DNA from: Mobula hypostoma
Taxonomy: Eukaryota
DNA: 64,000 nt
Direction of reading: 5' to 3'
Assembly (NCBI RefSeq): GCF_963921235.1
Contig: NC_086109.1
Coordinates: 11,470,001 to 11,534,000, forward strand
Part shown: positions 1 through 64,000 of the stretch, piece after piece
How positions within the stretch are numbered: position 1 is the first letter of the stretch
How the letters are laid out: every line of letters begins with the position of its first letter
Program-made: the position numbers and the translations under genes
Notes under the pieces: model-generated
Told to the model about the DNA's origin: nothing
Seen by the model: only the letters and a program-made list of their open reading frames with translations
Database searches by the model: none

Positions 1-977
1 TAGATTGTTTTTGACATTTTGTCACTGTTGTGGCGCCCAAGTTAGGCACTAGTAGCCGTGTTAACTGCCAGATAATCTGTTTTGCATGCTGTTGACTGAG
101 AGAATTTCATGGCTCTACCACAACGCTGCCAAGTGATCCTTTACATCTACAGCTCCTCTCCAGGATTCTCCACTAAAGGATGATGGGAAGTGACACAATA
201 CTGTACAAGGTGAAAAGAGGCATAGACCGTGTGGATAGCCAGAGACTTTTTCCCAGAGTCGGAAATGGCTAGTACAAGGGAACATAATTTTATTGTCATT
301 GTTGGAAAGGCAGGATAGGAGAGAAAGGGGTGCTGGTAGAAGCAGATACATTAGGGATCTGCAAGAAACTCATAGATCGGCACATGGAAGATAAAAAAAA
401 ATGGAGGGCTATGTAGGAGGGAAGGGTTATATTGATCTTAGACTAGTTTAAAAGATTGGCATAATATCATGGGTCGAAGGGTCTATACTGTGCCATATGA
501 ATCCATGTCCTGTGATATGACAGGGTTCAGTTCCTGTGTAGTGTTTGCAACCTGAACTGTTCGCAAATCCAAAATGTGGCCACAAAGCGAGTTCCCACAT
601 AACAGAGGAGCCTGCAGCCTTGCCGCAGCCTGCATCTCCATCCCTTTCCATCCCACAGGTCTCCCATTCATATATATGGTCTGCACATAACTTGGGCGTT
701 TGCAACCTGGGCTGGAGAGAAGCAATTTAGCTCTCCCGTCACTCTGCGTCAGAGCACCAGCCTTGCCTTCTGGGATTTGAACTCTGGTGTGAGATTTGAT
801 TACTCCACACCGCCATCCCCACCTCCAAGCTTTGATCCAGAGTTGACTACGCTCCCCAATGACCCTGGCAACCGATAATTTCCATTGGATCCCAATATAT
901 TATTGTGCCATCACACACAACAGCTGCTGTTCTATCATCATTCTGACCATGGAAGGAATATTTTGTGGGTTACTTAC

Positions 978-1096
978 TTGCAGGAGTGACTATTTTCTGA
1001 GGTCTTCTCCTTTTCTTTATAAGTAGAACTATCAGAAGTAAGACCAATAGTCCCAACAGAAGTGGAAGCAAAATGTACCATATCTGTGGGCCGCTG
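978..1096 (-). CDS. Gene A transmembrane exon (neutral TM plus KKRRR stop-transfer)
   Basis: Acceptor ttttttag|C AGC GGC (phase 2, NAGNAG), donor GCA A|gtaagt (phase 1); encodes SGPQIWYILLPLLLGLLVLLLIVLLIKKRRRPQKIVTPA with no charged residue in the TM. Confidence 0.85.
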
Positions 1097-4000
1097 CTAA
1101 AAAATAAGATAAATGAGATTGAGGCTTTGTACAATTGACAGACCAAGGAGAAGTTCAAGCCAAGTTTAAGCCTGCCATTCAACCATACACATGTAGACCA
1201 CCGAACAAAACAAAGATTTCTCCGGACCGAGGTGTACACGCAGTACATATCACTCACACGCAACACATGAAGCGATATCACCACAAATAAATGAACAAAT
1301 GATAAGGTCCAACACATAATGGATCGAACCAGAGGGAGGATTCAATCTTGAATGCTGAGAGCTGCCTCACAAGAACAAGGGGTGATCTCTTGTACCAAGT
1401 TGTCATGGTTTCTTCAATAGGACCGCACAAACTGACGTTCACCTACAATATTGGATACCCCAACTGCACCTAGGTGGTCCAGAGGTTGAAGGTTTTTGAG
1501 TCTGGGTCAAGGACTGGAGGTCAGAGGTTGGATGCTCGTTTGGCGGTGCCCCATGCCAATGCACTTAAAGAGGGGATGAGTCGGGAGGGGAAGAGTGGTG
1601 GGCTTTGTGATAGACTGGGCTGTGTCCACTTTCTGCAGTCCCCTCCATCCCTTGGTGTTTCCATAGCAGTCAGGATAATGTCCACTGTGCATCTATAGAC
1701 GTTTCTCAAAATCTTTGGTGACATGCAGAACCTACACGAGTTTCTGAGGAAGTAGAGGCATGTTGTATCTTCTTTGTGATGTTACTTACCCAGGACAGAT
1801 CTTCTGGTAGGTTAACGCCAAGGAATTTTAAACCACTGACCCTATCCACCTCTATTCTCCTAATGAGGACTGGTTCATGGAACATAGGACATAGAACAGC
1901 ACAGGAACAGGCCTTTTGGTGCACAATGCTGTGCTGAAATAACTAAATTAGTAATCAAAAGGCTAACTGAACTAATCCCTTCTGCCTACACATTGTTGAT
2001 ATCCTTCCTGTTCCTCACATTTATGTGCCCATCTAAAGGTCTCCTAAAGGACCCCAATGTGTCTGCGTCTTCCCCCACTCCCCCAGGCAACACATTCTAG
2101 GCACCCATCACTCTCTGTGGTAAAAAACTTGCCGCTCACATCTCCTTTGAAATTACTGCCCTCATCTGAAATGCTTGCCCTTCGGTATTGGACATTTCGA
2201 CCCTGAGGAAAAGATACTGTCTCCCCCATCTATGCCTCTCATAATATTATAAACCTCTATCAGATCTCCCCTCAACCTCTGCTGCTCCAGAGAAAACAGC
2301 TCAAGTTTGTCTAATCTCTTGTTGTAGCACATGCCATCTAATCAAAGCAGTATTCTGGTAGAACTCTTCTGCACCCACTCCGAAGCCTTGTCGCACTTCC
2401 TTTAATGGGGTGGCCAGAAATGGATGCAATATTGCAGATGTAGCCTAATTAGAGTTTTACAAAGCTGCAACACAACTTCCTGACTTTTGAAGTCAACGTC
2501 ACAACTAACAAAGGCAAGCATGCCATATGACTTCTTAACCACGCTATCAACCTGTGTAGCCGTTTTCAGGGAGCTGTGAATTTGGATCCCAAGATTCTTC
2601 TTCTCCTCAACACTGTTAAGCGTCTTACCCTTCGCAGTGTACTGCCTCTTAAGACAGAGGAACAGAATGAGAGCATTTGGCCCATCAAGTCTGCTCCACC
2701 ATTCCATCATGGCTGATTTATTATCCCACTCCATCCCATCTTCTTGCTTTTTCTCTGTAACATTTGAAGCCCTGACTAAAGAAAAACCTATCAAGCTTTA
2801 GATATACCTACCTGAGCATTAAGTGTACTCAGTGACTTGGCCTCCACAGTCACATGAGGCAATGAATTCCGCAAATTCACCACCCTCTGGCTAAAAAAAC
2901 TTCTTCCTCATCTCTGTTCTAAATGTTCGTCCCTCTATTCTGAGGCCATGCCCTCTGGTCTTGGACTCAACCACTCATCCTCTCCAGATCTACTCTATCT
3001 AGCCCTTTCAATATTTGATAGGTTTCAATGAGAATCCCCCTTCATTCTTCTAAATTCTGAGTAAAGACCCAGAGCCATCAAATGCTCTATATACAGTATG
3101 TTAACCCTTCATTCTGGAATCATTTTTATGAACCTCCTCTGGACCCTCTCCAAAGCCAACACATTTTTTCTCAGATAAGGGGCCCAAATTGCTTATAAAC
3201 CTCTGTATGTTCCAACCAAAGCATTACATTTTTGCTTTTACATTGTAATCCTCTTGAAAGGAATGCTAACATTGTATTTGCCTTCTAAGTCCTTTTGAGC
3301 ATCTGGTTTTTTGAAATTTCTCCCCATTTAGAAATTTAGAAATAGTCTCCCCATTTAGAAATAGAATTTGCCTTTATTCCTTGAACTTAAGTTCATGACT
3401 ATACACTTCCCTAAATATCCATATACTCTGTCACTCCTTTACCCATTCTCCTGATTTTCCTTCTGCCTCTCTCCCTTCTTAAAGAGTGGATTCACATTTG
3501 TAATTTTCCAGTTCTCCAGAACTATTCCAGGATCTAGTGATTCTTAAAAGATCATTACTAATGCTTATACAATCTCTTCAGCCACCTCCTTCAGAACCCT
3601 GGGGTATATTCCATCTGGTTCAAGTGATTTATCTACCTTCAAACCTTTCAGCTTTCCAAGCACCTTTTGCTTGATAACTGCAACTACACTCACTTTTGCC
3701 CCTGACCCTCTCGAATTTCTGACCACAATTTGTTTTCCACAGTTACTTTGTTCCCCATTACTACCTCTACCATAACAGCATCATTTTCCAGAAGTCTAAT
3801 ATTCACTCTTGCCTTTCTTTCACTCTTTATATATCTGAAAAAGCTTGGTATCCTCTTTTATATTATTGGCTAGCTTTCCTTCATGTTTCATCTTTTCTCT
3901 CCTTATGGCTTCTTAGTTGCCTTCTGATTGTTTTAAAAGGTTCCAATCCTCTAACTTCCCACTAACTTTTGCTGTATTATATGTTCTCCATTTTCTACTC

Positions 4001-7000
4001 ACGCTGCCTTGGACTTCCCCTGTCAGTCATGATTGCCTGATCCTCCCTTTAGAATACTTCTTCAATGTTGGAATGCATCTATTCTGTGCCCTCTGAATTG
4101 CCCCCAGAAACTCCAGTCAGTGCCATTCTTCTGATATCCCTGCTGCTGTCCTCTTCCAGTAAAATTTGACCAGGTCCTCTCTCATACCTCTGTAATTCCT
4201 TTTACTCAACTGAAATACTAATACATCTAACTTTATTTTCTCTGTCTCAAATTGCAGGATGAATTCTATCATATTATGATCACTGCCTTCCAAGGGTTCC
4301 TTTACCTTTAGCTGCCTAATCAAATCTAGTTCATGACACAGCTTCCAATCCTGAATTGTGTTTCCCCTAGTGGGGTCAATGACAAGCTACTCAAAAAATC
4401 AACAAATTCCCTCTCTTAGAACCCAACATCAACCTGATTTTTCCAATCAATCAGCATATTGAAATCCTCCATGACTATCATAAGATTGCCATTTGAACTT
4501 GAGATTTCTATCTCCCATTGTAAATTGTATCCCACATCCTGCCCAATGTTCAGAAGCCTGAATATAACTTCTATCAGGGTCTTTATACCCTGCAGTTTCT
4601 TTTAAGGGACTCTTAGATATGGACATGGAGCTTAGAAAAATAGAGGGCTATGTGGTAGGGAAATTGTAGGCAGTTTCTAGAGTAGGTTACATGGTCAGGA
4701 CATCATTGTGGGCCGAAGTGCCTGTAATGTGCAGTGGATTTCTATGTTTCTATGTTAATTCTACCCTTAAGGATTCTACATCTTTCAATCATATGTCACT
4801 TCTTTCTAAGGATTTGATTTCATTTCTTTTTTTACCAACAGAACCACCCCACCCCTCTGACTACCTTCCTTTCCTTTCAATATAATGTGTATCTTTGGAT
4901 GTTAAGCTCCAACTATGATCGCCTTTCCGCCATGACTCAGAGATGCCCACACCATCATACCAACCAATCTCTAATTACACTTTGAGTTTTCTCACCTTAT
5001 TCTGTATGCTGCGTGCATTCAAATACAACACCTTTGTGTAACACATGTATCTAGAGATTCTTAAAAGATCATTACTAATGACCTTCAATTATGGGTTCAA
5101 CTAAGGGTCCGGTATTCATTACCCTTTTCTCTTTTGTTCCCGTTTTACACTTCAACACATCACAGTAACTTCAATGTTGCCCCTATCATCTGTCTGTTCT
5201 TCCTTAAGTCTCACTACACATTACATCTACCTGTATACCAACTGTCCAATCCTCAACCCTATCACTCCAGTTCACATTCCTACTGGCAAGCGAGTTTAAA
5301 TCCTTCCCAACAGTTGTAGCAAACATACCCACATGGATATTAGTCTCCCTTGAGTTCAGATGAAACCATTCCTTTTTGTACAGGTTATACCGTTCCCTAG
5401 AAAAGATCCCGCTGATCCAACAAATCTGAAATCCTGCCTCCTGCACCACTTCCTCAGCCACTCATTCATCTGCCAAATCTTGCTATTCTTACCCTCACAG
5501 GCGTGTGGCGCAGGCAGCAATCTAGAGATTACCACCCTGGGGTCATGCTTTTCACCTGTCTACCTAACTCTCTATATTCTCTCTTCAGGACCTCCTCCCA
5601 TTTCCTCACTATGTCATTGGTACTAATATGTACCACAACTTCTGGCTGCTCACCCTTCTCATTTAGAATATTGTGGATCTGATCCGAGACATCCCTGACC
5701 CTGGCACTGGGAGGCACAATCCATCTGGGTGTCTTTTTTATGTCTGCGGAACCTCCTGTGTGCTCCTCTGACTGTGGAATTCCCTGTAACTACTACACTC
5801 CTCTCCTTTACATTTGACCAACAAGGTGCAACACTTCACAATTGTCCGGGTTAAACTCCATCTGCCATTTGTCCATTCATATCTGCAACTGGAAGTACTC
5901 ATAGACTTTTGGCTTCTTCCTGCTGCAGCTGATAATCAGCTCTTTGGTTTCCTGAGGTTGAGTGAGAGATTGTTGCCCTGGCACCATTCAACCAGATTTT
6001 CAGTCACCCTTCTATAAGCCAATTCGTCATCACTTTTGATCCGGCCAACAACCAGTTGTGAGGTTTGTAAGCTTATAAATGGTAGCAGAGCCATACTTAG
6101 CCAAGCTGTCATAAATATAAAGTGAGTAGAGCAGGGAATAAGCATCCTCAGACAAGGGGAAATCTACAAGAGCCAATCAGCCTTCCACCAACTCGTAGGT
6201 CTTCGGGATGTGGGAAGCAACCGGAGCACATCAGGTGAAGGCAAGGAAGACTCTACACAGAAAGCAGCAGAGATCAGGAGTAGCCCCAGGCTGGTGGAGC
6301 TGTGAGTCCACAACCGTCCGAGCTGCCCCATTGTGCTGCTCCCAACGCCTGATGTCCTGTGGCGTAACTGTGATGGTGAGCTGAGACAGCAATCTTAGTC
6401 AGCAATCTTTCCATGCCATATTAATCTCTGATACTATGATATCCCCAACTGACATATTATTTTCCTCTAACCTTTATGTTAATCCAATTAAATGAAATGT
6501 ATGATGTCAATTAAAGACACTTGTATTACAGCAGAATTATCAAACTGTGATCTTAATCCGTCAATAGTTATTAATTTGAAGATGACAGTTGAAATCTCAC
6601 CTTTTGTTGTCCTTAGAATTTTCTGGTGTTTCTGGTGTGAGATGTTAAAACAAACACGTTAAACCAATTGATAATTAATTACAGCACAAAATAACTTTAA
6701 TCTTTGTCAACCTATAGGCTGGCATTGTGGTGGAGCAGCAGAACATTCAGATCTATTTACTGCATGTGCCGTGCATCGAAACAGACAGTGAAATGCATCG
6801 TTTTCATTAACAAGCAGCACCCTGCAGGATGTGCTGAGAGCCAGCCCACAAGTGTTGCCACACATTCTGGCTTCAATACATGACACCCATAATGTTCAGC
6901 AGAACAACACAGGACACAACATGCAAACAAGCAGCACATAAAGCAAGTCAGAAACGCACAACATCAACAGTAATATTATTTTGTGCTGGAGCAGGTGTGA

Positions 7001-10000
7001 AACCCTGAATCGCTTATTATTTCTGCTTCTTAGCTCCTTAAGTCAACTTATCTAGATCAGGAAGCAGAGAGTGATACAACACGGAAACAGATCCTTCAGC
7101 ATGCAGTCTGGTCCTATTTAATTCTCCCTCTCTTTTCCATCATCCCTTCCAAATTCTTACAAGGGGAATTTTACAACAGCCAGTTAACCTTCCACCTACC
7201 CCTAAGGCTTTGGGATGCAGGAGGAAACCGGACCAATTGAAAGAAATAAGGCGAAGGCAAGGAAAGCTCCACACAGAAAGCACCAGAAATCAGGATTAAA
7301 TCCAGGCTGATGGAGCTGTGAGTTCACAGCTGACGAGTTGCACCATTGTGCTGCTCCCAACTCATGAAGTTCATTGAACATAGACCATCAAACAGTACAG
7401 CACAGTACAGGCCCTTCAGCCACGAAGCGGCCAACATAATCTCTGACCCTTCCATCCCTGGTCATTCTCGCATCTCTCCTCTCCCATCAGGCAGAAGATG
7501 TAACAGGTTCTGAGCATGTACTACCAGGCTCAAGGACAGTTTTTATTCTGCTATTATCAGACCCTTGAGCAGACCTCCTGTACACTAAATGATGAACACT
7601 TGATCTCTCAATCTACCTCATCGTGGCCCTTGTAATTTGTCATGATTGCATTTTCTTTGTGACTAATACTATGTTCTGTTTTCTTTTACTGCCTTGATGT
7701 GCTTATGTTTGGAATGATCTGCCTGGATGGTGCATAAACTATGTTTTTCACTGTCTCTCGGCACACATGACAATAATCAACCAATACCAATACCGATAAT
7801 AAACCAATATCAATCTCAAGAGTCTATATGCAAGTGAAAGAATCAGTATGGAATTTCATAAGCAAAGATCAATAAGAAGACAGAAAAGATTCTGCAGATG
7901 CTGGAAATAGTTAGTAATGCACACAAAATGGTGGAGGATCTCAGCAGATCCCTCTATGGAGGGAAATAAACAGTTCATGTTTCATGCTAACGCCCTTCAC
8001 CAGTCCCAATGAAGCAACTTGGCTGAAAAAGTTGACACTTTATTCCTGTCCTCAGCTGCTGCCTGACCTGCTGAGTTCCTTCAGCATTTTGGGTGTGAAG
8101 ATGAGGAAGAAGATAGAATTCAACCAAAAAGTGGTGAGCAGTCTGGACACAAAATAGGGAAAACCGAGCAATATGAGGAGAAGGAAGATGGGTAGAAATA
8201 GAATGGAGGAAGATATAAGACAGTGAGACAATAGGAACACAATTACACTATTTGGCCTGTCAAGTCTTCTCCACCATGCTATCACGATTATTACCCTTCC
8301 CAACCCCATACTCCTGCTTTCTCCCCACAACCTTTGACAACCAAGAACCTCCACTTTAAATATACCCAGTGATTTGGTCTCCACAGTCATCCGAGACAAA
8401 GTATTGCAACTAGCTAAAGAAACTCCTCCTCATCTCTGTTCCAAAGTGGCATCCCTCTACGGAGTAGAAAGTCTGTAACGACTGAAGATTTGCATGTTCG
8501 TAAGCACTAAAGCACAGAAGTTTTAGGTTGATTCGTACCTTCAGAAATCTCCAGCATTTTAATCTGCACAATCTCAAAGTTAACCTTGTTTGTTGCTCCA
8601 CACCAGTACTCTCCTTTATCTCCTTCGTTGGTATGCTTTATGGTGACAGCAAATTCAGTGGAAGTGTTTATGATGATTGCTGGGTTTCTGCTGCTGTATT
8701 CAGAGCTGGCTATCACACTGCACCTATTTACAGAGGTTACTTTACACAAGAATTTCTCATATGATTTAAATCGGTGGTCATAGTGGCAGTGTAGGCTGGT
8801 GGCAGTTTGCATCACACCCTTCACCGTGGTATTGTCTGCTGTCCATGAACCTGCTGGTAAATGAGAAAAGGAAGAAATGAGGGGTCTAACGTAGTGGGAA
8901 TCGTGCTGACAGAACCTTCAGTGCTACAGTTAGCTGAGGCTGTGTGGGAAGACTACTGACCATGAATGGGGGGGACCCAAGTAGAACAGGCCTTGCCAAG
9001 TCTGAGAGATAATGCAAGAAGTTAAGAAGGCTAAAAGAAAGCATGAAATTGCTCCAGCAGACAAGCTGAAGGAGAATTGTAAGGGAATCTACAGGCATGC
9101 TATGAGCAAAAGAATTGCAAGGGACAGAATTGGTCCTCTGGAAGACCAGCATGTTAATCCATGTGTGGAGCCAAAACAGATGGGGGAGATTTTAAATGCA
9201 TTCTTTGCACCTGTATTTTCTTGGGAGACAGATACAGAGTTTATAGAAGCGAGGTAAAGCAGTATCAACTTCATAGACCCTGTACAGATTACAGAGGAGG
9301 AGGTGTTTGCTACTCTTTGGCAAATCAGGGTGGATATTTCTCCACAGCCTGACTAAGTGTTCCCTCGGACCCCGTGGGAGGGAAATGCAGAAATTGCCAG
9401 GGCCCCAGCAGAGATATTTAAAACATCTTTAGTGACAGGAGAGTTACTGTAGGATTGAGGGACAGCCAATGTTGTTTCACTGTTTAAAAAAGGCTTTAAA
9501 CAGAAACCAGGAGATTATAGGCTGGTGTGCCTGACGCCAGTTGTGGGAAAGTTATTGGAAGGTATTCTCAGAGACCAGATATATAAGTAATTATATTGAT
9601 ATGGACTGGTTAATGATAGTCAACATGGCTTAGTGTGTGGTAGATCATGTCTAACCAATCTTACGGAATTTTTTGAGGAAGATAACAGGAAAGTGGATGA
9701 AGACAATCAGTGTATGTTATCTATGTGGACTTTAGTAAGGCATTTGTTAAGGTCCTGCATGGGAAGCTGGTGAAGAAGGTCCATCGCTTGGCATACTGGG
9801 ACCGATCTGGAATGCTAGGGCACTGAGGAGTGTGGTAGACAAAGTGATCTGGGAATACAAGTTCATGATTCATTGAAAGTGGTGTCACAGTTAGATAGGA
9901 CTGTAAAGAAAGCTTTTGACACTTTGGCCTTCAGAAATCAAAGTATTGAGTCCCCAACATGGGATGTTATGTTGAAGTTGTATAAGATTTTGGTGAGGCC

Positions 10001-13000
10001 TAATTTGGAGTATAGTGTGCAGTTCTGGTCATCTACCTACAGGAAAATTGTAAACAAGGTTGAGAGAGTGCAGAGAAAATTCACAAGGATGTTGCTGGCT
10101 CTGGAGGACCTGAGTTATAAGGGAAGATTGAATAGGTTCGCATTGTATTTTTTAAGAATGTAGAAGATTGAGAGGAGCTTTGATAAGGGTACACAATATT
10201 AGGTGTGGTATGGATGGGGTAAATGCAAGCAAGCTTCCTCCACTGAGATTGGGTGGGTCTACAACCATAGGTTAAAGGTGAAAGGTGAGAACTTTAAGGG
10301 GATCATGAGGGAATCTTCTTCACTCAGAGGGTCATGAGAGTGTGGAATGAGCTGCCAGCACAAGTAGTTCATGTGATTTCAATATTTAAGAGAAGTTTGA
10401 ATAGGTACATGGATAGTAGGGATATGGAGGGCTATGGTCCCGGTGCAGGTTGATGGAAGTAGGCAGGTTAAATGGTTTTGTCATCATCTAGATGGAGCAA
10501 AGGACCTGTTTCTGTGCTGTACTTCTCTATGACTCTATGATGTACAGTCTTGGGCACATGTAAAAAAATTCTGTAAAGCGAAGATATTAAAAATAAATGA
10601 AATGAAAATATTATAAATATCAAAATAATTACAAAACGTGAAATTAAATCAACATTTGGTGTGAGCACACATTGCCTTTAAAGCTGCATCAGTTCTCTTA
10701 GAGGCACTGTCATGCAACTTTATAAGGAAATCGATTGGTGGGTTCTTCCAAGGATCTTGGAGATCTTGCTACAGTTCTTCTGAAAGACTTTGGCTGTCTC
10801 AATTGTTTCTGTCTCTCCAGGTAATCCCAGACAGCCTCAAGATCATGGCTCTTTGGAGGCCATACCATCAGTTGCAGAATTCCTTATTCTTATCTTTTGC
10901 TGAAGGTAGTTCTTTATGACCTTGGCTGTGTGTTTGGGGTCATTCACGTACTGCAGAATGAAGTTGGGACTGATCAGACACCTCCCTGATGGTATTGCGT
11001 GATGGATGAGAATTTGCTTGTGCTTCTCAACATTGAAGATTCCAGTAATTCTGATCAGACCATCAAATCTATTTGCAGAAATGTAGCTGCAATCCTGCAG
11101 GGAACCCCTGCCATGCCTCACTGTTGGCTGCAAACACTCATCCATGTAGCATTCTCTAGCTCTTCTACAGAGAAACTGCCTCCTGTCTGAGTCAAAAGTT
11201 TCAAATTTTGATCATCAGTCCAGAGCACTTGCTGCCATTGTTCAGCACCCCAGTCTATGAGTTTCTATGTCCATGGGCGACTCTCTTGGCTTTGTTTCCA
11301 AAGTGGAGGAGTAGCTTTTTGGCAGCAAATCTTCCATGAAGACCACCTGATAATATTACCCTGGACTATAGAGGTGTGTACTTGGGTTCCAGTTGTTTCT
11401 GTAAGTTTAGAGCTGATAGCAGTGCTGGACTTTGTCCAGTTTTGAATGGATGTCAGTTTGATGTATCTCACATCTGCTGCACTCAGCTTCCCTAGCTGAC
11501 CACTGCATTTCTGGTCCTCAGCCTTGCTTGTTTCTTTGTGCATCTTCAGAAGACTTGGACAACGCATCTTGAAACTTCCATCTGCCATGAACTTTCTGCT
11601 TGGGAGAAACCTTAGCGATGGAAGATATTACACTGTGTCTTGTTGCTATGCTCACTCTTGCCATGGTGTAAGAATTGATGATTTGAAGCTTAAACTGTCA
11701 CATCACCTTTTAGTTTGCCTGTCCTTTGCCCAGTTTGATTCCTGCCACACCCGTTGCTGTTTCAGTTAATCTGTTTAGTTCATTCAACTTATTATATCAT
11801 TGATCATTAGCACCTGTTTGTCATCTTTGTTTAATCATGCACTGGACTGTATGCCTACAAGGTAATCAAGTTTTATTTGTAAAGTGGCCCAATACTTAAT
11901 ATGTTACTTTCTTTAACAGTTCCAAAAATTTCCCTGAAACATCTAAATTTTTTGGGAAAATGAATGTTGGGAAATCTAAACTTTGTTCTTTTCTACTGAC
12001 ACACTAATGCAGAAGGCAAACATTAAACATCTAAAACAAAGTTTATATAAAAAATCTAGGATGCCAAAGGCTTTTGTACTGTACTGTATTGCCAAGACAT
12101 AGGCCCTTTGGCCATTGTGTTCACTCAGTGGGTTGAAGACACTTAGCTTTCCCATGAAGTGCTCTCTTGGAAGAGGGTAGGAGAATGGGGTTGAGAGGGA
12201 AAATAAATCAGCCAGGATAGAATGGTGTAGCAGGTTTGATGGGCCAAATGTTCTAATTTTGCTCCTGTGTCTGATAGTCTTATGGAAGACCGGAGTCAGA
12301 CAGTGTCTCCACTCTCTCTTCCCTTGTTTGCATGCTGTATACAACCCTGTGCTAAATCCATCAGGAAGGATGAGAGCAGGAAGAGGGGTGACATTGCCAG
12401 GCAGTTCGGACACACATTTCAAAATCTCCCTGTAACTGGACAAAGCTGCAATCATCTGCTTAGATCCCCAGTCAGTTCGCAGATTGATCAGCATCTGTAA
12501 CTGCTCTGATTTGGCATCCTGGGTTAGATTGAACCACAGGAAGAGCGAGGTCATGCTCTTCGGTAACTGGCACAACCTATCCAATGACCCCTTCGCTGTC
12601 AGGCTGGACTACCTGAGCTGCTGAGTTCCTTCAGCATATTGTGTTCATTGTAACCAATTTACTAATTTCTGTATCAACAAACCTTCCTCTTCTCTCTCAT
12701 TCCTGATGCAGGGTCTGAATCTGACTTGCACCTTTCACATCTACAGTTGCTAAGTGGCCTCCTCAGTTCTTCCCATGTTTCATGTCGTTTCAGTGTCTGG
12801 AATCTGTTGTCTCTTCTGTCTTCTCTGATAACACTTTGGGAAGTGAAGGTTATATCATGATCAATGCATTCATTATGGGACGACAGTCCAGCTGGTACCC
12901 TGACTTAAGCCTAAGCCTTACCTGCGGTAACCTTCAGCATTACAATGTCTGATACGTCAATATATCTTCCGTTTATACGTCCACACCAGTATATCCCTGA

Positions 13001-14733
13001 ATCACTCTCCATAAGTTGTCTTGTGGTTACAACAATAGATCCTGTGTGTATTCTGATTGATATTCTTGGATGGTAACTGTATTTCTCTGTATCCACTACT
13101 GTATTGCATTTCCTTTGATAGTTTGTTTTACACAAAACTATGGTTCCCCGTTTCTCTGCAGGTGAACATCGCACTGTGACCGTTTCTCCCACTCCTGCTC
13201 GTACCACCATTGTGTGATGTCGTGTCAACGATTCTGTCAGTAAAATTAAAGTAAAAAAATTAATTTTTATTGATTGATTTTGTTTTATTTACAGTAACAG
13301 GCCCTACTGGCCCAATGAGCCCGCGCAGCCCAATTGTACACGTGATCAATTGACCTACGAACTTGTACTTCTTTAGAACGTGGAATGAAACCAGAGCACA
13401 TGGAGGAAACCTACGTGATCACAAGGACGATGTACAAATGCTTTACAGACAGCATTGGCAATTGAACCTGGATCGCTAGTGCTGTAATAGTGATACATAG
13501 AAGATAGAATAGTACAGCACAGTACAGTAGAGACAGCGGCGGAATTGAACCTGGATCGCTAGCATTGTAGCAGCATTACATAGATCATAGAACACTACAG
13601 CACCGTACAGATCCTTTGGCCCATGATGTTGAGCCGACCTTTTAATCTACTATCAGATCAATCTAACCCTATCATCTTGTACACCTCTATCATGTTACAT
13701 CTCATCCTCCTTCACTCTAAAACAAAGAGCCCTAGCTTGCTCCACCTATCTTCATAGGACATGTTCTCTAATCTAGGCAGACCTCCACTAACCATTAAGC
13801 TACCAAGATGATATTTTATAGAATCTCAATGAAGTATTTCCATAAAAACCTTACATGAAACTTAATCTTCGCTCACTTCTCTGGATCAATGGCTAAATAT
13901 TCTTACAGCATAAAATGAAGCCATTTCAGCCCTTTGGGCCAATGCAGTTCCATTTCCCACCAGTCCTTACAAAGAGATGCTATGGACTAGATGGACCAAA
14001 TAGTCTCCCACCATACTGAACCCATTCCATTACCTCATTTTCTGACATGATAGCCCTTGGTTCTTAACAGACTTGATAGTCATTGCGGCATTGCCTATTG
14101 TGGAAGTTGGCTTTTGGGTTTTCTACACACCTCTGCACTTCAAAAGTACTTTGTTGTTTGTGAAGTGTGCTGTGAAATTTTTATAGACCTGTAGATCATG
14201 CACCATAGAAACAAGTGCTTCAGCTCACTGAGTCTGTGCAGACCATAAAACACTCACTTCCATGAATCCCTTTCTCTTCTCCCCACATTCCCATCAACAC
14301 CCCTTAGATACTCACCGACAATTTACCATGGACAATTATCTTACCAAGCTGTACATCTTTGGGATGTGGGACGGTGGGGTAATTCGAACACCCGGAGGAA
14401 ACCCACACAGGGAGACATAGCACGCCAAAGCAATGGAGGACAGATTGGGCCAAAAGCAAACCCTCTGTGCTGCACGTACTCCATAGAACTTTTTTGCTAA
14501 ATCCTCCCCCACAACTTTGTTTCAGCTCACTATTCCTCGTACTAAAAAGTAAAATTGATTGTCACCTTTCCTGATCCCTGTTGCTTATTCTCAGCGGTAG
14601 AGTTTCATCACGTGTCTGGTTAGCATTAAACAATTTTTAAGGTTATATGTAACTAGATGCTATAGTTCAATATATGTGAAAAGAAAGTCTTACTTGAGAT
14701 GACAGAGAGCAATAGCAGAGCAGCAAACAGCAT
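978..14733 (-). CDS. Gene A: CD300/pIgR-like (MDIR-like) two-Ig-V-domain type I membrane receptor; 3' end incomplete
   Basis: Five phase-compatible exons with GT/AG sites: leader 14694-14733, V1 12922-13233, V2 8539-8850, stalk 6601-6631, TM 978-1096. Spliced product MLFAALLLLSVISKSLTRHH...YWCG...VTAGSWTADNTT...YWCG...EISEETPENSKDNKSSGPQIWYILLPLLLGLLVLLLIVLLIKKRRRPQKIVTPA. Both V domains carry the CD300/pIgR C-x7-C extra disulfide and the DxGxYWCG motif. Confidence 0.88.
1500..1925 (-). mobile_element. Rex1/Babar-like LINE RT remnant
   Basis: VDRVSGLKFLGVNLPEDLSW resembles the Rex1 FKFLGV...DLSW motif. Confidence 0.55.
1945..5800 (-). mobile_element. Cluster of degenerate CR1 LINE fragments (gene A intron 4)
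   Basis: ORF 2402..2794 (LGIQIHSSLK...LIRLHLQYCIHFW), 4117..4323 (LEGSDHNMIEF) and 5529..5717 (ORF1-like VVVHISTNDI). Confidence 0.75.
5800..6140 (-). mobile_element. Rex1/Babar-like RT remnant (paralogue at about 54700-55010)
   Basis: VVGRIKSDDELAYRRVTENLVEWCQGNNLSLN matches the Rex1 VVGLI..DE.AYR.EV..L..WC..NNL.LN pattern. Confidence 0.7.
6601..6631 (-). CDS. Gene A 31-nt stalk exon (ETPENSKDNK-S)
   Basis: ccag|AA ACA CCA GAA AAT TCT AAG GAC AAC AAA AG|gtgag. Phase 1 to 2 exactly bridges V2 (phase 1) and TM (phase 2); conserved in gene B. Confidence 0.8.
8539..8850 (-). CDS. Gene A membrane-proximal Ig V domain exon (V2)
   Basis: 312 nt, phase 1-1, cagcag|GT...GAA G|gtacg; HCHY...KFLCKVTSVNRC...DKGEYWCG; ORF track 8507..8824. 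Confidence 0.92.
8995..10535 (+). mobile_element. Degenerate CR1 ORF2 and 3' end in gene A intron 2
   Basis: ORFs 9012..9257 and 9873..10163 (LVRPNLEYSVQFWS...VERVQRKFTRM); orthologous copy at about 57885-59445. Confidence 0.8.
10545..12086 (-). mobile_element. Tc1-family DNA transposon, degenerate, about 1.54 kb
   Basis: TA|CAGT ends (left TIR partly deleted; right end cttttgtactgtactg|ta); HTH remnant KLSAADVRYIKL...STAISSKL and DDE remnant ILQYVNDPKHTAK. Confidence 0.85.
12922..13233 (-). CDS. Gene A membrane-distal Ig V domain exon (V1)
   Basis: 312 nt, phase 1-1, ttttactgacag|AA...GCA G|gtaagg; VRC...LCKTNYQRKC...DSGIYWCG; ORF track 12911..13228. Confidence 0.92.
14694..14733 (-). CDS. 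Gene A leader (signal peptide) exon MLFAALLLLSVIS
   Basis: ATG, hydrophobic core, TCA A|gtaag phase-1 donor; conserved at 63480-63519. Confidence 0.85.
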
Positions 14734-14785
14734 TGTTCCAGTGATGGTTCTCAGTTTCCCGTGACTGTGTCCACAATATGCTCTT

Positions 14786-14950
14786 CTTCCTCTTTTTTTA
14801 AAAGAGATGTCGTGGATTGCACCATTTCCTCTTAAATTAGCAAATAGCTTTGCAATGTGATACAGAAAAAGGGAGATTAACAAATGTCCTTTTTCACATG
14901 CTACTGTGTATATTGTTACAAGTTTCCAGTTTGGGGAAACAGGAAGATGA
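14786..14950 (-). promoter_or_regulatory. Gene A proximal promoter motifs (PU.1/Ets-like GAGGAAG at 14786-14796; CAGGAAG at about 14940-14946)
   Basis: AAAAGAGGAAG about 55 bp upstream of the ATG on the minus strand; both motifs conserved in gene B (GAGGAAGTG 63567-63575; CAGGAAG about 63726-63732). Motif match only. Confidence 0.4.
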
Positions 14951-14969
14951 CTCTTAACTGAATATAAGT

Positions 14970-15918
14970 TGTTATGTACCCCGTAACTGGGTTGCCAAAC
15001 CAGCAGAAATGGACCACTTAGTTGGAGTCTGGATTACTGGAACTAAGAAAGTTTTATTAAAGAAATAAGTAACACAGTACTCTAAATGTAAGGATATAAA
15101 TGCAACAGGTTAGCAATGATAAAACACACATGTACACAGAAGTAGGATAATAGGATCAATCAAGCTCTATCGCAGTCTAGGGGTAAAATGATCAGTCTCA
15201 AGTGACATAGAGTTCAGTCCAGTTTAGTTCAGTTCGCAGTGATCANNNNNNNNNNNNNNNNNNNNNNNNNNNNNNNNNNNNNNNNNNNNNNNNNNNNNNN
15301 NNNNNNNNNNNNNNNNNNNNNNNNNNNNNNNNNNNNNNNNNNNNNNNNNNNNNNNNNNNNNNNNNNNNNNNNNNNNNNNNNNNNNNNAACAGACCTTTGA
15401 TATTCCTCGCAGTTAGCTTTCGGGCGAGCCTTTTGTAATGTCTTCTGTGGTCACCGACTGTGACCCCTCCGCTCCAGATACGACTGTTCTTCCGCGGTGA
15501 ACCCGGCACCCAGGCAAGGGCGGACACACACACCAGGTTCCCGCCGATCGTACCTTCCACCCTGTGCGTCTATGGTCGGTCCCGCGACCAGACCTCCAAA
15601 ACTTCCACCAACTTGTGGGGGCGGGGGGGGCGGGGAGGCACAACGCACTTCCAGGGTCTCGTTATCTCGTGGTGTCGTGGTGTGTCGCTTGCCTTAGCGA
15701 ACCTGTTCCTTTTATCCCCCTGCTGGGGTATCGCCTGTCCATCAAACTTCAAACAGTTCAGGTTCAAAGCAACCGGTCTGATAATACTCGAAACTGTGTC
15801 TATTTTCGTTAATCTCTCTCGTCTCTCTCTTATTAGCATTTTGAATGTTTCCCCCATTTGCCTCTCTCTTATCTCTCTTATCGGCATCAATCTTCTGATA
15901 ACTTGGTCTTTTGTCACA
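14970..15918 (-). mobile_element. LTR (TG...CA) insertion with 4-bp TSD AAGT, containing an assembly gap
   Basis: gaatataagt|TGTTA...TCACA|aagtacacacag versus the empty paralogous site gaatataagtacacacag at about 63746; AATAAA on the minus strand at 15053-15058. Confidence 0.85.
15246..15387. other. Assembly gap (142 N)
   Basis: Run of n characters. Confidence 1.
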
Positions 15919-17255
15919 AAGTACACACAGAGGAAAGAGGAGCTGCTAAAAAAACAGCATTACCTTCACCCTACACAAAATGCTGTAAGAACTCAGCAGA
16001 CCAGGCAGCGTCCATGGAAATGAGTAAAAAGTTGATGTTTCAGGCTGAGACCCTTCATCCAGACTCAAGATTAAGGGTCTCTTTTCTATGGATGCTGCCT
16101 GGCCTGCTGAGTTCCTCCAACATTTTGTGTGAGTTGCTTGCATTTCCAGCGTCTGCATGTTTTCTCTTATTTGTGGTTCTCTTCATCCTTACTGTTTCAG
16201 TGGCAGGATGGACAATATTCAGCATCTGAGTCACTGCTATCTGGAAGGAGGTACTGTAGCCTTGGGTCCCACACCACCAGCTTCAGGAACAGTAATGAAC
16301 GCTCAACCATCAGGCTCCTGAACCAGTGTGGATAACTTCACTCACCACAACACTGAACTATTCCGCAACCTGCTGATTCACTTTCAAGGACTTTACAACC
16401 CATACTTTCAATATTATTTATTTTTCAAGGACTTTGCAAACTATGCTCTCTCTATCCATTCTTTTATTTATATATTTTTTATTTGCACAGTTTGTCTTTA
16501 TGTGCACATTGGTTGTTTGTCTTTGTGTGTAGTCTTTTATTGACTCTATTGTGTTTCTTTGTATTTACTGCAAATGCCTGCAAGAAAATGAATCTCAGGA
16601 TGGGAAATGGTGACCTATTCATACTTTGATCATAAATTTACATTGAACTTTGATATATTGCAAAGATGGAACTGAAGCAGGACATATGACTCACAGTATG
16701 TCGTCAACTATCAGTAACCCTGACATCTTCTTGTTGACAGCCGGCACAGATGAATTTCGGGGGGATGTATGCTTGACCCACTGCTCTATTCTCTCTAGGC
16801 TTGTGTATGTGGCTAGGCACATACATCCATAAATTCGCAGACTACGCTACTGTTGATGTGACTTGATAGAGGTGTACATGATGATAAGAGACGTAGATAG
16901 AGTATCTACAAGTGTTCTCCACTCCCCTGAGCCATCCCACCAATCGCTGAAATATCATGTTAAATTTTAATACATGCAACACAGAAAAGTTGCTGGTGAA
17001 CGCAGCAGGCCAGGGAGCATCTCTAGGAAGAGGTACACTGAAGAATTTAAAACCTTTTTGCGTTTTTAAATTTTATTAGTTTATGAAAACCGTTTAAGGT
17101 CCCTCTGATGTTACCTCCATCAGAGGTAACATCAAAAACTTAAGTTTTCTTGTTATGCTTTATGTCGTCCATCACTGCCATTTTCTATCCTTCGTGCATT
17201 CCTTTTGCACTCTGTTCCAAAGATGAGGAGACCTATCCCAGTTGCAGTCCAATTA

Positions 17256-18871
17256 CACTGGACAACAAAGATTTTGCTTCCTGAATACCTTTAGGTGTAT
17301 CTTATGAATTTTGGGCTACTGATCATGAAAATCACCATGAAATTTCCCTATCACGCACCATTTTTTAATAAACTTTTGTTTATTTTTTCAATTCATAATT
17401 CAAGTCAATTAAAATGTTGCCTACAATGTAAGCTGGAAAGTTTCCTATCTTGTCCAGGCATGCTTGGGTGGCACAGCTACTGCATGGTAGGACAATCCCA
17501 GCATCTGCAGATTATTTTGTGTTTAGTTTTAGACAGATGCTTCCCAGAATAACTGATGCCAAGATTAAGGAAAGCATTTTTGTTGGTCCACAAATCAGAC
17601 AGATCATCAATGACAGGAAATTTGAAGAATTTCTAGTGGGACCGGAGAAAATCACATGGAAGGCATTCAAGGAATTTGTTGAAATTTTTCTTGGCATCTA
17701 CAGAGCACCAAACCACATGCAGCTGATTGAAAGCATGCTTCAAGTATATAAAACCATGAAATGTAACATGTCACTAAAGATTCACTTTCTGCATTCGCAT
17801 TTAGACTTCTTCCCTGCAAATCTTGGCGCTGTTAGTGATGAGCATGGTGAAGGGTTTCACCAGGACACTGCGGTCACGGAGAAAAGATACCAGGGCAACT
17901 GAAATCCATCAATGCTGGCGAATTATTGTTGAACTCTTAAGCGAGAAGCCTAAGACACTGAGTACAAATGAAAATCATTAACAAAATATTTTTAACTTTG
18001 TTGAAGTATTGCAAAGCATCAGCAATATTATGCAATTAAACACATTATATTCAATTAGATTATGAGGACACTCAATCCTCGTTTATTGTCATTTGGAAAT
18101 GCATGCATTAAAAAATGATACAATGTTCCGCCAGTATGATATCACAGGAACACAAGACAGACCAAGACTAAATCTGACAAAAACCACATAATTATAACAT
18201 ACAGTTACAACAGTGCAAAGCAATATCGTAATTTGATAAGAGCAGACCATGGGCACGGTAAAAAAAAGTCTCAAAGTCCCAATGCCCTAACATCTCACGC
18301 AGACAGTAGAAGGGAGAAACTCACCCTGCCATGAGCTTCCAGTGCCGTAAACTTGCCAATGTAGTATTCTGGAAGCACCTGACCACAGTCCGACGCTGAG
18401 TCCGTCCAAAAACTTTGAGCCTCCGACCAGCCCTCTGACACCGAGCACCATCTCTGCCGAGTGCTTTGACCCCACCCTGGCCGCCGAGCAAGAAGCAAAG
18501 CCGAGGATTCGGGGCCTTCCCCTCTGGAGATTTCCGATCACACAGTAGCGGTGACAGCGAAACAGAAAACAGGCATTTCAAAAGTTTCACCAGATGTTCC
18601 TCCATGCTCTCGCGTCTGCCTTCATCAAATCAGAATTGTGCACGGCATCCTACTTGACAGATACAGATATCATCACCTGAGAGGCCACGAACGCTGTGTC
18701 GCGCCGCCATCTTCTCCTCCTCCTCCAATAAAAGTTAACTTGTTGTTTCTCCAAATTCCTATGTGATACAAGTAGTTTGAAATTACATTTGTGTTCATCT
18801 TCAAGCAGTCTATAATAAACAAAAAAAAATTCTGAGGAAGCAACACTTTTGAAAAAGTTTGTTGTCCAGTG
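17256..18871 (+). mobile_element. Internally deleted DNA transposon, probably Chapaev3 (CMC)
   Basis: TIR CACTGGACAACAAA at both ends, TTA TSD; ORF 17450..17902 with LKIHFLHSHLDFFPANLGAVSDEHGEGFHQD...EKRYQG. The family assignment rests on recalled CAC ends, TWA TSD and motif. Confidence 0.7.
18056..18725 (-). mobile_element. Non-autonomous retroelement nested in the Chapaev-like element
   Basis: Interrupts tattcaat|aaaag with a CAAT duplication; cataatcta-type tail at the minus-strand 3' end; GC-rich 5' end. Family not recognised. Confidence 0.55.
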
Positions 18872-19232
18872 TTATCATTCCTCCTTCAATATCACTAAAA
18901 CAGATTTTCAGGTGGTAAGACCATAAGACATAATGCAGAATTAGGCCATTCAGCCCATCGAGTAGGCTCCACCATTCAACATGTTTATTTATTATCCTTT
19001 CCAACCTATTTTCCTCCTTTCTCCCCTAACCTTTGACACCCTTACTAATCAAAAACCTTTCAACTTGCACTTTAAATATACCCAGTGACTTGGTCCCTGG
19101 AACTACTTGTTCTAAGGCTATTAAAAGGCCTCCTACTACAATAAGAAGGACTCTGGATTTCACAGTTCCACCATCCTCTGGCTAAAGAAATTCCTCCTCA
19201 TATCCATTCCAAATGAATGTCCCTCAATTCTG

Positions 19233-19949
19233 GGTGTCATTATACACCAGTCATTGAAAGTGGGCATGCAGGTACAGCAGGCGGTGAAAAAGGCGAATGG
19301 TATGCTGGCATTTATAACGAGAGGATTCGAGTACAGGAGCAGGGAGGTACTACTGCAGTTGTACAAGGCCTTGGTGAGACCACACTTGGAGTATTGTGTG
19401 CAGTTTTGGTCCCCTAATCTGAGGAAAGACATCTTTGCCATAGAGGGAGTACGAAGAAGGTTCACCAGATTGATTCCTGGGATGGCAGGACTTATATATG
19501 AAGAAAGACTGGATGAACTGGGCTTGTACTCGTTGGAATTTAGAAGATTGAGGGGGGATCTGATTGAAACGTATAAGATTCTAAAGGGATTGGACAGGCT
19601 AGATGCAGGAAGATTGTTCCCGATGTTGGGGAAGTCCAGAACGAGGGGTCACAGTTTGAGGATAGAGGGGAAGCCTTTTAGGACCGAGATTCGGAAAAAC
19701 TTCTTCACACAGAGAGTGGTGAATCTGTGGAATTCTCTGCCACAGGAAACAGTTGAGGCCAGTTCATTGGCTATATTTAAGAGGGAGTTAGATATGGCCC
19801 TTGTGGCTACGGGGGTCAGGGGGTATGGAGGGAAGGCTGGGGCGGGGTTCTGAGTTGGATGATCAGCCATGATCATAATAAATGGCGGTGCAGGCTCGAA
19901 GGGCCGAATGGCCTACTCCTGCACCTATTTTCTATGTTTCTATGTTTCT
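19233..19949 (+). mobile_element. Young 5'-truncated CR1 with intact ORF2 C-terminus
   Basis: Uninterrupted 199-aa frame 19254..19853, (TTTCTATG)n tail, 7-bp TSD AATTCTG (19226-19232 and 19950-19956), nested in an older minus-strand CR1. Confidence 0.92.
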
Positions 19950-20797
19950 AATTCTGAGGCTGTGCCCTCTGGTCTGAGACACCGCATTATAAAAAAACAA
20001 ATCTTCTAAACTTCAGTGAATAGAGACGCATAGACATCAAATGCTCCTCATGTATTAGAAACATGGAAACATAGAAATCCTACAGCACAATACAGGCCCT
20101 TCGGCCCACAAAGCTGTGCCAAACATGTCCTTACCTTAGAAATTACCTGGGGTTATCCATAGCCCTCTATTTTCCTGAGCTCCATTTATCTGTCCAGGAG
20201 TCTCTTGAAAGACCCGATCGTATCCACCTCCACCACCATCGCAGGCAGCCCATTCCACTCATATTACCTCTTTGATTCCTGAGATAATTCTCATCAATCC
20301 TCTCTAATGCCACCACAACCTTAGATAAAGTGCTCAATTCTTGGTCTTTATTGAAGTTTGTGGGAGCTTGCTGTGTGCATGTTTGCTGTTGACTTTCTCG
20401 TGTTACAACAGTGACAACACATCAAAAGTGTTTTATTTGTGAACTATCTTAGTAACATTCTGAAAGGGATGTGGAAGGCACAATAGAAATAAAAATCTTA
20501 ATCTTCCTTAATCATTTCATCTCATTCATTGATGGCTTCTCATGGAGTAGAACTCTGCTGGGAATTAAAATTGCAAGTGAACTCAACCATGGCCAGTCTG
20601 ATCTCCATCTAAACTCAGAAGAAAATACTTACTCACCTGATCAGGAAGCACTTCAAGAAAATTGGAGGGCAAACCTGATAGGCTGTGCGATATCAGTTCT
20701 GACAAAATACAAAAGACATCACACTGACACATATCATGCAGATCGTATCAAGTACAACCAAGCCTAATCCGAACCCATAAACACAAGAGATGTCTCA

Positions 20798-21005
20798 GAT
20801 GCTGGAGATCCAGAACAACACACACAAAAAGTCAGAGGAACAAAGCAGATTAGGCAGCATCTATAGAGAGGAATAAAGACTTGTTGTTTCAGGCGAGACC
20901 ATTCATGAATCCTGATGAAGGGTGTTGGTCCGAAATGTCTCTTTATTCTTCTCCATAGATGCTGCCTGATCTGCTGAGTTCATCCAGCATTTTGCGTGTG
21001 TTGCT
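20798..21005. repeat. Palindromic Penelope-derived repeat with hammerhead-ribozyme-like core
   Basis: Inverted arms of about 100 bp; CTGATGA-A-GGGT/GTCC-GAAA-TGTC at 20912-20939; many degenerate relatives in the window. Confidence 0.65.
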
Positions 21006-21649
21006 GAGACTAATGCAAATATTTTAGTAGAAAATACACCAACTCGACTTGAACCGAGCTTATATAGTCAGGTATGCATCAAGTAGGCATACACTGATCT
21101 GGAATTCCATTCTTATCCCCTTGTCATTATCAGCTTTTAATAATGCATTAAAACTAATCTTTTTAAACAAAATTAATTGTTTCCCATTAGGTCCTTGCTC
21201 CTTTGTCTTACAACCAGCTTTGCATCACTGCTTTTCAGTGAAGAACAACCACTTTATAACTTAGTAGCTGTGTGCTGTCTATCCGCGTATACGGATATAC
21301 AAACTTGAATTCACGTTGAGTAACATTACTGAAGAGAAATTCAGTATTCCAGTGATGGGTCTTTCGATTCTGAAGAGAGTATCACCAATTTGTACTGATC
21401 GCCCATTCCTACCACAGTCCAAGGATGTGCTGGGGGCAGTCTGGAGGTCACACCATATATCCGGCACCAACATTGCGTGCCCACAATTTACAAGCCCTAA
21501 CTCGTACATCTATGAACTGTGGGATGAAGTTGGAGTACCCAGAGGAAACCCAAGTAGTTATGGGGAAAACATATAAACTCCTTACAGACAGCGGCAGGAA
21601 TTGAAAGCAGATCACTGGCATCGTAGAGTGTTACACAAATTGCTACATG

Positions 21650-22310
21650 CAATGTCAACATTCATTTCAAGAGGACTGGAATATAAAAGCAAGGATATAA
21701 TGGTGAGACTTTAAAAAGCACTGGTGAGGCCTCACTTGGCGTAAAGTGAGCCCCTTATCCTCAAAAGGATGTGCTGAAATTGTAGAGGGTTCTAAGGTGG
21801 TTCACGAAAATGATTCCAGGATTGACCAGCTTGCTATAACATAAAGAATTTTACTCCTCATGGATGTGAAGGAAGTAAGAAATAAAGTGAACTCAATTCA
21901 TATGAAGAGTGTTTGATGGCTCAGGGCCTGTATTCACTGGAATTCAGAAGAATGAGGGGTGACCTAATTGAACTCTATTGAATATTTAAAGGCCTCGACA
22001 GAGTTGATGTGAAGAGGATGTTTCCTATACTGAGAGCATCTAAGACCACAAGTTACAGCCTTAGAATAGAGGGATGTTTATTTAGAATGAGGATGAGCAG
22101 GAAATTCTTTAGTCAGAGGGTGGTGAATCTGTGGAATTGTTGCCACAGGTAGAGGTTGATAGATTCTTGATTGGTCAGGGCATGAAGAAATATAGGGAGA
22201 AGGCAGGAGATTGAGGCTGAGGGGAATAATGGATCAGCCATGATGAAATGGGAGAGCAATCTTGATGGGCCAAATGGCTTAATTCTGCCCTTATGGTTTT
22301 GTTACCGTGC
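21650..22310 (+). mobile_element. Degenerate CR1 3' fragment
   Basis: ctggtgaggcctcacttgg...gtggtgaatctgtggaat...ggatcagccatg, CR1 3' hallmarks. Confidence 0.7.
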
Positions 22311-23540
22311 TGCCCTTCAATGCTAGTGTGCCACTCTTCACTTGGTGCCCTTGTTGACACCAAAGAAATTAAAACTCCAGGCCCTCTCTATTTTTGTTCT
22401 GTTGAGACTGGCTCAGAGAGCTCACGCTTCTATCTCCTGGGCTTGGTCTCTCACTTCCTCACAAATTAACGAATATCTTTGCAACACGGCATAGAATACA
22501 AAGCATTGACATACATCCTATTTCACAGCTTGCTGTGGTCATGTTAACCAAGTTCCATTTTGAGCACATTAACTGTTGCTGACTGATGCTTGACGGTTTG
22601 TCTGAAAGTCAACACATTCACAGAAAAAGGATGCTGCACACAACAGGAACTAACTCAGAGGCTTGAACTGCAAACATATTTTTTCAATTCATTATTCAAA
22701 ATTTATTTTCCATATTCACCTCTATTAAAGTGGAGGAAAGCTTTTAGGTGCTAAACACAGAAAATTGATGCTTGTGCAGCTGGTATTTTGGATATTTTGT
22801 GTAGTCCTCTGGCAGTTGTGCAAGAAAATAGAGGGCTATGGGTATCCCTAGGTAATTTCTAAAGTAAGTACATGTTCGGCACAGCATTGTGGGCCGAAGA
22901 GCCTGTATTGTGCTGTAGGTTGTCTATGTTTCTATGTGGTGGTGATTATAAAACTACCTGTGGTATCGTGAAGGGCAGATTGAAAGGGCCATCCACATTG
23001 TTGCAGATCTGGAGTTATGTTTGGATAAGATTTGATGCTGAAATTAGTTTTGTTATTGTCACATGTACCGAGGCATTGTGAAAAAAAGACTTTCTTTTGC
23101 ATTCCATCTGCACCGATCATTTCATTCACGCATTGCATTGAGGGAGTACAATGGAAAGGCTTTACATTTTGCAGAATAACTCGTTACAGTTACAGAGAAA
23201 GTGCAGTGCAGACAGAAAAGTGGAAGGCAACAGTGAGGATCTTGCTGACAATGTGTGGTCACTGGAGAACAAAACTGGAGGATCTGAGGACAAGACTGCT
23301 GTATCAGAGATGAGAAAAATCTCAATTGTTTGTTGTATGGTAACTTGGACAGGCCAGCTGCAGCAGTCAGGCCAGAGGATTTACGATTTACAGAATGGAC
23401 CGAAGTGCGGACTTATGAAAGGCAAAGGGTGGAGGCGTGCGTTTGATGGTCAGTTCTTGTCAGTGCTCTGACGTGGCGATTCTGTCGAACAAGCGTATTC
23501 TCGTCTAGGAACACCTGAAGATCAATTGCAGAGCAACCTA

Positions 23541-25072
23541 CAGGTTTCCCCCGCCATCTGAAGGTAGAGCGTTCCGATGAAATGGTTCGTTAGCCGAAAT
23601 GTCGTAAAGCGAAGAAGCAATTACCATTTATTTATATGGGAACATTTTGTGAGCGTTCGCAGACCCAAAAATAACCTACCAAATCATGCCAAATAACACA
23701 TAAAACCTAAAATAACAGTAACATATTGTAAAAGCAGGAACGATATGATAAATACACAGCCTATATAAAGTAGAAATACTTCTCTGCAACGATTGCCTGC
23801 ACAGATCTCCGTAGCGAAAATCTCACGCAAGCGCTGTTGGCATAAACGCACTCTCCAGTAACCTTTAAACTATGAAGCTGCCAAATCTACCAAGTAACAC
23901 GTAAAAATACACAGCCTATATAAAGTAGAAATAATGTATGTATATTGTAGTATTGGAATTGGGAAAACAGCGCCGAGCACACTGATGATGGTGTGTTAGA
24001 CTGAGCCGTTGCAGGCTGGGTGGTGCAGTGGCCCCCACCCTCCGGGCTGCCGACCAGATACATTGCCGTGAAGCACGCAGGGGTCCAGTGGTAGCCAGGA
24101 GGCACACAGCACATCTTTAAGAAAAAAGCCGAAATAAACATACTAATTAATTAGGTGCTACCCGGCACGTAAATGTCAGCGCAGATCAGAGGCGATTGCT
24201 GATTGCATCGCCTCTGATCTGGGCCGACAATTACGAGTCGGCAGCACCTAATTAACTCGCATGTCTATTTCGGCCTTTTTCTTAAAGATGTGCTGTGTGC
24301 CTCCCGCCACCGTTGGCTTCTTCGCGAATCGGTACAGTATCTGTCCGGGGCCCCGGTGTTGGGGTGGTGGGACAGAGGGGGTGTCATCTCATCGTCGATC
24401 AGGGCAGGCGGCTCATCATCTCCTATGACTGCCTGCCTCGATGTCAAAGGTTGAGGTTTGTCGTCTGCTGTGGAGGGCTTGCTTGACTGCTGAGCCTCGA
24501 GCATTTTTTTTAATCATACAGTTGTTTGTAAGCACTCAACCCATCCTGCAAATATCCCCTAAACCTACGTACCCTTTCAAAATTAAAGTCGTACTTTATC
24601 ATTGCAGCGAAAATCTCACACAGCTGCTTCACTTTCTGCATTCGGTTTCGATTGTTATCCTTTCCTCTTCCAATTGCATCAGCTCTTCATCTATCAGTTC
24701 TTGGTCATGGGATGCCAAAACCTCTTCAACATCATCTTCGTCAACTTCCACAAGCCAAACTCACTTTGTCCTTGCTTCATTCACTACGATTGAATCGCTT
24801 AATTATTTCTAGCTTTATGCTAAGTGTAACACCCTTATGAGCTCTTTCAGGCTTTTCCGACACCTTAGAACTCATCTTGCTAACGGCTGCTCAATGCAAC
24901 GTGTTTAAGCAATGCCGTTCCAAATCCGGGGCAGAGCGTCTGCTCGGGGTGTGCACTGCCTTTCTTTGTAACAGTGAAAACACCTTCTGAAAGTGAAAAC
25001 AGGGTACTAATGTAGGTCTTTCGTAACAGTGAGGTTTCGTAAAGCGAACATTCGAAAAGCGGGGGACACCTG
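23541..25072 (-). mobile_element. Tigger/pogo-like non-autonomous DNA transposon
   Basis: TA|CAGGT(T/G)TCCCCCGC TIRs at both ends; minus-strand remnant EVDEDDVEEVLASHDQELIDEELMQLEEER typical of a Tigger C-terminus. Confidence 0.82.
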
Positions 25073-25075
25073 TAT

Positions 25076-25459
25076 TTGCTTTGGAAGTTATCATCTGTGA
25101 TCCTGACAGCAGCTCATGCACCACCAGTGGCCGACAATAAGCAAGCATTCACAACACTGCATGGTGTCTGCAGACAAGAAGCAGCCCATATTGACACATT
25201 TCCAATTGTAGCTGGAGACTTCAACCAGCCCTGTTTGAAGAATACCCTGCTCAGTTACCGCCACCATATAATCTGTAGCACCAGAGGTCCCTTCATTCTG
25301 GACCGCTGCTGCAGTATGTTAATGAATGCCTGCTGTTTCTTGCCCAGACTGCATTTTGGTAAATTGGATCACTTGCCTGTCCTCTTCCTCGCTGTATACA
25401 GGCAGAGCCTAAAAAGCAAGGCTCCAGAGAGAAAAAAATGTAAGAAATCAGGTGGATGA
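25076..25459 (-). mobile_element. Rex1/Babar-like APE endonuclease remnant
   Basis: IVAGDFN...STRG...LD...HFGKLDH. Confidence 0.65.
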
Positions 25460-25479
25460 TCTTGTTGCACTGTTGTAGA

Positions 25480-26460
25480 TTGTCAGGTATGGTGTTGTGA
25501 CTGATTGATAAGAGATTGCAGCCAATGGGAATAAAAGGATCCTTTTCTGGTTGGCTGCCTAAGACTAGTGATGTTCAGCGGGTGTTGCTGTTGGCACTGC
25601 TTGTTATGCAGTATATCAATGGTTTAGATGATGGAATAGGTGGCTTTTTGCCAAGATTGCAGGTGATACGAAGACTGGCGTAGGGGCAGGTAGTATTGAG
25701 GAAATAGGTAGGCTGCAGAAGGACTTAGACAGATTAGGAGAATGGGCGAGAGAGAGGGGCAAATGAAATACAATGTTGGAAAATGCATGGTCACACACTT
25801 TGCTGGAAGAAATAAATATGCAGACTATTTTCTAAATGGGGAGAAAATCCAAAAATCTGAGATGCAAAGGGACTTCGGAGTCCTTGTGCAGAACAACCTA
25901 AAGGTTGAGTTGGTGGTGAGGAAGGCTAGAATACAAGAGAAGGAATGTGATGCTGAGGGTTTATAAGGCACTGGTGAATCCTCACCTTGAGTATTGTGAA
26001 TAGTTTTGGGCTCCTCATCTACAAAAGGATATGCTGGCATTGGAGGTGGTTCAGAGGAGATTCACAAGAATGATTCTGGGAATGAAAGGGTTATCATACA
26101 AAGAATGTTTGATAGCTGTGGGTCTGTACTTGCTGGGATTTAGAAGGATAAGGGGAAATCTGATTGGAACCTTTCGAATGTTGAAAGGCCTAGACAGTAG
26201 ATATGGATGGGATGTTTCCCATGGTGGGGGAGCCTAGGAATAGAGGGTACTTCCTCAGGATAGAGGTGCATATATTTAAAGCAAAAATGTGGAGAAATTT
26301 TTGATGGTGTATTTGTGGAATTTATTACCACAGGCAGCTGTGGAGGCCAGGTTATTGGGTGTAATTAAGGTAGAGTTTGAAAGGTGAATGGACATGGCAT
26401 CAAAGGTTTTGGGGAGAAGGCTGGGTATTGGGGCTGAGGAGGGGAATAAAGAATTAGCCA
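25480..26460 (+). mobile_element. Degenerate CR1 RT and 3' fragment
   Basis: MKYNVGKCMVTHF...QRDFGVLVQ; VVQRRFTRMILGMKGLSY. Confidence 0.75.
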
Positions 26461-26461
26461 T

Positions 26462-29400
26462 GATTTCTACTGCTGAGGTAACTTACTTTAGCAGTTTTCT
26501 AAAAACCTGGTAAGATTGTGTCCTTCTGGTTAAGTGTTTTGGCTTTGGCTAAAGATAAGGAGCAATGTTGTCCAATTTAGAAATGTTGTATCAATCAATC
26601 AGGATTGCGGGATTTAGTGAAGTTTCTAGAGAGCTAAGCAGAAAGCGATTTCTGAAGGACAGTAGTCTTGTTTGGGGTCCATCAGGGTGGGAACTACAAA
26701 GCGGCACAGAAGGGAAGATGCCTCACAATGCTGTTGGAAGCATTCTCCCCGTTGCAAGAAGTGCTTTGCGCAGATGAATGGCTCCAAAGGGGAAAGGCCA
26801 ATACTCATAAGAGAGCCAGTTCATTTGAGATGGTCTTTGAGGGAAATATGGACGATGGCAGTTGCTTTCACAAAGCCTGTTGGTCCAGCGTGAGTAAAGT
26901 GATACACCCTCGACTACTTCAGAAATGAGTTCTATTGTTAATGTGCACATTGGACTGGTTTAACTGTAATGAGCCTTTTTCTTTTTTTTAACTGTAAATT
27001 TGGTAAATATACTTTCTTTATAATTTTATGCTGGTGTACGATCTGTTATTTCTGGGTATGAGCAGTATTTACACTCATTCATTCAAATTGATGTTCCTTT
27101 AATTGGAACATCCCAGCGGTCCTGTCTGGTTGAACACCAAATCATACAGACCCTTGACGTATATTGCTTACAAAAGGCAGACTCCTCACCGCTGAGTCAT
27201 GTGGCTGTTTTTTTTTAGCGTGTCACACCAGACAGTCAGCCGTTCTTGACTGGCGCGTGGTGTCAGGATTGGTCTCCTTTCAGGTTAAGTGGGTCACGAT
27301 ATGAACGTTACTGACTCTACCTTTTTTTTTATGAGGCCGAGTGGCTAGCTCGACGATCAACCCGGCATGGATGGAAAGCCCGCTTGGGGGCTGGCCTGAC
27401 TTGGATTTGAACTCGGGAGCCTGTTAGAAGAATGTGGCTGTTAGCAGAATTAGATAACATGCCAAGTTGGTGCATGAGCCCTGGTGAGAGGGTTACATTT
27501 GTGGGGTGCTCGTCCCAGATGTCGGATACTGTGTGAATGCTGTTTTAGGATTGATTAACCGGTTCATATGTGTGTTTAAGCTGGTGTTGGTGGAAGTGAC
27601 ATGTGTCGTAATGAAATTACTTTAATATGAGTGCTGTGGGGATTAAGGTTTGCTGCGATTTGAAGAGGTTATCCACAAATAATGCTTGTATTCTGAGTGG
27701 CATGGATATTTGAATTCCAAATGAAGTGCTACTGAGGGTGCTGAGTTCTGTAAAAGTACTGGGAAAAGTTACGCTGATTGAGTGGTATTTTGTCCAATCA
27801 GCTGGTGAGGATGTCACGATAGACCAGGCTACCAGTAACATGACTGATGTTGAGCTTCCCGATAGGATAGGGACACCTGGAGAGGTGGGGCCATGGGCTG
27901 TCCATAGTTTTAGAAAAGGTGGGAATGTAGCTGAGGGTTCATTAAGGATAAGTTGTTCTCGCTCTGTGAATTTAGGGAAAGGAGTTGTCTGATGTGAGAA
28001 GTCTATCAAGTCCTCCAGCAGTTGATTTAAGCTCTGAGTTGGTTTTGCCTGTTACATCACTGGATGATGAATGCCAAAGTGTACTTGTGGAGAGCAGAAG
28101 TTATCGTAGGCTTAGAATTTTCTCTGGAGTTAAGTCCACACCCGATGGGAAAGACGACCATGAGGCTTGAGCTGAGCAGATCTCAGTCACTGGTTTTATG
28201 ACAGTGCTCAGATAGTGTGAAGAAACTGAGTCTAGTAGAGAGTTTAAAGGTTCCGGTGGGTGATATAGTGAATTTTCTTGAAGGCAGAAAACCCATTAGC
28301 CACTTCAGCTAATTTCCTGCAAGTTCTCGAAGATGCTTTTGGCACAGCTGAAAGTGCAGATGATCTTAGGATGAACTTCCAGGAGAAAGGGGAGTTGTTG
28401 TCTGCCTACCTTTTCAGGTTGGAGAAACTGTGGCTGTGTTTGTGCCAGAAAGGGGGTATTGTACTGCCTGTAGGAAGTTGCTCGAGGGTGGAGCAAGTTG
28501 AGGAGGGCATGCAGTCACATGACATGATTGCTTTATGTGTTCGAATAACTCAAAAGTTGAACCCTCCTCCGTCTTTTACTGAGTTACTCAGAGAAGTTAG
28601 AGTGGAGGAAAACATGGTTGAGAAGTGGAGTATTTCCAAAAGCAGAGAAGTGTCTTCAGTGGTAGCCTCTACTGTTAAAAGGGCCCCAGATGCCACAAAG
28701 ATAGAGCTTCTGAGGAATGAGGTGAAAACCCTTCGAGCTGAGCTGACTCAATGGATGCCTGCTAATGTGTCAGCTGAATGTGACGCGTCTGTTGTGAAAC
28801 GCGACAAACCTGTAGGACATGTCAAGCAGAGGAATGCTGCTAAAAAGGGCCTTTGACTGGAGAGGTGACTGGCCTTTTCTGTTACAGCAGTGAGAAGATG
28901 GATATTTCAAGTGAGACTGTGAGTGATGGGAAAATCTTCCAAAAGTAAGTCAGCAGCAGTTAATCAAAGAGGGACGAAACTACACAGGGACCCAGTAAAG
29001 GAATGTGCTGGCACCTCAGAAAGAATACATTTTAATCAGCGTATCAAGGCAAATATTAAAGCACAAAACACTGTTCCTGATGATTTAGTGGGACGAAGCT
29101 CTGATGTATCCATATAGATCGAAAGTATTTATGTTAGAGCCATACTGGACACTGGTTCTCAAATTACATCACTTTAGAGATCCTTCAACAAGCAGTATCT
29201 GATGCATTTACCATTGACACCACTCAGTTCCCTTGAGATTTTGGGGCTTAGTACTGATGATTACCTGAACGATGGTTACTTATCGTTGAAAGTGCAATTT
29301 TCAGAAGCTGGTGTTGGAGTAACTGAGGCTTTTGATATCCTTGTGTCAGTCTGCCAGGATCTGGCTGATAAAGGGGAAGCTTCCATTGTTGTGGGAACAA

Positions 29401-31372
29401 TTACTCCAATTGTGAGAAGGCTCATGGGAGCGTGCAGAAAGAGAGATGGACAGAATTTTTTGAAAACCGTGTCCACTCACCCTGTGTTCAGAGCTGCTTT
29501 TGATAAAGTGCAATTTCCTCTTAAGTGGGATGATTAGCATAAATGAGTAACTGTGTCGTAAACCCAGTCCACCCCTGACATGTTATGTCCTGAAGAACTA
29601 GCTGGAACAACTGGAAACCCCAAGTCCCCCAGAATGCCTGATGTGAGACTCTCCTGATGGATGCTGTAGAGGATCACGAAGAAGAGTCACGCTCACCTGC
29701 TGGAGTGCTGGTGAGACGTGAACTGCAGAGACCTTCGGCTGTCCATGCAAACAGGATGACAGTGATTGTCAGGAACACCATGGAGAAGTGTTACCCTTAG
29801 ACATGGGATGCCAATGGCGCATCTTTTCCCTGCAATGGGAATGTCTAGTTTTCCAGTGAGAAAAACAGTAGAGAAACATTCTCCTGGTTTGGGAAAGTTA
29901 ACAGCAAAGTCATTCAACTTTGGTGACTTCCCAGTACCCAAGGAATGGAAAAGCAGGATAACTGAGAAGATGCTGATGTTCAAAGTTGCTTTTTCTACTG
30001 ATGAGTTTGGTGGTAGTTGTTCCAAGTGTACTCGCCACAGTATTAGAATGACGGAGGACACCCCTTTCCAGGAGAGGTCTCACTGTTTAGCACCAACGGA
30101 GGTTGAACATGTTGAGCAGCCCAGTTTCAACTGGGCTGCAGAATAATTGAGGATGAAGCTGAGTTTAGTCAAGTGGCAAGGGGACATGAGTCGCTGGAAT
30201 GAATGAGTGATAAATGGAGGAGGCATCCCCAAGAAAACAGGAACAGTATTGAGGAGTGCCTGAGGCTGAAGAAGCTGAAGATGAAATAAGATGATCTCAG
30301 AGAGTCAGGAAACCCCCAGTAGACTGGCATGTGATGCACTGGGGAAACAGTGTTCTGTCCACACCAATGGACTGACAATATGTTATTGCCAATTACAAAT
30401 GGATTGGGGGCCCTGAAATCACAAACTTCATTTGAATACTGTTAGTAATAATGGTTAAATAAATTCCAAAGTCATGAGAATGTGACTATTTTTGTGATGG
30501 GGGGAGGGGTGGGGAGAGTGTAATTCTCTAGTTAAGATTTCTACTGCTATGCTGAGTGGAACTTATTTTAGCAGTATTTCGAAAGACCGGTGTGTGCTGC
30601 TGGTAAGAGCATTTTAGCTTCAGCTAAAGGCAAGGAACCATGTTTTCCAAGATGGGATTGTTGTGTCAGCCAATCAGGATTGTGGGATGTAAAGAAGGTT
30701 CTAGAGAGCTGTGTGGGAAGAGATTTCTGAAAGACAGTAGTCTGGTTTGGGGTCCTTTAGGGCTGGAGCTGTGGAGAGGGTCAGGAGGGAAGATGCTGCA
30801 AAGTGCCTTTGGAAGGAGAGTCCCCATTGCAAGAAGCACTTTGTGCAGATGAATAGCTCGAAGGAGGAAGGGCCAATACTCCTGAGGGATTCGGTTTGTT
30901 AGAATTGATCTTTGAGGGAAATTCCGTCTGTGACAAATGGTTTCGTACAGACCATGGGTCCAGGACGTGAGGAAAGCAATACACCCCCTGACTACTACTG
31001 AAATGAGCTCCAGCATTTATGTGTACATTGGACTGGTTTATCTGTAATGGGCCCTTTTATTTATCTTAGCATTTTTTCTGCAACTATAAATCTGGTTAAT
31101 ATACTTCCTTTATAATTTCATGCTGCTGCACGATCTGTTATTTCTGGGCTACTGATAATTGTGTATGGGCTGTACTTACACAGCTTTCGCTCAAATTGAG
31201 GTTTCTTTAATTGGAAGATTGCAACATTTGTGTTTGGTTGAATGCCAAATCGGCCTGACCTGAGACGTGTATTGCTTATGAAAGGCAGCCTCCTCACCAA
31301 TGAGTCACGTGGCTGTTAGCAGAGTTAGATAAAGATCCAAGTTGGTGCGCAAGCCCCATTGAGAGGGTTACA
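26462..31372 (+). mobile_element. Old Ty3/Gypsy LTR retrotransposon (PNMA-like gag), internally deleted
   Basis: 5' LTR about 26462-27497, tRNA-Pro-like PBS 27502-27520, gag remnant 28278-28856 (LQVLEDAFG...LSAYLFRLE), protease ILDTGSQIT 29142-29168, PPT 30499-30518, 3' LTR 30519-31372 (TGTAA...TTACA). The LTRs are visibly diverged. Confidence 0.85.
27208..27431 (-). mobile_element. tRNA-derived SINE-like insertion in the 5' LTR
   Basis: 9-bp TSD ATGTGGCTG (27199-27207 and 27432-27440), poly(A) tail on the minus strand, B-box-like GAGTTCAAATCC. Confidence 0.75.
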
Positions 31373-34011
31373 TATAGATTTGCTGAGTAAGCCCACAGAA
31401 AAGTGAACCTCAGGCTAAATATGTCGACATATATGCACTTTGATAACAAATTTACTTTGAACCTTGCTATCTAAAGCAGAGGTTGATAGGTTTTTGATCA
31501 GTATGGCCATCAAAGGTTACAGGAAGAAGGCAAGAGAATAGGATTGGGAAGGAAAATAAATCAGACTTGTTTGAATGGTGGATCGAACTTGATGGACTGA
31601 ATGGCAGAATTTTACCCAATGAGTTAGGTCTTTAGAGACTTACCAGTGACACAAGGGAGACGTACAGTAGATGCTGGAAATTTTAAACAACACACAGAAA
31701 ATGGAGTAAGACCTCAGAAGGCCAGGCAGTGTCAATGGAGGGGAATGAACAGTTCACATTTCTGATGGAGAACCTTCATCACACCTGGAAGGAAGGGAGC
31801 AGAAACCAGAAGAGAGGAGGAGCAGAGACTGGCAGGAGGAGTCCAGGTGGAGGGGAAGTGGGATTGAAAGGGAATGATGTGAGAAGCTCGAGGGTGATAG
31901 GTAGAATAGATAAAGGGCTGAAGGAGAAGTAATCTGATAGGAGATGACAGTGGACCATCATATTAAGGGAAGCGGCTGGCGACTCAGGGGGAGATGATGG
32001 GAAAGGGAGGGAAAGAGAAGGGCTAAGACAGCCATTAGAGTGAGAAGATGGCCTTCCAGTATGCATAGTGACCCCATTTGGAATCTTCTATTGAATCCTG
32101 AAACTTCTGTTCAGCTTCATCGCTGAGAGGTTCAGGTCTGTACAATGCAGATTTACCGATTTTTGCTCCTGATTCTGGCCTACTAGTTCTTCTATCTCCC
32201 CAGTTCTAAATCACACCATAGTCTTATAGTTACGGCTACACCCTCTCACACATCCCTGTTTGTCCCTAAGGTTGTCTGTACACCTCCCCGCCAACATGTC
32301 TGATTCTTGTTGGTTCCCCTGGTGGTGCATTAATGGGCTCCTAGAGCGGGTGTTGCTCCACAGGTCCAGTGTTCTCGTGGGCTCTGACTGCAGCTCCTAT
32401 TGTAGACAGACAGAATTCACACACACTCTGGGTTTACCTTCAGAGCAAACTTCCTCTTTATTCCAAGCCAGCCTCAACAAGGCAGTCACTCATCCGGAAG
32501 GAATGCTCCCCAATTCAAAGTTTTCATTCTTCTTACAGTGTTTTTTATCTATCTTTCCCTTCACTCTCTCTTCCCCACATGTGTAGTGTATTCATAGCGA
32601 GGTAAGCCTTTTGCAATGTCAAGCTTCAGTGTCTGTGTGCTCTGTGAGCAATCAAGTTTGGGTACTTTGTTTTATTTTAATTACAAAAATATGTTTACTG
32701 CAAATTTATAATTCTACAATACTACAAAACAGAGACAATGCAATGAGTAACTCGAACTAAATTAAAATGTTTCCAACACGGTCTGTGATATATTTATCCC
32801 CTGCAGTGCTGAATAATCCTAGAACCCCTCCATGGTAGCCGAGGACACCGAGTGACTGTTCTCCACGGGCACAGATGTACCCCCAGGAGATTGTCAGCCT
32901 GTCAGCCTAGGCTGGTAACCAGGCATCAGTTTCCTGTAGTTCAACTTCAGGCTGGAGCTCATGGTTTGGATCAAATTTCAACATTCAGGATTTAAGTTTA
33001 TTTGTCACACGCACATTAAAACATAGAGTGAAATACTTCATTTGTGTTAAGAACCAACATACTCGAGATTGTGCTGGGGAGGGATAAGTTGGCAGTGTGT
33101 TGGGGAATCGGAAAGTAGACGCTAGCAGTGTGTTGGGGTCTTATGAAGAGTTTTAGCCCAAAACATTGACTGTCTGCTCCTCTCCACAGACCCTGCCTGT
33201 CCTGCTCAGTTCCTCCAGCATTTTGTGTGTGTTGCCAGTGCATCCTTTCCCCTTCCCAAACTCACTGCTATCTGCCACCTCCCAATATACTGACAACTCC
33301 CCAACAATACACTGAATACTTCTCACCAACAAACTGACAGAATCTCCTTCTCCCCTCCACAACCCTGTAAACTCCCTCCTCCCAACACACTGACAACTTC
33401 CACTATTCCTTTCCCAACACACTGCCAATTTCCCTCACCTCTCCCCAATACCGGAAAAAGCTTGCCTTTTCTTTCCCCACCCCCCGCAACTTGGCAACTC
33501 CCTCCACCTCAACTTACCCCTCCCCAACGCACCACCAACTTCCAATTCCCAGCACCCTGGCAAATTCATTTTCCCCCCTCCTCAATGCCAACTACTCCCT
33601 CCCAACACATCATGAGCTTCTCTCTGCCCCACCTCCTCAACACTTTGTCATCTCCATTATCCTGAAAGCATTCTCTCAGCCCAATCCACTACCCCACCCC
33701 CCAGCAACTACCAACCCAACCGCAAGCACCAACTACCAGCCATCCCTCCACCCAACTCAACAGTCCCCCAGCCTTGGGCTCCATGCAACCTTGTCTTGCC
33801 TACAGGTCTCATCAAGCCTGTTGTTGTTGAACACCCCTGAGCTTGTTCAAGGACAAAGAGGGATGAAGAACAATGTGGCCACCAGCTGCTTGCACCTGCA
33901 CCAGTCCAACACAGCCCCACAGAATGCTGTCATGGTTGAGGGTTTGTGGGAAACAGCTGCACTAAAACAAAGAAACGTTCACCCAACTGTATTTGCGATG
34001 TTTTCTAGGTT

Positions 34012-34017
34012 TTTATT
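34012..34017 (-). terminator. AATAAA polyadenylation signal for the gene B membrane isoform
   Basis: tttatt on the + strand, about 35 nt downstream of the TGA at 34053. Confidence 0.55.
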
Positions 34018-34052
34018 GGAGCTTGAATTAAATATTATTAGTGGGCAACCAC

Positions 34053-34184
34053 TCAATACACTACAGTTTCTGAGTAATGTTGTGTTCTGGCATTTTCAGG
34101 AGAATGTTGAACAGGAAGATTGATGTGCATGTTTTCCATGTGATCTCTGCATTGCTTCACACTGGCATACACCACAGGCGTTTC
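34053..34184 (-). CDS. Gene B terminal cytoplasmic exon with ITIM VVYASV and truncated second ITIM
   Basis: Branch point CTAAC, pyrimidine tract and catacag|GAA (phase 0); encodes ETPVVYASVKQCRDHMENMHINLPVQHSPENARTQHYSETVVY*. Confidence 0.75.
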   Translation of the reverse strand, partial: ETPVVYASVKQCRDHMENMHINLPVQHSPENARTQHYSETVVY

Positions 34185-37100
34185 CTGTATGGTAAAGTGA
34201 GAAATATAGTTAGTGGTGGACTGTTGACAGGAGTGTGAACTCAGAAAATGGCAGAAGAGATCATCAGTGAGAAGAATGCGAGAGTAAGTAAACCAACACA
34301 GAGTACGTAAACAAACCCTAAGAGCTTTTCTTACGTCTATAAAGAGAAAATAAATCTCTGTGAACATAGAAAGTGAGCTTGGGGAAATGCCACGGGGAAT
34401 GAGTAAACACCATCTAGGACATGGTCTCTTCTGCATACTACATTTGGGGAGGAGATGAGGATACTGAAGACCCACCCTCAAAAATTTAGGAACAGTTTCT
34501 TCCCCTCTGCCTTGTGACTTTTGGGTGGTTCGTAATCCCATGAACACTACCCTGTTACTAATACAAGCGGTTTTACAGATGCTGGAAATCCAGAGCAACG
34601 CACAGAACCTGCTAGATCAGCGGCCCCCAACCACCGGGCCGCAAAGCATGCGCTACTGGGCTGTGAGGAACCGATATGATTTGGCGATAGGAGTCAGCTG
34701 CACCTTTCCTCATTCCCTGTCATGCCCACCGTTGAGCTTGAACACACGCGAGGTCATTACCCGCACGTCATCCGTGTCAGCGCGGGAAGGAGATCAACTC
34801 CTCGAGCTTGCAAATGACGGCGGGCTGAAAAGTATGTTTGACATAACATCTCTGCCAGCATTCTGGATCAAAGTCAAGGCTGAATATCCTGAGGTAGCCA
34901 CAAAAGCACTGAAAACGTTGCTTCCATTTCCAACATATCTCTGCAATGAATGCAACGAAAACTAAATTGTGGAATAGACTGGACATAAGGAACCCCCTTC
35001 GAGTATTGCTGTCTCCCACCACCCCTCGATAGGACCGTCTTGTTGCAGGAAAACAAGCCCAGGGCTCCCCCTGGTTCAGCGATATTGGTGTATTGCAATG
35101 ATTTTATATGTTTATACGGGGAAAATATGTGCTGTGTGTTTAATATTCAAACGTTACTTAAAATGTTATGATGCTATTGACTTATATAACCATATAACAA
35201 TTACAGCACAGAAACAGGCGATTTCTGCCCTTCTAGTCTGTGCCGAACGCTACTCTCACCTAGTCCCACCGACCTGCACTCAGCCCACAACCCTCCATTC
35301 CTTTCCTGTCCATATACCTATCCAATTTTTCTTTAAATGATAATACTGAACCTGCCTCTACTGGAAGTTCGTTCTACACTTACTTCAAGCTCCCCTGACA
35401 ATTGACTTATCGCTATATTCATGCGAGGAAAATATGCGCTGTGTGTTTAATATTAAATTCGTTAGATAAACCCATTTAGAAGGGAAATTGAGTGTATTAG
35501 CCACTTATCACCTATATTGCGTTCGTGATTAACACCCCCCCCAGAACAGAATAGCCAAAAGCGAATTATAGAAAAAATCAGCAAGTACACGAATGCGCAA
35601 AGTGTGCATGCGCACTGGTGCCCGCGCAAGGCTTCATGGTCATTGTAGTCTTTCAAGGGGGTAAACCCAACGTTTTTGACTGTTACTCTTGTTCGTTGGC
35701 AACCCTACCGCACCCAGCCCTCCCCCGCCGGTCGGCCGGTCCGCAGTGCGAAAAAGGTTGGGGACCCCTGTGCTAGAGGACCTCAGCAAGCCAGTCAGTA
35801 CTGACAGACAGGAAGAAAGAGTCAACATTACAAACTGAGACCCCTCATCAGTGCTGGAATCTCAGATCCATCTTCTTCAGATAACCATAAAAACAAATTT
35901 AACCATGGAGTTTGTTCAAAGAGAAACATTAAAACCCCTCCCCCACACAAAAGTCACATCATGCAGATGGCAAGAACATTAAACCAAAAAACCCCTCATA
36001 AAAAAACTAACATATTGCGTGAAACGGCGACGAGAACTAATGGGCAAAAAACAGAATATTAAAACCATAAAACTGAAAGAGCCACAGTCTGTAAGGGCAA
36101 TTTCTGAAACCAGAATAGTGGTAACACCAGAGCGTTCTGTACAGAATACCAAATTAATCTACTGCACTGCAATGTTAAACCCATGCTAACCAACCAAGAT
36201 GTCCACCTGAATTAGTCCCATTTGCCGCCATTTGGCCCATATCCTATTCGGCCTTTCTTATTCATGTACCAGTCCTAATGTCTTTTAAATGTAATTGCAT
36301 CTGTCTCTACAGTTTCCTCTGGCAACTTTTTCCATATACCCACCACCCCCTGTAAGAAGAAGATGTCCTTCAGTTCCCTTTTAAACTTTCCCTTCTCTCA
36401 TATTAAATCTATTCTTTTAATTCCCCTACCCTGGGGAACAGAAATTACCTCGCTGTACTTGTTCACATGACAATAAACTTCACTTGGAGTTACAAAACAA
36501 AATAAAATTGTGTAAATGTCTGTACCTATTGAGAAACAGGATGGCTTCGTCTGCTTTTGAACTCCTTCATTTAGCTCCTGGTTTGCTGCTTTCATCACTT
36601 CCTTTGTACCACTTTCAAAGAAAAACATTCTTGTTCATTCTAGGTATAACCACAACACTTGTATCATCTTACTGGAGCTTCCAACCATCCGGCAGAGGTA
36701 TTGATTTTGTAGAAACATGCAACAAAGAAGCTGCTGGGATCTCAATGTTGTGCCAACTTTTTAACCTACTGCAAGCCCATTCTACCCCTCCCCCTCCCAC
36801 ATAGGCCTTCATTTTTCTTTCATCCATGTGCCTATCTAAGAATCTCTCGAATGTTGTGAATGCATTTGTCTCTACCACCACCCTGGCAGTGCATTCCACT
36901 CCCTGTATGAAAAACTACCTCTGATATACCCCCCAAACTTTACTCCAATCACCTTAAATGTGTGCCTTCTTGTATTAGACATTGTCATGCTGGGTAATAG
37001 GGTCTGGATTCCACTCCCATCTATTTCCCTTGTCACCTTATACATCTCTATCAAGGTGTTGTCTAACCAGTGCTTTGCAAATGTATAAACTGGTTGCTTT

Positions 37101-40100
37101 GGAGACGAGGCAAATGGTCTGAATTTGTTAAAGGCGTCTCAGAGAGGAGAGGAATTTTTAAGCCGTCATCTTTCTACTTAACTGAACTGAACTTCTCAGT
37201 CTTGTCTCCTACCTGAGTATAATGATGGCAGTAATGAGCAGCAGGAAGAGAGCTGACAAGGCAACTGCAAGCAGAACATGCCATTGGGATGGTCTTGGCT
37301 TCCTGCAGAATATGACAAAGACATTGACAGATCTAGTCTAACGGGCATGTTCAAACTTTCTCCTTCTCCAGTATTGCCCTCTATTTTTTTTTGATCTGTT
37401 AAGTAGAAATATGATGTAGATTTGAACACATGTGCCTCTCACTCAATATCAGCAAGATCAAAGATATTATTATTGACCAGTAGAGGAAAACTGGAAGTCC
37501 ATGAACTAGTCCTCGTCAAGGGTGTTACAGATTTCTTGTTACAATTTCAAAGGATCTGTGCCATTGCAAAGAAAGTGTGGCAGCGCCTTTACTTTCTTAG
37601 ATGTTTGTGAAGGTTTGCATGTCATCTAAAACTTTACAAGGACGATTCTGGGAATGGAAGTGTTATCATACAAGGAATGTTTGATAGCTTTGGGTCTGTA
37701 GTAGCTGGAATTTAGAAGGATTTGGGGGATCTTATTGAAACCTTTTGTATGTTGAAAGGCCTAGACAGAGTAGATGCGGAAAGGATGTTTCCCATAGTGG
37801 GGAAGTCTCGGACAAGAGGGGAATCAATTTAAAACAGAGGCTGCATGTGACAGGTGAGACCAGGTGATCACCTTTTACCTCTTCCTCTTAGCACTTCCCA
37901 GACTGTAACTTAATTCCCCCTGTCTCTCACCACATCTGATTTCTCCTTCCCATTTCCCCCACCTTCTTATCCTGGCTTCTTCCTCTTTCCTTTCCAAACC
38001 TGAGGATGGTTCTTGATCAATAAAGTCAACTGTATATCCCCCCATCCTCCAAAGATTCTGTCTGGCCTGCTGTGTTCCTGCAGCATTTTGTGTGTGTTGC
38101 TGCAAATAATCCTGTTTGTACTTGAGGAAACACAAAGGAATTAGACAATCCAACTATAAATTTGTTCCTGCTACGATCCCTTGTCAATTACATAATTCTA
38201 CCAAAGGAAAAGGATTGTTTCTGTTAAGAGCTCGGTATAAATGGAGTCAAGTAATCCTGGATTCACGCCATTAGGGTTCAGAAAATGCTCTCTGATCAAT
38301 AGTTTTATCACCAACTAGCAATGACATAACTGTATTACTAGGTCGAGGTATCTTCTAAGCTGATGGCATTAAAATCAATTTCTCCAACTTCATGTTGGAC
38401 ACTTACATGACATGAAATTTGTTGTTTTGTGGCAGGAGTGCAGTGAAAAGACATAAAATTACTCTAAATTACAAAAATTAATAAATAACATGATCGCAGC
38501 AAAGCCAAATTCTAGCAAATTCTCCCCCCCTTTACCCGTTCTTGATTTTTCCACTCTAGTTTCTAATATTTTTTCCTCACCTGCCTATCACCTTACACTA
38601 CGTGTCCTCCTCCCACACTTTCTTCCATGATCCACACTCCTATTTGATCAGGTTCCTTCTTCTCCAGCCCTTTCCCTTTTCTAATTATCACCTCCCAGCT
38701 TCTTACTTCATCCCACACTTCCCTCCAACAACCTGGCATCACCTATCGCATTCTAGCTTGTCCCTGCTCCACTTCACCACTTCCTTATTCTCACATCTTC
38801 CCCCTTCCTTTCCAGTCCTGATGAAGAGTCTTGGCTCAAAAGGTTGACCCTTTATTTATTTCCTTAGATTCTGCCTGACCAGCTTCTTCCTCCAGCATTT
38901 TGTGTGTGTTTCACTGTATTACTGGTAAAATTGCATTTCACCATCTTTGCCATTCACCATGAGTACTTTTCAGAATACTGCATCTCTGAGGTAAATGTGA
39001 GCTGTCCCGTGAGCGACCGGTGAAGTGTTGGAAACTGATTTTGGCTAATTATTTAGATGGGCATGTACAAAGCCTAGTACATATGTTTACAGATGACATT
39101 ACAACAGGTAATATCATAGATAGTGAAGATGGTTATCAAGAACAACAATTATTGGCTAGACTAGTGGGAATGGCAAATGTAGTTTAGTACAGATAAGCTG
39201 TGGCATTTCGGGAACACAAATGAAGGCAGGACACTCATAGTGAAAGATGGGGCTCTGGGGAATGTTGTAGCTGAGAGGGTCATAGGAGTATAAGTAGATG
39301 ATTCATTGAAAGCGTTGTCACGTGTTGGTGTGGTGTTGGAGAAGCGGTCTGGCATGATGTCCTTCATCAGTCATGGCATTAATATAAGTTTCTGAATGTT
39401 ATATTGCATTAAACAAGATTTTAGTAACGGAGTTTTCTGTACAGCTTTAGTCACCATGCTGCAGGAAAGATGCCTCTAAGCGGAAAATAGTAGAGGACAG
39501 ATAAGATTTACAAGCATGTTGCTTGGACTTGGGTAACTGAGCTACAGAGATATTTGTCAGGCTAGGATTTACTACCTTGGAGCATAGGAGAATGAAGGGT
39601 GACCTTATGGAGGTGTATAAAATCATGAGGGATATCAACAAGGTAAATGCACACAGTTTTTTTCCTGCCAGAGTTGGGGAATAGAGGGCACAGGAAAGAG
39701 TTGAGTGATTACACAGGAAGATTTTTGTTGAGGTGAGTTAAGATTCTACTTTTTCGCTCAAAGTGTGGTCAATGTATGGAAGAGCTGTCAGAGGAAGCGG
39801 TTGTTGAAAATGTAATTCAAGTAGTTATTGAGTACTTTGGTTGAATGTTTACCATGGAAAAGGATATTGAAGACCAGGGAATCAGTGCTGAGTGTATAAA
39901 TATGCTAGGTATTTAGATGTCAAGGAGGAAGAAGTGTCGGGCCTCCTACTGAGTATTAAGGTGGAAGTTCCCAAGGCCTGATGAGATTTACCCCAGGTTA
40001 TTGAGGGAGGCAAGAGAGGAATTGCAGGGTCTTTGATCAGTAGCTTTCAGAATCAGAATGATGATCACCGCATGTGTCATGACATTTGTTAACTTAGCAG

Positions 40101-43100
40101 CAGCAGTTCAACGCAATACATAATATAGAAGAAAAAAATAAAAATAAATAAGTAAATCACTGATACCTGTAGTATACATATAATGAATAGATTAAAAATT
40201 GTGCAAAAACAGAAATAAAATATATTGAAAATGTGAGGTACTGTTCATGGGTTCAATGTCCATTTAGGAATTGGATGGCAGAGGGAAGAAGCTGTTCCTG
40301 AATCACTGAGTGTGTGCCTTCAGGCTTCTGTACCTCCTACCTGATGATAGTGAGAAAGTGGCATGCCCTGGGTGCTGGGAGTCCTTCATAATAGACACTG
40401 CCTTTCTGAGACACCGCTCCTTGAAGATGTCCTGGTGCAGTATCTTCTCTAGCCGCAGCGACATCCCAGAAAACTGGCATGTGGCTAATGTTGTACCTCT
40501 GTTTAAGAAAGGAACAAGGGAAAAATCCTGGGAATTATACTCTGGTGATTCTCATATCAGTTGTGGGAAAATTGCTGGATAAAATTCTCAGGGATAGGAT
40601 TGTAACCCTCTCACCGAGCTCATAAACAAACTTGGCTCGTCGGCTAACTCTGCTCACAGCCATGTGACTCAGTGGTGAGCAGGCCACCTTCCAGAAGAAA
40701 CACACATTGAGGTCGGTATGATTTGGTTCAACCAAACAGGAAAGTTGGAATGTTTCAGGGAAGAACGTGAATTGTAGTGAACGCTGTATAAATACTGCCC
40801 CATGCAAAGTTTTCATTCACTCCTAAAATAACGGATAGTACACTGGCATAAAGTTACAAAGAAAAATGTATTTATGAATATTTCAACCTTAATAAACAGT
40901 TAACAGGAAAAGAAAACAAAAATACAGTTAAACCAGCCAAAATGTGCACATCGACATCGGATTTCATTTCTGAAGTACTCGGGATGCTTCACTTTGATTA
41001 CTCACGGGCTGAGTCTACGTTGTGCGTGAAAGACACCAGCCACAGTTCGACCTTCCGTCAAAGACTATTTTGAATGAACTGGCTAACTCAGGAGTGCTGT
41101 CACTTCCTCCTCTGAACCATTCCTCTGCACAGAGCACTTCTTACAACGGGATCTCTCCTTCGAGCGACATTCTCCGGTCACCATTCCTCGTGCTCCGCTT
41201 TGCAGCTCATCCCAAAAAGACCCCAAATCAGACTAAAGTTCTGTAGAAATCTGATCCTGTCTAGCTCTCTCGAATCCTCCATAACATGCCACTTGTGCAA
41301 TGTATTGGTAATGTAAGGTCTGTTTGATGTAATAGTCTGGTACACTGAGATGTGCCAAATGAAAGTATATTGGGCAGCTGGGTTAGAGGTGGGTGACAAT
41401 GGAGACGAATGGCAGGAAAATGGGGAATGACAGATAGGTAACCTGCTCTTTATATACAAACAGACTTTAACCTAAAGCTGGAAAATCCAACATTGAGTTG
41501 TGCAGGATTGCAAAAAACATAGATGAAAGGTGATATTTTGTTTTCTTGAGGGTGAGGTGGACGTTGGTGGAGAGGGCCACAAATACCATCAGGTTTCTGT
41601 CCACTATCTTAGAGAAAGTCTAAAATCTCCCAGCTCCGGAGCTCCTGGGTGGGGGGACACGGCCACAGGGAGAGCTGGGGGGGGGGGTGTAGAGTCTGGG
41701 GGGGGTGCAATGTCCGGTGGGTGTGCAGTATTCGGAGGGGGGTGTGCAGTGCCCGGGGGGGGGGGTGCAGTGTCCGGGGGGGGTGCAGTGTCCAGAGGGG
41801 GGTGTGCAGTGTTCAGGGGGGGGTGCAGTGTCCGGGGGGGGTGCAGTGTCCGGGGGTGTGCAGTGTCCAGGGGGGTGCAGTGTCCGGAGGAGGGGTGCAG
41901 TGTCCGGAGGGGGGTGTGCAGTGCCCGGGGGGGGGGTGCAGTGTCCGGGGGGGTGCAGTGTCCGGGGGGGGGGTGCAGTGTCCGGAGGGGGGTGTGCAGT
42001 GTCCAGGGGGTGTGCAGTGTCCGGGGGGCTGCAGTGTCCGGAGGGGGGTGTGCAGTGTCCAGGGGGTGTGTAGTGTCCGGGGGGGGGTGCAGTGTCCGAA
42101 GGGGGGGTGCAGTGTCCGGAGGGGCGGTGCAGTGTCCAGAGGGGCGGTGCAGTGTCCAGAGGGGGGTGTGCAGTGCCCGGGGGGGGGGTGCAGTGTCCGG
42201 GGGTGTGCAGTGTCTAGGGGGGGGTGCAGTGTCCGGAGGGGCGGTGCAGTGTCCAGAGGGGAGTGTGCAGTGTCCGGAGGGGGGTGTGCAGTGTCCAGGG
42301 GGTGTGCAGTGTCCGGGGGGGTGCAGTGTCCGGAGGGGGGGTGCAGTGTCCAGAGGGGGGTGTGCAGTGCCCGGGGGGGGCAGTGTCTGGGGTGGGAATG
42401 CACCAAAATGGGGAAGATTCAAACAAGAGGGCATGGGTTGAGAATTAGAGGACAAAAGTTTAGGGGTAACATGAGGGGCAACTTCTTTACTCAGAGAGTT
42501 GGAGCCGTATGGAATGAGATTCCAGCAGAAGTGGTTGAGACAGGTTCTATGTTGTCCTTTAAAGTTAAATTGGTAGATATATGGACAGGAAAGGAATGGA
42601 GGGTTATGGGCTGAGTGCAGGTCGGTGGGAATAGGATAGGGTAAGAGTTCGGCACAGACTAGAAGGGCCGAGATGGCCTGTTTCCGTGCTGTAATTATAT
42701 GGTTATATGGTTATATGCCACTGGGCAGATAGTTACAACACATTACCAAGACAAATGTAACTGGCTGACACAACATTCGTAAGTTGGACAAAATGGCTCC
42801 TTAACTTTTGCTGAGGCCGAAACACTCTGACTAACAGGACACACTGCTTTTGCAGAAAATTGCTAAAATAAAAATACCTCAGAGCATAGCAGTAGAAATC
42901 TTAAACAGGGCATTACAGTCTCCTCCCTCCAAAAAAGGTCATGTCTTCATGACTTTGTAAGCCTTTGGAACTTATTAAACCATTATTAATAACACAGTAT
43001 TTAAATGAAGTTTGTGATTTTAGGATCCTCAATCCATTTGTAAATAGAGATAACGTATCTCACTATTAGAATTGACACCACACTCTGCTTCCCAGGTGCA

Positions 43101-46100
43101 TCATATGCCAGTCTATCTCGGGGTTTTCTGGCTCTCTGAGAACTCCTTATTTCAGCTTCAGCTTCTGCAGCTTCAGACACTCCTCGTTAATGAGGGGTTG
43201 CCCCCACCCCTCCCAGTCTGTCACTTGTATCTTCTAGAGACTCAGTTCCCCCTGCCCCCTGAATGAACTCAGCTGTCTTCAGTTTAAGCAGGCGCTACTG
43301 GGCATCTTCAACCACCACTGGTGCTAATCGGCAAGATCTCCCTTGGAAAAGGGTGTCCTCTGTCACTCTAGCTCCTCCTTCAGGACTTAACATGACATGC
43401 TTAGACTGGGTGTACCACACAGTTCCCTTTATATGCTGATAGTTCTGCTTCAAAGGAACTTGCACCTTCTCAAAAGCAGCCCTGAACACTGGGTGAATGG
43501 ACAGGCTTTTCAAAAAATGCTTTCCATTTCTCCCCTTGCATGCTCCCACGAGCCCTCTAAAAAATGGGAGTATTTGATCCCACAAGAATGGAAGTTTCAC
43601 CTTTTACAACTGGATCCCAGTAGACTAATACTAGCATATCAATAGTCTCAGTTACTCCAACATCAGCTTCTAAAAACTCCAGTTTCAATGACAAGTAACC
43701 ATTGCCAGTGTATACTAACAGTTTAGCAACTCTATTCCCGACTCCCCCATGGTCAATGCACCAATCAGAACTGTGCTGGAACTCTCTGACTAGCCTGTGT
43801 TGGAACAGCTACTGGAATCCTCCAGAGGCTCAATATCATCTGCTTGACTGGCCTCCCTCCACCACCCCAAACATTCCCTTTATTTTATTTTTTATATATT
43901 TTTCCTGCATTGTGAGCTCACTGTGTCTGAAGTGGGTACTTCCCTCGTCATGTACAACACAAACCTGTCCAGCCTTCCTCAACGTCTCATGCATTGAAGC
44001 GTTTCTCGGGGAGAAAATAGACAAAAATAAGTAGAAACAGATAATCCTACAGTAGGTCCACCACAAGTCACATTGGGTGGGACTACAGCTAGAGGTCATG
44101 GGTTTAATGTGAAAGGTGAAACGTTTAAGGAGATATACTGTCTTCATGTTGGTTCTTTTTCTGCAGCTTCCCCAGCGGTCATCTGGGTCAATAGCTGTGA
44201 AATCACTGGTCACTTATATTATGGAGCTAGAGCTGTCCTGGGGATACTGAGATCTATCACACTGGTTCCACAGTAAAATTAACTCAATGCTGACAAAATC
44301 CCATTCAGGTTGTAATTATCCCTTACAATATGGGACACTTGACATCTCTTGACGCTCTGAAATACATGGAAACATCCAGTTCTGGATCCTTAATCACCCC
44401 TGACATTAACTGTTATTCCTCTGGTGGATGTACCTTCTGTGGGTCAGATCCTGATCTGTTGGAATTCCTTCTCCACAGCTCTCTGGCCCTCTCTTTCATT
44501 CTCACTCTAAAGGCTTGTTAAATCCCACCAATTGTTGAGTTTTTGATCACATGTACCTTACGTCTCTACATGTGACTCAATGACAGATGTCAGACAATGC
44601 TGCTGCGCATGGCCTTTTGCCTTATCAATCAACTTGAAGCAGCTGTGGAAATGAAATTTGTTGTTGTTTTATTACAATGGATTGCTCAATAAACTTGATA
44701 AAATCCATCTGTTTTATTCACTCTGGAATATTTTAACTAACATAATTTGGAATAGTTGTGCTGGGTTTTAAGCAGTATTTCATACATTAAAAGCAAAATA
44801 TTGCATCATTTTGAGAGCAGCTTATGAGTCCAATCAAAACACACACAAAATGCTGGAGGAACTCAGCAGGTCAGGCAGTATCTATGGAGAGGAATACAGA
44901 CTCGACATGTCTGGCCGACACCCTTCATTGGTCTCAACCTGAAATATTGAATCTTTATTCCTTTCCGTAGATGTTGCCTGACCTACTGAGTTGCTCCAGC
45001 ATTTTCTGTGTGTTTCTCTGCATTTCCAGCACCTGAAGAATCTCGTGTTCAAGTCAAAATATTTTTTATTGCTTGGGTGAATTTTGAATCTTTAGAAGCA
45101 GCTGCAATTGTTGCACTGATTCACCTGTGAATTTACAACAGGCAGTAGATGCTGGAAGCTGGAGCAATAAGCTATTTACTGGAGGCACACAACAGGTTGA
45201 GCTGCATTTGTGGTGTGGAAAGATGCCGTCGACATTTCAGGTTGAGACCCTGCACAAGGACCGATCTGTCTGTGTTGTGGGTTCTGCTTCATATCAGCCT
45301 GTCTAGAAAAATAGAAAATCCAATGTTAGGAATTGAGAGGTGAGAAGAAGCAGCAAAGATGATGATATTCCTCTCCAGAAAACAGCAGTGATAATTTTTT
45401 TATGTGGGTGCAGGAATCGTTCAGTAGGGACTCTACCGTGGTGGGTGTTGGTGCTGTGAGTGTTGAATAGGGTCATATCATTCCGTATTTGCCTGGGGGA
45501 AACTGTCAATGTCCATGGCTGTAGTGTAATGGTATAGTGGGTGTTGTCTGAGCTGGAAGTAGGGTGGAGGGGTGGAGGATTGTGATTGATTGCTTCAGTA
45601 GTGGAAAGTGAGGTGCCACCAGGAATGAAAGATTACCTTTATTGGATGCATGTATATAAAAACATTAAAAAATTACAGCGAAATATGTGATTTGCAGCAA
45701 TGAACAAGACAGTCCAAGGATTGTGCTGCGGTCACCCCACAAGTGTCATCATGAGTCTGGAGCCAACATAGCATTCACACTCCTCATTAAAACTAACACG
45801 TGGGAGGAAGCAGTTATGTTTTGTAACTCTAAAGCATAAAAATATTTGAAAGGGAACACGGAGATTTTTGCTTTAAGGGAGGCTTTCAGTCATGACCTGG
45901 TGGACTGAAAATAATAACTTGGGATAAGGAGATGGCTGATGAACTAACTGAGTATTTTACATCAATCTTCACTGTGGAAGTCACTAGCAGTATGCCTGAT
46001 GTTGTAGTGTGTGAAGGAAGAGAAATGGGTGCAGTTCATATTACAAGAGAGGTGTTCAAAAAGCTGAAGGACCTAAAGCTACATAAGGCATAGAAAACGT

Positions 46101-49100
46101 AGAAACATCCAAAAACCTACAGCACAATAAAGGCCCTTCAGCCCACAATGCTGTGCCAAACATGTACTTACTTTAGAAATTACCTTGGGTTACCTATAGC
46201 CCTCTATTTTTCTAAGCTCCATGTACCTATCCAGGAGTCTGTTAATAGGTGCTATTGAAAGTCACCCAGACCAGATGAACTGTACCCTAGGGTTCTGAAA
46301 GAGGTAGGTTTAGAGATTGTGGTGGCATTAGAAATGATCTTCCAAAAATCACTGGACTCTGGCATGGTGTCACAGGACAGGGAAATTGCAAACATTACTC
46401 CTCCAGTCTTTAAGAAAGGAGGAAGGCATCTGAAAGGAAATTACAGACCAGTTAGCCTGACCTTAGTGGTTGGGAAGATGTTAGAGTCAATTGTTAAGGA
46501 TGAGGTGATGGAGTACTTGGTGACACAGGACAAGATAATACAAAGTCAGCATGACATTGAGAAATTATGGAAGGTTGATGATCTTCTTGCACTATTACAG
46601 ACTGCTAGGTATGATGTTCTGGCCATCACTGAATCTTGGCTGAAGGATGGTGGTAGTTGGGAGCTGAATGTCCAAGGTTACATGTTATGTTGGAGGGATA
46701 GGAAGATAGGCAGAGGGGGTTTTGTGGCTCTACTGGTACAGAATGGCATCAAATCAGTATAAAGATGTGTCATAGGATCGGAAGATATTGAATCCTTGTG
46801 GGTTGAGTTAAGAAACTGCAAGGCTAAAAGGACATTGATGGCAGTTGTATCCAGGCCTCCCAACAGTGGCTGGGAGGTGGACCACAGCTGACAACAGGAA
46901 ATAGAAAAGGTGAGTCACAAGGGTAATGATATGGTAGTCATGGGAAATTTTAACATGCAGGTTGAATGGGAAAATCAGGTCGGTAATGGATCTCAAGAGA
47001 GTGAGAGAATTGTGAAAGCAAGCTGGCAACTATTATCAAAGAAGATACTAAAAGCTTTTTTAATTATATAAAGGGTAAAAGAGAGTCGAGGGTAGATATG
47101 GGACCAATGCAAAATGGAGATATTGTAATGAGAATTGTAGAGATGGCAGAGGAACTGAATACGTACATATTAATAATAACTGAATACAATATAAATTAGT
47201 GACTTAGACGAGGGAATTAAATGCAGCATCTCCACGTTTGCAGATGACACGAAGCTGGGCGGCAGTGTTAGCTGTGAGGAGGATGCTAAGAGGATACAGG
47301 GTGACTTGGATAGGTGAGGTGAGTGGGCAAATTCATGGCAGATGCAATTTAATGTGGATAAATGTGAGGTTATCCACTTTGGTGGCAAAAACGGGAAAAC
47401 AGATTATTATCTGAATGGTGGCCGATTAGGAAGGGGGGGTGCAACGAGACCTGGGAGTCATTATACATCAGTCATTGAAAGTGGGCATGCAGAGACAGCA
47501 GGCGGTGAAAAGGGCGAATGGTATGTTGGCATTCATAGCAAGAGGATTGGAGTACAGGAGCAGGGAGGTACTACTGCAGTTGTACAAGGCCTTGGTGAGA
47601 TCACACCTGGAGTATTGTGTGCAGTTTTGGTCCCCTAATCTGAGGAAGGACATTATTACCATAGAGGGAGTACAAAAAAAAGGTTCACCAGATTGATTCC
47701 TGGGATGGCAGGACTTTCATATGATGAAAGACTGGATTGACTAGGCTTAAAACTCACTGGAATTTAGAAGATTGAGGGGGGAAGTTATTGAAACGTATAA
47801 AATTCTAAAGGGATTGGACAGGCTAGATGCAGGAAGATTGTTCCCGATGTTGGGGAAGTCCAGAACGAGGGGTCACAGTTTGAAGATAAAGGGGAAGCCT
47901 TTTAGGACCGAGATGAGGAAAAACTTCTTCACACAGAGAGTGGTGAATCTGTGGAATTCTCTGCCACAGGAAATAGTTGAGGCCAGTTCATTAGCTATAT
48001 TTAAGAGGGAGTTAGATATGGCCCTTGTGGCTAAAGGGATCAGGGGGTATGGAGAGAAGGCAGGTACAGGGTTCTGAGTTGGATGATCAGCCATGATCAT
48101 ACTGAATGGCGGTGCAGGCTCGAAGGGCTGAATGGCCTACTCCTGCACCTATTTTCTATGTTTCTATGTATTTTGTATCAGTCTTCACAGTGGAAGACGT
48201 CTGCAGTATACCAGACATTCAAGAGTGTCAGGGAAGTGAAGTTCGTGCAATGAAAATTACAATTGGGAAGGTGCTCAGGAAGCTAAATGGTCTGAGGGTG
48301 GATAAATCTCCTGGACCTGATGCAATGCACCCTCAGGTTCTGAAGGAAGTAGCTGGAGAGCTTGCAGAGGCATTAACGATGATCTTTCAAGGATTGATAG
48401 ATTCTGGCACTGTACCGGATAACTGGAAAATTGCAAATATTACTCCAGTATTAAAGAAGGGTGGGAGGCAGCAGAAAGGAAACTATAGACCTGTTAGCCT
48501 GACATCAGTGGTTGTGAAGTTGTTGGAATCAATTGTTAGGGATGAGATTACAGAGTACCTGGAGGAACAGGACAAGATGTGCCAAAGCCAGCATGGTTTC
48601 CTGAAAGGAAAATCCTGCTTGACAAACCTACTGCAATTCTTTGAGGAAATTACAGACAGGGTAGGCAATGAAGATATAGTAGACGTGGTGTACTTGGATT
48701 TTCAAAAGGCCTTTGGCAAGGTGCCGCACATGAGGCTGTTTAGCAAGATAAGAGCCCATGGAATTACAGGGGAGTTACTAGCATGGGTGGAGCATTGGCT
48801 GGTCGGCAGAAAAGAGGAAGTGGGAATAAAGGGATCCTATTCTGGCTGGCTGCTGGTTATCAGTGGAGTTCCACGGGGTCGTTTTTGGGACCGCTGCTTT
48901 TTACGATGTATGTCAATGATTTGGACTATGGGATTAATGGATTTGTGCCTAAATTTGCCGATGATACAAAGATAGGTGGAGGAGCGGGTAGTGTTGGGGA
49001 AACAGAGAGACTTAGATAGTTTAGGGGAATGGGCAAAGAAGTGGCAAATGAAATACAATGTTGGAAAGTGTATGGTCATGCTCTTTGGTGGAAGAAATAA

Positions 49101-52100
49101 ATGGGCGGACTATTATTGAGATGTGGAAAGAATTCAAAATGCAGAGATGCAAAGGGACTTGGGAGTTCTTGTGCAGGATACCCTAAAGGTTAACCTCCAG
49201 GTTATGTCAGTTGTGAAGAAGGCAACTGCAATGTTGGCATTCATTTCTAGAGGTATAGAATATAAGAGCAGGGACATGATGTTGAGGTTCTATAGGGCAC
49301 TCATGAGGCCACACTTGGAGTATTGTGTGCAGTTTTGGGCTCCTTATTTTAAAAAGGATATACTGACATTAGAGAGGGTTCAGAGAAGATTCACAAGAAT
49401 GATTCCAGGAATGAAAGGGTTACTGTATGAGGAACGTCTGGCAGCTCTAGGGCTGTATTCCCTGGAGTTCAGGAAAATGAGGGGGGATCTCATAGAAACA
49501 TCCCAAATGTTAAACGGTCTGAACAGATTAGATATGGCAAAGTTATTTCCCATGGTAGGAGATTTTAGGACAAGAGGGCATGACTTCAGGATTGAAGGAC
49601 TTTCATTTAGAACAGAGATGCGGAGAAATTACTTGAGTCAGAGGATGGTAAATCTGTGGAATTTGTTGCTACGAGTGACTGTGGAGGCCAAGTGATTGGG
49701 TGTATTTAACGCAGATATAGATAGGTTCTTGATTAGCCAGGGCATCAGAGGGTATGGGGTGAAGGCAGGGGAGTGGGGATGACGGGAAGTATTGGATCAA
49801 GCTGTGATTGAATGACAGAGCAGACTCAATGGGCCGAATGGCCTATTTCTACTCCTATATCTGATGGTCTTATGGTTTCCTTCAGGGAAATCCTGCCTAA
49901 CAAACCTGTTGGAATTCTTTGATGAAATTACAAGTAGGATAGATAAAGGGGATGCAGTGGATGTTGTACATTTGGACTTTCAGAAGGCCTTTGACAGGAT
50001 GCCACACATGAGGCTACTTACCAAGTTAAGAAGCTATGGTATTACCGGAAAGTTACAAACATGGTGAGAATATTGGCAGATCGGTAGGAGGCAGCAAGTG
50101 GGAATAAAAGGATCCTTTTCTGGTTGGCTGTCAAAGACTAGTGGTGTTCTGCTGGGGTCGGTGTTGGGACCGCATCTTTTTATGCTGTATATAAATTATT
50201 TAGATGATGGAATAGCTGGCTTTGTTGCCAAGTTTGCAGATGATATGAAGATTTGTGGAGGGGCAGGTAGTGTTGAGGAAGACAGGTAGGATGCAGAAGG
50301 ACTTAGACAGATTAGGAGAATGGGCAAGGAAGTGGCAAATGAAATACAATGTTGGAAAATGCATGGTCATGCACTTTGGTAGTTGAGATAAATGTAAGGA
50401 CTATTTTCTAAATGGAGAGAATGTCCAAAAATCTGACAAGCTAAGGGACTTGGGAGTCCTTGTGCAGAACACTCTAAAGGTTAACTTGCAGGTCTAATTG
50501 GTGGTGAGGTAGGCAAATGCCATGTTAACATTCATTTCAAGAAGTCTCGAATACAAGAGCAAGGATGTGATGCTGAAGCTTTATAAGGCACTGGTGAGGC
50601 GTCACCTTCAGTATTATGAACAGTCTGGGCCTCTCATCCCAAAAAGGATGTGCTGTCATTAGAGAGGGTCCTGAGGAGGTTCGCAAGGATGATTCCATGA
50701 ATGAAAGGGTTATCATACAAGGAACGTTTGATTGCTCTGGGTCTGTACTCGCTGGAATTCAGAGGGGGGGAATCTCATTGAACCCTTTTGAATATTGAAA
50801 GGCCTAGACAGAGTAAACGTAGAAAGGATGTTTCCCATGGTGAGAGACTCTAGGACATGAGGGCACAGCCTCAGGATAGAGAGGCGCCCTTTCAAAACAG
50901 AGATGTGGAGAAATTTCTTTAGCCAGAGGGAGGTGAATTTGTGGGATTTGTTGTCACATGTAGCTGTGGAGGGCAGATCGTTGAGTGTATTTAAGGCAGA
51001 GATTGATAGGTTGTTGATTGGACATGGCATCAAAGGTTATGGGGAGAAGGCCGGGAACTGGGGTTGAGGAGGAGAAAAAAAAAATGATCAGCCATGATTG
51101 AGTGGCTGAGCAGGCTCGATGGGCCAGGTGGCCTAATTCTGCTCCTATGTCTTATGGTCTTGTCTATAATATGTGAAGTGGTTGTTGCAAGAGAATGTTA
51201 ACTTAAATTCTATATTATGTTCTAATGCAGGGGTCCCCAACTTTTTTTGCACTGTGGACCAGTTTAATATTGACAATATTCTTACGGACCAGCCGACCGG
51301 GGGCGGTGGATGTTGCCAATGGACAAAAGGAGCAGTCAAGTACGTTGTGTTTACCCCAAGAAAGACTACAATGACCATGAAGCCTTGCGCGGGCATCAGT
51401 GCGCATGCATGTATGTGCCGATTTTTTTCCTCCACAAATCGTTTTTGGCGAATCTGTTTGGGGGGGCGGTGTGAGTCATGACTGGAATATTGGTGATAAG
51501 TGGCTAATACACTCAATTTCGTTTCTAAAAGTGTTTCTCTAACGAATTTAATATTAAACAGCACATATTTTCCTCGCATGAATATAGTGATAAGTCAATT
51601 ATCAGGGGAGGACGGGGGACCTTGCAGTAAGTGTTGAACGAACTTCCAGTAGAAGTGGTAGAGGCAGGTTTGATATTATCATTTAAAGAAAATTTGGATA
51701 GGTATATGGACAGGAAAGGAATAGAGAGTTATGGGCTGAGTGCAGGTCGGTGGGACTAGGTGAGAGTAAGCATTCGGCACGGATTAGAAGGGCAGAGATG
51801 GCCTGTTTCTGTGCTGTAATTGTTATATGGTTATATAAGTCACTTATAAATCAATAGCATCATAACATTTTAAGTAACATTTGGATATTAAAAACACAGT
51901 GCATATTTTCCCCGTATGAACATACAAAATCATTGCATCGCACCAATATCGCTTAATCAGTGGGCTGAATACTTGTTCCCTGCAACAAGACGGTCCTATC
52001 GAGGGGTGATGGGAGACAGTGATACTCGAAGGGGGTTCCTTATGTCCAGTCTATTCCGCAGTTTAGTTTTCGTTGCATTCATTGCAGAGATATGTTGGAA

Positions 52101-55100
52101 ATGGATGCAACGTTTTCAGTGCTTTCGTGGCTATCTCAGGGTATTTAGCCTTGACTTTGATCCGGAATGCCGGCAGAGATGTTACGTCAAACATACTTTT
52201 CAGCCCGCCGTCATTTGCAAGCTCGAGGAGTTGATCATCTTCCCGCGCTGACATGGATGACACGCGGGTAATGACCTCGCATGCATTCAAGCTCAACAGT
52301 GGGCGTGGCAGGGAATGAGGAATGGTGCAGCTGACTCATATCATTTCATATCGCCAAATCATATCGTTTCCTCGCAGCCCGGCAGCACATGCTTTGCGGC
52401 CCAGTGGTTGGGGACTGCTGTTCTAATGTGTGTCCTTTGAATGACACCTTCAGCCATATTTTGGCCATTTAACCATGTGTTTCTCCTCTGTTATTTCACT
52501 CAACTTATTGGTTTGCAGTTACAGACACTTAGGAGAGATTTTGAATGAATTAACCTGGACTGATCTTGAGCTTCTACTTTTAATTGTGAATCACACGGCA
52601 TGGAAGTGAAAAGATTGGAAAAAAAATCTACCTTTGGAAAGCTGTCATGCAATGTATCGAAACAGTGCAAAGAAACAGAGCTCTAAGGAGTATCCAACAG
52701 GTCAGAGTCCAAAATTTTTGAATGATCAACTCATAGTTCCTAACAGATCAAGAAGATATCATTAGTTACACACAAAGTAGTTAATAAATGACACCAAGAA
52801 ATACATTTTATCTAGGTGTATATTATCAGTGACACTGAGAAATGCATATTATTAAATGTAATTTGTGGAAATGCATTTTATTAGCAAGTGACACTGAGAA
52901 ATGCATTTTATTGAAACAGTTGAAAGAGTCAGACCTCTGAAGAGTATCCATTGGATCACAGTCGATACCTGGTGAATTTTCAGCTCATGGTCACTGATGG
53001 ACAAAGGAAATTTAATTAACAACGCACAGAGAATTCTGTAACAGACACTGGGAAATGCCATTACACATGAAATCATCATTCAGTGTGATGTAGTGTTGTG
53101 GCACGGAGTATCGAGCAGTCTGATGGTTGAATGCTGATTCTCCAACTTATGTCCACATCTTGGAACCGTCGCACTGCCAGTGGAAGTGTGTGAAATTAAT
53201 GTTATATGCTCCAAACCACTGTGTAAAGAAAGAAAGAAAGAAATCTGCAAGTGAAGTCCATGCTATTGGATTCAAGTAACAGATGTTCATCAGTATTTCA
53301 GTTTGCATTTTCATTCTTTCATCTGCAGTTCCTATATAATCCATGTGGTCTAGAGGGACAAGGGCAGTAGATGCATGACAACAGAGCTACTCCCGAATCC
53401 CTTGAAGGACACACAGTGTTGTTCAGTCATTATCACCAGATCAGAATGGTGGGAATGCCCAACATTTCATTATTGTGGGAGATTGCTCGCTGCGTGAGCT
53501 ACAGCCATTCAAGTTTTCCAGGCCTGAGAGGGTGATCACCAGTTGGAGCCAGACACATTCACCAGTGAGTCTTCCAAACTCCTCATTCAAAATGGGAAGT
53601 TAGGAGCTGTGTGCCAAATGCTGGCCTTGTCCTTGATGCTTACATCCAGTAAATAAATAAGGTAACATTTGAGACATAATGCTGATAAAATGATTTAGAG
53701 CAAAAAGTTTCAATGTTTGTTACAGTAACAGAAGCCCATTTATGTTACCTCTGTGTGTGGCCTTCATCTTAATGATCTTCAACAATGGATTCAACTCAGG
53801 GTCCTGTATTCTTTACCCTTTTCTATCTTGTTCCCATGTTATACTTGAACACATCACAGTAACTGCAACTTTGCCCTTATTATCTGTCTGTTTTTCCTTA
53901 AATCTCACTACACATTGCATCTACTTGTATAGCAAATGCCCCAACTTCAGCTTTATCATTCCAGTTCCCATTCCCACTGGCAAGCTAGATTAAATCCTTC
54001 CCAGCAGTTGTAGCAAATATGCCTGCAAGGATATTAGTCCCTCCTGAGTTCTGGTGAAACCAATCCTTTCTGTACAGGTCATACCGTTCTTCAGAGGAAT
54101 CCTACTGTTCCAAAAAATCTGTAAACCTGCCTCCTGCTCCACTTCCTCAACCACTCATTTATCTGCCAAATCTTTCTATTCTTACCTTCACAGGCATGTG
54201 GCGCAGGCAGCAATCTAGAGATTACCACCCTGGAGGTCATGCTTTTCACCTGTCTACCTAACCCCCTATATTCTCTCTTCAGGACCTCCTCCCTTTTCCT
54301 CCCTATTGCATTGGTACCAATATGTACCACAACTTCTGGCGGCTCACCCTCTCCATTTAGAATATTGTGGGCCCAATCTGAGACATTCCTGACCCTGGCA
54401 ACAGGAATGCAGAATCCATCTGGGTGTCTTTTTTATGTCTTGAGTTCCCAACTGGCATAGTAACCCCCTATATTCTCTCTTAAGGACCTCCTCCCATTTC
54501 CTCCCTATTGCATTGGTACCACAACTTCCCCATTTAGAATATTGTGGGTCTGATCCAAGATATCCCTGACCCTGGCACTGGGAGGCACAATCCATCTGGG
54601 TGTCTTTTTTTATGTCTGCGGAACCTCCTGTGTGCTCCTCTGACTATGGAATTCCCTGTCACTACTGCACTCCTCTCCTTTACATTTGACCAACAAGGTG
54701 CAACACTTCACAATTGTCCGGGTTAAACTCCATCTGCCATTTGTCCATCATATCTGCAACTGAAAGTACTCATAGACTTTCAGCTTCTTCCTGCTGCAGC
54801 TGATAATCAGCTCTTTGGTTTTCTGAGGTTGAGTGAGAGATTGTTGCCCTGGCACCACTCAACCAGATTTTCAGTCACCCTTCTATAAGCCAATTTGTCA
54901 TCACTTTTGTTCCGGCCAACAACCAGTTGTGAGGTTTGTAAGCTTATAAATGGTAGCAGAGCCATACTTAGCCAAGCTCTCATAAGTATAATGTGAGTAG
55001 AGCAGGGGATAAGCATCCTCAGACAAGGGGAAATCTACAAGAGCCAATCAGCCTTCCACCAACTCGTAGGTCTTTGGGATGTGGGAAGCAACCGGAGCAC

Positions 55101-58100
55101 ATCAGGTGAAGACAAGGAAGACTCTACACAGAAAGCAGCGGAGATCAGGAGTAGATCCACGTTGGTGGAGCTGTGAGTCCACAACCGTCCGAGCTGCCCC
55201 ATTGTGCTGCTCCCAACACCTGACGTCCTGTGGCGTAACTGTGATGGTGAGCTAAGACAGCAATCTTAGTCTGCACGGGATATTTGAGTTGAAGGGCAGG
55301 TTTCCATGCCATATTAATCTCTGATACTATGATATCCCCAACTGACATATTATTTTCCTCTAACCTTTATATTGATCAAATTAAATGAAATGTATGATGT
55401 CAATTAAAGACACTTGTATTACAGCAGAATTATCAAACTGTGATCTTAATCAGTCAATAGTTATTAATTTGAAGATGACAGTTGAAATCTCACCTTTTGT
55501 TGTCTTTAGAATCTTCTGGTGTTTCTGATGTGAGATGTTAAAATAAACACGTTAAACCAATTGATAATCAATTACAGCACAAAATAACTTTAATCTTTGT
55601 CAACCTATAGGTTGGCATTGTGGTGGAGCAGCAGAACATTCAGATCTATTTACTGCATGTGCCGTGCATCGAAACAGACAGTGAAATGCATCGTTTTCAT
55701 TAACAAGCAGCACCCTGCAGGATGTGCTGAGAGCCAGCCCACAAGTGTTGCCACACATTCTGGCTCCAATACATGACACCCATAATGTTCAGCAGAACAA
55801 CACAGGACACAACATGCAAACAAGCAGCACATAAAGCAAGTCAGAAACGCACAACATCAACAGTAATATTATTTTGTGCTGAAGCAGGTGTGAAACCCTG
55901 AATCGCTTATTATTTCTGCTTCTTAGCTCCTTAAGTCAACTTATCTAGATCAGGAAGCAGAGAGTGATACAACACGGAGACAGATCCTTCAGCATGCAGT
56001 CAGGTCCTATTTAATTCTCCCTCTCTTTTCCATCAATTCCTTCCAAATTCTTACAAGGTGAATTTTACAATGGCCAGTTAAACTTCCACCTACCCCTATG
56101 GCTTTGGGATGCAGGAGGAAACTGGACCAATTGAAAGAAATAAGGCGAAGGCAAGGAAAGCTCCACACAGAAAGCACCAGAGATCAGGATTAAATCCAGG
56201 CTGATGGAGCTGTGAGTTCACAGCTGACGAGTTGCACCATTGTGCTGCTCCCAACTCATGAAGTTCATTGAACATAGAACATCAAACAGTACAGCACAGT
56301 ACAGGCTTCAGCCACGAAGCAGCCAACATAATCTCTGACCCTTCCATCCCTGGTCATTCTCGCTTCTCTCCTCTCCCATCAGGCAGAAGATGTAACAGGT
56401 TCTGAGCATGTACTACCAGGCTCAAGGACAGTTTTTATTCTGCTATTATCAGACCCTTGAGCAGACCTCCTGTACACTAAATGATGAACACTTGATCTCT
56501 CAATCTACCTCATCGTGGCCCTTGTAATTTATCTTGACTACATTTTCTTTGTGACTAGTACTATGTTCTGATTTCTTTTACAGCCTTGATGTGCTTATGT
56601 TTGGAATGATCTGCCTGGATGGTGCATAAACTATGTTTTTCACTGTCTGTTGGCACACATGACAATAATCAACCAATATCAATACCGAAAATAAACCAAT
56701 ATCAATCTCAAGAGTCTAGACACATGTGTAATAGTCAGTATGGAATTTCATCAGCAAAGATCAATAAGAAGACAAAAAAGATTCTGCGGATGCTGGAAAT
56801 ATTTAGTAATGCACACAAAATGGTGGGGGATCTCAGCAGATCCCTCTATGGAGGGAAATAAACAGTTCATGTTTCATGCTAATACTCTTCACCAGTCCCA
56901 ATGAAGCAACTTGGCTGGAAAAGTTGACACTTTCTTCCTGTCCACAGCTGCTGCCTGACCTGCTGAGTTCCTTCAGCATTTTGTGTGTGAAGATGAGGAA
57001 GAAGATAGAATTCAACCAAAAAGTGGTGAGCAGTCTGGACACAAAATAGGGAAAACCGAGAAGTATGAGGAGAAGGAAGATGGGTAGAAATAGAATGGAG
57101 GAAGATATAATACAGTGAGACAATAGGAACACAATTACACCATTTGGCCCGTCAAGTCTTCTCCACCATGCTGTCACAATTATTACCCTTCCCAACACCA
57201 TACTCCTGCTTTCTCCCCATTACCTTTGAAACCAAGAACCTCCACTTTAAATATACCCAATGATTTGGTCTCCACAGTCATCCGAGACAAAGTATTGCAA
57301 CTAGCTAAAGAAATTCCTCCTCATCTCTGTTCCAAAGTGGCATCCCTCTACGGAGTAGAAAGTCTGTAAAGACTGAAGATTTGCATGTTCGTAAGCACTA
57401 AATCACAGAAATTTTAGGTTGATTCATACCTTCAGAAATCTCCAGCATTTTAATCTGCACAATCTCAAAGTTAAATATGTTTGTTGCTCCACACCAGTAC
57501 TCTCCTTTATCTCCTTCGTTGGTCTGCTTTATGGTGACAGCAAATTCAGTGGAAGTGTTTATGATGATTGCTGGGTTTCTGCTGCTGTATTCAGAGCTGG
57601 CTATCACACTGCACCTATTTACAGAGGTTACTTTACACAAGAATTTCTCATATGATTTAAATCGCTGCTGATAGTGGCAGTGTAGGCTGGTGGCATTTTG
57701 CATCACACCCTTCACCGTGGTATTGCCTGCTGTCCATGAACCTGCTGGTAAATGAGAAGAGGAAGAAATGAGGGGTCTAACGTAGTGGGAATTGTGCTGA
57801 CAGAACCTTCAGTGCTACAGTTAGCTGAGGCTGTGTGGGAGGACTACTGACCATGAATGGGAGGGACCCCAGTAGAACAGGCCTTGCCAAGTCTGAGAGA
57901 TAATGCAAGAAGTTAAGAAGGCTAAAAGAAAGCATGAAATTGCTCCAGCAGACAAGCTGAAGGAGAATTGTAAGGGAATCTACAGGTATGCTAAGAGCAA
58001 AAGAATTGCAAGGGACAGAATTGGTCCTCTGGAACACCAGTATGTTAATCCACGTATGGAGCCAAAACAGATGGGGGAGATTTTAACTACATTCTTTGCA

Positions 58101-61100
58101 CCTGTATTTTCTTGGGAGACAGATACAGAGTTTATAGAAGCGAGGGAAAGCAGTATCAACTTCATAGACCCTGTACAGATTACAGAGGAGGAGGTGTTTG
58201 CTACTCTTTGTCAAATCAGGGTGGATATTTCTCTACAGCCTGACTAAGTGTTCCCTCGGACCCTGTGGAAGGGAAGTACAAAAATTGCCAAGGCCCCAGC
58301 AGAGATATTTAAATCATCTTTAGTGACAGGAGAGTTACTGTAGGATTGAGGGATAGCCAATGTTGTTTCACTGTTTAAAAAAGGCTTTAAACAGAAACCA
58401 GGAAATTATAGGCTGGTGTGCCTGATATCAGTTGTGGGAAAGTTATTGGAAGGTATTCTCAGAGACCAGATATATAAGTATTTGTATTGACACGGACTGG
58501 TTAATGATAGTCAGCATGGCTTAGTGTGTGGTAGATCATGTCTAACCAATCGTACAGAATTTTTTGAGGAAGGTAGCAGGAAAGTGGGTGAAGACAAGTC
58601 AGTGGATGCTATCTACATGGACTTTAGTAAGGCATTTGTTAAGTTCCTGCATGGGAAGCTGGTGAAGAAGGTTCATCGCTCGGCATGCTGGGATCGACCT
58701 AGAATGGTAGGGCACTGAGGAGTGTGGTAGACAAAGTGATCTGGGAGTACAAGTTCATGATTCATTGAAAGTGGTGTCGCAGTCAGATAGGACCGTAAAG
58801 AAAGCTATTGACATTTTGGCCTTCAGAAATGAAAGTACTGAGTCCCCAACATGGGATGTAACATTGAAGTAGTATAAGATTTTGATGAGGCCTAATTTGG
58901 AGTATTGTGTACAGATTTGGTCATCTACCTACAGGAAAATTGTAAACAAGGTTGGAGAGAGTGCAGAGAAAATTCACAAGGATGTTGCTGAGTCTGGAGG
59001 ACCTGAGTTATAAGGGAAGATTGAATAGGTTCACATTGTATATTTTAAGAATGTAGACGATTGAGAAGAGATTTGATAAGGGTACACAAAATTGCGAGGG
59101 GTATGTATGGATGGGGTAAGTGCAAACAAGCTTCTTCCACTGAGGTCGGGTGAGACTATAACCATGGTTAAGTGTGAAAGGTGAGAACATTAAGGGGATC
59201 ATGAGGGGAATCTTCTTCACTCAGAGGGTCATGAGAGTGTGGAATGAACTGCCAGCACAAGTAGTTCATGTGATTTCAATACTTAAGAGAAGTTTGAATA
59301 GGCACATGGATAGTAGGGATATGGAGGGATATGGAGGGCTATGGTCCCGGTGCAGATTGATGGAAGTAGGCAGGTTAAATGGTTTTGTCATCATCTAGAT
59401 GGAGCAAAGGACCTGTTTCTGTGCTGTACTTCTCTATGACTCTATGATGTACAGTCTTGGGCACATGTAAAAAAATTCTGTAAAGCAAAGATATTAAACA
59501 AAATTAATGAAATGAAAATATAAATATCAAAAATATTATAAAAAGCTAAATCAAATCAATATTTGGTGTGACCACACATTGTGTTTAAAGCTGCATCAGT
59601 TCTTTTAGAGGCATGGTCGTGCAACTTTAGAAGGAAATTGATTGGTGGGTTCTTCCAAGGACCTTGAGGAACTTGTCACAGTTCTTCTGAAAGACTTCGG
59701 CTGTCTCAGTTGCTTTAGTCTCTCCTGGTTATCCCAGATGGCCTCGATCATGTTGATATCAGGGCTCCTTGGAGGCCATACCATCAGTTGCAGAACTCCT
59801 TGTTCTTAATTTGTTGCTGAAGATAGTTCTTTATGACCTTAGCCATGTGGTTGGGTTCATTGGCATGCTGCAGAATGAAGCTGGGACTGATCAGGCACCT
59901 CTCTGATGGATGAGAATTTGCTTGTACTTCTCAACATTGAAGATTCCAGTAATTCTGATCAGACCATCAAATCGATTTGCAGAAATGTAGCTGCAATCCT
60001 GCAGGGAACCCCTGCCATGCCTCACTGTTGGCTGCAGACATTCATCCATGTAGCATTCTCTAGCTCTTCTACAGACAAACTGTCTCCTGTCTGAGTCAAA
60101 AGTTTCAAATTTTGATCATCAGTCCAGAGCACTTGCTGCCATTGTTCAGCACCCCAGTCTATGAGTTTCTATGTCCATGGGCAAGTCTCTTGGCTTTGTT
60201 TCCAAAGTGGAGGAGTAGCTTTTTGGCAGCATTGGTTAGATCCCCAGTCAGTTCGCAGATTGATCAGCATCTGTAACTGCTCTGATTTGGCATCCTGGGT
60301 TAGATTGAACCACAGAAAGAGCGAGATCTTGCTCTTCGGAAACTGGTACAACCTATCCAATGACCCCTTCGCTGTCAGGCTGGACTACCTGAGCTGCTGA
60401 GTTCCTTCAGCATATTGTGTTCATTGCAACCAATTTACTAATTTCTGTATCAGCAAACCTTCCTCTTCTCTCTCATTCCTGATGCAGGGTCTGAATCTGA
60501 CTTGCACCTTTCACATCTACAGTTGCTAAGTGGCCTCCTCAGTTCTTCCCGTGTTTCATGTCTTGTTTCAGTGTCTAGAATCTGTTGTCTCTTCTGTCTT
60601 CTCTGATAATACTTTGGGAAGTGAAGGTTACATCATGATCAATGCATTCATTATGGGACGACAGTCCAGCTGGTACCCTGACTTAAGCCTAAACCTTACC
60701 TGCGGTAACCTGTAGCATTACAATGTCTGAGGTATGAATATCCCGCTGATAGTCTAAATATCCACACCAGTATATCCCTGAATCGCTCTTCACAAGTTTT
60801 CTTATAGTTACAGAAACAGATCCATTGTGTCTCTGGATTGATGTTCGCTTGTATTTATGGGTGACAGTGCTCACTATTATATCGCACTGTTCTGGGGAGT
60901 ATGCTTTACACCAGGCTATCCTTCCCGATTCCTGTGCACGTGGACATTCCATTATGACTGTTTCTCCCACTCCTGCTCGTCTCACCATCATAGAAACTTG
61001 CGCCAATGAATCTGTCAGTAAAATGTAAAGTCAAAATATTAATTTTTATTTATTGATTTTGATTTATTTACAGATATAGCACAGTAACAGGCCCTACTGG

Positions 61101-63519
61101 CCCAATGAGACCACGCAGCCCAATTGCACCCATGTAACCAATTAACCTACGAACATGTATGCCTTTAGAATCTGGGACGAAACCAGAGCACGTGGAGGAA
61201 ACACACACAGTCACAAGGTGAACGAACAAACTTTTTACAGACAGTATCGGGAATTGAACCTGGATTGCTAGTGCTGTAATAGTGATATGTAGAATGTTAA
61301 ATAGTACAGCACAGTGGAGACAGTGGCGAAATTGAACCTGGATTACTAGCATTGTAATAGCATTGCATTGCACATAGAACACTACAGTACCATACAGATC
61401 CTTTGGCCCACCATATTGTGCCAAGATTTTAATCTACTCGAAGATCAATCTAACCCTACACAGCCCTCCATTTTTTTCCGTATCATCAATGTGTCTATCT
61501 AAGGGTTTCTTAAATGTCTCTTATGTACCTGCTCTACCATCAATCCTGGCAGGGCATTCCATGCATCACCCAGTTTAAGTTTAAAAATAATCTACTGCTG
61601 ACAGCCCCCCTATTCCTTCCACCAATAACCTTAAAATTATGCCCCTTGTATCAGCCAATTCAGCACTGGGAAGAAGTCCCCAACTGTCCACGTGATCAAT
61701 GCCTCTTATTATCTTGTGCACCTCTATTATGTCACCTCTCATCATCCTTCAGTCCAAAGCGAAGAGCCCTGGCTCTTGAGGGTCAAGAGGGACCTTGGGG
61801 TTCAAATCCATACATCCCTCAAGGTCGCTGCACAGGTTGATAGGATAGTTAAGAAGGCCTATTGGGATGCTAGGCTTCATTAATAGGGGGATTGAGTTCA
61901 AGAGTAGGGAGGTCATGTTGCAAATCTACAAATCTCTGGTGAGACCATACTTGGAGTATTGTGTTCAGTTCTGGTCACCTCATTATAGGAAAGATGTGGA
62001 AGCTATGGAGAGGGTGCAGAGGAGATTCACCAGGACGTTACCTGGATTGGAAAACAAGTCTTATGAGGCAAGGTTAGCAGAGCTGCGACTTTTCTCTTTG
62101 GAGCGTAGAAGGATGAGAGAGGACTTGATAGAGGTCTACAAGATTATGAGAGGCATAGATAGGGTGGATAGCCAGTACCTGTTTCCCAGGGCACAAATAG
62201 CAAAGGCCAGAGGGCATATGTACAAAATTTAGGGAGGGACGTTTAGGGGAGACATCAGGGGTAAGTTTTTTATACAGAGGGTTGTGGGTGCCTGGAATGA
62301 CTTGCCAGGGATGGTGGTAGACTTTAAAACGTTAGGGGTATTTAAGAGCCTCTTGGACAGGCACATGGATGAAAGAAAAATAGAGGGTTACGGGGTAGTG
62401 TGGGTTTAGTACTTTTTTTTAGGAATATATGGGTTGGCACAACATCAAGGGCCGAAGGGCCTGTACTGTGCTGTAGTATTCTAGTGTCTAGTGTCTAGTG
62501 ACTCGCTCGACCCATCTTTGTACAACATGTCTAATCCAGGCAGGAGCCTGGTAAATCTCCACGAACCATAACACTACCATGCTGATAATTTATAGAATCT
62601 CAACAAAGTATTTCCATAAACACGCTTCATGTAACTTAATCTCTGCTCATTTCACCAGATCAATGGCTAATTATTTTTACACCATAAAATGAAGCCATTT
62701 CAGCCCTATGGGTCTATGCAGTTTCATTTCCCACCAGTCCTTACAAAGAGCTGCTAAAGACTAAATGGACCAAATAGTCTCCCACCATACCAAACCCAGT
62801 CTATAATCTCATTTTCTGACATGATGGCCCTCAATTCTTAATGGACTAGACAGTCATTAGTGCATTGCCTATTCTGGAAGTTTGCAATACACAAATTGAC
62901 TGTTGGGTTGTCTGCACAACTTTGCACTTCAAAAGCACTTCGTTGATTGTGAAGTGTCTTGTGAAATTTTTATAGACCTGTAGATCAAGAACCATAGAAA
63001 CAGGTCCTTCAGCTCACTGAGTCTGTGCAGACCATAAAACACTCACTTCCATGAATCCCTTTCTCTTCTCCTCGCGCTCCCATCAATACCACCTAGATAC
63101 TCACCTACAATTTACCACGGACAATTATCCCACCACGCTGTACATCTTTGGGATGTGGGACAGTGGGGTAATTCGAACACTCGGAGGAAACCCACACAAG
63201 GAGACATACCACGCCAAAGCAATGGAGGATAGATTGGGTCAAAAGCAAACCCTCTGTGCTACACGTACTCCGTAGAGTTTCTTTGCTAAATGCTCCCCCA
63301 CAACTTTGTTTCAGCTCACTACACCTCATCTTGAAAAGTAAAATTGATTGTCATCTTTCCTGATCCCTGTTGCGTATTCTCAACGGTAGTGTTTCAGCAC
63401 ATCTGGTTAGTATTAAGAATTCCTTGGGTTGTATATAACTAGATGCTATAGTTCAATATATGAGATAAGAAAGTCTTACTTGAGATCACAGAGAGCAATA
63501 GCAGAGGAGCAAACAGCAT
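34053..63519 (-). CDS. Gene B: CD300/pIgR-like two-Ig-V-domain receptor, membrane (ITIM-bearing) isoform
   Basis: Phase-compatible chain: leader 63480-63519, V1 60700-61011, V2 57430-57741, stalk 55494-55524, TM 37213-37302, Cy1 36526-36611, Cy2 34317-34336 (or 34335-34357), Cy3 34053-34184. The 5' four exons are secure. Joining them to the tail exons is inferred from phase and from the absence of any other Ig exon in between. Confidence 0.72.
34317..34336 (-). CDS. Gene B candidate cytoplasmic micro-exon (D-VRKALR)
   Basis: tttattttctctttatag|AC GTA AGA AAA GCT CTT AGG|gtttgt, phase 1 to 0 as required. An alternative 23-nt exon (34335-34357, gttcacag|...GAC|gtaaga) also fits. Confidence 0.45.
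34618..35770 (+). mobile_element. hAT (Buster/Charlie-like) non-autonomous element carrying a CR1 3' end
   Basis: TIRs CAG(C/G)GG(C/T)CCCCAAC; 8-bp TSD tgcTAgat/tgcTAgag; dimerisation remnant FWIKVKAEYPEVATKALKTLLPF. Confidence 0.88.
36526..36611 (-). CDS. Gene B first cytoplasmic exon (S-GTKEVMKAANQELNEGVQKQTKPSCFSI)
   Basis: tgtttttctttgaaag|T...ATA G|gtacag; 86 nt; only the phase-2 frame is open end to end, matching the TM exon donor. Confidence 0.62.
37213..37302 (-). CDS. Gene B transmembrane exon (R-KPRPSQWHVLLAVALSALFLLLITAIIIL)
   Basis: ctttgtcatattctgcag|G...CTC AG|gtagga; 90 nt, phase 2-2, with a 21-residue hydrophobic run. Missed by the ORF track because this frame has no ATG. 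Confidence 0.75.
41697..42396 (+). repeat. G-rich minisatellite, about 36 units of 16-22 bp (G5-10 TGTGCAGTGTCC)
   Basis: Counted directly; unit length varies through the G-run; explains the low-complexity ORFs at 41530-42614. Confidence 0.97.
42398..42715 (+). mobile_element. CR1 3' end with (TTATATGG)n tail
   Basis: KIQTRGHGLRIRGQKFRGNMRGNFFTQRV followed by 3' UTR and tail. Confidence 0.85.
46260..51160 (+). mobile_element. Stack of several CR1 ORF2/3' fragments inside the gene B long intron (antisense to the gene)
   Basis: ORFs 46319..46762, 47342..48077, 48106..48975 (RT: HGFLKGKSCLTNL, YLDFQKAF), 49123..49695, 49864..50289; tails at about 48150-48170 and 51150. Confidence 0.88.
51228..52420 (-). 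mobile_element. Second copy of the hAT/CR1 composite non-autonomous element
   Basis: Perfect 8-bp TSD ttcTAatg (51220-51227 and 52421-52428); same internal layout as 34618-35770, inverted. Confidence 0.9.
52877..52912 (-). terminator. Two tandem AATAAA signals downstream of the putative secretory exon
   Basis: tttatt at 52877-52882 and 52907-52912, within an imperfect ~30-bp repeat (gtgacactgagaaatgcattttatt). Confidence 0.6.
53080..53218 (-). CDS. Gene B putative secretory terminal exon (S-GLEHITLISHTSTGSATVPRCGHKLENQHSTIRLLDTPCHNTTSH*)
   Basis: Strong acceptor tttctttctttctttctttacacag|T; the phase-2 frame matching the stalk donor is open for 45 codons to TGA; hydrophilic, two Cys, NTT sequon; AATAAA pair about 170-200 nt downstream. 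Confidence 0.62.
55494..55524 (-). CDS. Gene B 31-nt stalk exon (ETPEDSKDNK)
   Basis: Paralogous to 6601-6631; catcag|AA...AAA AG|gtgag; phase 1 to 2. Confidence 0.8.
57430..57741 (-). CDS. Gene B Ig V2 exon
   Basis: 312 nt, phase 1-1; 7 amino-acid differences from gene A V2; ORF track 57398..57715. Confidence 0.92.
59452..60230 (-). mobile_element. Orthologous Tc1 copy in gene B, truncated by a deletion of about 1.13 kb
   Basis: Matches 10545-11328, then jumps to sequence matching about 12460. Confidence 0.85.
60700..61011 (-). CDS. Gene B Ig V1 exon
   Basis: 312 nt, phase 1-1; MEC...AWCKAYSPEQC...DSGIYWCG; ORF track 60689..61006. Confidence 0.92.
61776..62480 (+). mobile_element. Gene-B-specific CR1 3' fragment in intron 1
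   Basis: ORF 61867..62232 (LVRPYLEYCVQFWSPHY), (TAGTGTC)n tail; absent from the paralogous position at about 13735. Confidence 0.85.
63480..63519 (-). CDS. Gene B leader exon MLFAPLLLLSVIS
   Basis: ATG...TCA A|gtaag, paralogous to 14694-14733. Confidence 0.85.
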
Positions 63520-64000
63520 TGTTCCAGTGATGGTTCTCAGTTTCCAGTGACTGTGTCTACAATATACACTTCCTCCTCTTTTTTGAAAGGATCTGTCATG
63601 GATTGCACCATTTCCTCTTAAATTAGCAAATACCTTTGCAATGTGACACAGAAAAAGGGACATTAACAGATGTCCTTTTTCACATGTTAACGTATATATT
63701 GTTAAAAGTTTTCAGTTTGGGGAGACAGGAAGATGACTCTTAACTGAATATAAGTACACACAGAGGCTAGAAGATCTGCTAAAAAAACAGCATTACCTTC
63801 ATCCTATACAAAATGCTGTAAGAACTCAGCAGACCTGGCAGCAGCCATGGAAAAGAGTCAAAAGTTGATGTTTCAGGCGCTTCATCCGGACTCAAGATTA
63901 AGGATCTCTTTTCTATGGATGCTGCCTGGCCTGCTGAGTTCCTCCAACATTTTGTGTGAGTTGCTTGGATTTCCAGCATCTGCATGTTTTCTCTTGTTTG

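Follow-up and report, generated by a model that had tools for sequence, protein, structure and literature searches.

Most probably, the window (the whole 64,000-nucleotide stretch of the Mobula hypostoma contig analyzed here) holds a receptor pair: two tandem genes for type I membrane receptors of an elasmobranch-wide family, of which gene A is inhibitory and gene B is laid out like an activating partner. Both genes are real and transcribed, and splice sites and translation place both on the minus strand of the 64-kb window. A first-pass annotation made from the letters alone had proposed two paralogues with leader, V1, V2 and stalk exons, and every one of these exons was found at its place with AG/GT borders. 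Public annotation includes gene A already, and its receptor type is well known, so that the value of the locus lies in the context it provides and not in surprise.

Gene A begins with the coding part of a leader exon (14694..14733, minus strand; ATG at 14733, phase-1 GT donor) and continues on the same strand with a 312-nt V1 exon (12922..13233), a V2 exon of 315 nt in transcripts (8539..8853), a 31-nt stalk exon ending in a GT donor (6601..6631) and a transmembrane exon (978..1096). The last of these encodes a strongly hydrophobic segment with a basic stop-transfer sequence and closes with a GT donor at position 978, where the range given in the first-pass annotation starts; the other limit of that range, 63519, is the ATG of gene B. 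When spliced, the gene A exons reproduce residues 1-272 of the RefSeq protein XP_062922502.1 (P0177) with 0 mismatches. A mismatch-free translation to an annotated protein argues that these exons are not chance open frames, and because the protein is from Mobula hypostoma, the identity bears out the earlier suggestion of a cartilaginous fish. It is annotated as "polymeric immunoglobulin receptor-like" and encoded in assembly GCA_963921235.1. The four isoforms X1-X4 (XP_062922502 to XP_062922505) come from the same gene, and like gene A they include the 315-nt V2 exon as well as NAGNAG variants where the V2 exon and the membrane exon are joined; they are products of automatic annotation that makes no functional claim, and their pIgR name is not favoured by the per-domain scores given below. 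The exons for the tail lie outside the window, beyond its start, and the annotated gene range of 22.2 kb exceeds the part inside it; a look-up of gene A showed no neighbouring gene within 10 kb. In the annotated tail, a YxN/YxxM motif stands between two ITIMs (VTYSAV, IYSNM and VEYSAL, in the order ITIM, YxN, ITIM), and the positions of all three are kept from sharks to rays. AlphaFold predicts two beta-sandwich Ig domains at pLDDT 82-95, together with a membrane helix.

Gene B, likewise on the minus strand, has a leader exon (63480..63519) with its ATG at 63519 and a GT donor, a 312-nt V1 exon (60700..61011), a V2 exon of 315 nt, or 312 nt via an alternative acceptor (57430..57744), and a 31-nt stalk exon (55494..55524). 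It then takes an alternative membrane exon (52632..52739), whose moderately hydrophobic segment contains an Arg, and a terminal coding exon (45176..45302) that specifies a 41-aa tail without tyrosine motifs before the stop. Upstream of the membrane exon lies its diverged tandem copy (52861..52992), the counterpart of which is used in 279-aa isoforms of M. birostris. The model is intact: it encodes 310 aa, the reading frame stays open across six exons and all splice sites are canonical. Its terminal tail is 76-84% identical to the tails of the ray isoforms P0166, P0165 and P0169. The two membrane segments differ in hydropathy (1.82 in gene B versus 3.45 over 19 residues in gene A). An Arg on the segment's outer edge is invariant in 7/7 annotated ray isoforms and is a Cys in the gene B of the window, where a new Arg stands five residues further in than the lost position; this replacement makes adaptor pairing of gene B uncertain. 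For a related isoform with the Arg segment (M. birostris P0182, alignment of 7 rows), AlphaFold gave a mean pLDDT of 31 and a low-confidence helix at 245-275, a result that speaks neither for nor against a membrane segment.

The four V exons are flanked by AG and GT, have phase 1-1 borders and all match the Pfam V-set profile PF07686 (E 1.5e-10 to 4.5e-5). Each encodes the C-x7-C and D-x-G-x-Y-W-C-G motifs, as the first-pass annotation had read them, and the C-x7-C cysteines align with cysteines of pIgR domains and are invariant across the elasmobranch family. Its reading of the C-strand also stands: the residue preceding the C-strand Cys is Leu in A-V1, A-V2 and B-V2, and the Trp is retained in B-V1. 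Throughout the elasmobranch family, this position of V2 is Leu or Phe. The claim that all four V exons measure exactly 312 nt needs qualification. Frames of 312 nt with phase 1-1 do exist in the genome (8850-8539 for A-V2, 57741-57430 for B-V2), but the V2 acceptor is a CAGCAG tandem of the NAGNAG type, and the upstream site is the one taken in RefSeq models and RNA contigs alike, giving a transcribed V2 exon of 315 nt.

Transcription was examined with runs that have no tissue label and whose RNA nature is a guess, although spliced contigs argue for it; reads were mapped to positions 52000-57999. We observed that contig X4-29 joins the gene B stalk exon to the membrane exon at 52739 across a GT..AG joint with 0 mismatches, and both copies appear in RNA. 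For B-V1, 31-mers were found in run X1 alone among the runs, at a fraction of 0.70.

Genes A and B lie in the two copies of a segmental duplication. Copy A (5076..16173) takes in the leader and reaches some 1.5 kb beyond the stalk exon, and copy B (53770..64000) runs to the end of the window. Identity between the copies is strongly stratified: V2, stalk and introns are 96-97% identical (97.1% for the V2 exon), as against 84-92% on the leader side and 69.5% in the V1 exon. At the protein level, V2 is 93% and V1 50% identical. Synonymous divergence of V1 (dS 0.45) is approximately 10 times that of the intron immediately downstream. On account of this dS, the view that positive selection acting alone made V1 diverge was rejected; an old V1 lineage or an exchange of exons explains such a value better. 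In V2, 8.5 of 9 differences between A and B are nonsynonymous, a count drawn from few sites. The receptors had been called rapidly evolving, a description that fits V1 alone, and even there dS is high.

The stretch between the two genes contains further exon-like sequences on the minus strand. An orphan transmembrane exon (37213..37302) has AG/GT borders and a frame that fits the gene B stalk exon; it is only about 45% like the gene A membrane exon. An orphan tail exon (34053..34184) carries one ITIM (VVYASV) and a second motif that is broken by a stop directly after the Tyr; an AATAAA signal comes after the exon. A tblastn search of the window with 211 collected proteins found no V exon beyond the four of genes A and B.

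The assignment to the CD300/pIgR group, already made in the first-pass annotation, was confirmed by PDB domain and profile matches and by Foldseek fold matches, which agree. Single domains and profiles matched pIgR, CD300A/C/LF, NKp44, FCMR and TREM2 in the PDB, and the top Foldseek matches were pIgR ectodomains, the two-domain teleost pIgR 5f1s among them. The V1 profile scored 57.0 bits with CD300C, 56.5 with CD300A and 52 with CD300LF, as against 40.4 for the best single pIgR domain; the V2 profile scored 63.3, 56.2 and 59.6 bits, respectively, as against 39.0. NKp44 reached 42-47 bits and pIgR D5 about 39-40 bits. Domain for domain, the V domains thus score closest to mammalian CD300 and lower against any single pIgR domain, closeness here being measured by per-domain profile scores against the PDB. 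In protein searches, homologues with E values of 1e-100 to 1e-180 were found in 7 ray and 9 shark species, and no ray or shark sampled lacks the family; beyond it, protein searches returned only a few teleost pIgR-like proteins. The V1 and V2 domains form separate clades across the elasmobranchs, each with 100% support in the domain tree. All members of the family have at least two V domains, and some forms from Hemitrygon and Mustelus have three. M. birostris, Hypanus and Scyliorhinus each have several annotated family genes; given such multi-gene annotation in relatives, the pair may belong to a larger cluster, as the first-pass annotation had supposed. In Hypanus sabinus, ITIM isoforms and Arg-segment isoforms come from a single gene (XP_059806113 to XP_059806117). 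Sharks and rays share a conserved two-V receptor family within the CD300/pIgR lineage, some forms of which look inhibitory and others activating-like, and the family offers a concrete candidate for tests of IgM or phospholipid binding.

That the two copies might be an assembly artefact, with the two haplotypes of a single gene set one after the other beside a gap, seems hardly credible. Copy A does have a gap of Ns (15246-15387) at its 5' edge, and gaps are often found next to false duplications. This gap sits outside the exons, within a 941-bp, solo-LTR-like insertion specific to copy A (14978..15918) that is bounded by TG..CA and flanked by an AAGT target duplication; the gap begins about 510 bp, and the insertion ends 245 bp, upstream of the gene A ATG. 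The flanks of this insertion are collinear with the uninterrupted copy B at 63751/63752, and the join across the gap is therefore consistent. Moreover, the copies are 38 kb apart, have different 3' exons, differ by 3-30%, which is far above normal heterozygosity, and each carry private insertions; the presence of both in RNA and the several genes annotated in M. birostris, Hypanus and Scyliorhinus also speak against an artefact. A different doubt concerns gene B, which could be a decaying duplicate, transcribed without yielding a working receptor, so that A alone is functional. The loss of the otherwise invariant Arg to Cys would fit such decay, as would the stop inside the second motif of the orphan tail exon at 34 kb, the incomplete recovery of B-V1 words from one RNA run, and the finding of no RefSeq protein for gene B among the search matches. 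We nevertheless regard decay as unlikely. The six-exon frame and its splice sites are intact, the spliced RNA contig matches exactly, B-V1 keeps every family-invariant residue and groups with functional stingray V1 domains, and the loss of the Arg may be made good by the new one five residues further in.

The RefSeq name raises a further alternative, namely that A and B are the cartilaginous-fish orthologues of pIgR and, like teleost pIgR with its two domains, carry J-chain-containing polymeric IgM across epithelia. In addition to the name, whole-chain PDB and Foldseek comparisons rank pIgR first, including 5f1s, and of the human pIgR domains it is D5 that V2 aligns with best and whose B-to-C strand motif is similar. 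Furthermore, cartilaginous fish have a J chain, and a 2014 survey found no pIgR homologue there (PMC4016189; PMC10801876). The high pIgR scores, however, add up five domains; compared one domain at a time, CD300 leads every pIgR domain by 16-24 bits, and V1 and V2 do not match pIgR domains by position. The conserved ITIM tail marks a signalling receptor and not a sorting tail, and the Arg-segment forms and the several genes per species fit a paired leukocyte receptor. Orthology with pIgR is accordingly improbable in our judgement. We give a similarly low probability to the broader idea that in cartilaginous fish the two-V family serves as the receptor of polymeric IgM with J chain, either as a precursor or as a functional counterpart of pIgR, FCMR and FCAMR that has kept CD300-type tails. 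If it held true, the origin of the Ig-binding receptors in this lineage would predate the bony fish, contrary to the 2014 shark survey (PMC4016189).

We thus favour a pair of CD300-like receptors with an inhibitory gene A and an activating-like gene B. The term paired receptor, used in the first-pass annotation, is partly upheld by the ITIMs of A and by the different, Arg-bearing membrane exon and short, motif-free tail of B; the signalling polarity we infer from these features. Gene A, with its strongly hydrophobic helix and long ITIM tail, would be the inhibitory form, and its phosphorylated tail would be expected to recruit SH2-domain phosphatases by analogy with CD300a and CD300f. Gene B would combine an old and very different V1 with a near-identical V2 and stalk, and its Arg segment and short tail have the layout of activating partners that signal through an acidic adaptor chain. 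Because the V1 domains are only 50% identical, A and B need not share a ligand, unlike classical pairs. As for the order of events, the most likely course is that an ancestral gene used alternative 3' exons to produce the two endings, a state still seen in Hypanus sabinus, and that the ectodomain module from leader to stalk was copied within this gene, which left one ending per gene. Gene conversion would later have made the V2 and stalk exons of the copies alike while sparing V1. Read in this manner, the locus would display the origin of a receptor pair by the copying of a module in a two-ending gene, with V2 homogenised and two old V1 lineages kept.

With mammalian CD300, A and B share the type of domain, a V-set with an extra C-C' disulfide. 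Mammalian CD300 molecules have a single V domain, whereas the elasmobranch family has two, an arrangement fixed before the divergence of sharks and rays. The motifs in the gene A tail may resemble those in the tails of human CD300a or CD300f. Within CD300, CD300a and CD300f are inhibitory and have ITIM tails, to which CD300f adds Grb2 (YxN) and PI3K (YxxM) motifs, and CD300b/c/d/e/h are activating and have a short tail with a charged membrane residue (PMC7247439). To judge from sequence features, the division between A, with its ITIM tail, and B, with its short tail and Arg segment, may resemble this split.

Teleost pIgR (5f1s) and PIGRL are, like the proteins described here, type I membrane proteins whose V domains are of the CD300 type and stand two in tandem. 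The signals in the tail of pIgR serve sorting and transcytosis and are not inhibitory motifs, and the conserved ITIMs of the elasmobranch tail set the family apart from teleost pIgR and PIGRL. Sequence similarity is also much lower, with a best teleost match of approximately 30% identity and E 3e-42, compared with E < 1e-100 within the elasmobranchs. Profile matches to teleost pIgR reach 69-92 bits when summed over two domains, and the domain order is unlike that of teleost pIgR, as the V1 profile fits best on D2 and the V2 profile on D1; among human pIgR domains, D5 fits both profiles best. Two-domain teleost pIgR transports IgM and IgT. In zebrafish, tandem expansion of this group has been described (PMC4016189). 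Within the cartilaginous fish, the MDIR (modular domain immune-type receptors) are a multigene group of activating and inhibitory receptors similar to CD300, TREM and pIgR (PMC3031540). The two-V family may be one of the MDIR subfamilies, represented by skate MDIR2-4 (ABC86796, ABC86797, ABC86799), although among the homologues of the family member from the closely related Amblyraja there was no R. eglanteria protein. The skate MDIR (Raja eglanteria, 2006) are likened to the present family by their description, a likeness that includes the variable number of domains also seen here.

The devil ray genes A and B, two tandem receptor paralogues of the CD300/pIgR lineage on the minus strand, are real, transcribed and already partly annotated. 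Each encodes two V-set domains (V1 and V2), whose exons sit in four minus-strand open reading frames of the window. A-V1 (13233-12922), A-V2 (8850-8539), B-V1 (61011-60700) and B-V2 (57741-57430) are each 312 nt long, AG/GT bounded and of phase 1-1; all four match the Pfam V-set, and C-x7-C and D-x-G-x-Y-W-C-G are found in 4 of 4 domains. The residue preceding the C-strand Cys is Trp in B-V1 and Leu in A-V1, A-V2 and B-V2. The first-pass annotation had claimed these exon lengths and phases, both motifs, and a C-strand Trp replaced by Leu in both V2 domains and A-V1 while kept in B-V1; as the exon, Pfam, motif and Leu/Trp checks all agree, that description was correct. The window holds no V exons beyond these four. 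The larger cluster that was also proposed fits with the multi-gene annotation in Mobula birostris.

Gene A begins with a leader (ATG at 14733) that ends in a phase-1 GT donor. Splicing of the leader, V1, V2 taken with the upstream CAG of its CAGCAG acceptor (8853-8539, 315 nt), the stalk exon of 31 nt (6631-6601) and the membrane exon (1096-978) yields 272 residues that coincide exactly with the beginning of XP_062922502.1, "polymeric immunoglobulin receptor-like isoform X1" of Mobula hypostoma. Gene A spans 22.2 kb in the encoding assembly GCA_963921235.1, and the coding sequence for the last 72 residues, which carry the tyrosine motifs VTYSAV, IYSNM and VEYSAL, must therefore lie past the window start. 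Tandem acceptors (NAGNAG) occur as CAGCAG at both V2 exons (8851-8853 and 57742-57744) and as TAGCAG at the gene A membrane exon (1094-1096); the choice between them changes the protein by one residue, and RefSeq isoforms show both forms.

The exons of gene B were modeled by homology to ray isoforms, with canonical sites at all six: leader (63519-63480, ATG at 63519, phase-1 GT donor), V1 (61011-60700), V2 (57744-57430), stalk (55524-55494), membrane exon (52739-52632) and terminal exon (45302-45176), all on the minus strand. Together they form an unbroken 310-residue reading frame ending in an Arg-bearing, moderately hydrophobic segment followed by 41 residues that lack tyrosine motifs. The Arg conserved in 7 of 7 annotated ray isoforms is Cys (TGT) in the gene B membrane exon, and five residues further in a Gly has become Arg (AGA), each by a single-base change. 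The hydropathy of this segment is 1.82, versus 3.45 for the gene A helix, and the predicted structure of a related isoform with Arg in the membrane segment was of too poor quality to inform it. Because the Arg is replaced, the hydropathy low and the structure model poor, an activating role for gene B is only a reasoned guess.

Transcription was assessed in four small runs from one study (X1-X4), mapped onto 52000-57999. All sampled A-V2 words were present in these runs, as was a 0.70 fraction of B-V1 words in X1. Contigs covering V2 end at the donor at 57430 and extend to 57747, which fits the acceptor of the 315-nt V2 exon; their nine differing letters are exactly those of the A type, which identifies them as spliced transcripts of gene A. 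One X4 contig matches the 52.7-kb exon of gene B with 0 mismatches, carries both of its codon changes, and links it to the B stalk exon on the minus strand with GT..AG ends; some 330 further letters downstream lie outside 52000-57999. The RNA label of the runs was a guess, but contigs that stop at exon borders show it to be right. At 52000-52400, 56800-56999 and 57200-57399 each of the four runs has word depths in the thousands up to tens of thousands, with many loose ends; these short stretches probably represent abundant interspersed repeats present in numerous transcripts.

The duplication extends over 5076-16173 (A) and 53770-64000 (B), and its identity is stratified: 96-97% between the stalk side and a point just 3′ of V1, 69.5% in the V1 exon, and 84-92% across intron 1, the leader and the 5′ flank. 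Between A and B, V1 shows a dS of 0.45 and a dN of 0.35, and V2 a dS of 0.008 and a dN of 0.035. In the domain tree, B-V1 clusters with V1 of Hypanus and Hemitrygon (support 99/93) and A-V1, on a long branch, with that of M. birostris. These groupings and strata point to two old V1 lineages within otherwise homogenised copies. Selection alone, as the cause of V1 divergence, is a poorer account of this pattern than gene conversion of V2 and stalk or exchange of the V1 exon. One Hypanus gene yields both ITIM and Arg-segment isoforms, and in the window the ITIM module follows gene A and the Arg-segment exons follow gene B; both observations fit a step that would have placed a copy of the ectodomain module between two alternative endings. 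In M. birostris, three annotated genes (P0179, P0182 and P0185) have an identical A-type V1, whereas M. hypostoma retains A-type and stingray-type V1, a difference suggestive of lineage-specific homogenisation or loss. Private insertions of ~1 kb lie in the A V1-V2 intron (11328-12452) and in B intron 1 (61520-62519), the latter with a LINE reverse-transcriptase fragment; many further reverse-transcriptase fragments fill the window between 17 and 50 kb.

The single N run (15246-15387), which no exon or reading frame crosses, begins ~510 bp upstream of the gene A ATG, inside a 941-bp insertion (14978-15918) that is absent from copy B, unbroken at 63751/63752. The insertion has TG..CA termini and is flanked on both sides by AAGT, and therefore looks like a solo LTR; the collinearity of its flanks with copy B speaks against a misjoin. 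The stretch between the genes contains two orphan minus-strand exons: a membrane exon (37302-37213), AG/GT bounded and frame-compatible with the B stalk, and a terminal exon (34184-34053) with a single ITIM, a further motif interrupted by a stop right after its Tyr, and a following AATAAA signal. An inverted repeat pair (34613-35715 and 51299-52425; 1.1 kb, 85% identical) has one arm adjoining this terminal exon and its second arm a short way downstream of the B membrane exon. A G-rich minisatellite (41678-42380; 20-bp unit, ~36 copies, 80% matches) gives rise to long spurious open reading frames in both orientations.

An exhaustive protein search with A-V2 returned 574 proteins, the best being two-V proteins of 280-350 residues. 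By name the relatives form a single family, annotated pIgR-like or CMRF35-like, in rays (M. hypostoma, M. birostris, Hypanus, Hemitrygon, Pristis, Amblyraja, Leucoraja and Narcine) and sharks (two Scyliorhinus species, Mustelus, Carcharodon, Cetorhinus, Hemiscyllium, Heterodontus, Heptranchias and Pristiophorus). Alignment shows the tail with three tyrosine motifs to be conserved from sharks to rays, and the C-strand Trp to be replaced by Leu or Phe in every V2. V1 and V2 form separate clades, each with 100% support; the two-domain design is therefore older than the shark/ray split.

Whole-chain PDB and Foldseek searches ranked pIgR first, and embedding neighbours likewise carry pIgR names; we discounted the whole-chain ranking because pIgR chains sum five domains. 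Scored per domain with the family V1 and V2 profiles, respectively, CD300C reached 57.0 and 63.3 bits, CD300A 56.5 and 56.2, CD300LF 52 and 59.6, NKp44 47.1 and 41.7, FCMR 45.0 and 27.4, and the best pIgR domain (D5) 40.4 and 39.0. In two-domain teleost pIgR, D2 is best for V1 and D1 for V2, so that positional orthology to pIgR is unsupported. Together these results indicate that the domains are CD300-like, within the wider CD300/pIgR lineage. Gene A was already known as a RefSeq model and the receptor type is of a known kind; the significance of the pair is thus modest. In a 2014 survey, no homologues of PIGR were reported for sharks (PMC4016189). Skate MDIRs are described as related activating and inhibitory receptors (PMC3031540). 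The CD300 family is split into ITIM forms and short-tail forms with a charged membrane segment (PMC7247439), a division that the forms seen here match.

Follow-up and report, generated by a model that had tools for sequence, protein, structure and literature searches.

Merohomogenization, in which paired leukocyte receptors of opposing function are partially homogenised, has been described for the KLRC, KLRA and PIR families (Fossum et al. 2011, PMC3210942), and a further precedent for an ectodomain-restricted pattern of homogenisation is given in PMC12447643. The locus described here lies in a 64,000-nucleotide window of the Mobula hypostoma genome (NC_086109.1, positions 11,470,001 to 11,534,000). 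Like the merohomogenization cases, it has an activating and an inhibitory gene next to each other, conversion after speciation appears to keep its ligand-binding exons similar within each species while leaving out the transmembrane (TM) and tail exons, and ectodomains sort by species while tails sort by type. It differs from those cases in coming from a ray, in having an ectodomain of two V-set domains, in that a truncated LINE forms the outer limit of homology, and in that V1 of M. hypostoma would have escaped the last conversion; the pairing of the two receptors is a prediction from sequence. The pattern itself has long been known for mammalian paired immune receptors, and what is seen in the ray is real but ordinary, with no new mechanism.

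Among cartilaginous fish, the MDIRs, associated with the 2006 work of Cannon and colleagues, are said to form a multigene family with Ig domains resembling those of CD300, pIgR and TREM, with charged TM segments or ITIM tails and a modular combination of domains. The two genes described below resemble skate MDIRs in these features, being CD300/pIgR-like with a charged TM or an ITIM tail. To our knowledge, a genomic boundary, conversion layers and a LINE context have not been described for MDIRs. The clearnose skate MDIRs (Cannon et al. 2006) are cited in PMC3031540.

The two genes, A (window positions 1-16.2 kb) and B (53.8-64 kb), are collinear paralogues, both on the minus strand and spaced 48 kb apart. 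Their V2 exons are 93% identical and their stalks agree at 11/12 positions, while their TM exons cannot be aligned. Pfam recognises a V-set domain in V1 of gene B (E = 1.6e-10) and gives E-values of 1e-5 to 3e-4, below the Pfam cut-off, for the three other domains; the translations carry the D-x-G-x-Y-W-C-G motif as DSGIYWCG and DKGEYWCG. A search returned 566 homologues, for which the automatic RefSeq names include pIgR-like and CMRF35-like molecule 8. Both genes are thus named here, on domain content, as predicted type I V-set receptors of the pIgR/CD300 (CMRF35)-like kind, which are characterised by an ITIM tail or by a charged residue in the TM.

The spliced model of gene A equals a RefSeq protein (P0163 / XP_062922503) across 233 residues, and its V2 is present in RNA contigs. 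Its 31-bp stalk exon (6601-6631, minus strand, phase 1 to 2) has AG/GT sites and ends in phase 2. The TM exon previously proposed for this gene, QIWYILLPLLLGLL, was located at 978-1096 on the minus strand; it is uncharged and starts in phase 2, and the ITIM tail exons lie outside the window. With this uncharged TM and the three ITIM-like motifs of P0163 (VTYSAV, TIYSNM and VEYSAL), gene A is predicted to encode an inhibitory receptor.

To gene B, the preliminary description gave the TM exon QWHVLLAVALSALF, but that exon sits past the last exon of B. The actual TM exon is NYELIIQKFWTLTCWILLRALF... (52632-52739, minus strand, phase 2 to 2), 1.03 kb past the breakpoint, and its membrane span contains an arginine. 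Identity is 78% with the Hypanus orthologue (P0001) and 92% with that of M. birostris (P0162). The exon also occurs with 0 differences at positions 52-158 of a spliced contig (X13, record 9), flanked on both sides by other sequence, this single low-depth contig from a run presumed to be RNA being the whole of its RNA support. Upstream, the 31-bp stalk exon of B (55494-55524, minus strand) likewise ends in phase 2. The last coding exon (45176-45302, minus strand), in a frame that agrees with P0162, P0158 and P0161, encodes a short tail with no signalling motif. The open reading frame is intact at 310 residues, and all exons of A and B have AG/GT sites. Taken together, the TM arginine and short tail indicate that B is a putative activating-type receptor, not an ITIM receptor. 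The correction of the gene B model matters for annotation of the cluster, as its protein is missing among the RefSeq M. hypostoma proteins that the search returned. Because of this, and because a cysteine now stands in place of the conserved TM arginine, a new arginine having appeared four residues further along, gene B may be decaying.

Leader, V1, V2 and the 31-bp stalk exon are common to A and B, while TM and tail are unrelated, as first described. By blastn, A 5076-5745 matches B 53770-54440 at 86.5% identity and A 5565-11327 matches B 54461-60231 at 93.6%. Left of A 5076 and B 53770, similarity searches from either point gave no further A/B homology, in agreement with the reported disappearance of homology there. 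The edge of homology lies inside a LINE in intron 4, between stalk and TM. Rightward from it, windowed identity rises in steps, from 83.1% (5076-5425) through 92.9% (5426-5650) to 96.5% (5651-9376), with a maximum-likelihood change point at 5690 (support interval 5429-5708); the earlier estimate of about 80% followed by about 95% from 5660 was therefore roughly right. A high-identity tract (A 5651-12954, B 54522-60732; 92-99% in windows), apparently the most recently homogenised, covers stalk and V2 and ends at the V1 exon. The V1 exon itself is 70.5% identical between the genes, and identity past it is 81-85%, as in an old non-repeat layer at 13202-14212. That layer makes it unnecessary to read the lower identity at the edge as mere family-level likeness of CR1 copies, as had been done, since 83% matches its 81-85%. 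The boundary was also considered as only a late LINE insertion into A; this was rejected because A 1-2100 has no collinear match in B, so that homology does not resume past the LINE of A.

The boundary coincides with the junction of ORF1 and ORF2 in a CR1-like LINE, which continues in A to near full length. The leftmost B-homologous stretch of A (5076-5745, minus strand) is the 5' part of this element, with an esterase-like ORF1 whose minus-strand frames read HISTNDI...RVVISRLLP...LYKKEWFHLN; besides the copy in B, a similarity search of the window found no further copy of it. The remainder in A (2023-5029, minus strand) has no counterpart in B. It comprises the start of ORF2, the endonuclease (4408-4975, with an insert of about 155 bp at 4601-4755) and the reverse transcriptase (RT; about 2023-3690), and gives blastn and tblastx matches to LINE copies at 46091-51154, in which Pfam detects RVT_1 (E = 3e-14) and Exo_endo_phos (E = 2.7e-4). 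In intron 4 of gene B, the 5' fragment (B1; 53770-54440, minus strand) abuts single-copy DNA at 53770. An ORF within it (54091-54330, minus strand) has a weak Lipase_GDSL_2 match (E = 0.0025, below the Pfam cut-off) and a protein-atlas lead of 0.87. The placing of the breakpoint within a LINE copy, probably a CR1-like one, therefore stands, with homology ending in LINE-derived DNA that has a weak ORF1 signal and, in A, ORF2, endonuclease and RT. An esterase ORF1 is reportedly tied to CR1 (Kapitonov and Jurka 2003). The repeat edge in B is also visible in read depth, which steps exactly at 53778/53779 from about 13-19 on the left to 1,200-98,000 on the right. The left flank (52740-53769) is single-copy DNA without LINE similarity, and the genome holds thousands of copies at least 90% like the repeat copy of B. 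At 5076-5425, A and B share 83% identity, less than the likeness of at least 90% that many of these genomic copies show to the repeat of B, which gives separate insertions some small probability.

In gene A, the edge of homology is marked by a 51-bp scar (5030-5080, minus strand) that interrupts the start of ORF2 (LKV / LYLNARS). The scar consists of 32 bp from the RT region of the same element (3532-3563, 31/32 identical), a 13-bp filler and an AAGGT repeat; B has in common only its first 5 bases (CATTA), followed by unique flank. This make-up suggests a repair-like origin, although the 32 bp at 5049-5080 could instead be a family feature of an internally deleted LINE subfamily. Compared with Alu- or LINE-mediated non-allelic homologous recombination, the locus is alike in that one end of the block lies in a LINE. 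It is unlike in that B offers no partner LINE, a hybrid element is missing and A contains a filler. In these respects the A/B junction resembles a non-homologous or microhomology-mediated joint.

The preliminary description had named misassembly as a possible source of the junction. At the B junction, short-read contigs of two species bridge position 53770, one of 1,535 bp with 0 differences from the same species and one of 1,673 bp with 60 differences (4%) from M. birostris, both reaching 160 bp into the repeat side. On the A side, the RefSeq model of gene A splices over the junction. An assembly error or haplotype switch, which a repeat-rich region and an N gap at 15246-15387 might bring to mind, is thus very hard to credit. 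The contigs date the junction to a time before the two Mobula species diverged, which is as far as the dating reaches.

Our preferred reading, to which we give a probability of about 0.75, is that the shared block has its edge in a truncated LINE, and that a copied segment subsequently underwent layered, ectodomain-restricted conversion (merohomogenization) between inhibitory A and activating B. Because retrotransposition cannot produce a LINE piece without a 3' end, the LINE copy in B would have arrived within the copied segment, with either the end of that segment or a later deletion falling inside the element. The block would then have been re-homogenised in layers, now seen as an outer layer of 81-86%, an intermediate one of about 93% and a stalk/V2 core of about 96.5%. 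Conversion of this kind would keep the putative ligand-binding exons of opposing receptors alike and their signalling exons unrelated, with the homology edge acting as the probable outer limit for conversion events. On this reading, the locus would provide a base-resolution case of where homogenisation stops, the end of homology deriving from a break in a LINE.

The mechanism first put forward was LINE-mediated non-allelic recombination. In its fuller form, each locus had its own independent CR1 copy, homologous recombination or conversion between these two fused the ectodomain to a foreign tail, and the 80-86% identity reflects only family-level likeness. A boundary in LINE sequence, an edge identity (83%) below that of the core and the abundance of closely similar genomic copies all speak for such an event. 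It lacks support because no second LINE exists at the far flank of B, where the single-copy DNA provides neither a partner nor a hybrid element. Moreover, the B fragment, having no 3' end, is not an independent insertion, the LINE has the same position and orientation in both genes, the 83% equals that of the non-repeat old layer at 13202-14212, and the A junction contains the 51-bp filler in place of a seamless crossover. We regard this explanation as quite improbable.

A different placing of the segment edge is raised by the structure of B itself. The local duplication reported at this junction is present, in that B1 is followed by a second partial ORF1 copy (B2; 54461-54617, minus strand) that aligns with A 5565-5745 apart from a gap of 25 bp, and the 96-97% tract runs rightward from B2. 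The two copies (54259-54440 and 54461-54617) share only 77.6% identity, which becomes about 91% when the gap is disregarded, and neither is closer to its neighbour than to A; a recent tandem duplication of 54259-54617 was for this reason rejected. Independent contigs break inside this repeat and do not confirm it. The true segment edge might then lie at about 5430-5700 in A and 54120-54540 in B, with the repeat formed by a non-homologous joint, where a LINE fragment already in place was overlapped by an arriving segment resembling A. The support interval of the change point (5429-5708) falls in this range, an overlap of 157-182 bp with a 20-bp spacer is found just there, and the mutual distance of B1 and B2 is in keeping with it. 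Such a joint, however, requires that a LINE fragment already resided at an equal place and in equal orientation, the differences in the overlap (8 versus 14 in 95 bp) are too few to tell the histories apart, and the right-hand part of the block has a still older layer of equal identity. This makes it an unlikely explanation. Under the preferred reading of a copied segment with layered conversion, the youngest tract stops at a heterology, the extra copy of 200 bp in B, which may well have caused that stop.

The same pattern is repeated in other cartilaginous fish. In Hypanus, 227 residues of leader, V1 and V2 are identical between activating and inhibitory forms, with different stalk exons; in M. 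birostris, the two forms differ by 1 residue; and in a white-shark model (P0090), two halves are identical at 139/141 residues up to the TM. In a V2 tree, Mobula forms a clade (support 99/97) in which grouping is not by tail type, the activating and inhibitory forms of M. birostris pair at 100/98, and those of Hypanus are equal. TM exons, by comparison, are orthologous between species. In the two rays Mobula and Hypanus, and likewise in a white shark, pair ectodomains thus cluster by species, and tails do not; the two histories, whose congruence would have spoken against module shuffling, are incongruent across species. The distal V1 of M. hypostoma is at 50% A/B identity, having apparently escaped the last conversion in this species but not in M. 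birostris. These comparisons would extend ectodomain-restricted homogenisation, so far mainly mammalian, to rays and probably to sharks, in which differing types of V domain are combined with one recurring set of two TM/tail modules.

About 8 kb past the last coding exon of B lies the orphan inhibitory-type TM exon mentioned above (the QWHVLL exon; 37213-37302, minus strand, phase 2 to 2), with intact AG/GT sites and 50% identity to the TM of white-shark P0090. It is followed by an orphan ITIM tail exon (34053-34184, minus strand) encoding VVYASV and then VVY and a stop. A tblastn search of the window with 157 homologues found no further V exons for these two. A query with the white-shark C-terminus, in search of a Mobula protein with this type of TM and tail, returned shark proteins only, which does not prove absence. 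Each of the TM exons of A, B and the orphan has an AG acceptor and a phase-2 start, and the stalk exons end in phase 2. A phase-2 stalk junction, as initially proposed, thus fits the three TM exons of the window; that modules are always joined there fails as a general rule, since the Hypanus forms differ already in the stalk exon.

Splice-competent inhibitory-type exons without ectodomain exons of their own thus stand behind the activating TM and tail of gene B, and RefSeq lists one Hypanus gene with both inhibitory (XP_059806113/4) and activating (XP_059806115/7) isoforms identical in leader, V1 and V2. In some ray genes, a single ectodomain might accordingly be followed by a stack of two tail cassettes compatible in phase, and such genes could yield activating and inhibitory products through mutually exclusive 3' exons, an idea we offer tentatively, with the odds well against it. 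If it were true, the homology boundary would mark the site of cassette stacking. Intron 4 of gene B also contains a degenerate second copy of its TM exon (52861-52992, minus strand), which is 41% identical to P0001, with 72.5% identity between 52901-52991 and 52647-52737.

The left end of the homology between the two neighbouring receptor genes, A 5076 and B 53770, is a real and well-delimited structure. Contigs from two species cross it in gene B: a 1,535-bp contig from a Mobula hypostoma DNA run spans 52400-53931 with 0 differences, and a 1,673-bp contig from a second species spans 52422-53930 with 60 differences (~4%). The four substitutions that the latter carries in the TM exon yield exactly the transmembrane (TM) segment of M. 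birostris XP_072134949, which identifies the second species as M. birostris or one very close to it. Given both contigs, misassembly of the junction is extremely improbable, and the boundary had formed before the two Mobula species diverged.

The window (43% G+C, with a single N gap at 15246-15387) contains four V-set Ig exons, all on the minus strand and divided between the two genes. Gene A comprises leader (14694-14733), V1 (12922-13233), V2 (8539-8853), stalk (6601-6631) and TM (978-1096) exons, with its tail exons outside the window. The corresponding minus-strand exons of gene B lie at 63480-63519, 60700-61011, 57430-57744, 55494-55524 and 52632-52739, followed by a last coding exon at 45176-45302. 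AG/GT sites flank every internal exon. Over its first 233 residues, the spliced gene A model is identical to RefSeq XP_062922503 (Mobula hypostoma); at that point the RefSeq model takes an acceptor 3 nt further on. Gene B has an intact reading frame for a 310-residue protein. A search that recovered the product of gene A and the genes of M. birostris yielded no M. hypostoma protein matching this one; in RefSeq, gene B may lack an annotation or be listed as non-coding.

The interval 5075-5800, where a preliminary description placed a duplication breakpoint in a CR1 copy, lies entirely within intron 4 of gene A, and its counterpart within intron 4 of gene B. Self-comparison found collinear blocks at A 5076-5745/B 53770-54440 (86.5%), A 5565-11327/B 54461-60231 (93.6%), A 12457-13671/B 60233-61458 (84%), A 13736-14969/B 62502-63755 (86%) and A 15919-16173/B 63752-64000 (91%, cut by the window end), and no collinear homology left of A 5076 or B 53770 with short words or at protein level. 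Windowed identity to B is 83.1% at A 5076-5425, 92.9% at 5426-5650, 96.5% at 5651-9376, 92.8% at 9377-11327 and 96.6% at 12457-12954. It is 70.5% in the V1 exon, 81-85% at 13202-14212 and 88-93% to the right of that layer. The contrast between 5076-5425 and 5651-9376 is strong (Fisher p = 4e-20), and the single best change point is A 5690 (support interval 5429-5708), so the earlier estimate of about 80% rising to about 95% near 5660 was about right.

A-only stretches occupy 11328-12456 (1,129 bp), with the high-identity tract resuming on either side, and 14970-15918 (~950 bp, containing the N gap); a B-only stretch at 61459-62501 (1,043 bp) contains a LINE RT piece. B intron 3 contains a short repeat of extremely high copy number at 56931-57127, where summed contig depth in the DNA run is ~1.6 million, against ~15 for unique DNA. 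The local duplication described in B is also present in the assembled sequence (54259-54440 and 54461-54617). Identity between its copies is 77.6%, or ~91% when a 25-bp gap is ignored, and neither is closer to the other than to A, which rejects a young tandem duplication. Contigs break inside this repeat and so give it no independent confirmation.

The LINE context described for the end of homology holds. In minus-strand orientation, the sequence that A and B share at the boundary corresponds to the C-terminal half of an ORF1 from a LINE, with HI(G/S)TN(A/D)I, RVVISRLLP and LYKKEWFHLN readable. A GDSL-lipase signal there is weak (Pfam E = 0.0025, below the cut-off; protein-atlas lead 0.87). 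An esterase ORF1 is a CR1 trait, and 'CR1-like' is a fair provisional label. In gene A the LINE extends leftward past the boundary, beginning with the ORF2 start (LKV-LYLNARS) and continuing through the endonuclease (4408-4975, with a 155-bp insert at 4601-4755) and RT to ~2023. For these ORF2 parts there are matches in other LINE copies of the window, which give RVT_1 at E = 3e-14 and Exo_endo_phos at E = 2.7e-4. B's LINE ends at 53770. Contig depth is 13-19 left of 53778 and 1,200-98,000 right of it, indicating that single-copy DNA and a high-copy repeat meet at the breakpoint. Retrotransposition of LINEs starts at the 3' end; as the B piece keeps the 5' part without the 3' part, it is a product of rearrangement.

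At base level, the minus strand of A reads TTGAAGGT, then a 51-bp insert, then the canonical ORF2 start. The insert consists of 32 bp identical at 31/32 positions to A's own RT region 3532-3563, 1.5 kb away, 13 bp of filler, and a second AAGGT. Gene B reads TTGAAGAT, then five bases common to A (CATTA), then unique flank. The templated filler and short flanking repeat of A sit exactly where A/B homology ends, a configuration suggestive of template switching or of error-prone repair of a break, and unlike a seamless homologous crossover. In A's RT region the stretch matching the 32 bp is integral to the RT reading frame. The 32 bp may instead come from a LINE subfamily with an internal deletion.

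The boundary, its LINE context, the identity layers, the gene models and the cross-species pattern are direct observations. They are best explained if B received its 5' LINE piece with a copied segment that terminated within A's LINE, and later conversions refreshed the core of the A/B block (probability about 0.75). At slightly better than even odds, the homology edge is also the left-hand limit of these conversions, and the youngest tract stalls at B's additional 200 bp. The LINE-mediated non-allelic recombination proposed earlier was not borne out, and LINE-to-LINE homologous recombination is an improbable origin for the junction, because B has no partner LINE. Scarcely likelier is a LINE fragment already resident in B, with the joint at ~5430-5700.

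The cross-species pattern supports the separation of ectodomain from TM/tail modules that the preliminary description had drawn. The same pair of tail modules recurs behind near-identical ectodomains. For example, activating and inhibitory Hypanus isoforms are 100% identical over L-V1-V2, their differences lying in the stalk, TM and tail exons. The inhibitory and activating genes of M. birostris are 1 residue apart, and the two halves of a white-shark read-through model are identical at 139/141 residues up to the TM. Ectodomains thus resemble each other by species across tail types, so that their history is incongruent with tail type and homogenisation is post-speciation. The Hypanus sabinus isoforms X1 to X4 (XP_059806113, XP_059806114, XP_059806115 and XP_059806117; P0160, P0166, P0001 and P0158) have consecutive accessions, indicating one RefSeq gene, with inhibitory isoforms of 348 aa and activating isoforms of 327 and 314 aa.

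The four Mobula sequences group as one clade in the V2 tree (support 99/97), with the M. birostris pair as sisters (100/98). V1 falls into two lineages, alpha (gene A of M. hypostoma and both M. birostris genes) and beta (gene B, Hypanus and Hemitrygon). The V1 of gene B (60700-61011) is 69-72% identical to Hypanus and Hemitrygon, whereas M. birostris activating genes with the orthologous TM exon carry an alpha-type V1 like that of gene A (84%). This difference implies whole-ectodomain replacement in one of the two Mobula lineages. The boundary belongs to an already known kind: ectodomain-restricted, post-speciation homogenisation matches the merohomogenization of Fossum et al. (PMC3210942), also reported for CD300A/CD300C (PMC12447643). 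The nearest relative described in cartilaginous fish is probably the skate MDIR family (PMC3031540).

The full-length RefSeq product of gene A contains VTYSAV, TIYSNM and VEYSAL, by which gene A is predicted to be inhibitory; gene B is predicted to be activating in type. V2-bearing RNA contigs contain all nine A-specific letters and thus derive from gene A, whose TM had been correctly assigned. The TM previously given to gene B (QWHVLLAVALSALF) was wrong, as its exon sits at 37213-37302, past B's last exon. Hypanus sabinus P0001 matches gene B in V1 (69%) and V2 (84%), in the TM exon at 52632-52739 (78%) and also in the 45.2-kb last exon (77%), and M. birostris P0162 matches the TM exon at 92%. 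A 485-nt contig, from a run guessed to be RNA, contains 52632-52738 at contig positions 52-158 with 0 differences; its upstream 51 nt are compatible with 19 nt of V2, the stalk (31 nt) and 1 further nt, and its downstream 327 nt with B's last exon.

Both stalk exons end in phase 2, and the A, B and orphan TM exons all start in phase 2. Within the window, phases therefore agree with the proposed phase-2 stalk junction, but 'always' is too strong, since the Hypanus forms are identical through V2 (227 residues) and differ from the stalk on. The orphan inhibitory-type TM exon (37213-37302) has intact AG/GT sites, and an orphan ITIM exon at 34053-34184, likewise downstream of B's last exon, encodes VVYASV, then VVY and a stop that cuts the distal motif. 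No V exon belonging to them was found nearby; they may be left over from a lost gene or serve gene B as an alternative 3' cassette.

In the M. hypostoma B TM (LTCW), cysteine replaces the arginine (motif xRW) conserved in M. birostris, Hypanus and Hemitrygon, and four residues on glycine is replaced by arginine (ILLRALF; M. birostris, LTRWILLGALF). The charged residue seems to have moved by one turn, or decay to have begun. At 52861-52992, 230 bp upstream of the real TM exon, there is a degenerate tandem copy of it, which the M. birostris contig also covers, and an unspliced RNA contig of low depth maps to 52944-53150.

Follow-up and report, generated by a model that had tools for sequence, protein, structure and literature searches.

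The two receptor genes and their V domains

The window, the whole 64,000-nucleotide stretch of Mobula hypostoma DNA that was analysed, contains two tandem duplicates, genes A and B, located 48.8 kb apart. Gene A encodes, as read from its sequence, a type I receptor whose two V domains are of the CD300/pIgR kind. Its NCBI annotation is 'polymeric immunoglobulin receptor-like' (proteins P0164 and P0168, 100% identical). The exons and the leader-V1 intron described here all lie on the reverse strand. The coding part of the gene A leader (signal peptide) exon (14694-14733) comprises an ATG, a hydrophobic core and a phase-1 GT donor, and agrees with the N-terminus of P0164; its counterpart in gene B is at 63480-63519. 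The leader-V1 intron of gene A (13234-14693) is followed by the exon of the membrane-distal V-set domain (V1, or D1; 12922-13233), which was identified by its phase, translation, Pfam V-set match and spliced RNA. The V1 exon of gene B (60700-61011) has an intact frame and splice sites, and a Pfam V-set match of E = 1.5e-10. Both V1 exons are 312 nt long and phase 1-1, with AG acceptors and GT donors. The second V domain (V2, or D2) is encoded at 8539-8853 in gene A and at 57430-57744 in gene B. The gene A V2 exon has a NAGNAG acceptor at 8853/8850, and isoforms with and without one alanine are both present. The transmembrane exon of gene A (976-1098) was located by tblastn of P0168 and an ORF scan. 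The exons for the tail fall beyond the start of the window, and the tail includes two ITIM-like motifs (VTYSAV and VEYSAL), which suggest, at the level of sequence motifs, an inhibitory leukocyte receptor.

A spliced RNA contig links 12922-13233 of gene A directly to the V2 junction at 8853 with no mismatches. For the V1 exon of gene B, 70% of the sampled words were found in the RNA-like run X5, the same run as the gene A contig. No annotated protein for gene B was present among the proteins retrieved.

Pfam V-set PF07686 matches all four V exons of the two genes. The AlphaFold2 model has a mean pLDDT of 86.5 and the V-type strand order, and the best structural matches found by Foldseek were pIgR ectodomains. 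Residues C23, C35, C43, C84, D78, G80 and Y82 are shared by all 14 sequences compared, V1 of both genes among them; the cysteines of the B-F disulfide and of a second, C-C' disulfide are present together with the strand-F DxGxYxC motif, as in CD300/pIgR-type V-set domains. The search against representatives clustered at 50% identity gave a best identity of 44% or less, which speaks to family membership only. A search with the V1 exon by itself, in which length restricted the candidates, yielded no homologue. V1 of M. hypostoma gene A carries leucine at the C-strand position that is tryptophan in most relatives; leucine is also found there in two shark relatives. The A-type D1 is without the NGS glycosylation sequon of the family.

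The closest solved relatives of gene A, in both sequence and structure searches, were pIgR and CD300. pIgR proper binds polymeric immunoglobulin with J chain, transports it across epithelia and has a cytoplasmic sorting tail. The likeness of gene A to pIgR (teleost two-domain form, PDB 5F1S; human ectodomain, 5D4K) lies in the V-set domains with an extra C-C' disulfide, in the best sequence match (7jg2_E, E = 1.8e-17), in the structural matches and, for teleost pIgR, in the two tandem V domains. However, identity to pIgR is ~21%, and gene A differs in its ITIM-like tail, typical of inhibitory receptors, and in belonging to a fast-evolving multigene family; the likeness is one of sequence and modelled structure. 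Sharks were without a pIgR homologue in an early survey (PMC4016189), and the NCBI pIgR-like name is therefore regarded as automatic. The CD300, or CMRF35-like, molecules of mammals have the same kind of V domain (2q87, 9z0m and 2nms were matched) and make up a multigene family in which inhibitory and activating receptors are paired; in contrast to gene A, CD300 has a single V domain. A relative from Pristis carries the name CMRF35-like molecule 8. The skate homologue P0004 shows 50-54% identity. A summary of the skate modular domain immune-type receptors, MDIR (PMC3031540), describes a cartilaginous-fish multigene family with activating and inhibitory members, whose Ig domains resemble those of CD300, TREM and pIgR; on that description, gene A may be akin to MDIR1-5 of the clearnose skate.

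Divergence between genes A and B along the locus

Global protein alignment of V1 from the two genes gave 52 identical columns of 104, with one one-codon gap in each sequence (50% identity by tblastn), and eight of the identical residues are encoded by differing codons. In V2 (in frame, 8540-8851 versus 57431-57742), 97/104 residues are identical and seven differ. The exact V1 coordinates given in the preliminary description, and its counts of 52 identities, eight silent codons and seven V2 differences, were reproduced.

The V2 likeness belongs to a longer homogenised tract, at 5651-12953 in gene A and about 54527-60731 in gene B. The tract is ~7.3 kb long, introns included, and shows ~3% divergence; identity is ~97% across V2, the flank downstream of it and the entire V1-V2 intron. 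By gene A coordinates, divergence from gene B is 0.03 over 5651-12921, rises to 0.38 across the V1 exon, and is 0.18 in the adjoining upstream intron and 0.08-0.11 further upstream, with the K2P distance in the leader-V1 intron declining from 0.18 beside V1 to 0.11 near the leader. The maximum-likelihood change-point for the tract end is 12953 (2-lnL interval 12932-12953; 16/497 versus 88/278 differences), a gain of 61 lnL units over the model with no change. The edge of the tract is thereby placed at the 3' end of the V1 exon, or no more than 31 nt inside it, at the end of the G strand. The 5' change-point is at the splice acceptor (13233/13234), with 31% divergence in the V1 exon body versus 15.6% in the intron, and both adjacent introns are less diverged than the V1 body. 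The tract includes transposable-element patches diverged by 9-12%, and an insertion of 1128 bp within it (11328-12455) is present in gene A only.

The V2 exon diverges by 2.9%, the level of its introns (~3%). As the likeness of V2 equals that of the introns, it is attributed to a conversion or re-duplication tract and not to purifying selection. Silent divergence in V1 (0.26 at 4-fold sites, 0.27 in identical-residue codons) greatly exceeds the 0.03 found in the 3' intron, and the 3' boundary is therefore historical. The locus has the features of a gene-conversion mosaic: its low-divergence tract has sharp bounds and takes in non-coding DNA, and the D1 and D2 trees are discordant.

Lineages of D1 and D2 and tests of selection

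In the D1 tree, V1 of gene B groups with Hypanus and Hemitrygon (support 95/93), and it is 69-71% identical to D1 of these stingray proteins. The A-type D1 was found only in Mobula, with a stem length of 0.69. By contrast with this D1 topology, all Mobula sequences form one group in the D2 tree (100/97). A and B are 51% identical to one another, and either is 52-54% identical to the sawfish protein. Gene B and Hypanus are 70% identical in D1 and 84% in D2, and D1 is the more variable domain in several cross-species comparisons. From the trees, the V1 bodies appear to be old D1 lineages, the B-type common to stingrays and the A-type confined to Mobula and somewhat accelerated. An AU test did not reject the grouping of all Mobula D1 sequences (p = 0.216), and duplication after speciation with strong acceleration may be an alternative to the old split. 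The preliminary description had noted as a caveat that V1 sits in an older-diverged patch; given the placement of B-V1 with the stingrays, this caveat is now the main explanation. The contrast between 50% identity in V1 and 93% in V2 is mostly a difference in age, and not one of selective regime between the domains.

For V1 of A versus B, dN was 0.353 and dS 0.47, with omega at 0.75-0.82 by NG86, LWL85 and ML (bootstrap interval 0.45-1.28). Omega was 1.00 without the two indel-bearing loops, 0.83 at family-variable sites and 0.36 at family-conserved sites; V1 was partitioned by loops, by strands, by family conservation and with the two loops removed, partition values of 0.57-1.12 were obtained, and omega was in no partition significantly greater than 1. 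In V2, there were 8.5 nonsynonymous versus 0.5 synonymous differences. According to the preliminary description, dN/dS should exceed 1 in V1 and stay below it in V2, and a V1 value at or below 1 would be a sign of age and conversion. The V1 estimate falls at that lower level, and V2, diverging as its introns do, shows no such constraint. The differences in V1 are spread over codon positions 1, 2 and 3 as 35, 30 and 26 (chi-square p = 0.51). V1 dN is twofold above the divergence of the adjoining upstream intron (0.178; Z = 3.5), a ratio that would be inflated if the intron is partly homogenised.

The loops and strands of V1 were partitioned from the strands of the AlphaFold2 model. Replacements are found in 21/30 codons of the N-terminus and the BC, C'-D and FG loops versus 29/72 elsewhere (70% versus 40% of codons; Fisher p = 0.009), and the C-C' hairpin also differs between A and B. 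Strands, however, are overall nearly as variable as loops (47% versus 52%). Silent differences are saturated as well in the C'-D and FG loops, which may be misaligned after the indels, or older.

Between gene A and M. birostris, 16/103 residues of V1 and 14/104 of V2 are different, and the intron beside V1 differs by ~2% or less between the two species. The organism-B contig has 30 mismatches over 1071 nt, V1 included, and in V2, 12/12 of the differences listed are nonsynonymous. If V1 of this contig is the same as that of the annotated M. birostris protein, the interspecific comparison amounts to 16 or more changes in 312 nt of exon versus 14 or fewer in 759 nt of intron. Orthology is not one-to-one, with three genes in M. 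birostris. Conversion by B-type sequence was considered as a source of the 16 differences and is not favoured, the changes being scattered and derived on both lineages when assessed by eye.

Age and conversion in the V1-V2 contrast, and probable selection

We consider it probable that genes A and B are mosaic tandem duplicates, in which old D1 lineages are joined to a homogenised remainder and the ectodomain evolves rapidly. A gene-conversion or secondary-duplication tract of ~7.3 kb would have homogenised V2, the downstream flank and the V1-V2 intron, halting in the V1 exon where the G strand ends and sparing the V1 body and the upstream intron. On top of this age difference, both V domains would change at or above the neutral rate, and replacements would gather on the tip (N-terminus and BC, C'-D and FG loops) with the fold core retained. 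Selection on the coding sequence of both V domains is likely. It is suggested by the excess of V1 dN over the adjoining upstream intron, by the 5' change-point at the splice acceptor, by codon positions 1 and 2 that differ no less than position 3, and by the many replacements that both V domains show between two Mobula species. The earlier reading of diversifying selection on V1 survives in part: selection itself remains likely, but it is not limited to V1, and omega there is not significantly above 1. We infer that diversifying selection on the ectodomain may be ligand-driven, and that selection for distinct D1 specificities may have kept conversion out of the V1 body.

It is rather unlikely that age and conversion suffice, with old V1 paralogues, near-neutral drift of the surface, recent homogenisation of V2 and introns, and no positive selection. 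Such an account agrees with V1 omega values of 0.75-1.0, with intervals that include 1, with a D1 tree that favours an old split, with V1 silent divergence of 0.26-0.47, at or above that of the upstream intron, and with the statistical equality of codon positions. Against it stand the twofold excess of V1 dN over the adjoining intron, the divergence step at the splice acceptor, and the replacement of 13-16% of residues between two Mobula species with a V1-side intron differing by ~2% or less. Moreover, a mean omega near 1 and a value of 0.36 in the conserved core together imply that other sites exceed 1. That V1 alone is hypervariable as the ligand-contact domain, with V2 held by purifying selection, is very unlikely. 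The identities of 50% and 93%, the enrichment of replacements in the tip loops and the greater variability of D1 across species, as between gene B and Hypanus, could be read in that way, but V2 is no closer between A and B than its introns are, its differences are almost all nonsynonymous, it differs between Mobula species at 14/104 residues, nearly matching V1, and omega in V1 is not above 1.

Decay of one copy, whether A-V1 or B-V1, through relaxed constraint or an early stage of pseudogenisation, is still more improbable. Omega near 1, the C-strand leucine of A-V1 and the sequon-free A-type, and the fact that no gene B protein was among those retrieved are compatible with decay. These points are outweighed by the open frames, splice sites, four cysteines and DxGxYxC motif retained in both V1 exons, by the splicing of gene A in RNA and the presence of B-V1 words in the same run, by omega of 0.36 at family-conserved sites, by the occurrence of the same leucine in two shark relatives, and by a model that folds with a mean pLDDT of 86.5. 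A pseudogene reading was rejected on the intact frames, splice sites, core residues and RNA.

A stronger form of the mosaic reading is put forward tentatively. Selection may have held two ancient D1 lineages apart, with concerted evolution in the remainder of the gene, a barrier to conversion at the CDR3-like FG loop and, between Mobula species, replacement in both V domains several-fold above the neutral rate. Gene conversion has shaped mosaic immune-receptor paralogues such as Siglec-5/14, KIR and LILR, and MHC exons are more diverged than their homogenised introns. In genes A and B, near-identical segments likewise adjoin divergent exons of old origin that are presumed to bind ligand, and the introns that flank the exon are less diverged than it is; unlike in those systems, homogenisation here extends to the second Ig domain, with D1 as the divergent part. 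If the D1 lineages are indeed kept apart, the locus would represent an MHC-like pattern of diverged exon and homogenised intron in a ray innate receptor, and would indicate an arms race, driven either by pathogens or by self-ligands.

Gene A is a further member of an already known, pIgR-like/CD300-like kind of receptor. The boundary of a conversion tract can mimic a contrast between a hypervariable and a conserved domain in duplicated immune genes. The analysis also draws attention to rapid evolution in a ray family of two-domain pIgR/CD300-like receptors that has lineage-specific types of D1. Its wider significance is modest for now; the family may offer a tractable system for the study of innate receptor diversification in cartilaginous fish.

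Organisation and expression of the two receptor genes

The tandem duplicate receptor genes A and B lie on the minus strand, within a segmental duplication of the elasmobranch window in which A 5076-16173 pairs with B 53770-64000. The gene models comprised a leader exon (A 14694-14733; B 63480-63519), an exon encoding the membrane-distal V-set domain, V1 or D1 (A 12922-13233; B 60700-61011), and an exon encoding the second, V2 or D2 (A 8539-8853; B 57430-57744). All four V exons matched Pfam V-set. The Mobula hypostoma proteins P0164/P0168, named 'polymeric immunoglobulin receptor-like' by NCBI, correspond to gene A, with 100% identity over the leader, V1 and V2 and a 98% match to the transmembrane exon at 976-1098 (minus strand); the remaining tail exons lie outside the window, past its start. 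The tail of the annotated protein carries two ITIM-like (inhibitory) motifs, VTYSAV and VEYSAL. Its isoforms, of 343 and 344 residues, are one Ala apart because V2 begins at a NAGNAG tandem acceptor (8850-8853). The NCBI proteins retrieved included none annotated for gene B. Alternative C-terminal exons were identified downstream of its V2 (53010-52855, 52741-52631, 45325-45179 and 37337-37212), which match alternative isoforms of M. birostris genes and differ from the transmembrane exon that follows V2 in gene A.

A 698-nt contig from an RNA-like run of the window's own species contained 12922-13233 spliced straight to 8853 with 0 mismatches, which confirmed the exon borders and the expression of gene A. 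In the same run, 70% of the sampled words of the gene B V1 exon (B-V1) were present. A pseudogene reading of A or B was ruled out, since the two copies retain their expression, their splice sites, the two disulfides and the core of the fold.

Contrast between V1 and V2 and extent of the homogenised tract

The alignment bore out the contrast drawn in the preliminary description: V1 of A and B showed 52 identities in 104, with one one-codon gap per sequence and different codons at eight conserved residues, while V2 was identical at 97 of 104 residues. The proposed concentration of V1 replacements in loops was similarly observed, with 70% of the codons replaced in the N-terminus, BC, C'-D and FG regions versus 40% elsewhere (p = 0.009), strands and loops being assigned from an AlphaFold2 model (mean pLDDT 86.5). 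The V1 exon of gene A in M. hypostoma encodes Leu34 (codon 13128-13130) in place of the C-strand Trp found in most relatives, M. birostris among them. The A-type V1 lineage has lost the NGS glycosylation sequon of the family in the DE loop, and is more basic (pI 9.6 versus 9.0).

The K2P divergence between A and B was about 0.03 between 5651 and the donor site of V1 (12921), without transposable-element patches, and 0.029 in the V2 exon. It was 0.38 in the V1 exon, 0.18 in the intron immediately upstream of V1, and 0.08-0.11 both in the leader-proximal part of that intron and upstream of the leader. As the similarity of V2 is exactly that of its introns, V2 lies within 7.3 kb of sequence that has undergone conversion or re-duplication. 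There was no sign that V2 is held by purifying selection, and its nine nucleotide differences amounted to 8.5 nonsynonymous to 0.5 synonymous. These differences are clustered, with three contiguous bases at 8584-8586 (KV to IF, FG loop) and a further three inside the six bases 8774-8779 (DH to QQ, BC loop); at both sites M. birostris differs from A and B alike (TF and EQ, respectively). Multi-nucleotide mutation could account for the clusters, as could micro-conversion or selection acting on the D2 loops that resemble CDRs.

By maximum likelihood, the end of the low-divergence tract falls within 12932-12953, level with the G-strand end of the V1 exon or slightly inside it; family-wide conservation of the codons there precludes a finer placement. 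A change-point at 13233/13234, the splice acceptor (interval 13177-13243), separates the exon body (31%) from the upstream intron (15.6%). The hyper-divergent block therefore matches the V1 exon at either end.

Contigs of organism B (another species) and organism E showed about 11% mismatches over the upstream intron of A (13783-14499), and organism B only 2.8% around V1 (12246-13316; 30 mismatches per 1071 nt); a further mosaic breakpoint probably lies between 13316 and 13783. The organism-E contig over the V1-V2 intron stops at 12932, within the tract-boundary interval, as expected of an assembly graph if paralogues with a common intron but divergent V1 exist in that species as well. One-copy insertions, probably transposable elements, were present in the V1-V2 intron of A (1128 bp, 11328-12455), in the leader intron of B (250 bp, 61457-61706; 729 bp, 61773-62501) and upstream of the A leader (953 bp, 14966-15918, containing an N run at 15246-15387). 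Read depth was very high in the introns bearing them.

Age of the V1 lineages and tests of selection

The nearest relatives were from rays and sharks. In the maximum-likelihood D1 tree, B-V1 grouped with Hypanus sabinus and Hemitrygon akajei (support 95/93; 69-72% identity), and V1 of gene A joined M. birostris only (84% identity), on a stem of length 0.69. D1 of A and B (51%) are about as far apart as either is from a sawfish protein (52-54%). In the D2 tree all of the Mobula sequences formed one clade (support 100/97), a discordance that points to concerted evolution in D2 and old lineages retained in D1, with an all-Mobula D1 clade not formally rejected by the AU test (p = 0.216). The path from the common node to A was 1.4-1.9 times the B-clade paths, a moderate acceleration. 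The three annotated M. birostris genes (proteins P0170, P0173 and P0176) have the same A-type V1 in the isoforms examined, and B-V1 words were absent from every organism-B run searched. In M. birostris, homogenisation seems to have taken in V1 as well.

The preliminary description had predicted dN/dS above 1 in V1. Over the whole exon, dN was 0.353 and dS 0.472, giving an omega of 0.75 (NG86), 0.76 (LWL85) or 0.82 (ML), with a bootstrap interval of 0.45-1.28. Omega was 1.00 without the C'-D and FG loops, which bear the indels and in which silent differences are saturated too, 0.83 at family-variable sites and 0.36 at family-conserved sites; in none of these codon sets was it significantly above 1, the outcome that the preliminary description had named as refuting its claim. 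Other findings speak for selection, among them the change-point at the splice acceptor. The silent divergence of V1 (0.26 at 4-fold sites, 0.27 in identical-residue codons) was close to the 0.18 of the upstream intron, whereas dN exceeded the latter (Z = 3.5). The V1 differences numbered 35, 30 and 26 at codon positions 1, 2 and 3, respectively. Between gene A and M. birostris, 16 of 103 residues differ in V1 and 14 of 104 in V2, each requiring one nucleotide change. All 12 of the listed organism-B differences in V2 were nonsynonymous, reproducing the M. birostris-specific residues. On the assumption that V1 of the organism-B contig equals the annotated protein, the exon has at least 16 changes per 312 nt versus at most 14 per 759 nt in the introns (Fisher p = 0.007).

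Related receptors and overall reading

The best sequence and structural matches of the V domains were pIgR and CD300, and the domains are of this kind. The two-V-domain layout is like that of teleost pIgR; the ITIM-like tail and multigene dynamics are like those of CD300 and of the MDIR receptors of skates (PMC3031540). As no pIgR homologue was found in sharks in an early survey (PMC4016189), the NCBI name is merely a label.

The contrast between V1 and V2 is for the most part historical, with an old exon adjoining a converted tract. Selection has probably acted on the whole ectodomain. The proposal of diversifying selection on V1 is upheld in its contrast and loop enrichment, which are real, but not in a selection specific to V1. 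Selection may have kept conversion out of the V1 loops. Homogenised segments adjoining divergent ligand-binding exons are a familiar pattern in immune receptor families.

What the first reader, a model, noticed from the sequence alone, without database searches (positions are those of the whole stretch)
34038..34064. Nonsense codon sits inside the distal ITIM of gene B (VVY*VV)
The frame reads GTA GTG TAT TGA GTG GTT GCC CAC TAA TAA. Reading through gives V-V-Y-x-V-V, an exact (V/I/L/S)xYxx(V/L) ITIM, followed by AH and a double stop. One substitution (for example TCA to TGA) would restore VVYSVV. The proximal ITIM VVYASV (34158-34175) is intact. Established: tandem SH2 phosphatases (SHP-1/2) engage paired ITIMs. 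Inference: a recent loss-of-inhibition allele, a readthrough-regulated tail, or a consensus error.
Basis: partly seen in the sequence, partly recalled or inferred. Interest (0 to 1): 0.75.

Follow-up and report, generated by a model that had tools for sequence, protein, structure and literature searches.

The report
Stop codon in a dead ITIM tail
The stop codon does cut a conserved inhibitory signalling motif in this devil-ray immune-receptor cluster, but the exon carrying it is most likely a leftover of a broken neighbouring gene and not the working tail of gene B, so this is ordinary gene decay.

Summary
On the minus strand the frame reads GTA GTG TAT TGA GTG GTT GCC CAC TAA TAA (34064 to 34035). 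This follows an open 43-codon exon that starts at a good acceptor (34184) and holds an intact VVYASV motif.

Homology makes the stop meaningful. Five shark, sawfish and devil-ray relatives end ...SE[ST]V.Y-S-[TA]-[LVI]..., so the TGA sits where they all have Ser. A paralogue in the same genome (XP_062922428.1) must carry Ser, Leu or Phe at that codon.

- The window is Mobula hypostoma. Gene B has its own 3' end: a charged-TM exon (52632-52739) and a short tail (45176-45302).
- The ITIM exon and an uncharged TM exon (37213-37302) form a separate CMRF35/CD300-like 3' module with no leader, V or stalk exons of its own.
- Every upstream exon ends in phase 2, so no tested splice reaches the ITIM frame. 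The joins give ...IIILRRKKSS* or ...RKRLWCMPV*.
- A second conserved tyrosine is also lost (Y to H, 34125-34127).

Most likely this is a decaying relic in a birth-and-death receptor cluster. A stop inside an ITIM is a known route of ITIM loss in KIR evolution. The scan noted a similar tail loss in another receptor family of this genome (s1-141872), which I did not test. Interest is low.

The parts
34053..34055 (-). TGA nonsense codon at the Y+1 position of the former distal ITIM.
   Evidence: All five relatives have Ser here. The paralogue P0148 must have Ser, Leu or Phe here.
34056..34184 (-). Open part of the terminal exon in the ITIM frame (43 codons), preceded by the acceptor tttctcactttaccatacag.
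   Evidence: Homologous to the tails of shark and ray CMRF35/pIgR-like proteins.
34158..34175 (-). Intact proximal ITIM, VVYASV.
   Evidence: It aligns with VTY[AS][TNA]V of the relatives.
34116..34133 (-). Degenerate central motif NMHINL. His (CAC, 34125-34127) replaces the Tyr of the YxN[VLM] motif that is present in all five relatives.
   Evidence: The paralogue is inferred to keep Tyr here (position 20).
34035..34052 (-). Residual codons VVAH followed by TAA TAA, the original end of the reading frame.
   Evidence: The same V-V-A-H-stop is inferred for the paralogue.
34012..34017 (-). AATAAA polyadenylation signal, 18 nt after the double stop.
   Evidence: read directly from the sequence.
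34317..34336 (-). Candidate 20-nt micro-exon (acceptor tttattttctctttatag, donor AGG|gtttgt). It links a phase-1 donor to the ITIM frame (xVRKALR-ETPVVY...). After the window's phase-2 TM exon it reads RRKKSS-stop.
   Evidence: This is an inference; there is no transcript evidence.
37213..37302 (-). Uncharged TM exon (KPRPSQWHVLLAVALSALFLLLITAIIILR), phase 2 in and phase 2 out. Reading through its donor meets TAG at once (37209-37211).
   Evidence: It is 72% identical over 29 residues to the TM of P0148 (75% over 28), and has HMM E=2.7e-6 against the shark CMRF35-like family.
55494..55524 (-). Gene B stalk exon (ETPEDSKDNK), phase 2 out. Listed as context.
52632..52739 (-). Gene B's own TM exon with an Arg in the membrane span (activating type), phase 2 in and out. 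Listed as context.
45176..45302 (-). Gene B's own short terminal coding exon (RQADMKQNPQ...VVCLQ*). Listed as context.
   Evidence: It is about 84% identical to the tail of M. birostris XP_072134949.1.

Best explanation
The exon at 34056-34184 and the uncharged TM exon at 37213-37302 are what remains of the 3' signalling module of a second gene. That gene was a CMRF35/CD300-like (single-V type) inhibitory receptor lying between activating gene B and inhibitory gene A in a Mobula hypostoma receptor cluster.

The ancestral tail carried three tyrosine motifs: a proximal ITIM, a central YxN and a C-terminal ITIM. In this copy three things have changed:
- The leader, V and stalk exons are absent.
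- The TM exon no longer ends in the phase that leads into the ITIM frame.
- The central Tyr has become His, and the Ser codon after the last Tyr has become TGA.

The nonsense codon is therefore one of several lesions in a tail that is probably no longer translated as an ITIM tail. If the exons are transcribed at all, for example spliced to gene B's stalk exon, the predicted product is a tail-less membrane protein (...IIILRRKKSS* or ...RKRLWCMPV*), with the old ITIM sequence lying in the 3' UTR.

Shown: the homology, the derived state of the stop and of the His, the lack of ectodomain exons, and the phase mismatch. Inferred: that the module is non-functional, and that the 20-nt micro-exon was the ancestral link.
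For: - Species and neighbouring genes. P0158/P0168 (M. hypostoma XP_062922502-505) map to gene A's V1, V2 and TM exons at 95-99% identity in blocks that overrun the exon ends. M. birostris P0157 maps gene B as leader, V1, V2, stalk, charged TM and short tail.
- Family of the module. The TM exon is 72-75% identical to the TM of same-genome paralogue P0148 (XP_062922428.1). P0148 residues 453-565 match window 34188-33850 at 72.6% amino-acid identity, read in the other frame. Shark CMRF35-like molecules P0151, P0152 and P0030 share the TM and tail architecture. An HMM of them hits the TM exon (E=2.7e-6) and the tail exon (E=0.08) in the right order and strand.
- Tail homology. 15.6 bits against a maximum of 11.4 in 5000 shuffles. 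In A1 all five relatives have Y-S-[TA]-[LVI] at the stop position and Tyr at the window's His20.
- Paralogue. Threading P0148 onto the window DNA shows its codon at the stop position can only be Ser, Leu or Phe. Its inferred ITIM frame is open and keeps all three tyrosines.
- Missing exons. No CMRF35-type leader, V or stalk exon lies between 37.3 and 45.1 kb.
- Reading frames. The stalk, TM-act and TM' exons all end in phase 2, and every tested join to the micro-exon or the last exon misses the ITIM frame.
- No extra constraint. The coding part differs from the paralogue at least as much as the 3' flank does (at least 13.7% against at least 8.6%).
- Precedent. [quoted passage not shown] CD300 genes follow birth-and-death evolution with premature stops (PMC12447643).
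Against: - Both exons keep good splice signals. The ITIM frame is open from the acceptor to the TGA, the proximal ITIM is intact, and a polyA signal follows. A young or still-used exon would look the same.
- Gene B's stalk exon is phase-compatible with the TM' exon.
- RefSeq models in Hypanus sabinus and M. birostris join one ectodomain to alternative activating and inhibitory 3' modules, so an alternative 3' end for gene B is conceivable.
- An unrecognised linking exon of length 3n+1 between 37213 and 34184 cannot be excluded. One candidate is 36012-36036 (SSRRRFTQY).
- No transcript data and no orthologous DNA could be obtained.
- The paralogue's state is inferred from a protein model read in another frame, not from its DNA.
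Confidence: 0.6

Rival explanations
1. The tail is functional but truncated. The TM' and ITIM exons are used, either as an alternative 3' end of gene B or as part of an unrecognised gene. An unidentified linking exon restores the frame. The product is an inhibitory receptor with a single ITIM (VVYASV), and the TGA is a real, possibly recent, weakening of SHP-1/2 recruitment.
For: - The acceptor, ORF, proximal ITIM and polyA signal are intact.
- The stalk exon joins TM' in phase.
- A candidate 25-nt linker at 36012-36036 would give ...IIILSSRRRFTQY-ETPVVY....
- Annotated relatives use alternative activating and inhibitory 3' modules.
- The five codons after the TGA encode the same residues (VVAH, then stop) as inferred for the paralogue, which fits a recent event.
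Against: - The linker has no homology support.
- No database protein of 103-327 aa shares words with this tail.
- The central Tyr is also lost.
- The coding part is no better conserved than the flank.
- The module is of a different type from the inhibitory module used by the annotated isoforms (A-type).
Confidence: 0.17
2. The exons are transcribed as a tail-less isoform. Gene B's stalk splices to TM', then to the 20-nt micro-exon, giving ...IIILRRKKSS*. The old ITIM exon serves only as 3' UTR and polyA site, so the TGA has no effect on any protein.
For: - The splice phases fit, and RRKKSS is a plausible stop-transfer sequence.
- The micro-exon has strong splice signals.
- The stop lies only a few nt before the last junction. 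By the established 50-55 nt rule, nonsense-mediated decay would not be expected.
Against: This is purely a sequence inference. There is no transcript or protein evidence.
Confidence: 0.13
3. The TGA is an assembly or consensus error, or one allele of a heterozygous site, and the real or alternative sequence has a sense codon.
For: It is a single-base difference from a Ser or Leu codon. Reads cannot be checked with these tools.
Against: - Substitution errors are rare in long-read chromosome-level assemblies (general knowledge, not tested here).
- The stop is accompanied by other derived changes in the same module: the Y-to-H change and the phase mismatch. A single miscalled base would not explain these.
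Confidence: 0.06
4. The stop is recoded by programmed readthrough or selenocysteine insertion, so the full VVYxVVAH tail is made conditionally.
For: The five codons after the TGA are in frame and end in a double TAA.
Against: - The context is TGA-GTG, not the UGA-CUAG context typical of vertebrate readthrough genes (established knowledge).
- No SECIS or any other Rfam element reaches threshold in 32500-37500.
Confidence: 0.02

Closest known systems
Shark CMRF35-like (CD300-like) molecules: Heterodontus francisci 'CMRF35-like molecule 7 isoform X2' (P0151), Pristiophorus japonicus 'CMRF35-like molecule 2 isoform X2' (P0152), and the second half of Heptranchias perlo XP_067863879.1 (P0030)
   Same: They share an uncharged TM followed by a cytoplasmic tail with a proximal ITIM (VTY[AS]xV), a central YxNV and a C-terminal SETV.YSx[LIV]. 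The window's TM and tail exons align to them in the same order, with the motif residues invariant.
   Different: The window copy has no leader, V or stalk exons and no counterpart of the TNEQ...KFSKED segment. It has His for the central Tyr and a stop after the last Tyr.
Mobula hypostoma XP_062922428.1 (P0148), 'polymeric immunoglobulin receptor-like', a paralogue on the same chromosome
   Same: This is the closest relative of both exons. The TM is 72-75% identical, and the last exon plus 3' flank are at most about 89% identical in nucleotides (at least 37 differences in 339 nt). The inferred ITIM frame ends ...SETVIY[S/L]VVAH*.
   Different: It keeps a V domain and a stalk. Its codon at the stop position is a sense codon and its central Tyr is retained. 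The public model is a fused two-receptor prediction that reads the last exon in the non-ITIM frame, probably because it misses a micro-exon.
Short-tailed activating KIR derived from inhibitory KIR (Abi-Rached and Parham 2005, PMC2213150)
   Same: ITIM signalling was lost through a stop codon placed inside an ITIM, within a rapidly evolving cluster of paired receptors.
   Different: In KIR the stop hits the membrane-proximal ITIM, goes together with a gained charged TM residue, and the product is a working activating receptor. Here the TM is uncharged, the proximal ITIM is spared and the module appears orphaned.
Gene A of this window (M. hypostoma XP_062922502-505), with the H. sabinus X1 and M. 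birostris X3 inhibitory isoforms
   Same: The tail architecture is the same (ED.VTYSAV ... IYSNM ... SESVEYSALLFRS) and the genes lie in the same cluster.
   Different: They have a different TM and tail subtype (PQIWYILLPLLLG...). They are intact, annotated and joined to a two-V ectodomain.

Membership tests
CD300/CMRF35-like inhibitory receptor gene (single-V type) | Own leader and a V-set Ig exon with the family's Cys pattern, upstream of the TM exon | tested here: not met
   A family HMM and tblastn with four relatives find only the four V exons of genes A and B. Nothing is found between 37.3 and 45.1 kb. The one weak match, at 37331-37435, has E=15.
CD300/CMRF35-like inhibitory receptor gene (single-V type) | Uncharged TM segment homologous to the family's | tested here: met
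   Exon 37213-37302: HMM E=2.7e-6, and 72-75% identity to the TM of P0148.
CD300/CMRF35-like inhibitory receptor gene (single-V type) | Cytoplasmic tail with proximal ITIM, central YxN and C-terminal ITIM, all intact | tested here: not met
   Only the proximal ITIM is intact. The central Tyr is His, and the distal motif is cut at Y+1.
CD300/CMRF35-like inhibitory receptor gene (single-V type) | One continuous reading frame across the TM, linker and last exons | tested here: not met
   The TM' exon ends in phase 2. Its joins to the micro-exon or the last exon give RRKKSS* or RKRLWCMPV*.
ITIM, consensus (S/I/V/L)xYxx(I/V/L) | Six contiguous translated residues that fit the consensus | tested here: met
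   This row is for the proximal motif. VVYASV at 34158-34175 fits.
ITIM, consensus (S/I/V/L)xYxx(I/V/L) | The distal motif is translated through Y+3 | tested here: not met
   TGA occupies Y+1 (34053-34055). Relatives have YS[TA][LVI].
Gene B (two-V pIgR-like receptor) as owner of the exon | Orthologous or annotated products of the two-V gene end in this tail | tested here: not met
   The M. birostris, H. sabinus and H. akajei isoforms end in the charged-TM short tails or in the A-type ITIM tail, never in this one. Gene B's own M. hypostoma annotation could not be retrieved.
Programmed stop-codon recoding (readthrough or selenocysteine) | Readthrough-prone context (UGA-CUAG) or a SECIS element in the 3' UTR | tested here: not met
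   The context is TGA-GTG. No SECIS hit at E<=1 in 32500-37500.

The most novel reading that the evidence does not exclude
Gene B may be a three-way switchable receptor. One two-V ectodomain would be spliced to its charged-TM activating module, to an uncharged TM with a single-ITIM tail, or to a tail-less anchor. The TGA would then be a selected change that turns a paired-ITIM (tandem-SH2, SHP-recruiting) tail into a weaker single-ITIM tail. The annotated activating and inhibitory isoforms of one gene in Hypanus sabinus and Mobula birostris would be the ancestral form of this arrangement.
Probability: 0.07. Interest if true: 0.55.

Novelty: new member of a known kind. Interest (0 to 1): 0.2.

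Why it matters
If the main reading holds, this is one more example of birth-and-death turnover in a vertebrate paired-receptor cluster, here in a devil ray. An inhibitory tail is decaying beside a recently duplicated activating and inhibitory pair. It is useful for annotation: the ITIM exon should not be attached to gene B. It also flags that the public model XP_062922428.1 probably reads its last exon in the wrong frame.

It would matter more only if transcripts showed that the exon is used. That would point to graded inhibitory signalling produced by alternative 3' modules in cartilaginous fish.

Tried and rejected
1. Search for database proteins with this tail. The ORF 34056-34616 with region 140-187 found no candidate. 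Only proteins of 103-327 aa were eligible, so this is weak negative evidence.
2. DNA of the paralogue and of orthologous loci. It was unavailable for M. hypostoma, M. birostris and H. sabinus because the files are too large or the protein is not on record. The paralogue's state was therefore inferred by threading its protein onto the window DNA.
3. A possible remnant of the start of a V exon at 37331-37435 (LTDQKKIEG..GES). tblastn gives E=4-6 and the family HMM gives E=15. This is not significant and was dropped as evidence.
4. Counterparts of the paralogue's juxtamembrane CAKLRQKMKTG and of the sharks' TNEQ...KFSKED segment between 37213 and 34184. No convincing match was found. PAVICK at 34798-34824 lies inside a repeat that also occurs at 51299-52425 and is taken as chance.
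5. A mechanical scan for linking exons of length 3n+1. Of the 18 candidates listed, the 25-nt one at 36012-36036 looks most plausible, but it has no homology support.
6. Other copies of the tail or TM' exon in the window. None were found.
7. SECIS or other structured RNA near the stop. None were found. A SNORD115-like hit at 37134-37208 is below threshold (25.6 against 39 bits).
8. Alternative terminal exons of the M. birostris isoforms (NFKMYKSL..., QRE*) and gene A's tail exons. None map near 34-37 kb.

Full report
**What is at the coordinates**

The window is vertebrate DNA rich in CR1-type repeats. All relevant genes lie on the minus strand. Reading the minus strand gives a good acceptor, tttctcactttaccatacag|GAAACG, at 34184. 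It is followed by 43 open codons: ETPVVYASVKQCRDHMENMHINLPVQHSPENARTQHYSETVVY.

- TGA follows at 34055-34053, then GTG GTT GCC CAC TAA TAA, then AATAAA at 34017-34012.
- The bare pattern '[SIVL]xY-stop-x[IVL]' occurs 19 times in the six frames of the window. Only this one has an intact ITIM upstream in the same open frame.

**Which genome and which genes**

A profile-free search with the V2 exon of gene B and a follow-up search with the best two-V hit returned RefSeq 'polymeric immunoglobulin receptor-like' proteins of rays.

- Mobula hypostoma XP_062922502-505 (P0158, P0166-168) map to gene A's V1 (12923-13249), V2 (8534-8854) and TM exon (976-1095) at 95-99% identity, in blocks that overrun the exon ends. 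The window is therefore M. hypostoma and gene A is the inhibitory member. Its ITIM exons lie beyond the window start.
- M. birostris XP_072134949.1 (P0157) maps gene B as six exons:

| Exon | Coordinates |
|---|---|
| leader | about 63478-63519 |
| V1 | about 60698-61021 |
| V2 | about 57431-57745 |
| stalk | 55494-55524 |
| TM with an Arg in the span | 52632-52739 |
| short tail | 45176-45302 |

- The ectodomain block of B (53770-64000) is a duplicate of A's (5076-16173), at 84-94% identity. This agrees with s1-142950.

**What the ITIM exon belongs to**

About 2.9 kb upstream of it lies a clean TM exon, 37213-37302. It encodes KPRPSQWHVLLAVALSALFLLLITAIIILR, with acceptor ttctgcag and donor AG|gtagga. 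Neither exon has another copy in the window.

- Their closest relative is XP_062922428.1 (P0148), from the same 98.2-Mb M. hypostoma chromosome. Its TM is 72-75% identical, and its last 113 residues match window 34188-33850 at 72.6% identity, but in the other reading frame.
- P0148 is a 565-residue fused model of two single-V receptors.
- The same single-V architecture, with a proper tail, is seen in shark 'CMRF35-like molecules' P0151 (Heterodontus), P0152 (Pristiophorus) and the second half of P0030 (Heptranchias).
- A family HMM built from these hits the window's TM exon (E=2.7e-6) and tail exon (E=0.08) in the right order and strand. Apart from these it finds only the four V exons of genes A and B. 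There is no leader, V or stalk of this type between 37.3 and 45.1 kb.

**Is the stop inside a real ITIM?**

Yes, by homology.

- Alignment A1 of the 43 residues with the tails of P0151, P0152, P0030, gene A (P0158) and sawfish P0007 has invariant Y6, V9, E17, N22, S38, E39, V41 and Y43.
- All five relatives continue Y-S-[TA]-[LVI] and end seven or eight residues after the Tyr. The window has Y-TGA-V-V-A-H-stop.
- A profile of the five tails scores the window tail at 15.6 bits. The best of 5000 shuffles scores 11.4.
- Threading P0148's residues onto the window DNA (no gaps over 113 codons, at least 37 of 339 nt different) shows that its codon at the stop position (Phe in its annotated frame) can only give Ser, Leu or Phe in the ITIM frame.
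- The most parsimonious ITIM-frame reading of the paralogue is ETP[L/V]VYASVK...ENMYMNLPVQ...SETVIY[S/L]VVAH-stop, which is open throughout.
- The TGA is therefore derived, and so is His20 (CAC, 34125-34127), where all relatives and the paralogue have the Tyr of a YxN[VLM] motif.

**Can the ITIM frame be translated here?**

The stalk, TM-act and TM' exons all end ...AG|gt in phase 2, while the ITIM frame needs phase 0 at 34184. Explicit joins give the following:

| Join | Product |
|---|---|
| stalk to TM' | in frame |
| TM' to last exon | ...IIILRKRLWCMPV* |
| TM-act to last exon | ...AFQRKRLWCMPV* |
| reading through the TM' donor | ...IIILR* |
| TM' to micro-exon | ...IIILRRKKSS* |

- A 20-nt segment at 34317-34336 has strong splice signals and lies 132 nt upstream of the last exon. 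Its length (3n+2) is exactly what would link a phase-1 TM exon to the ITIM frame, reading xVRKALR-ETPVVY....
- P0148's TM exon ends ...KMKTG in phase 1. This probably explains why the public model of the paralogue is out of frame: it misses a micro-exon.
- After the window's phase-2 TM' exon, however, the micro-exon gives the RRKKSS* product shown in the table.
- A mechanical scan for a 3n+1 linker lists 18 candidates, of which one 25-nt segment (36012-36036) looks plausible but has no homology support.
- The coding part is not better conserved against the paralogue than the 3' flank (at least 13.7% against at least 8.6% minimal nucleotide difference).

**Interpretation**

The most economical reading (about 0.6) is a decaying 3' remnant of a CMRF35-like inhibitory receptor gene sitting between gene B and gene A. 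It has several lesions: missing ectodomain exons, lost frame continuity, the Y-to-H change and the TGA.

The alternatives are:
- a used but truncated single-ITIM tail reached through an unseen linker (about 0.17)
- a tail-less isoform that uses the old ITIM exon only as 3' UTR (about 0.13)
- an assembly error or heterozygous allele (about 0.06)
- recoding (about 0.02); the context is TGA-GTG and there is no SECIS

**Comparison with what is known**

Loss of ITIM signalling by a stop codon inside an ITIM is the documented origin of short-tailed KIR (PMC2213150). CD300 genes show birth-and-death evolution with premature stops (PMC12447643). CD300a needs intact ITIMs and SHP-1 for inhibition (PMC3418551). 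This finding is a new instance of a known kind of event, in a lineage where the family is only machine-annotated.

**Limits**

No transcript data, read pile-ups or orthologous or paralogous DNA could be obtained. All three word-index protein searches and the single representative search were used. Gene B's own M. hypostoma annotation was not retrieved.

Noticed in passing
window 45176-55524 and 976-1095; proteins P0155/P0002/P0153, P0157/P0159: RefSeq models in Hypanus sabinus and Mobula birostris join one identical two-V ectodomain either to a charged-TM short-tail module or to an uncharged-TM three-ITIM module, as isoforms of one gene. In H. sabinus two called genes share the same 3' end. 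In M. hypostoma the ectodomain block is duplicated, so the two outputs sit on separate genes B and A. Paired receptors made by alternative 3' modules would merit a transcript check.
   Followed up: partly
window 52632-52739: Gene B's TM reads WTLTCWILLRALFL, where M. birostris and Hemitrygon have WTLTRWILLGALFL and Hypanus has WTPIRWILLGALFL. The conserved membrane Arg is replaced by Cys, and a new Arg appears five residues later. This may affect adaptor pairing.
   Followed up: no
window 52861-53016: A second, degenerate copy of the charged-TM exon (ELKIHQVSTVIQWILFRGLTLSTVSIKCIS) lies about 150 nt upstream of the used one.
   Followed up: no
P0148 = XP_062922428.1 (M. hypostoma, same chromosome, outside the window): The public model fuses two single-V receptors over 70 kb and includes a repeat-like stretch (ELYIDFRSNGSPLHTLIINNSTV...). 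It reads its last exon in the non-ITIM frame through the region that matches the window's polyA signal. It probably misses a 20-nt micro-exon.
   Followed up: partly
window 41678-42380: A G-rich minisatellite with a period of about 20 nt (or 39 or 97 nt) and about 36 copies at about 80% match, consensus GGGGGGGGTGTGCAGTGTCC. It produces the long spurious ORFs on both strands.
   Followed up: yes
window 34613-35715 versus 51299-52425: An inverted pair of 1.1-kb repeat copies at 84% identity. One copy lies in the intron between the TM' and ITIM exons, the other just downstream of gene B's TM exon.
   Followed up: no
window 54100-54440 and 5400-5745: The LWYILVP match that looks like the start of a TM lies inside repeat-derived coding sequence (...HIGTNAIGRKREEVLKREYRGLGRQVKS...) at the duplication boundary. 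It is not an exon.
   Followed up: partly
window 15246-15387: A run of 142 N (gap or masked). It was left untouched.
   Followed up: no
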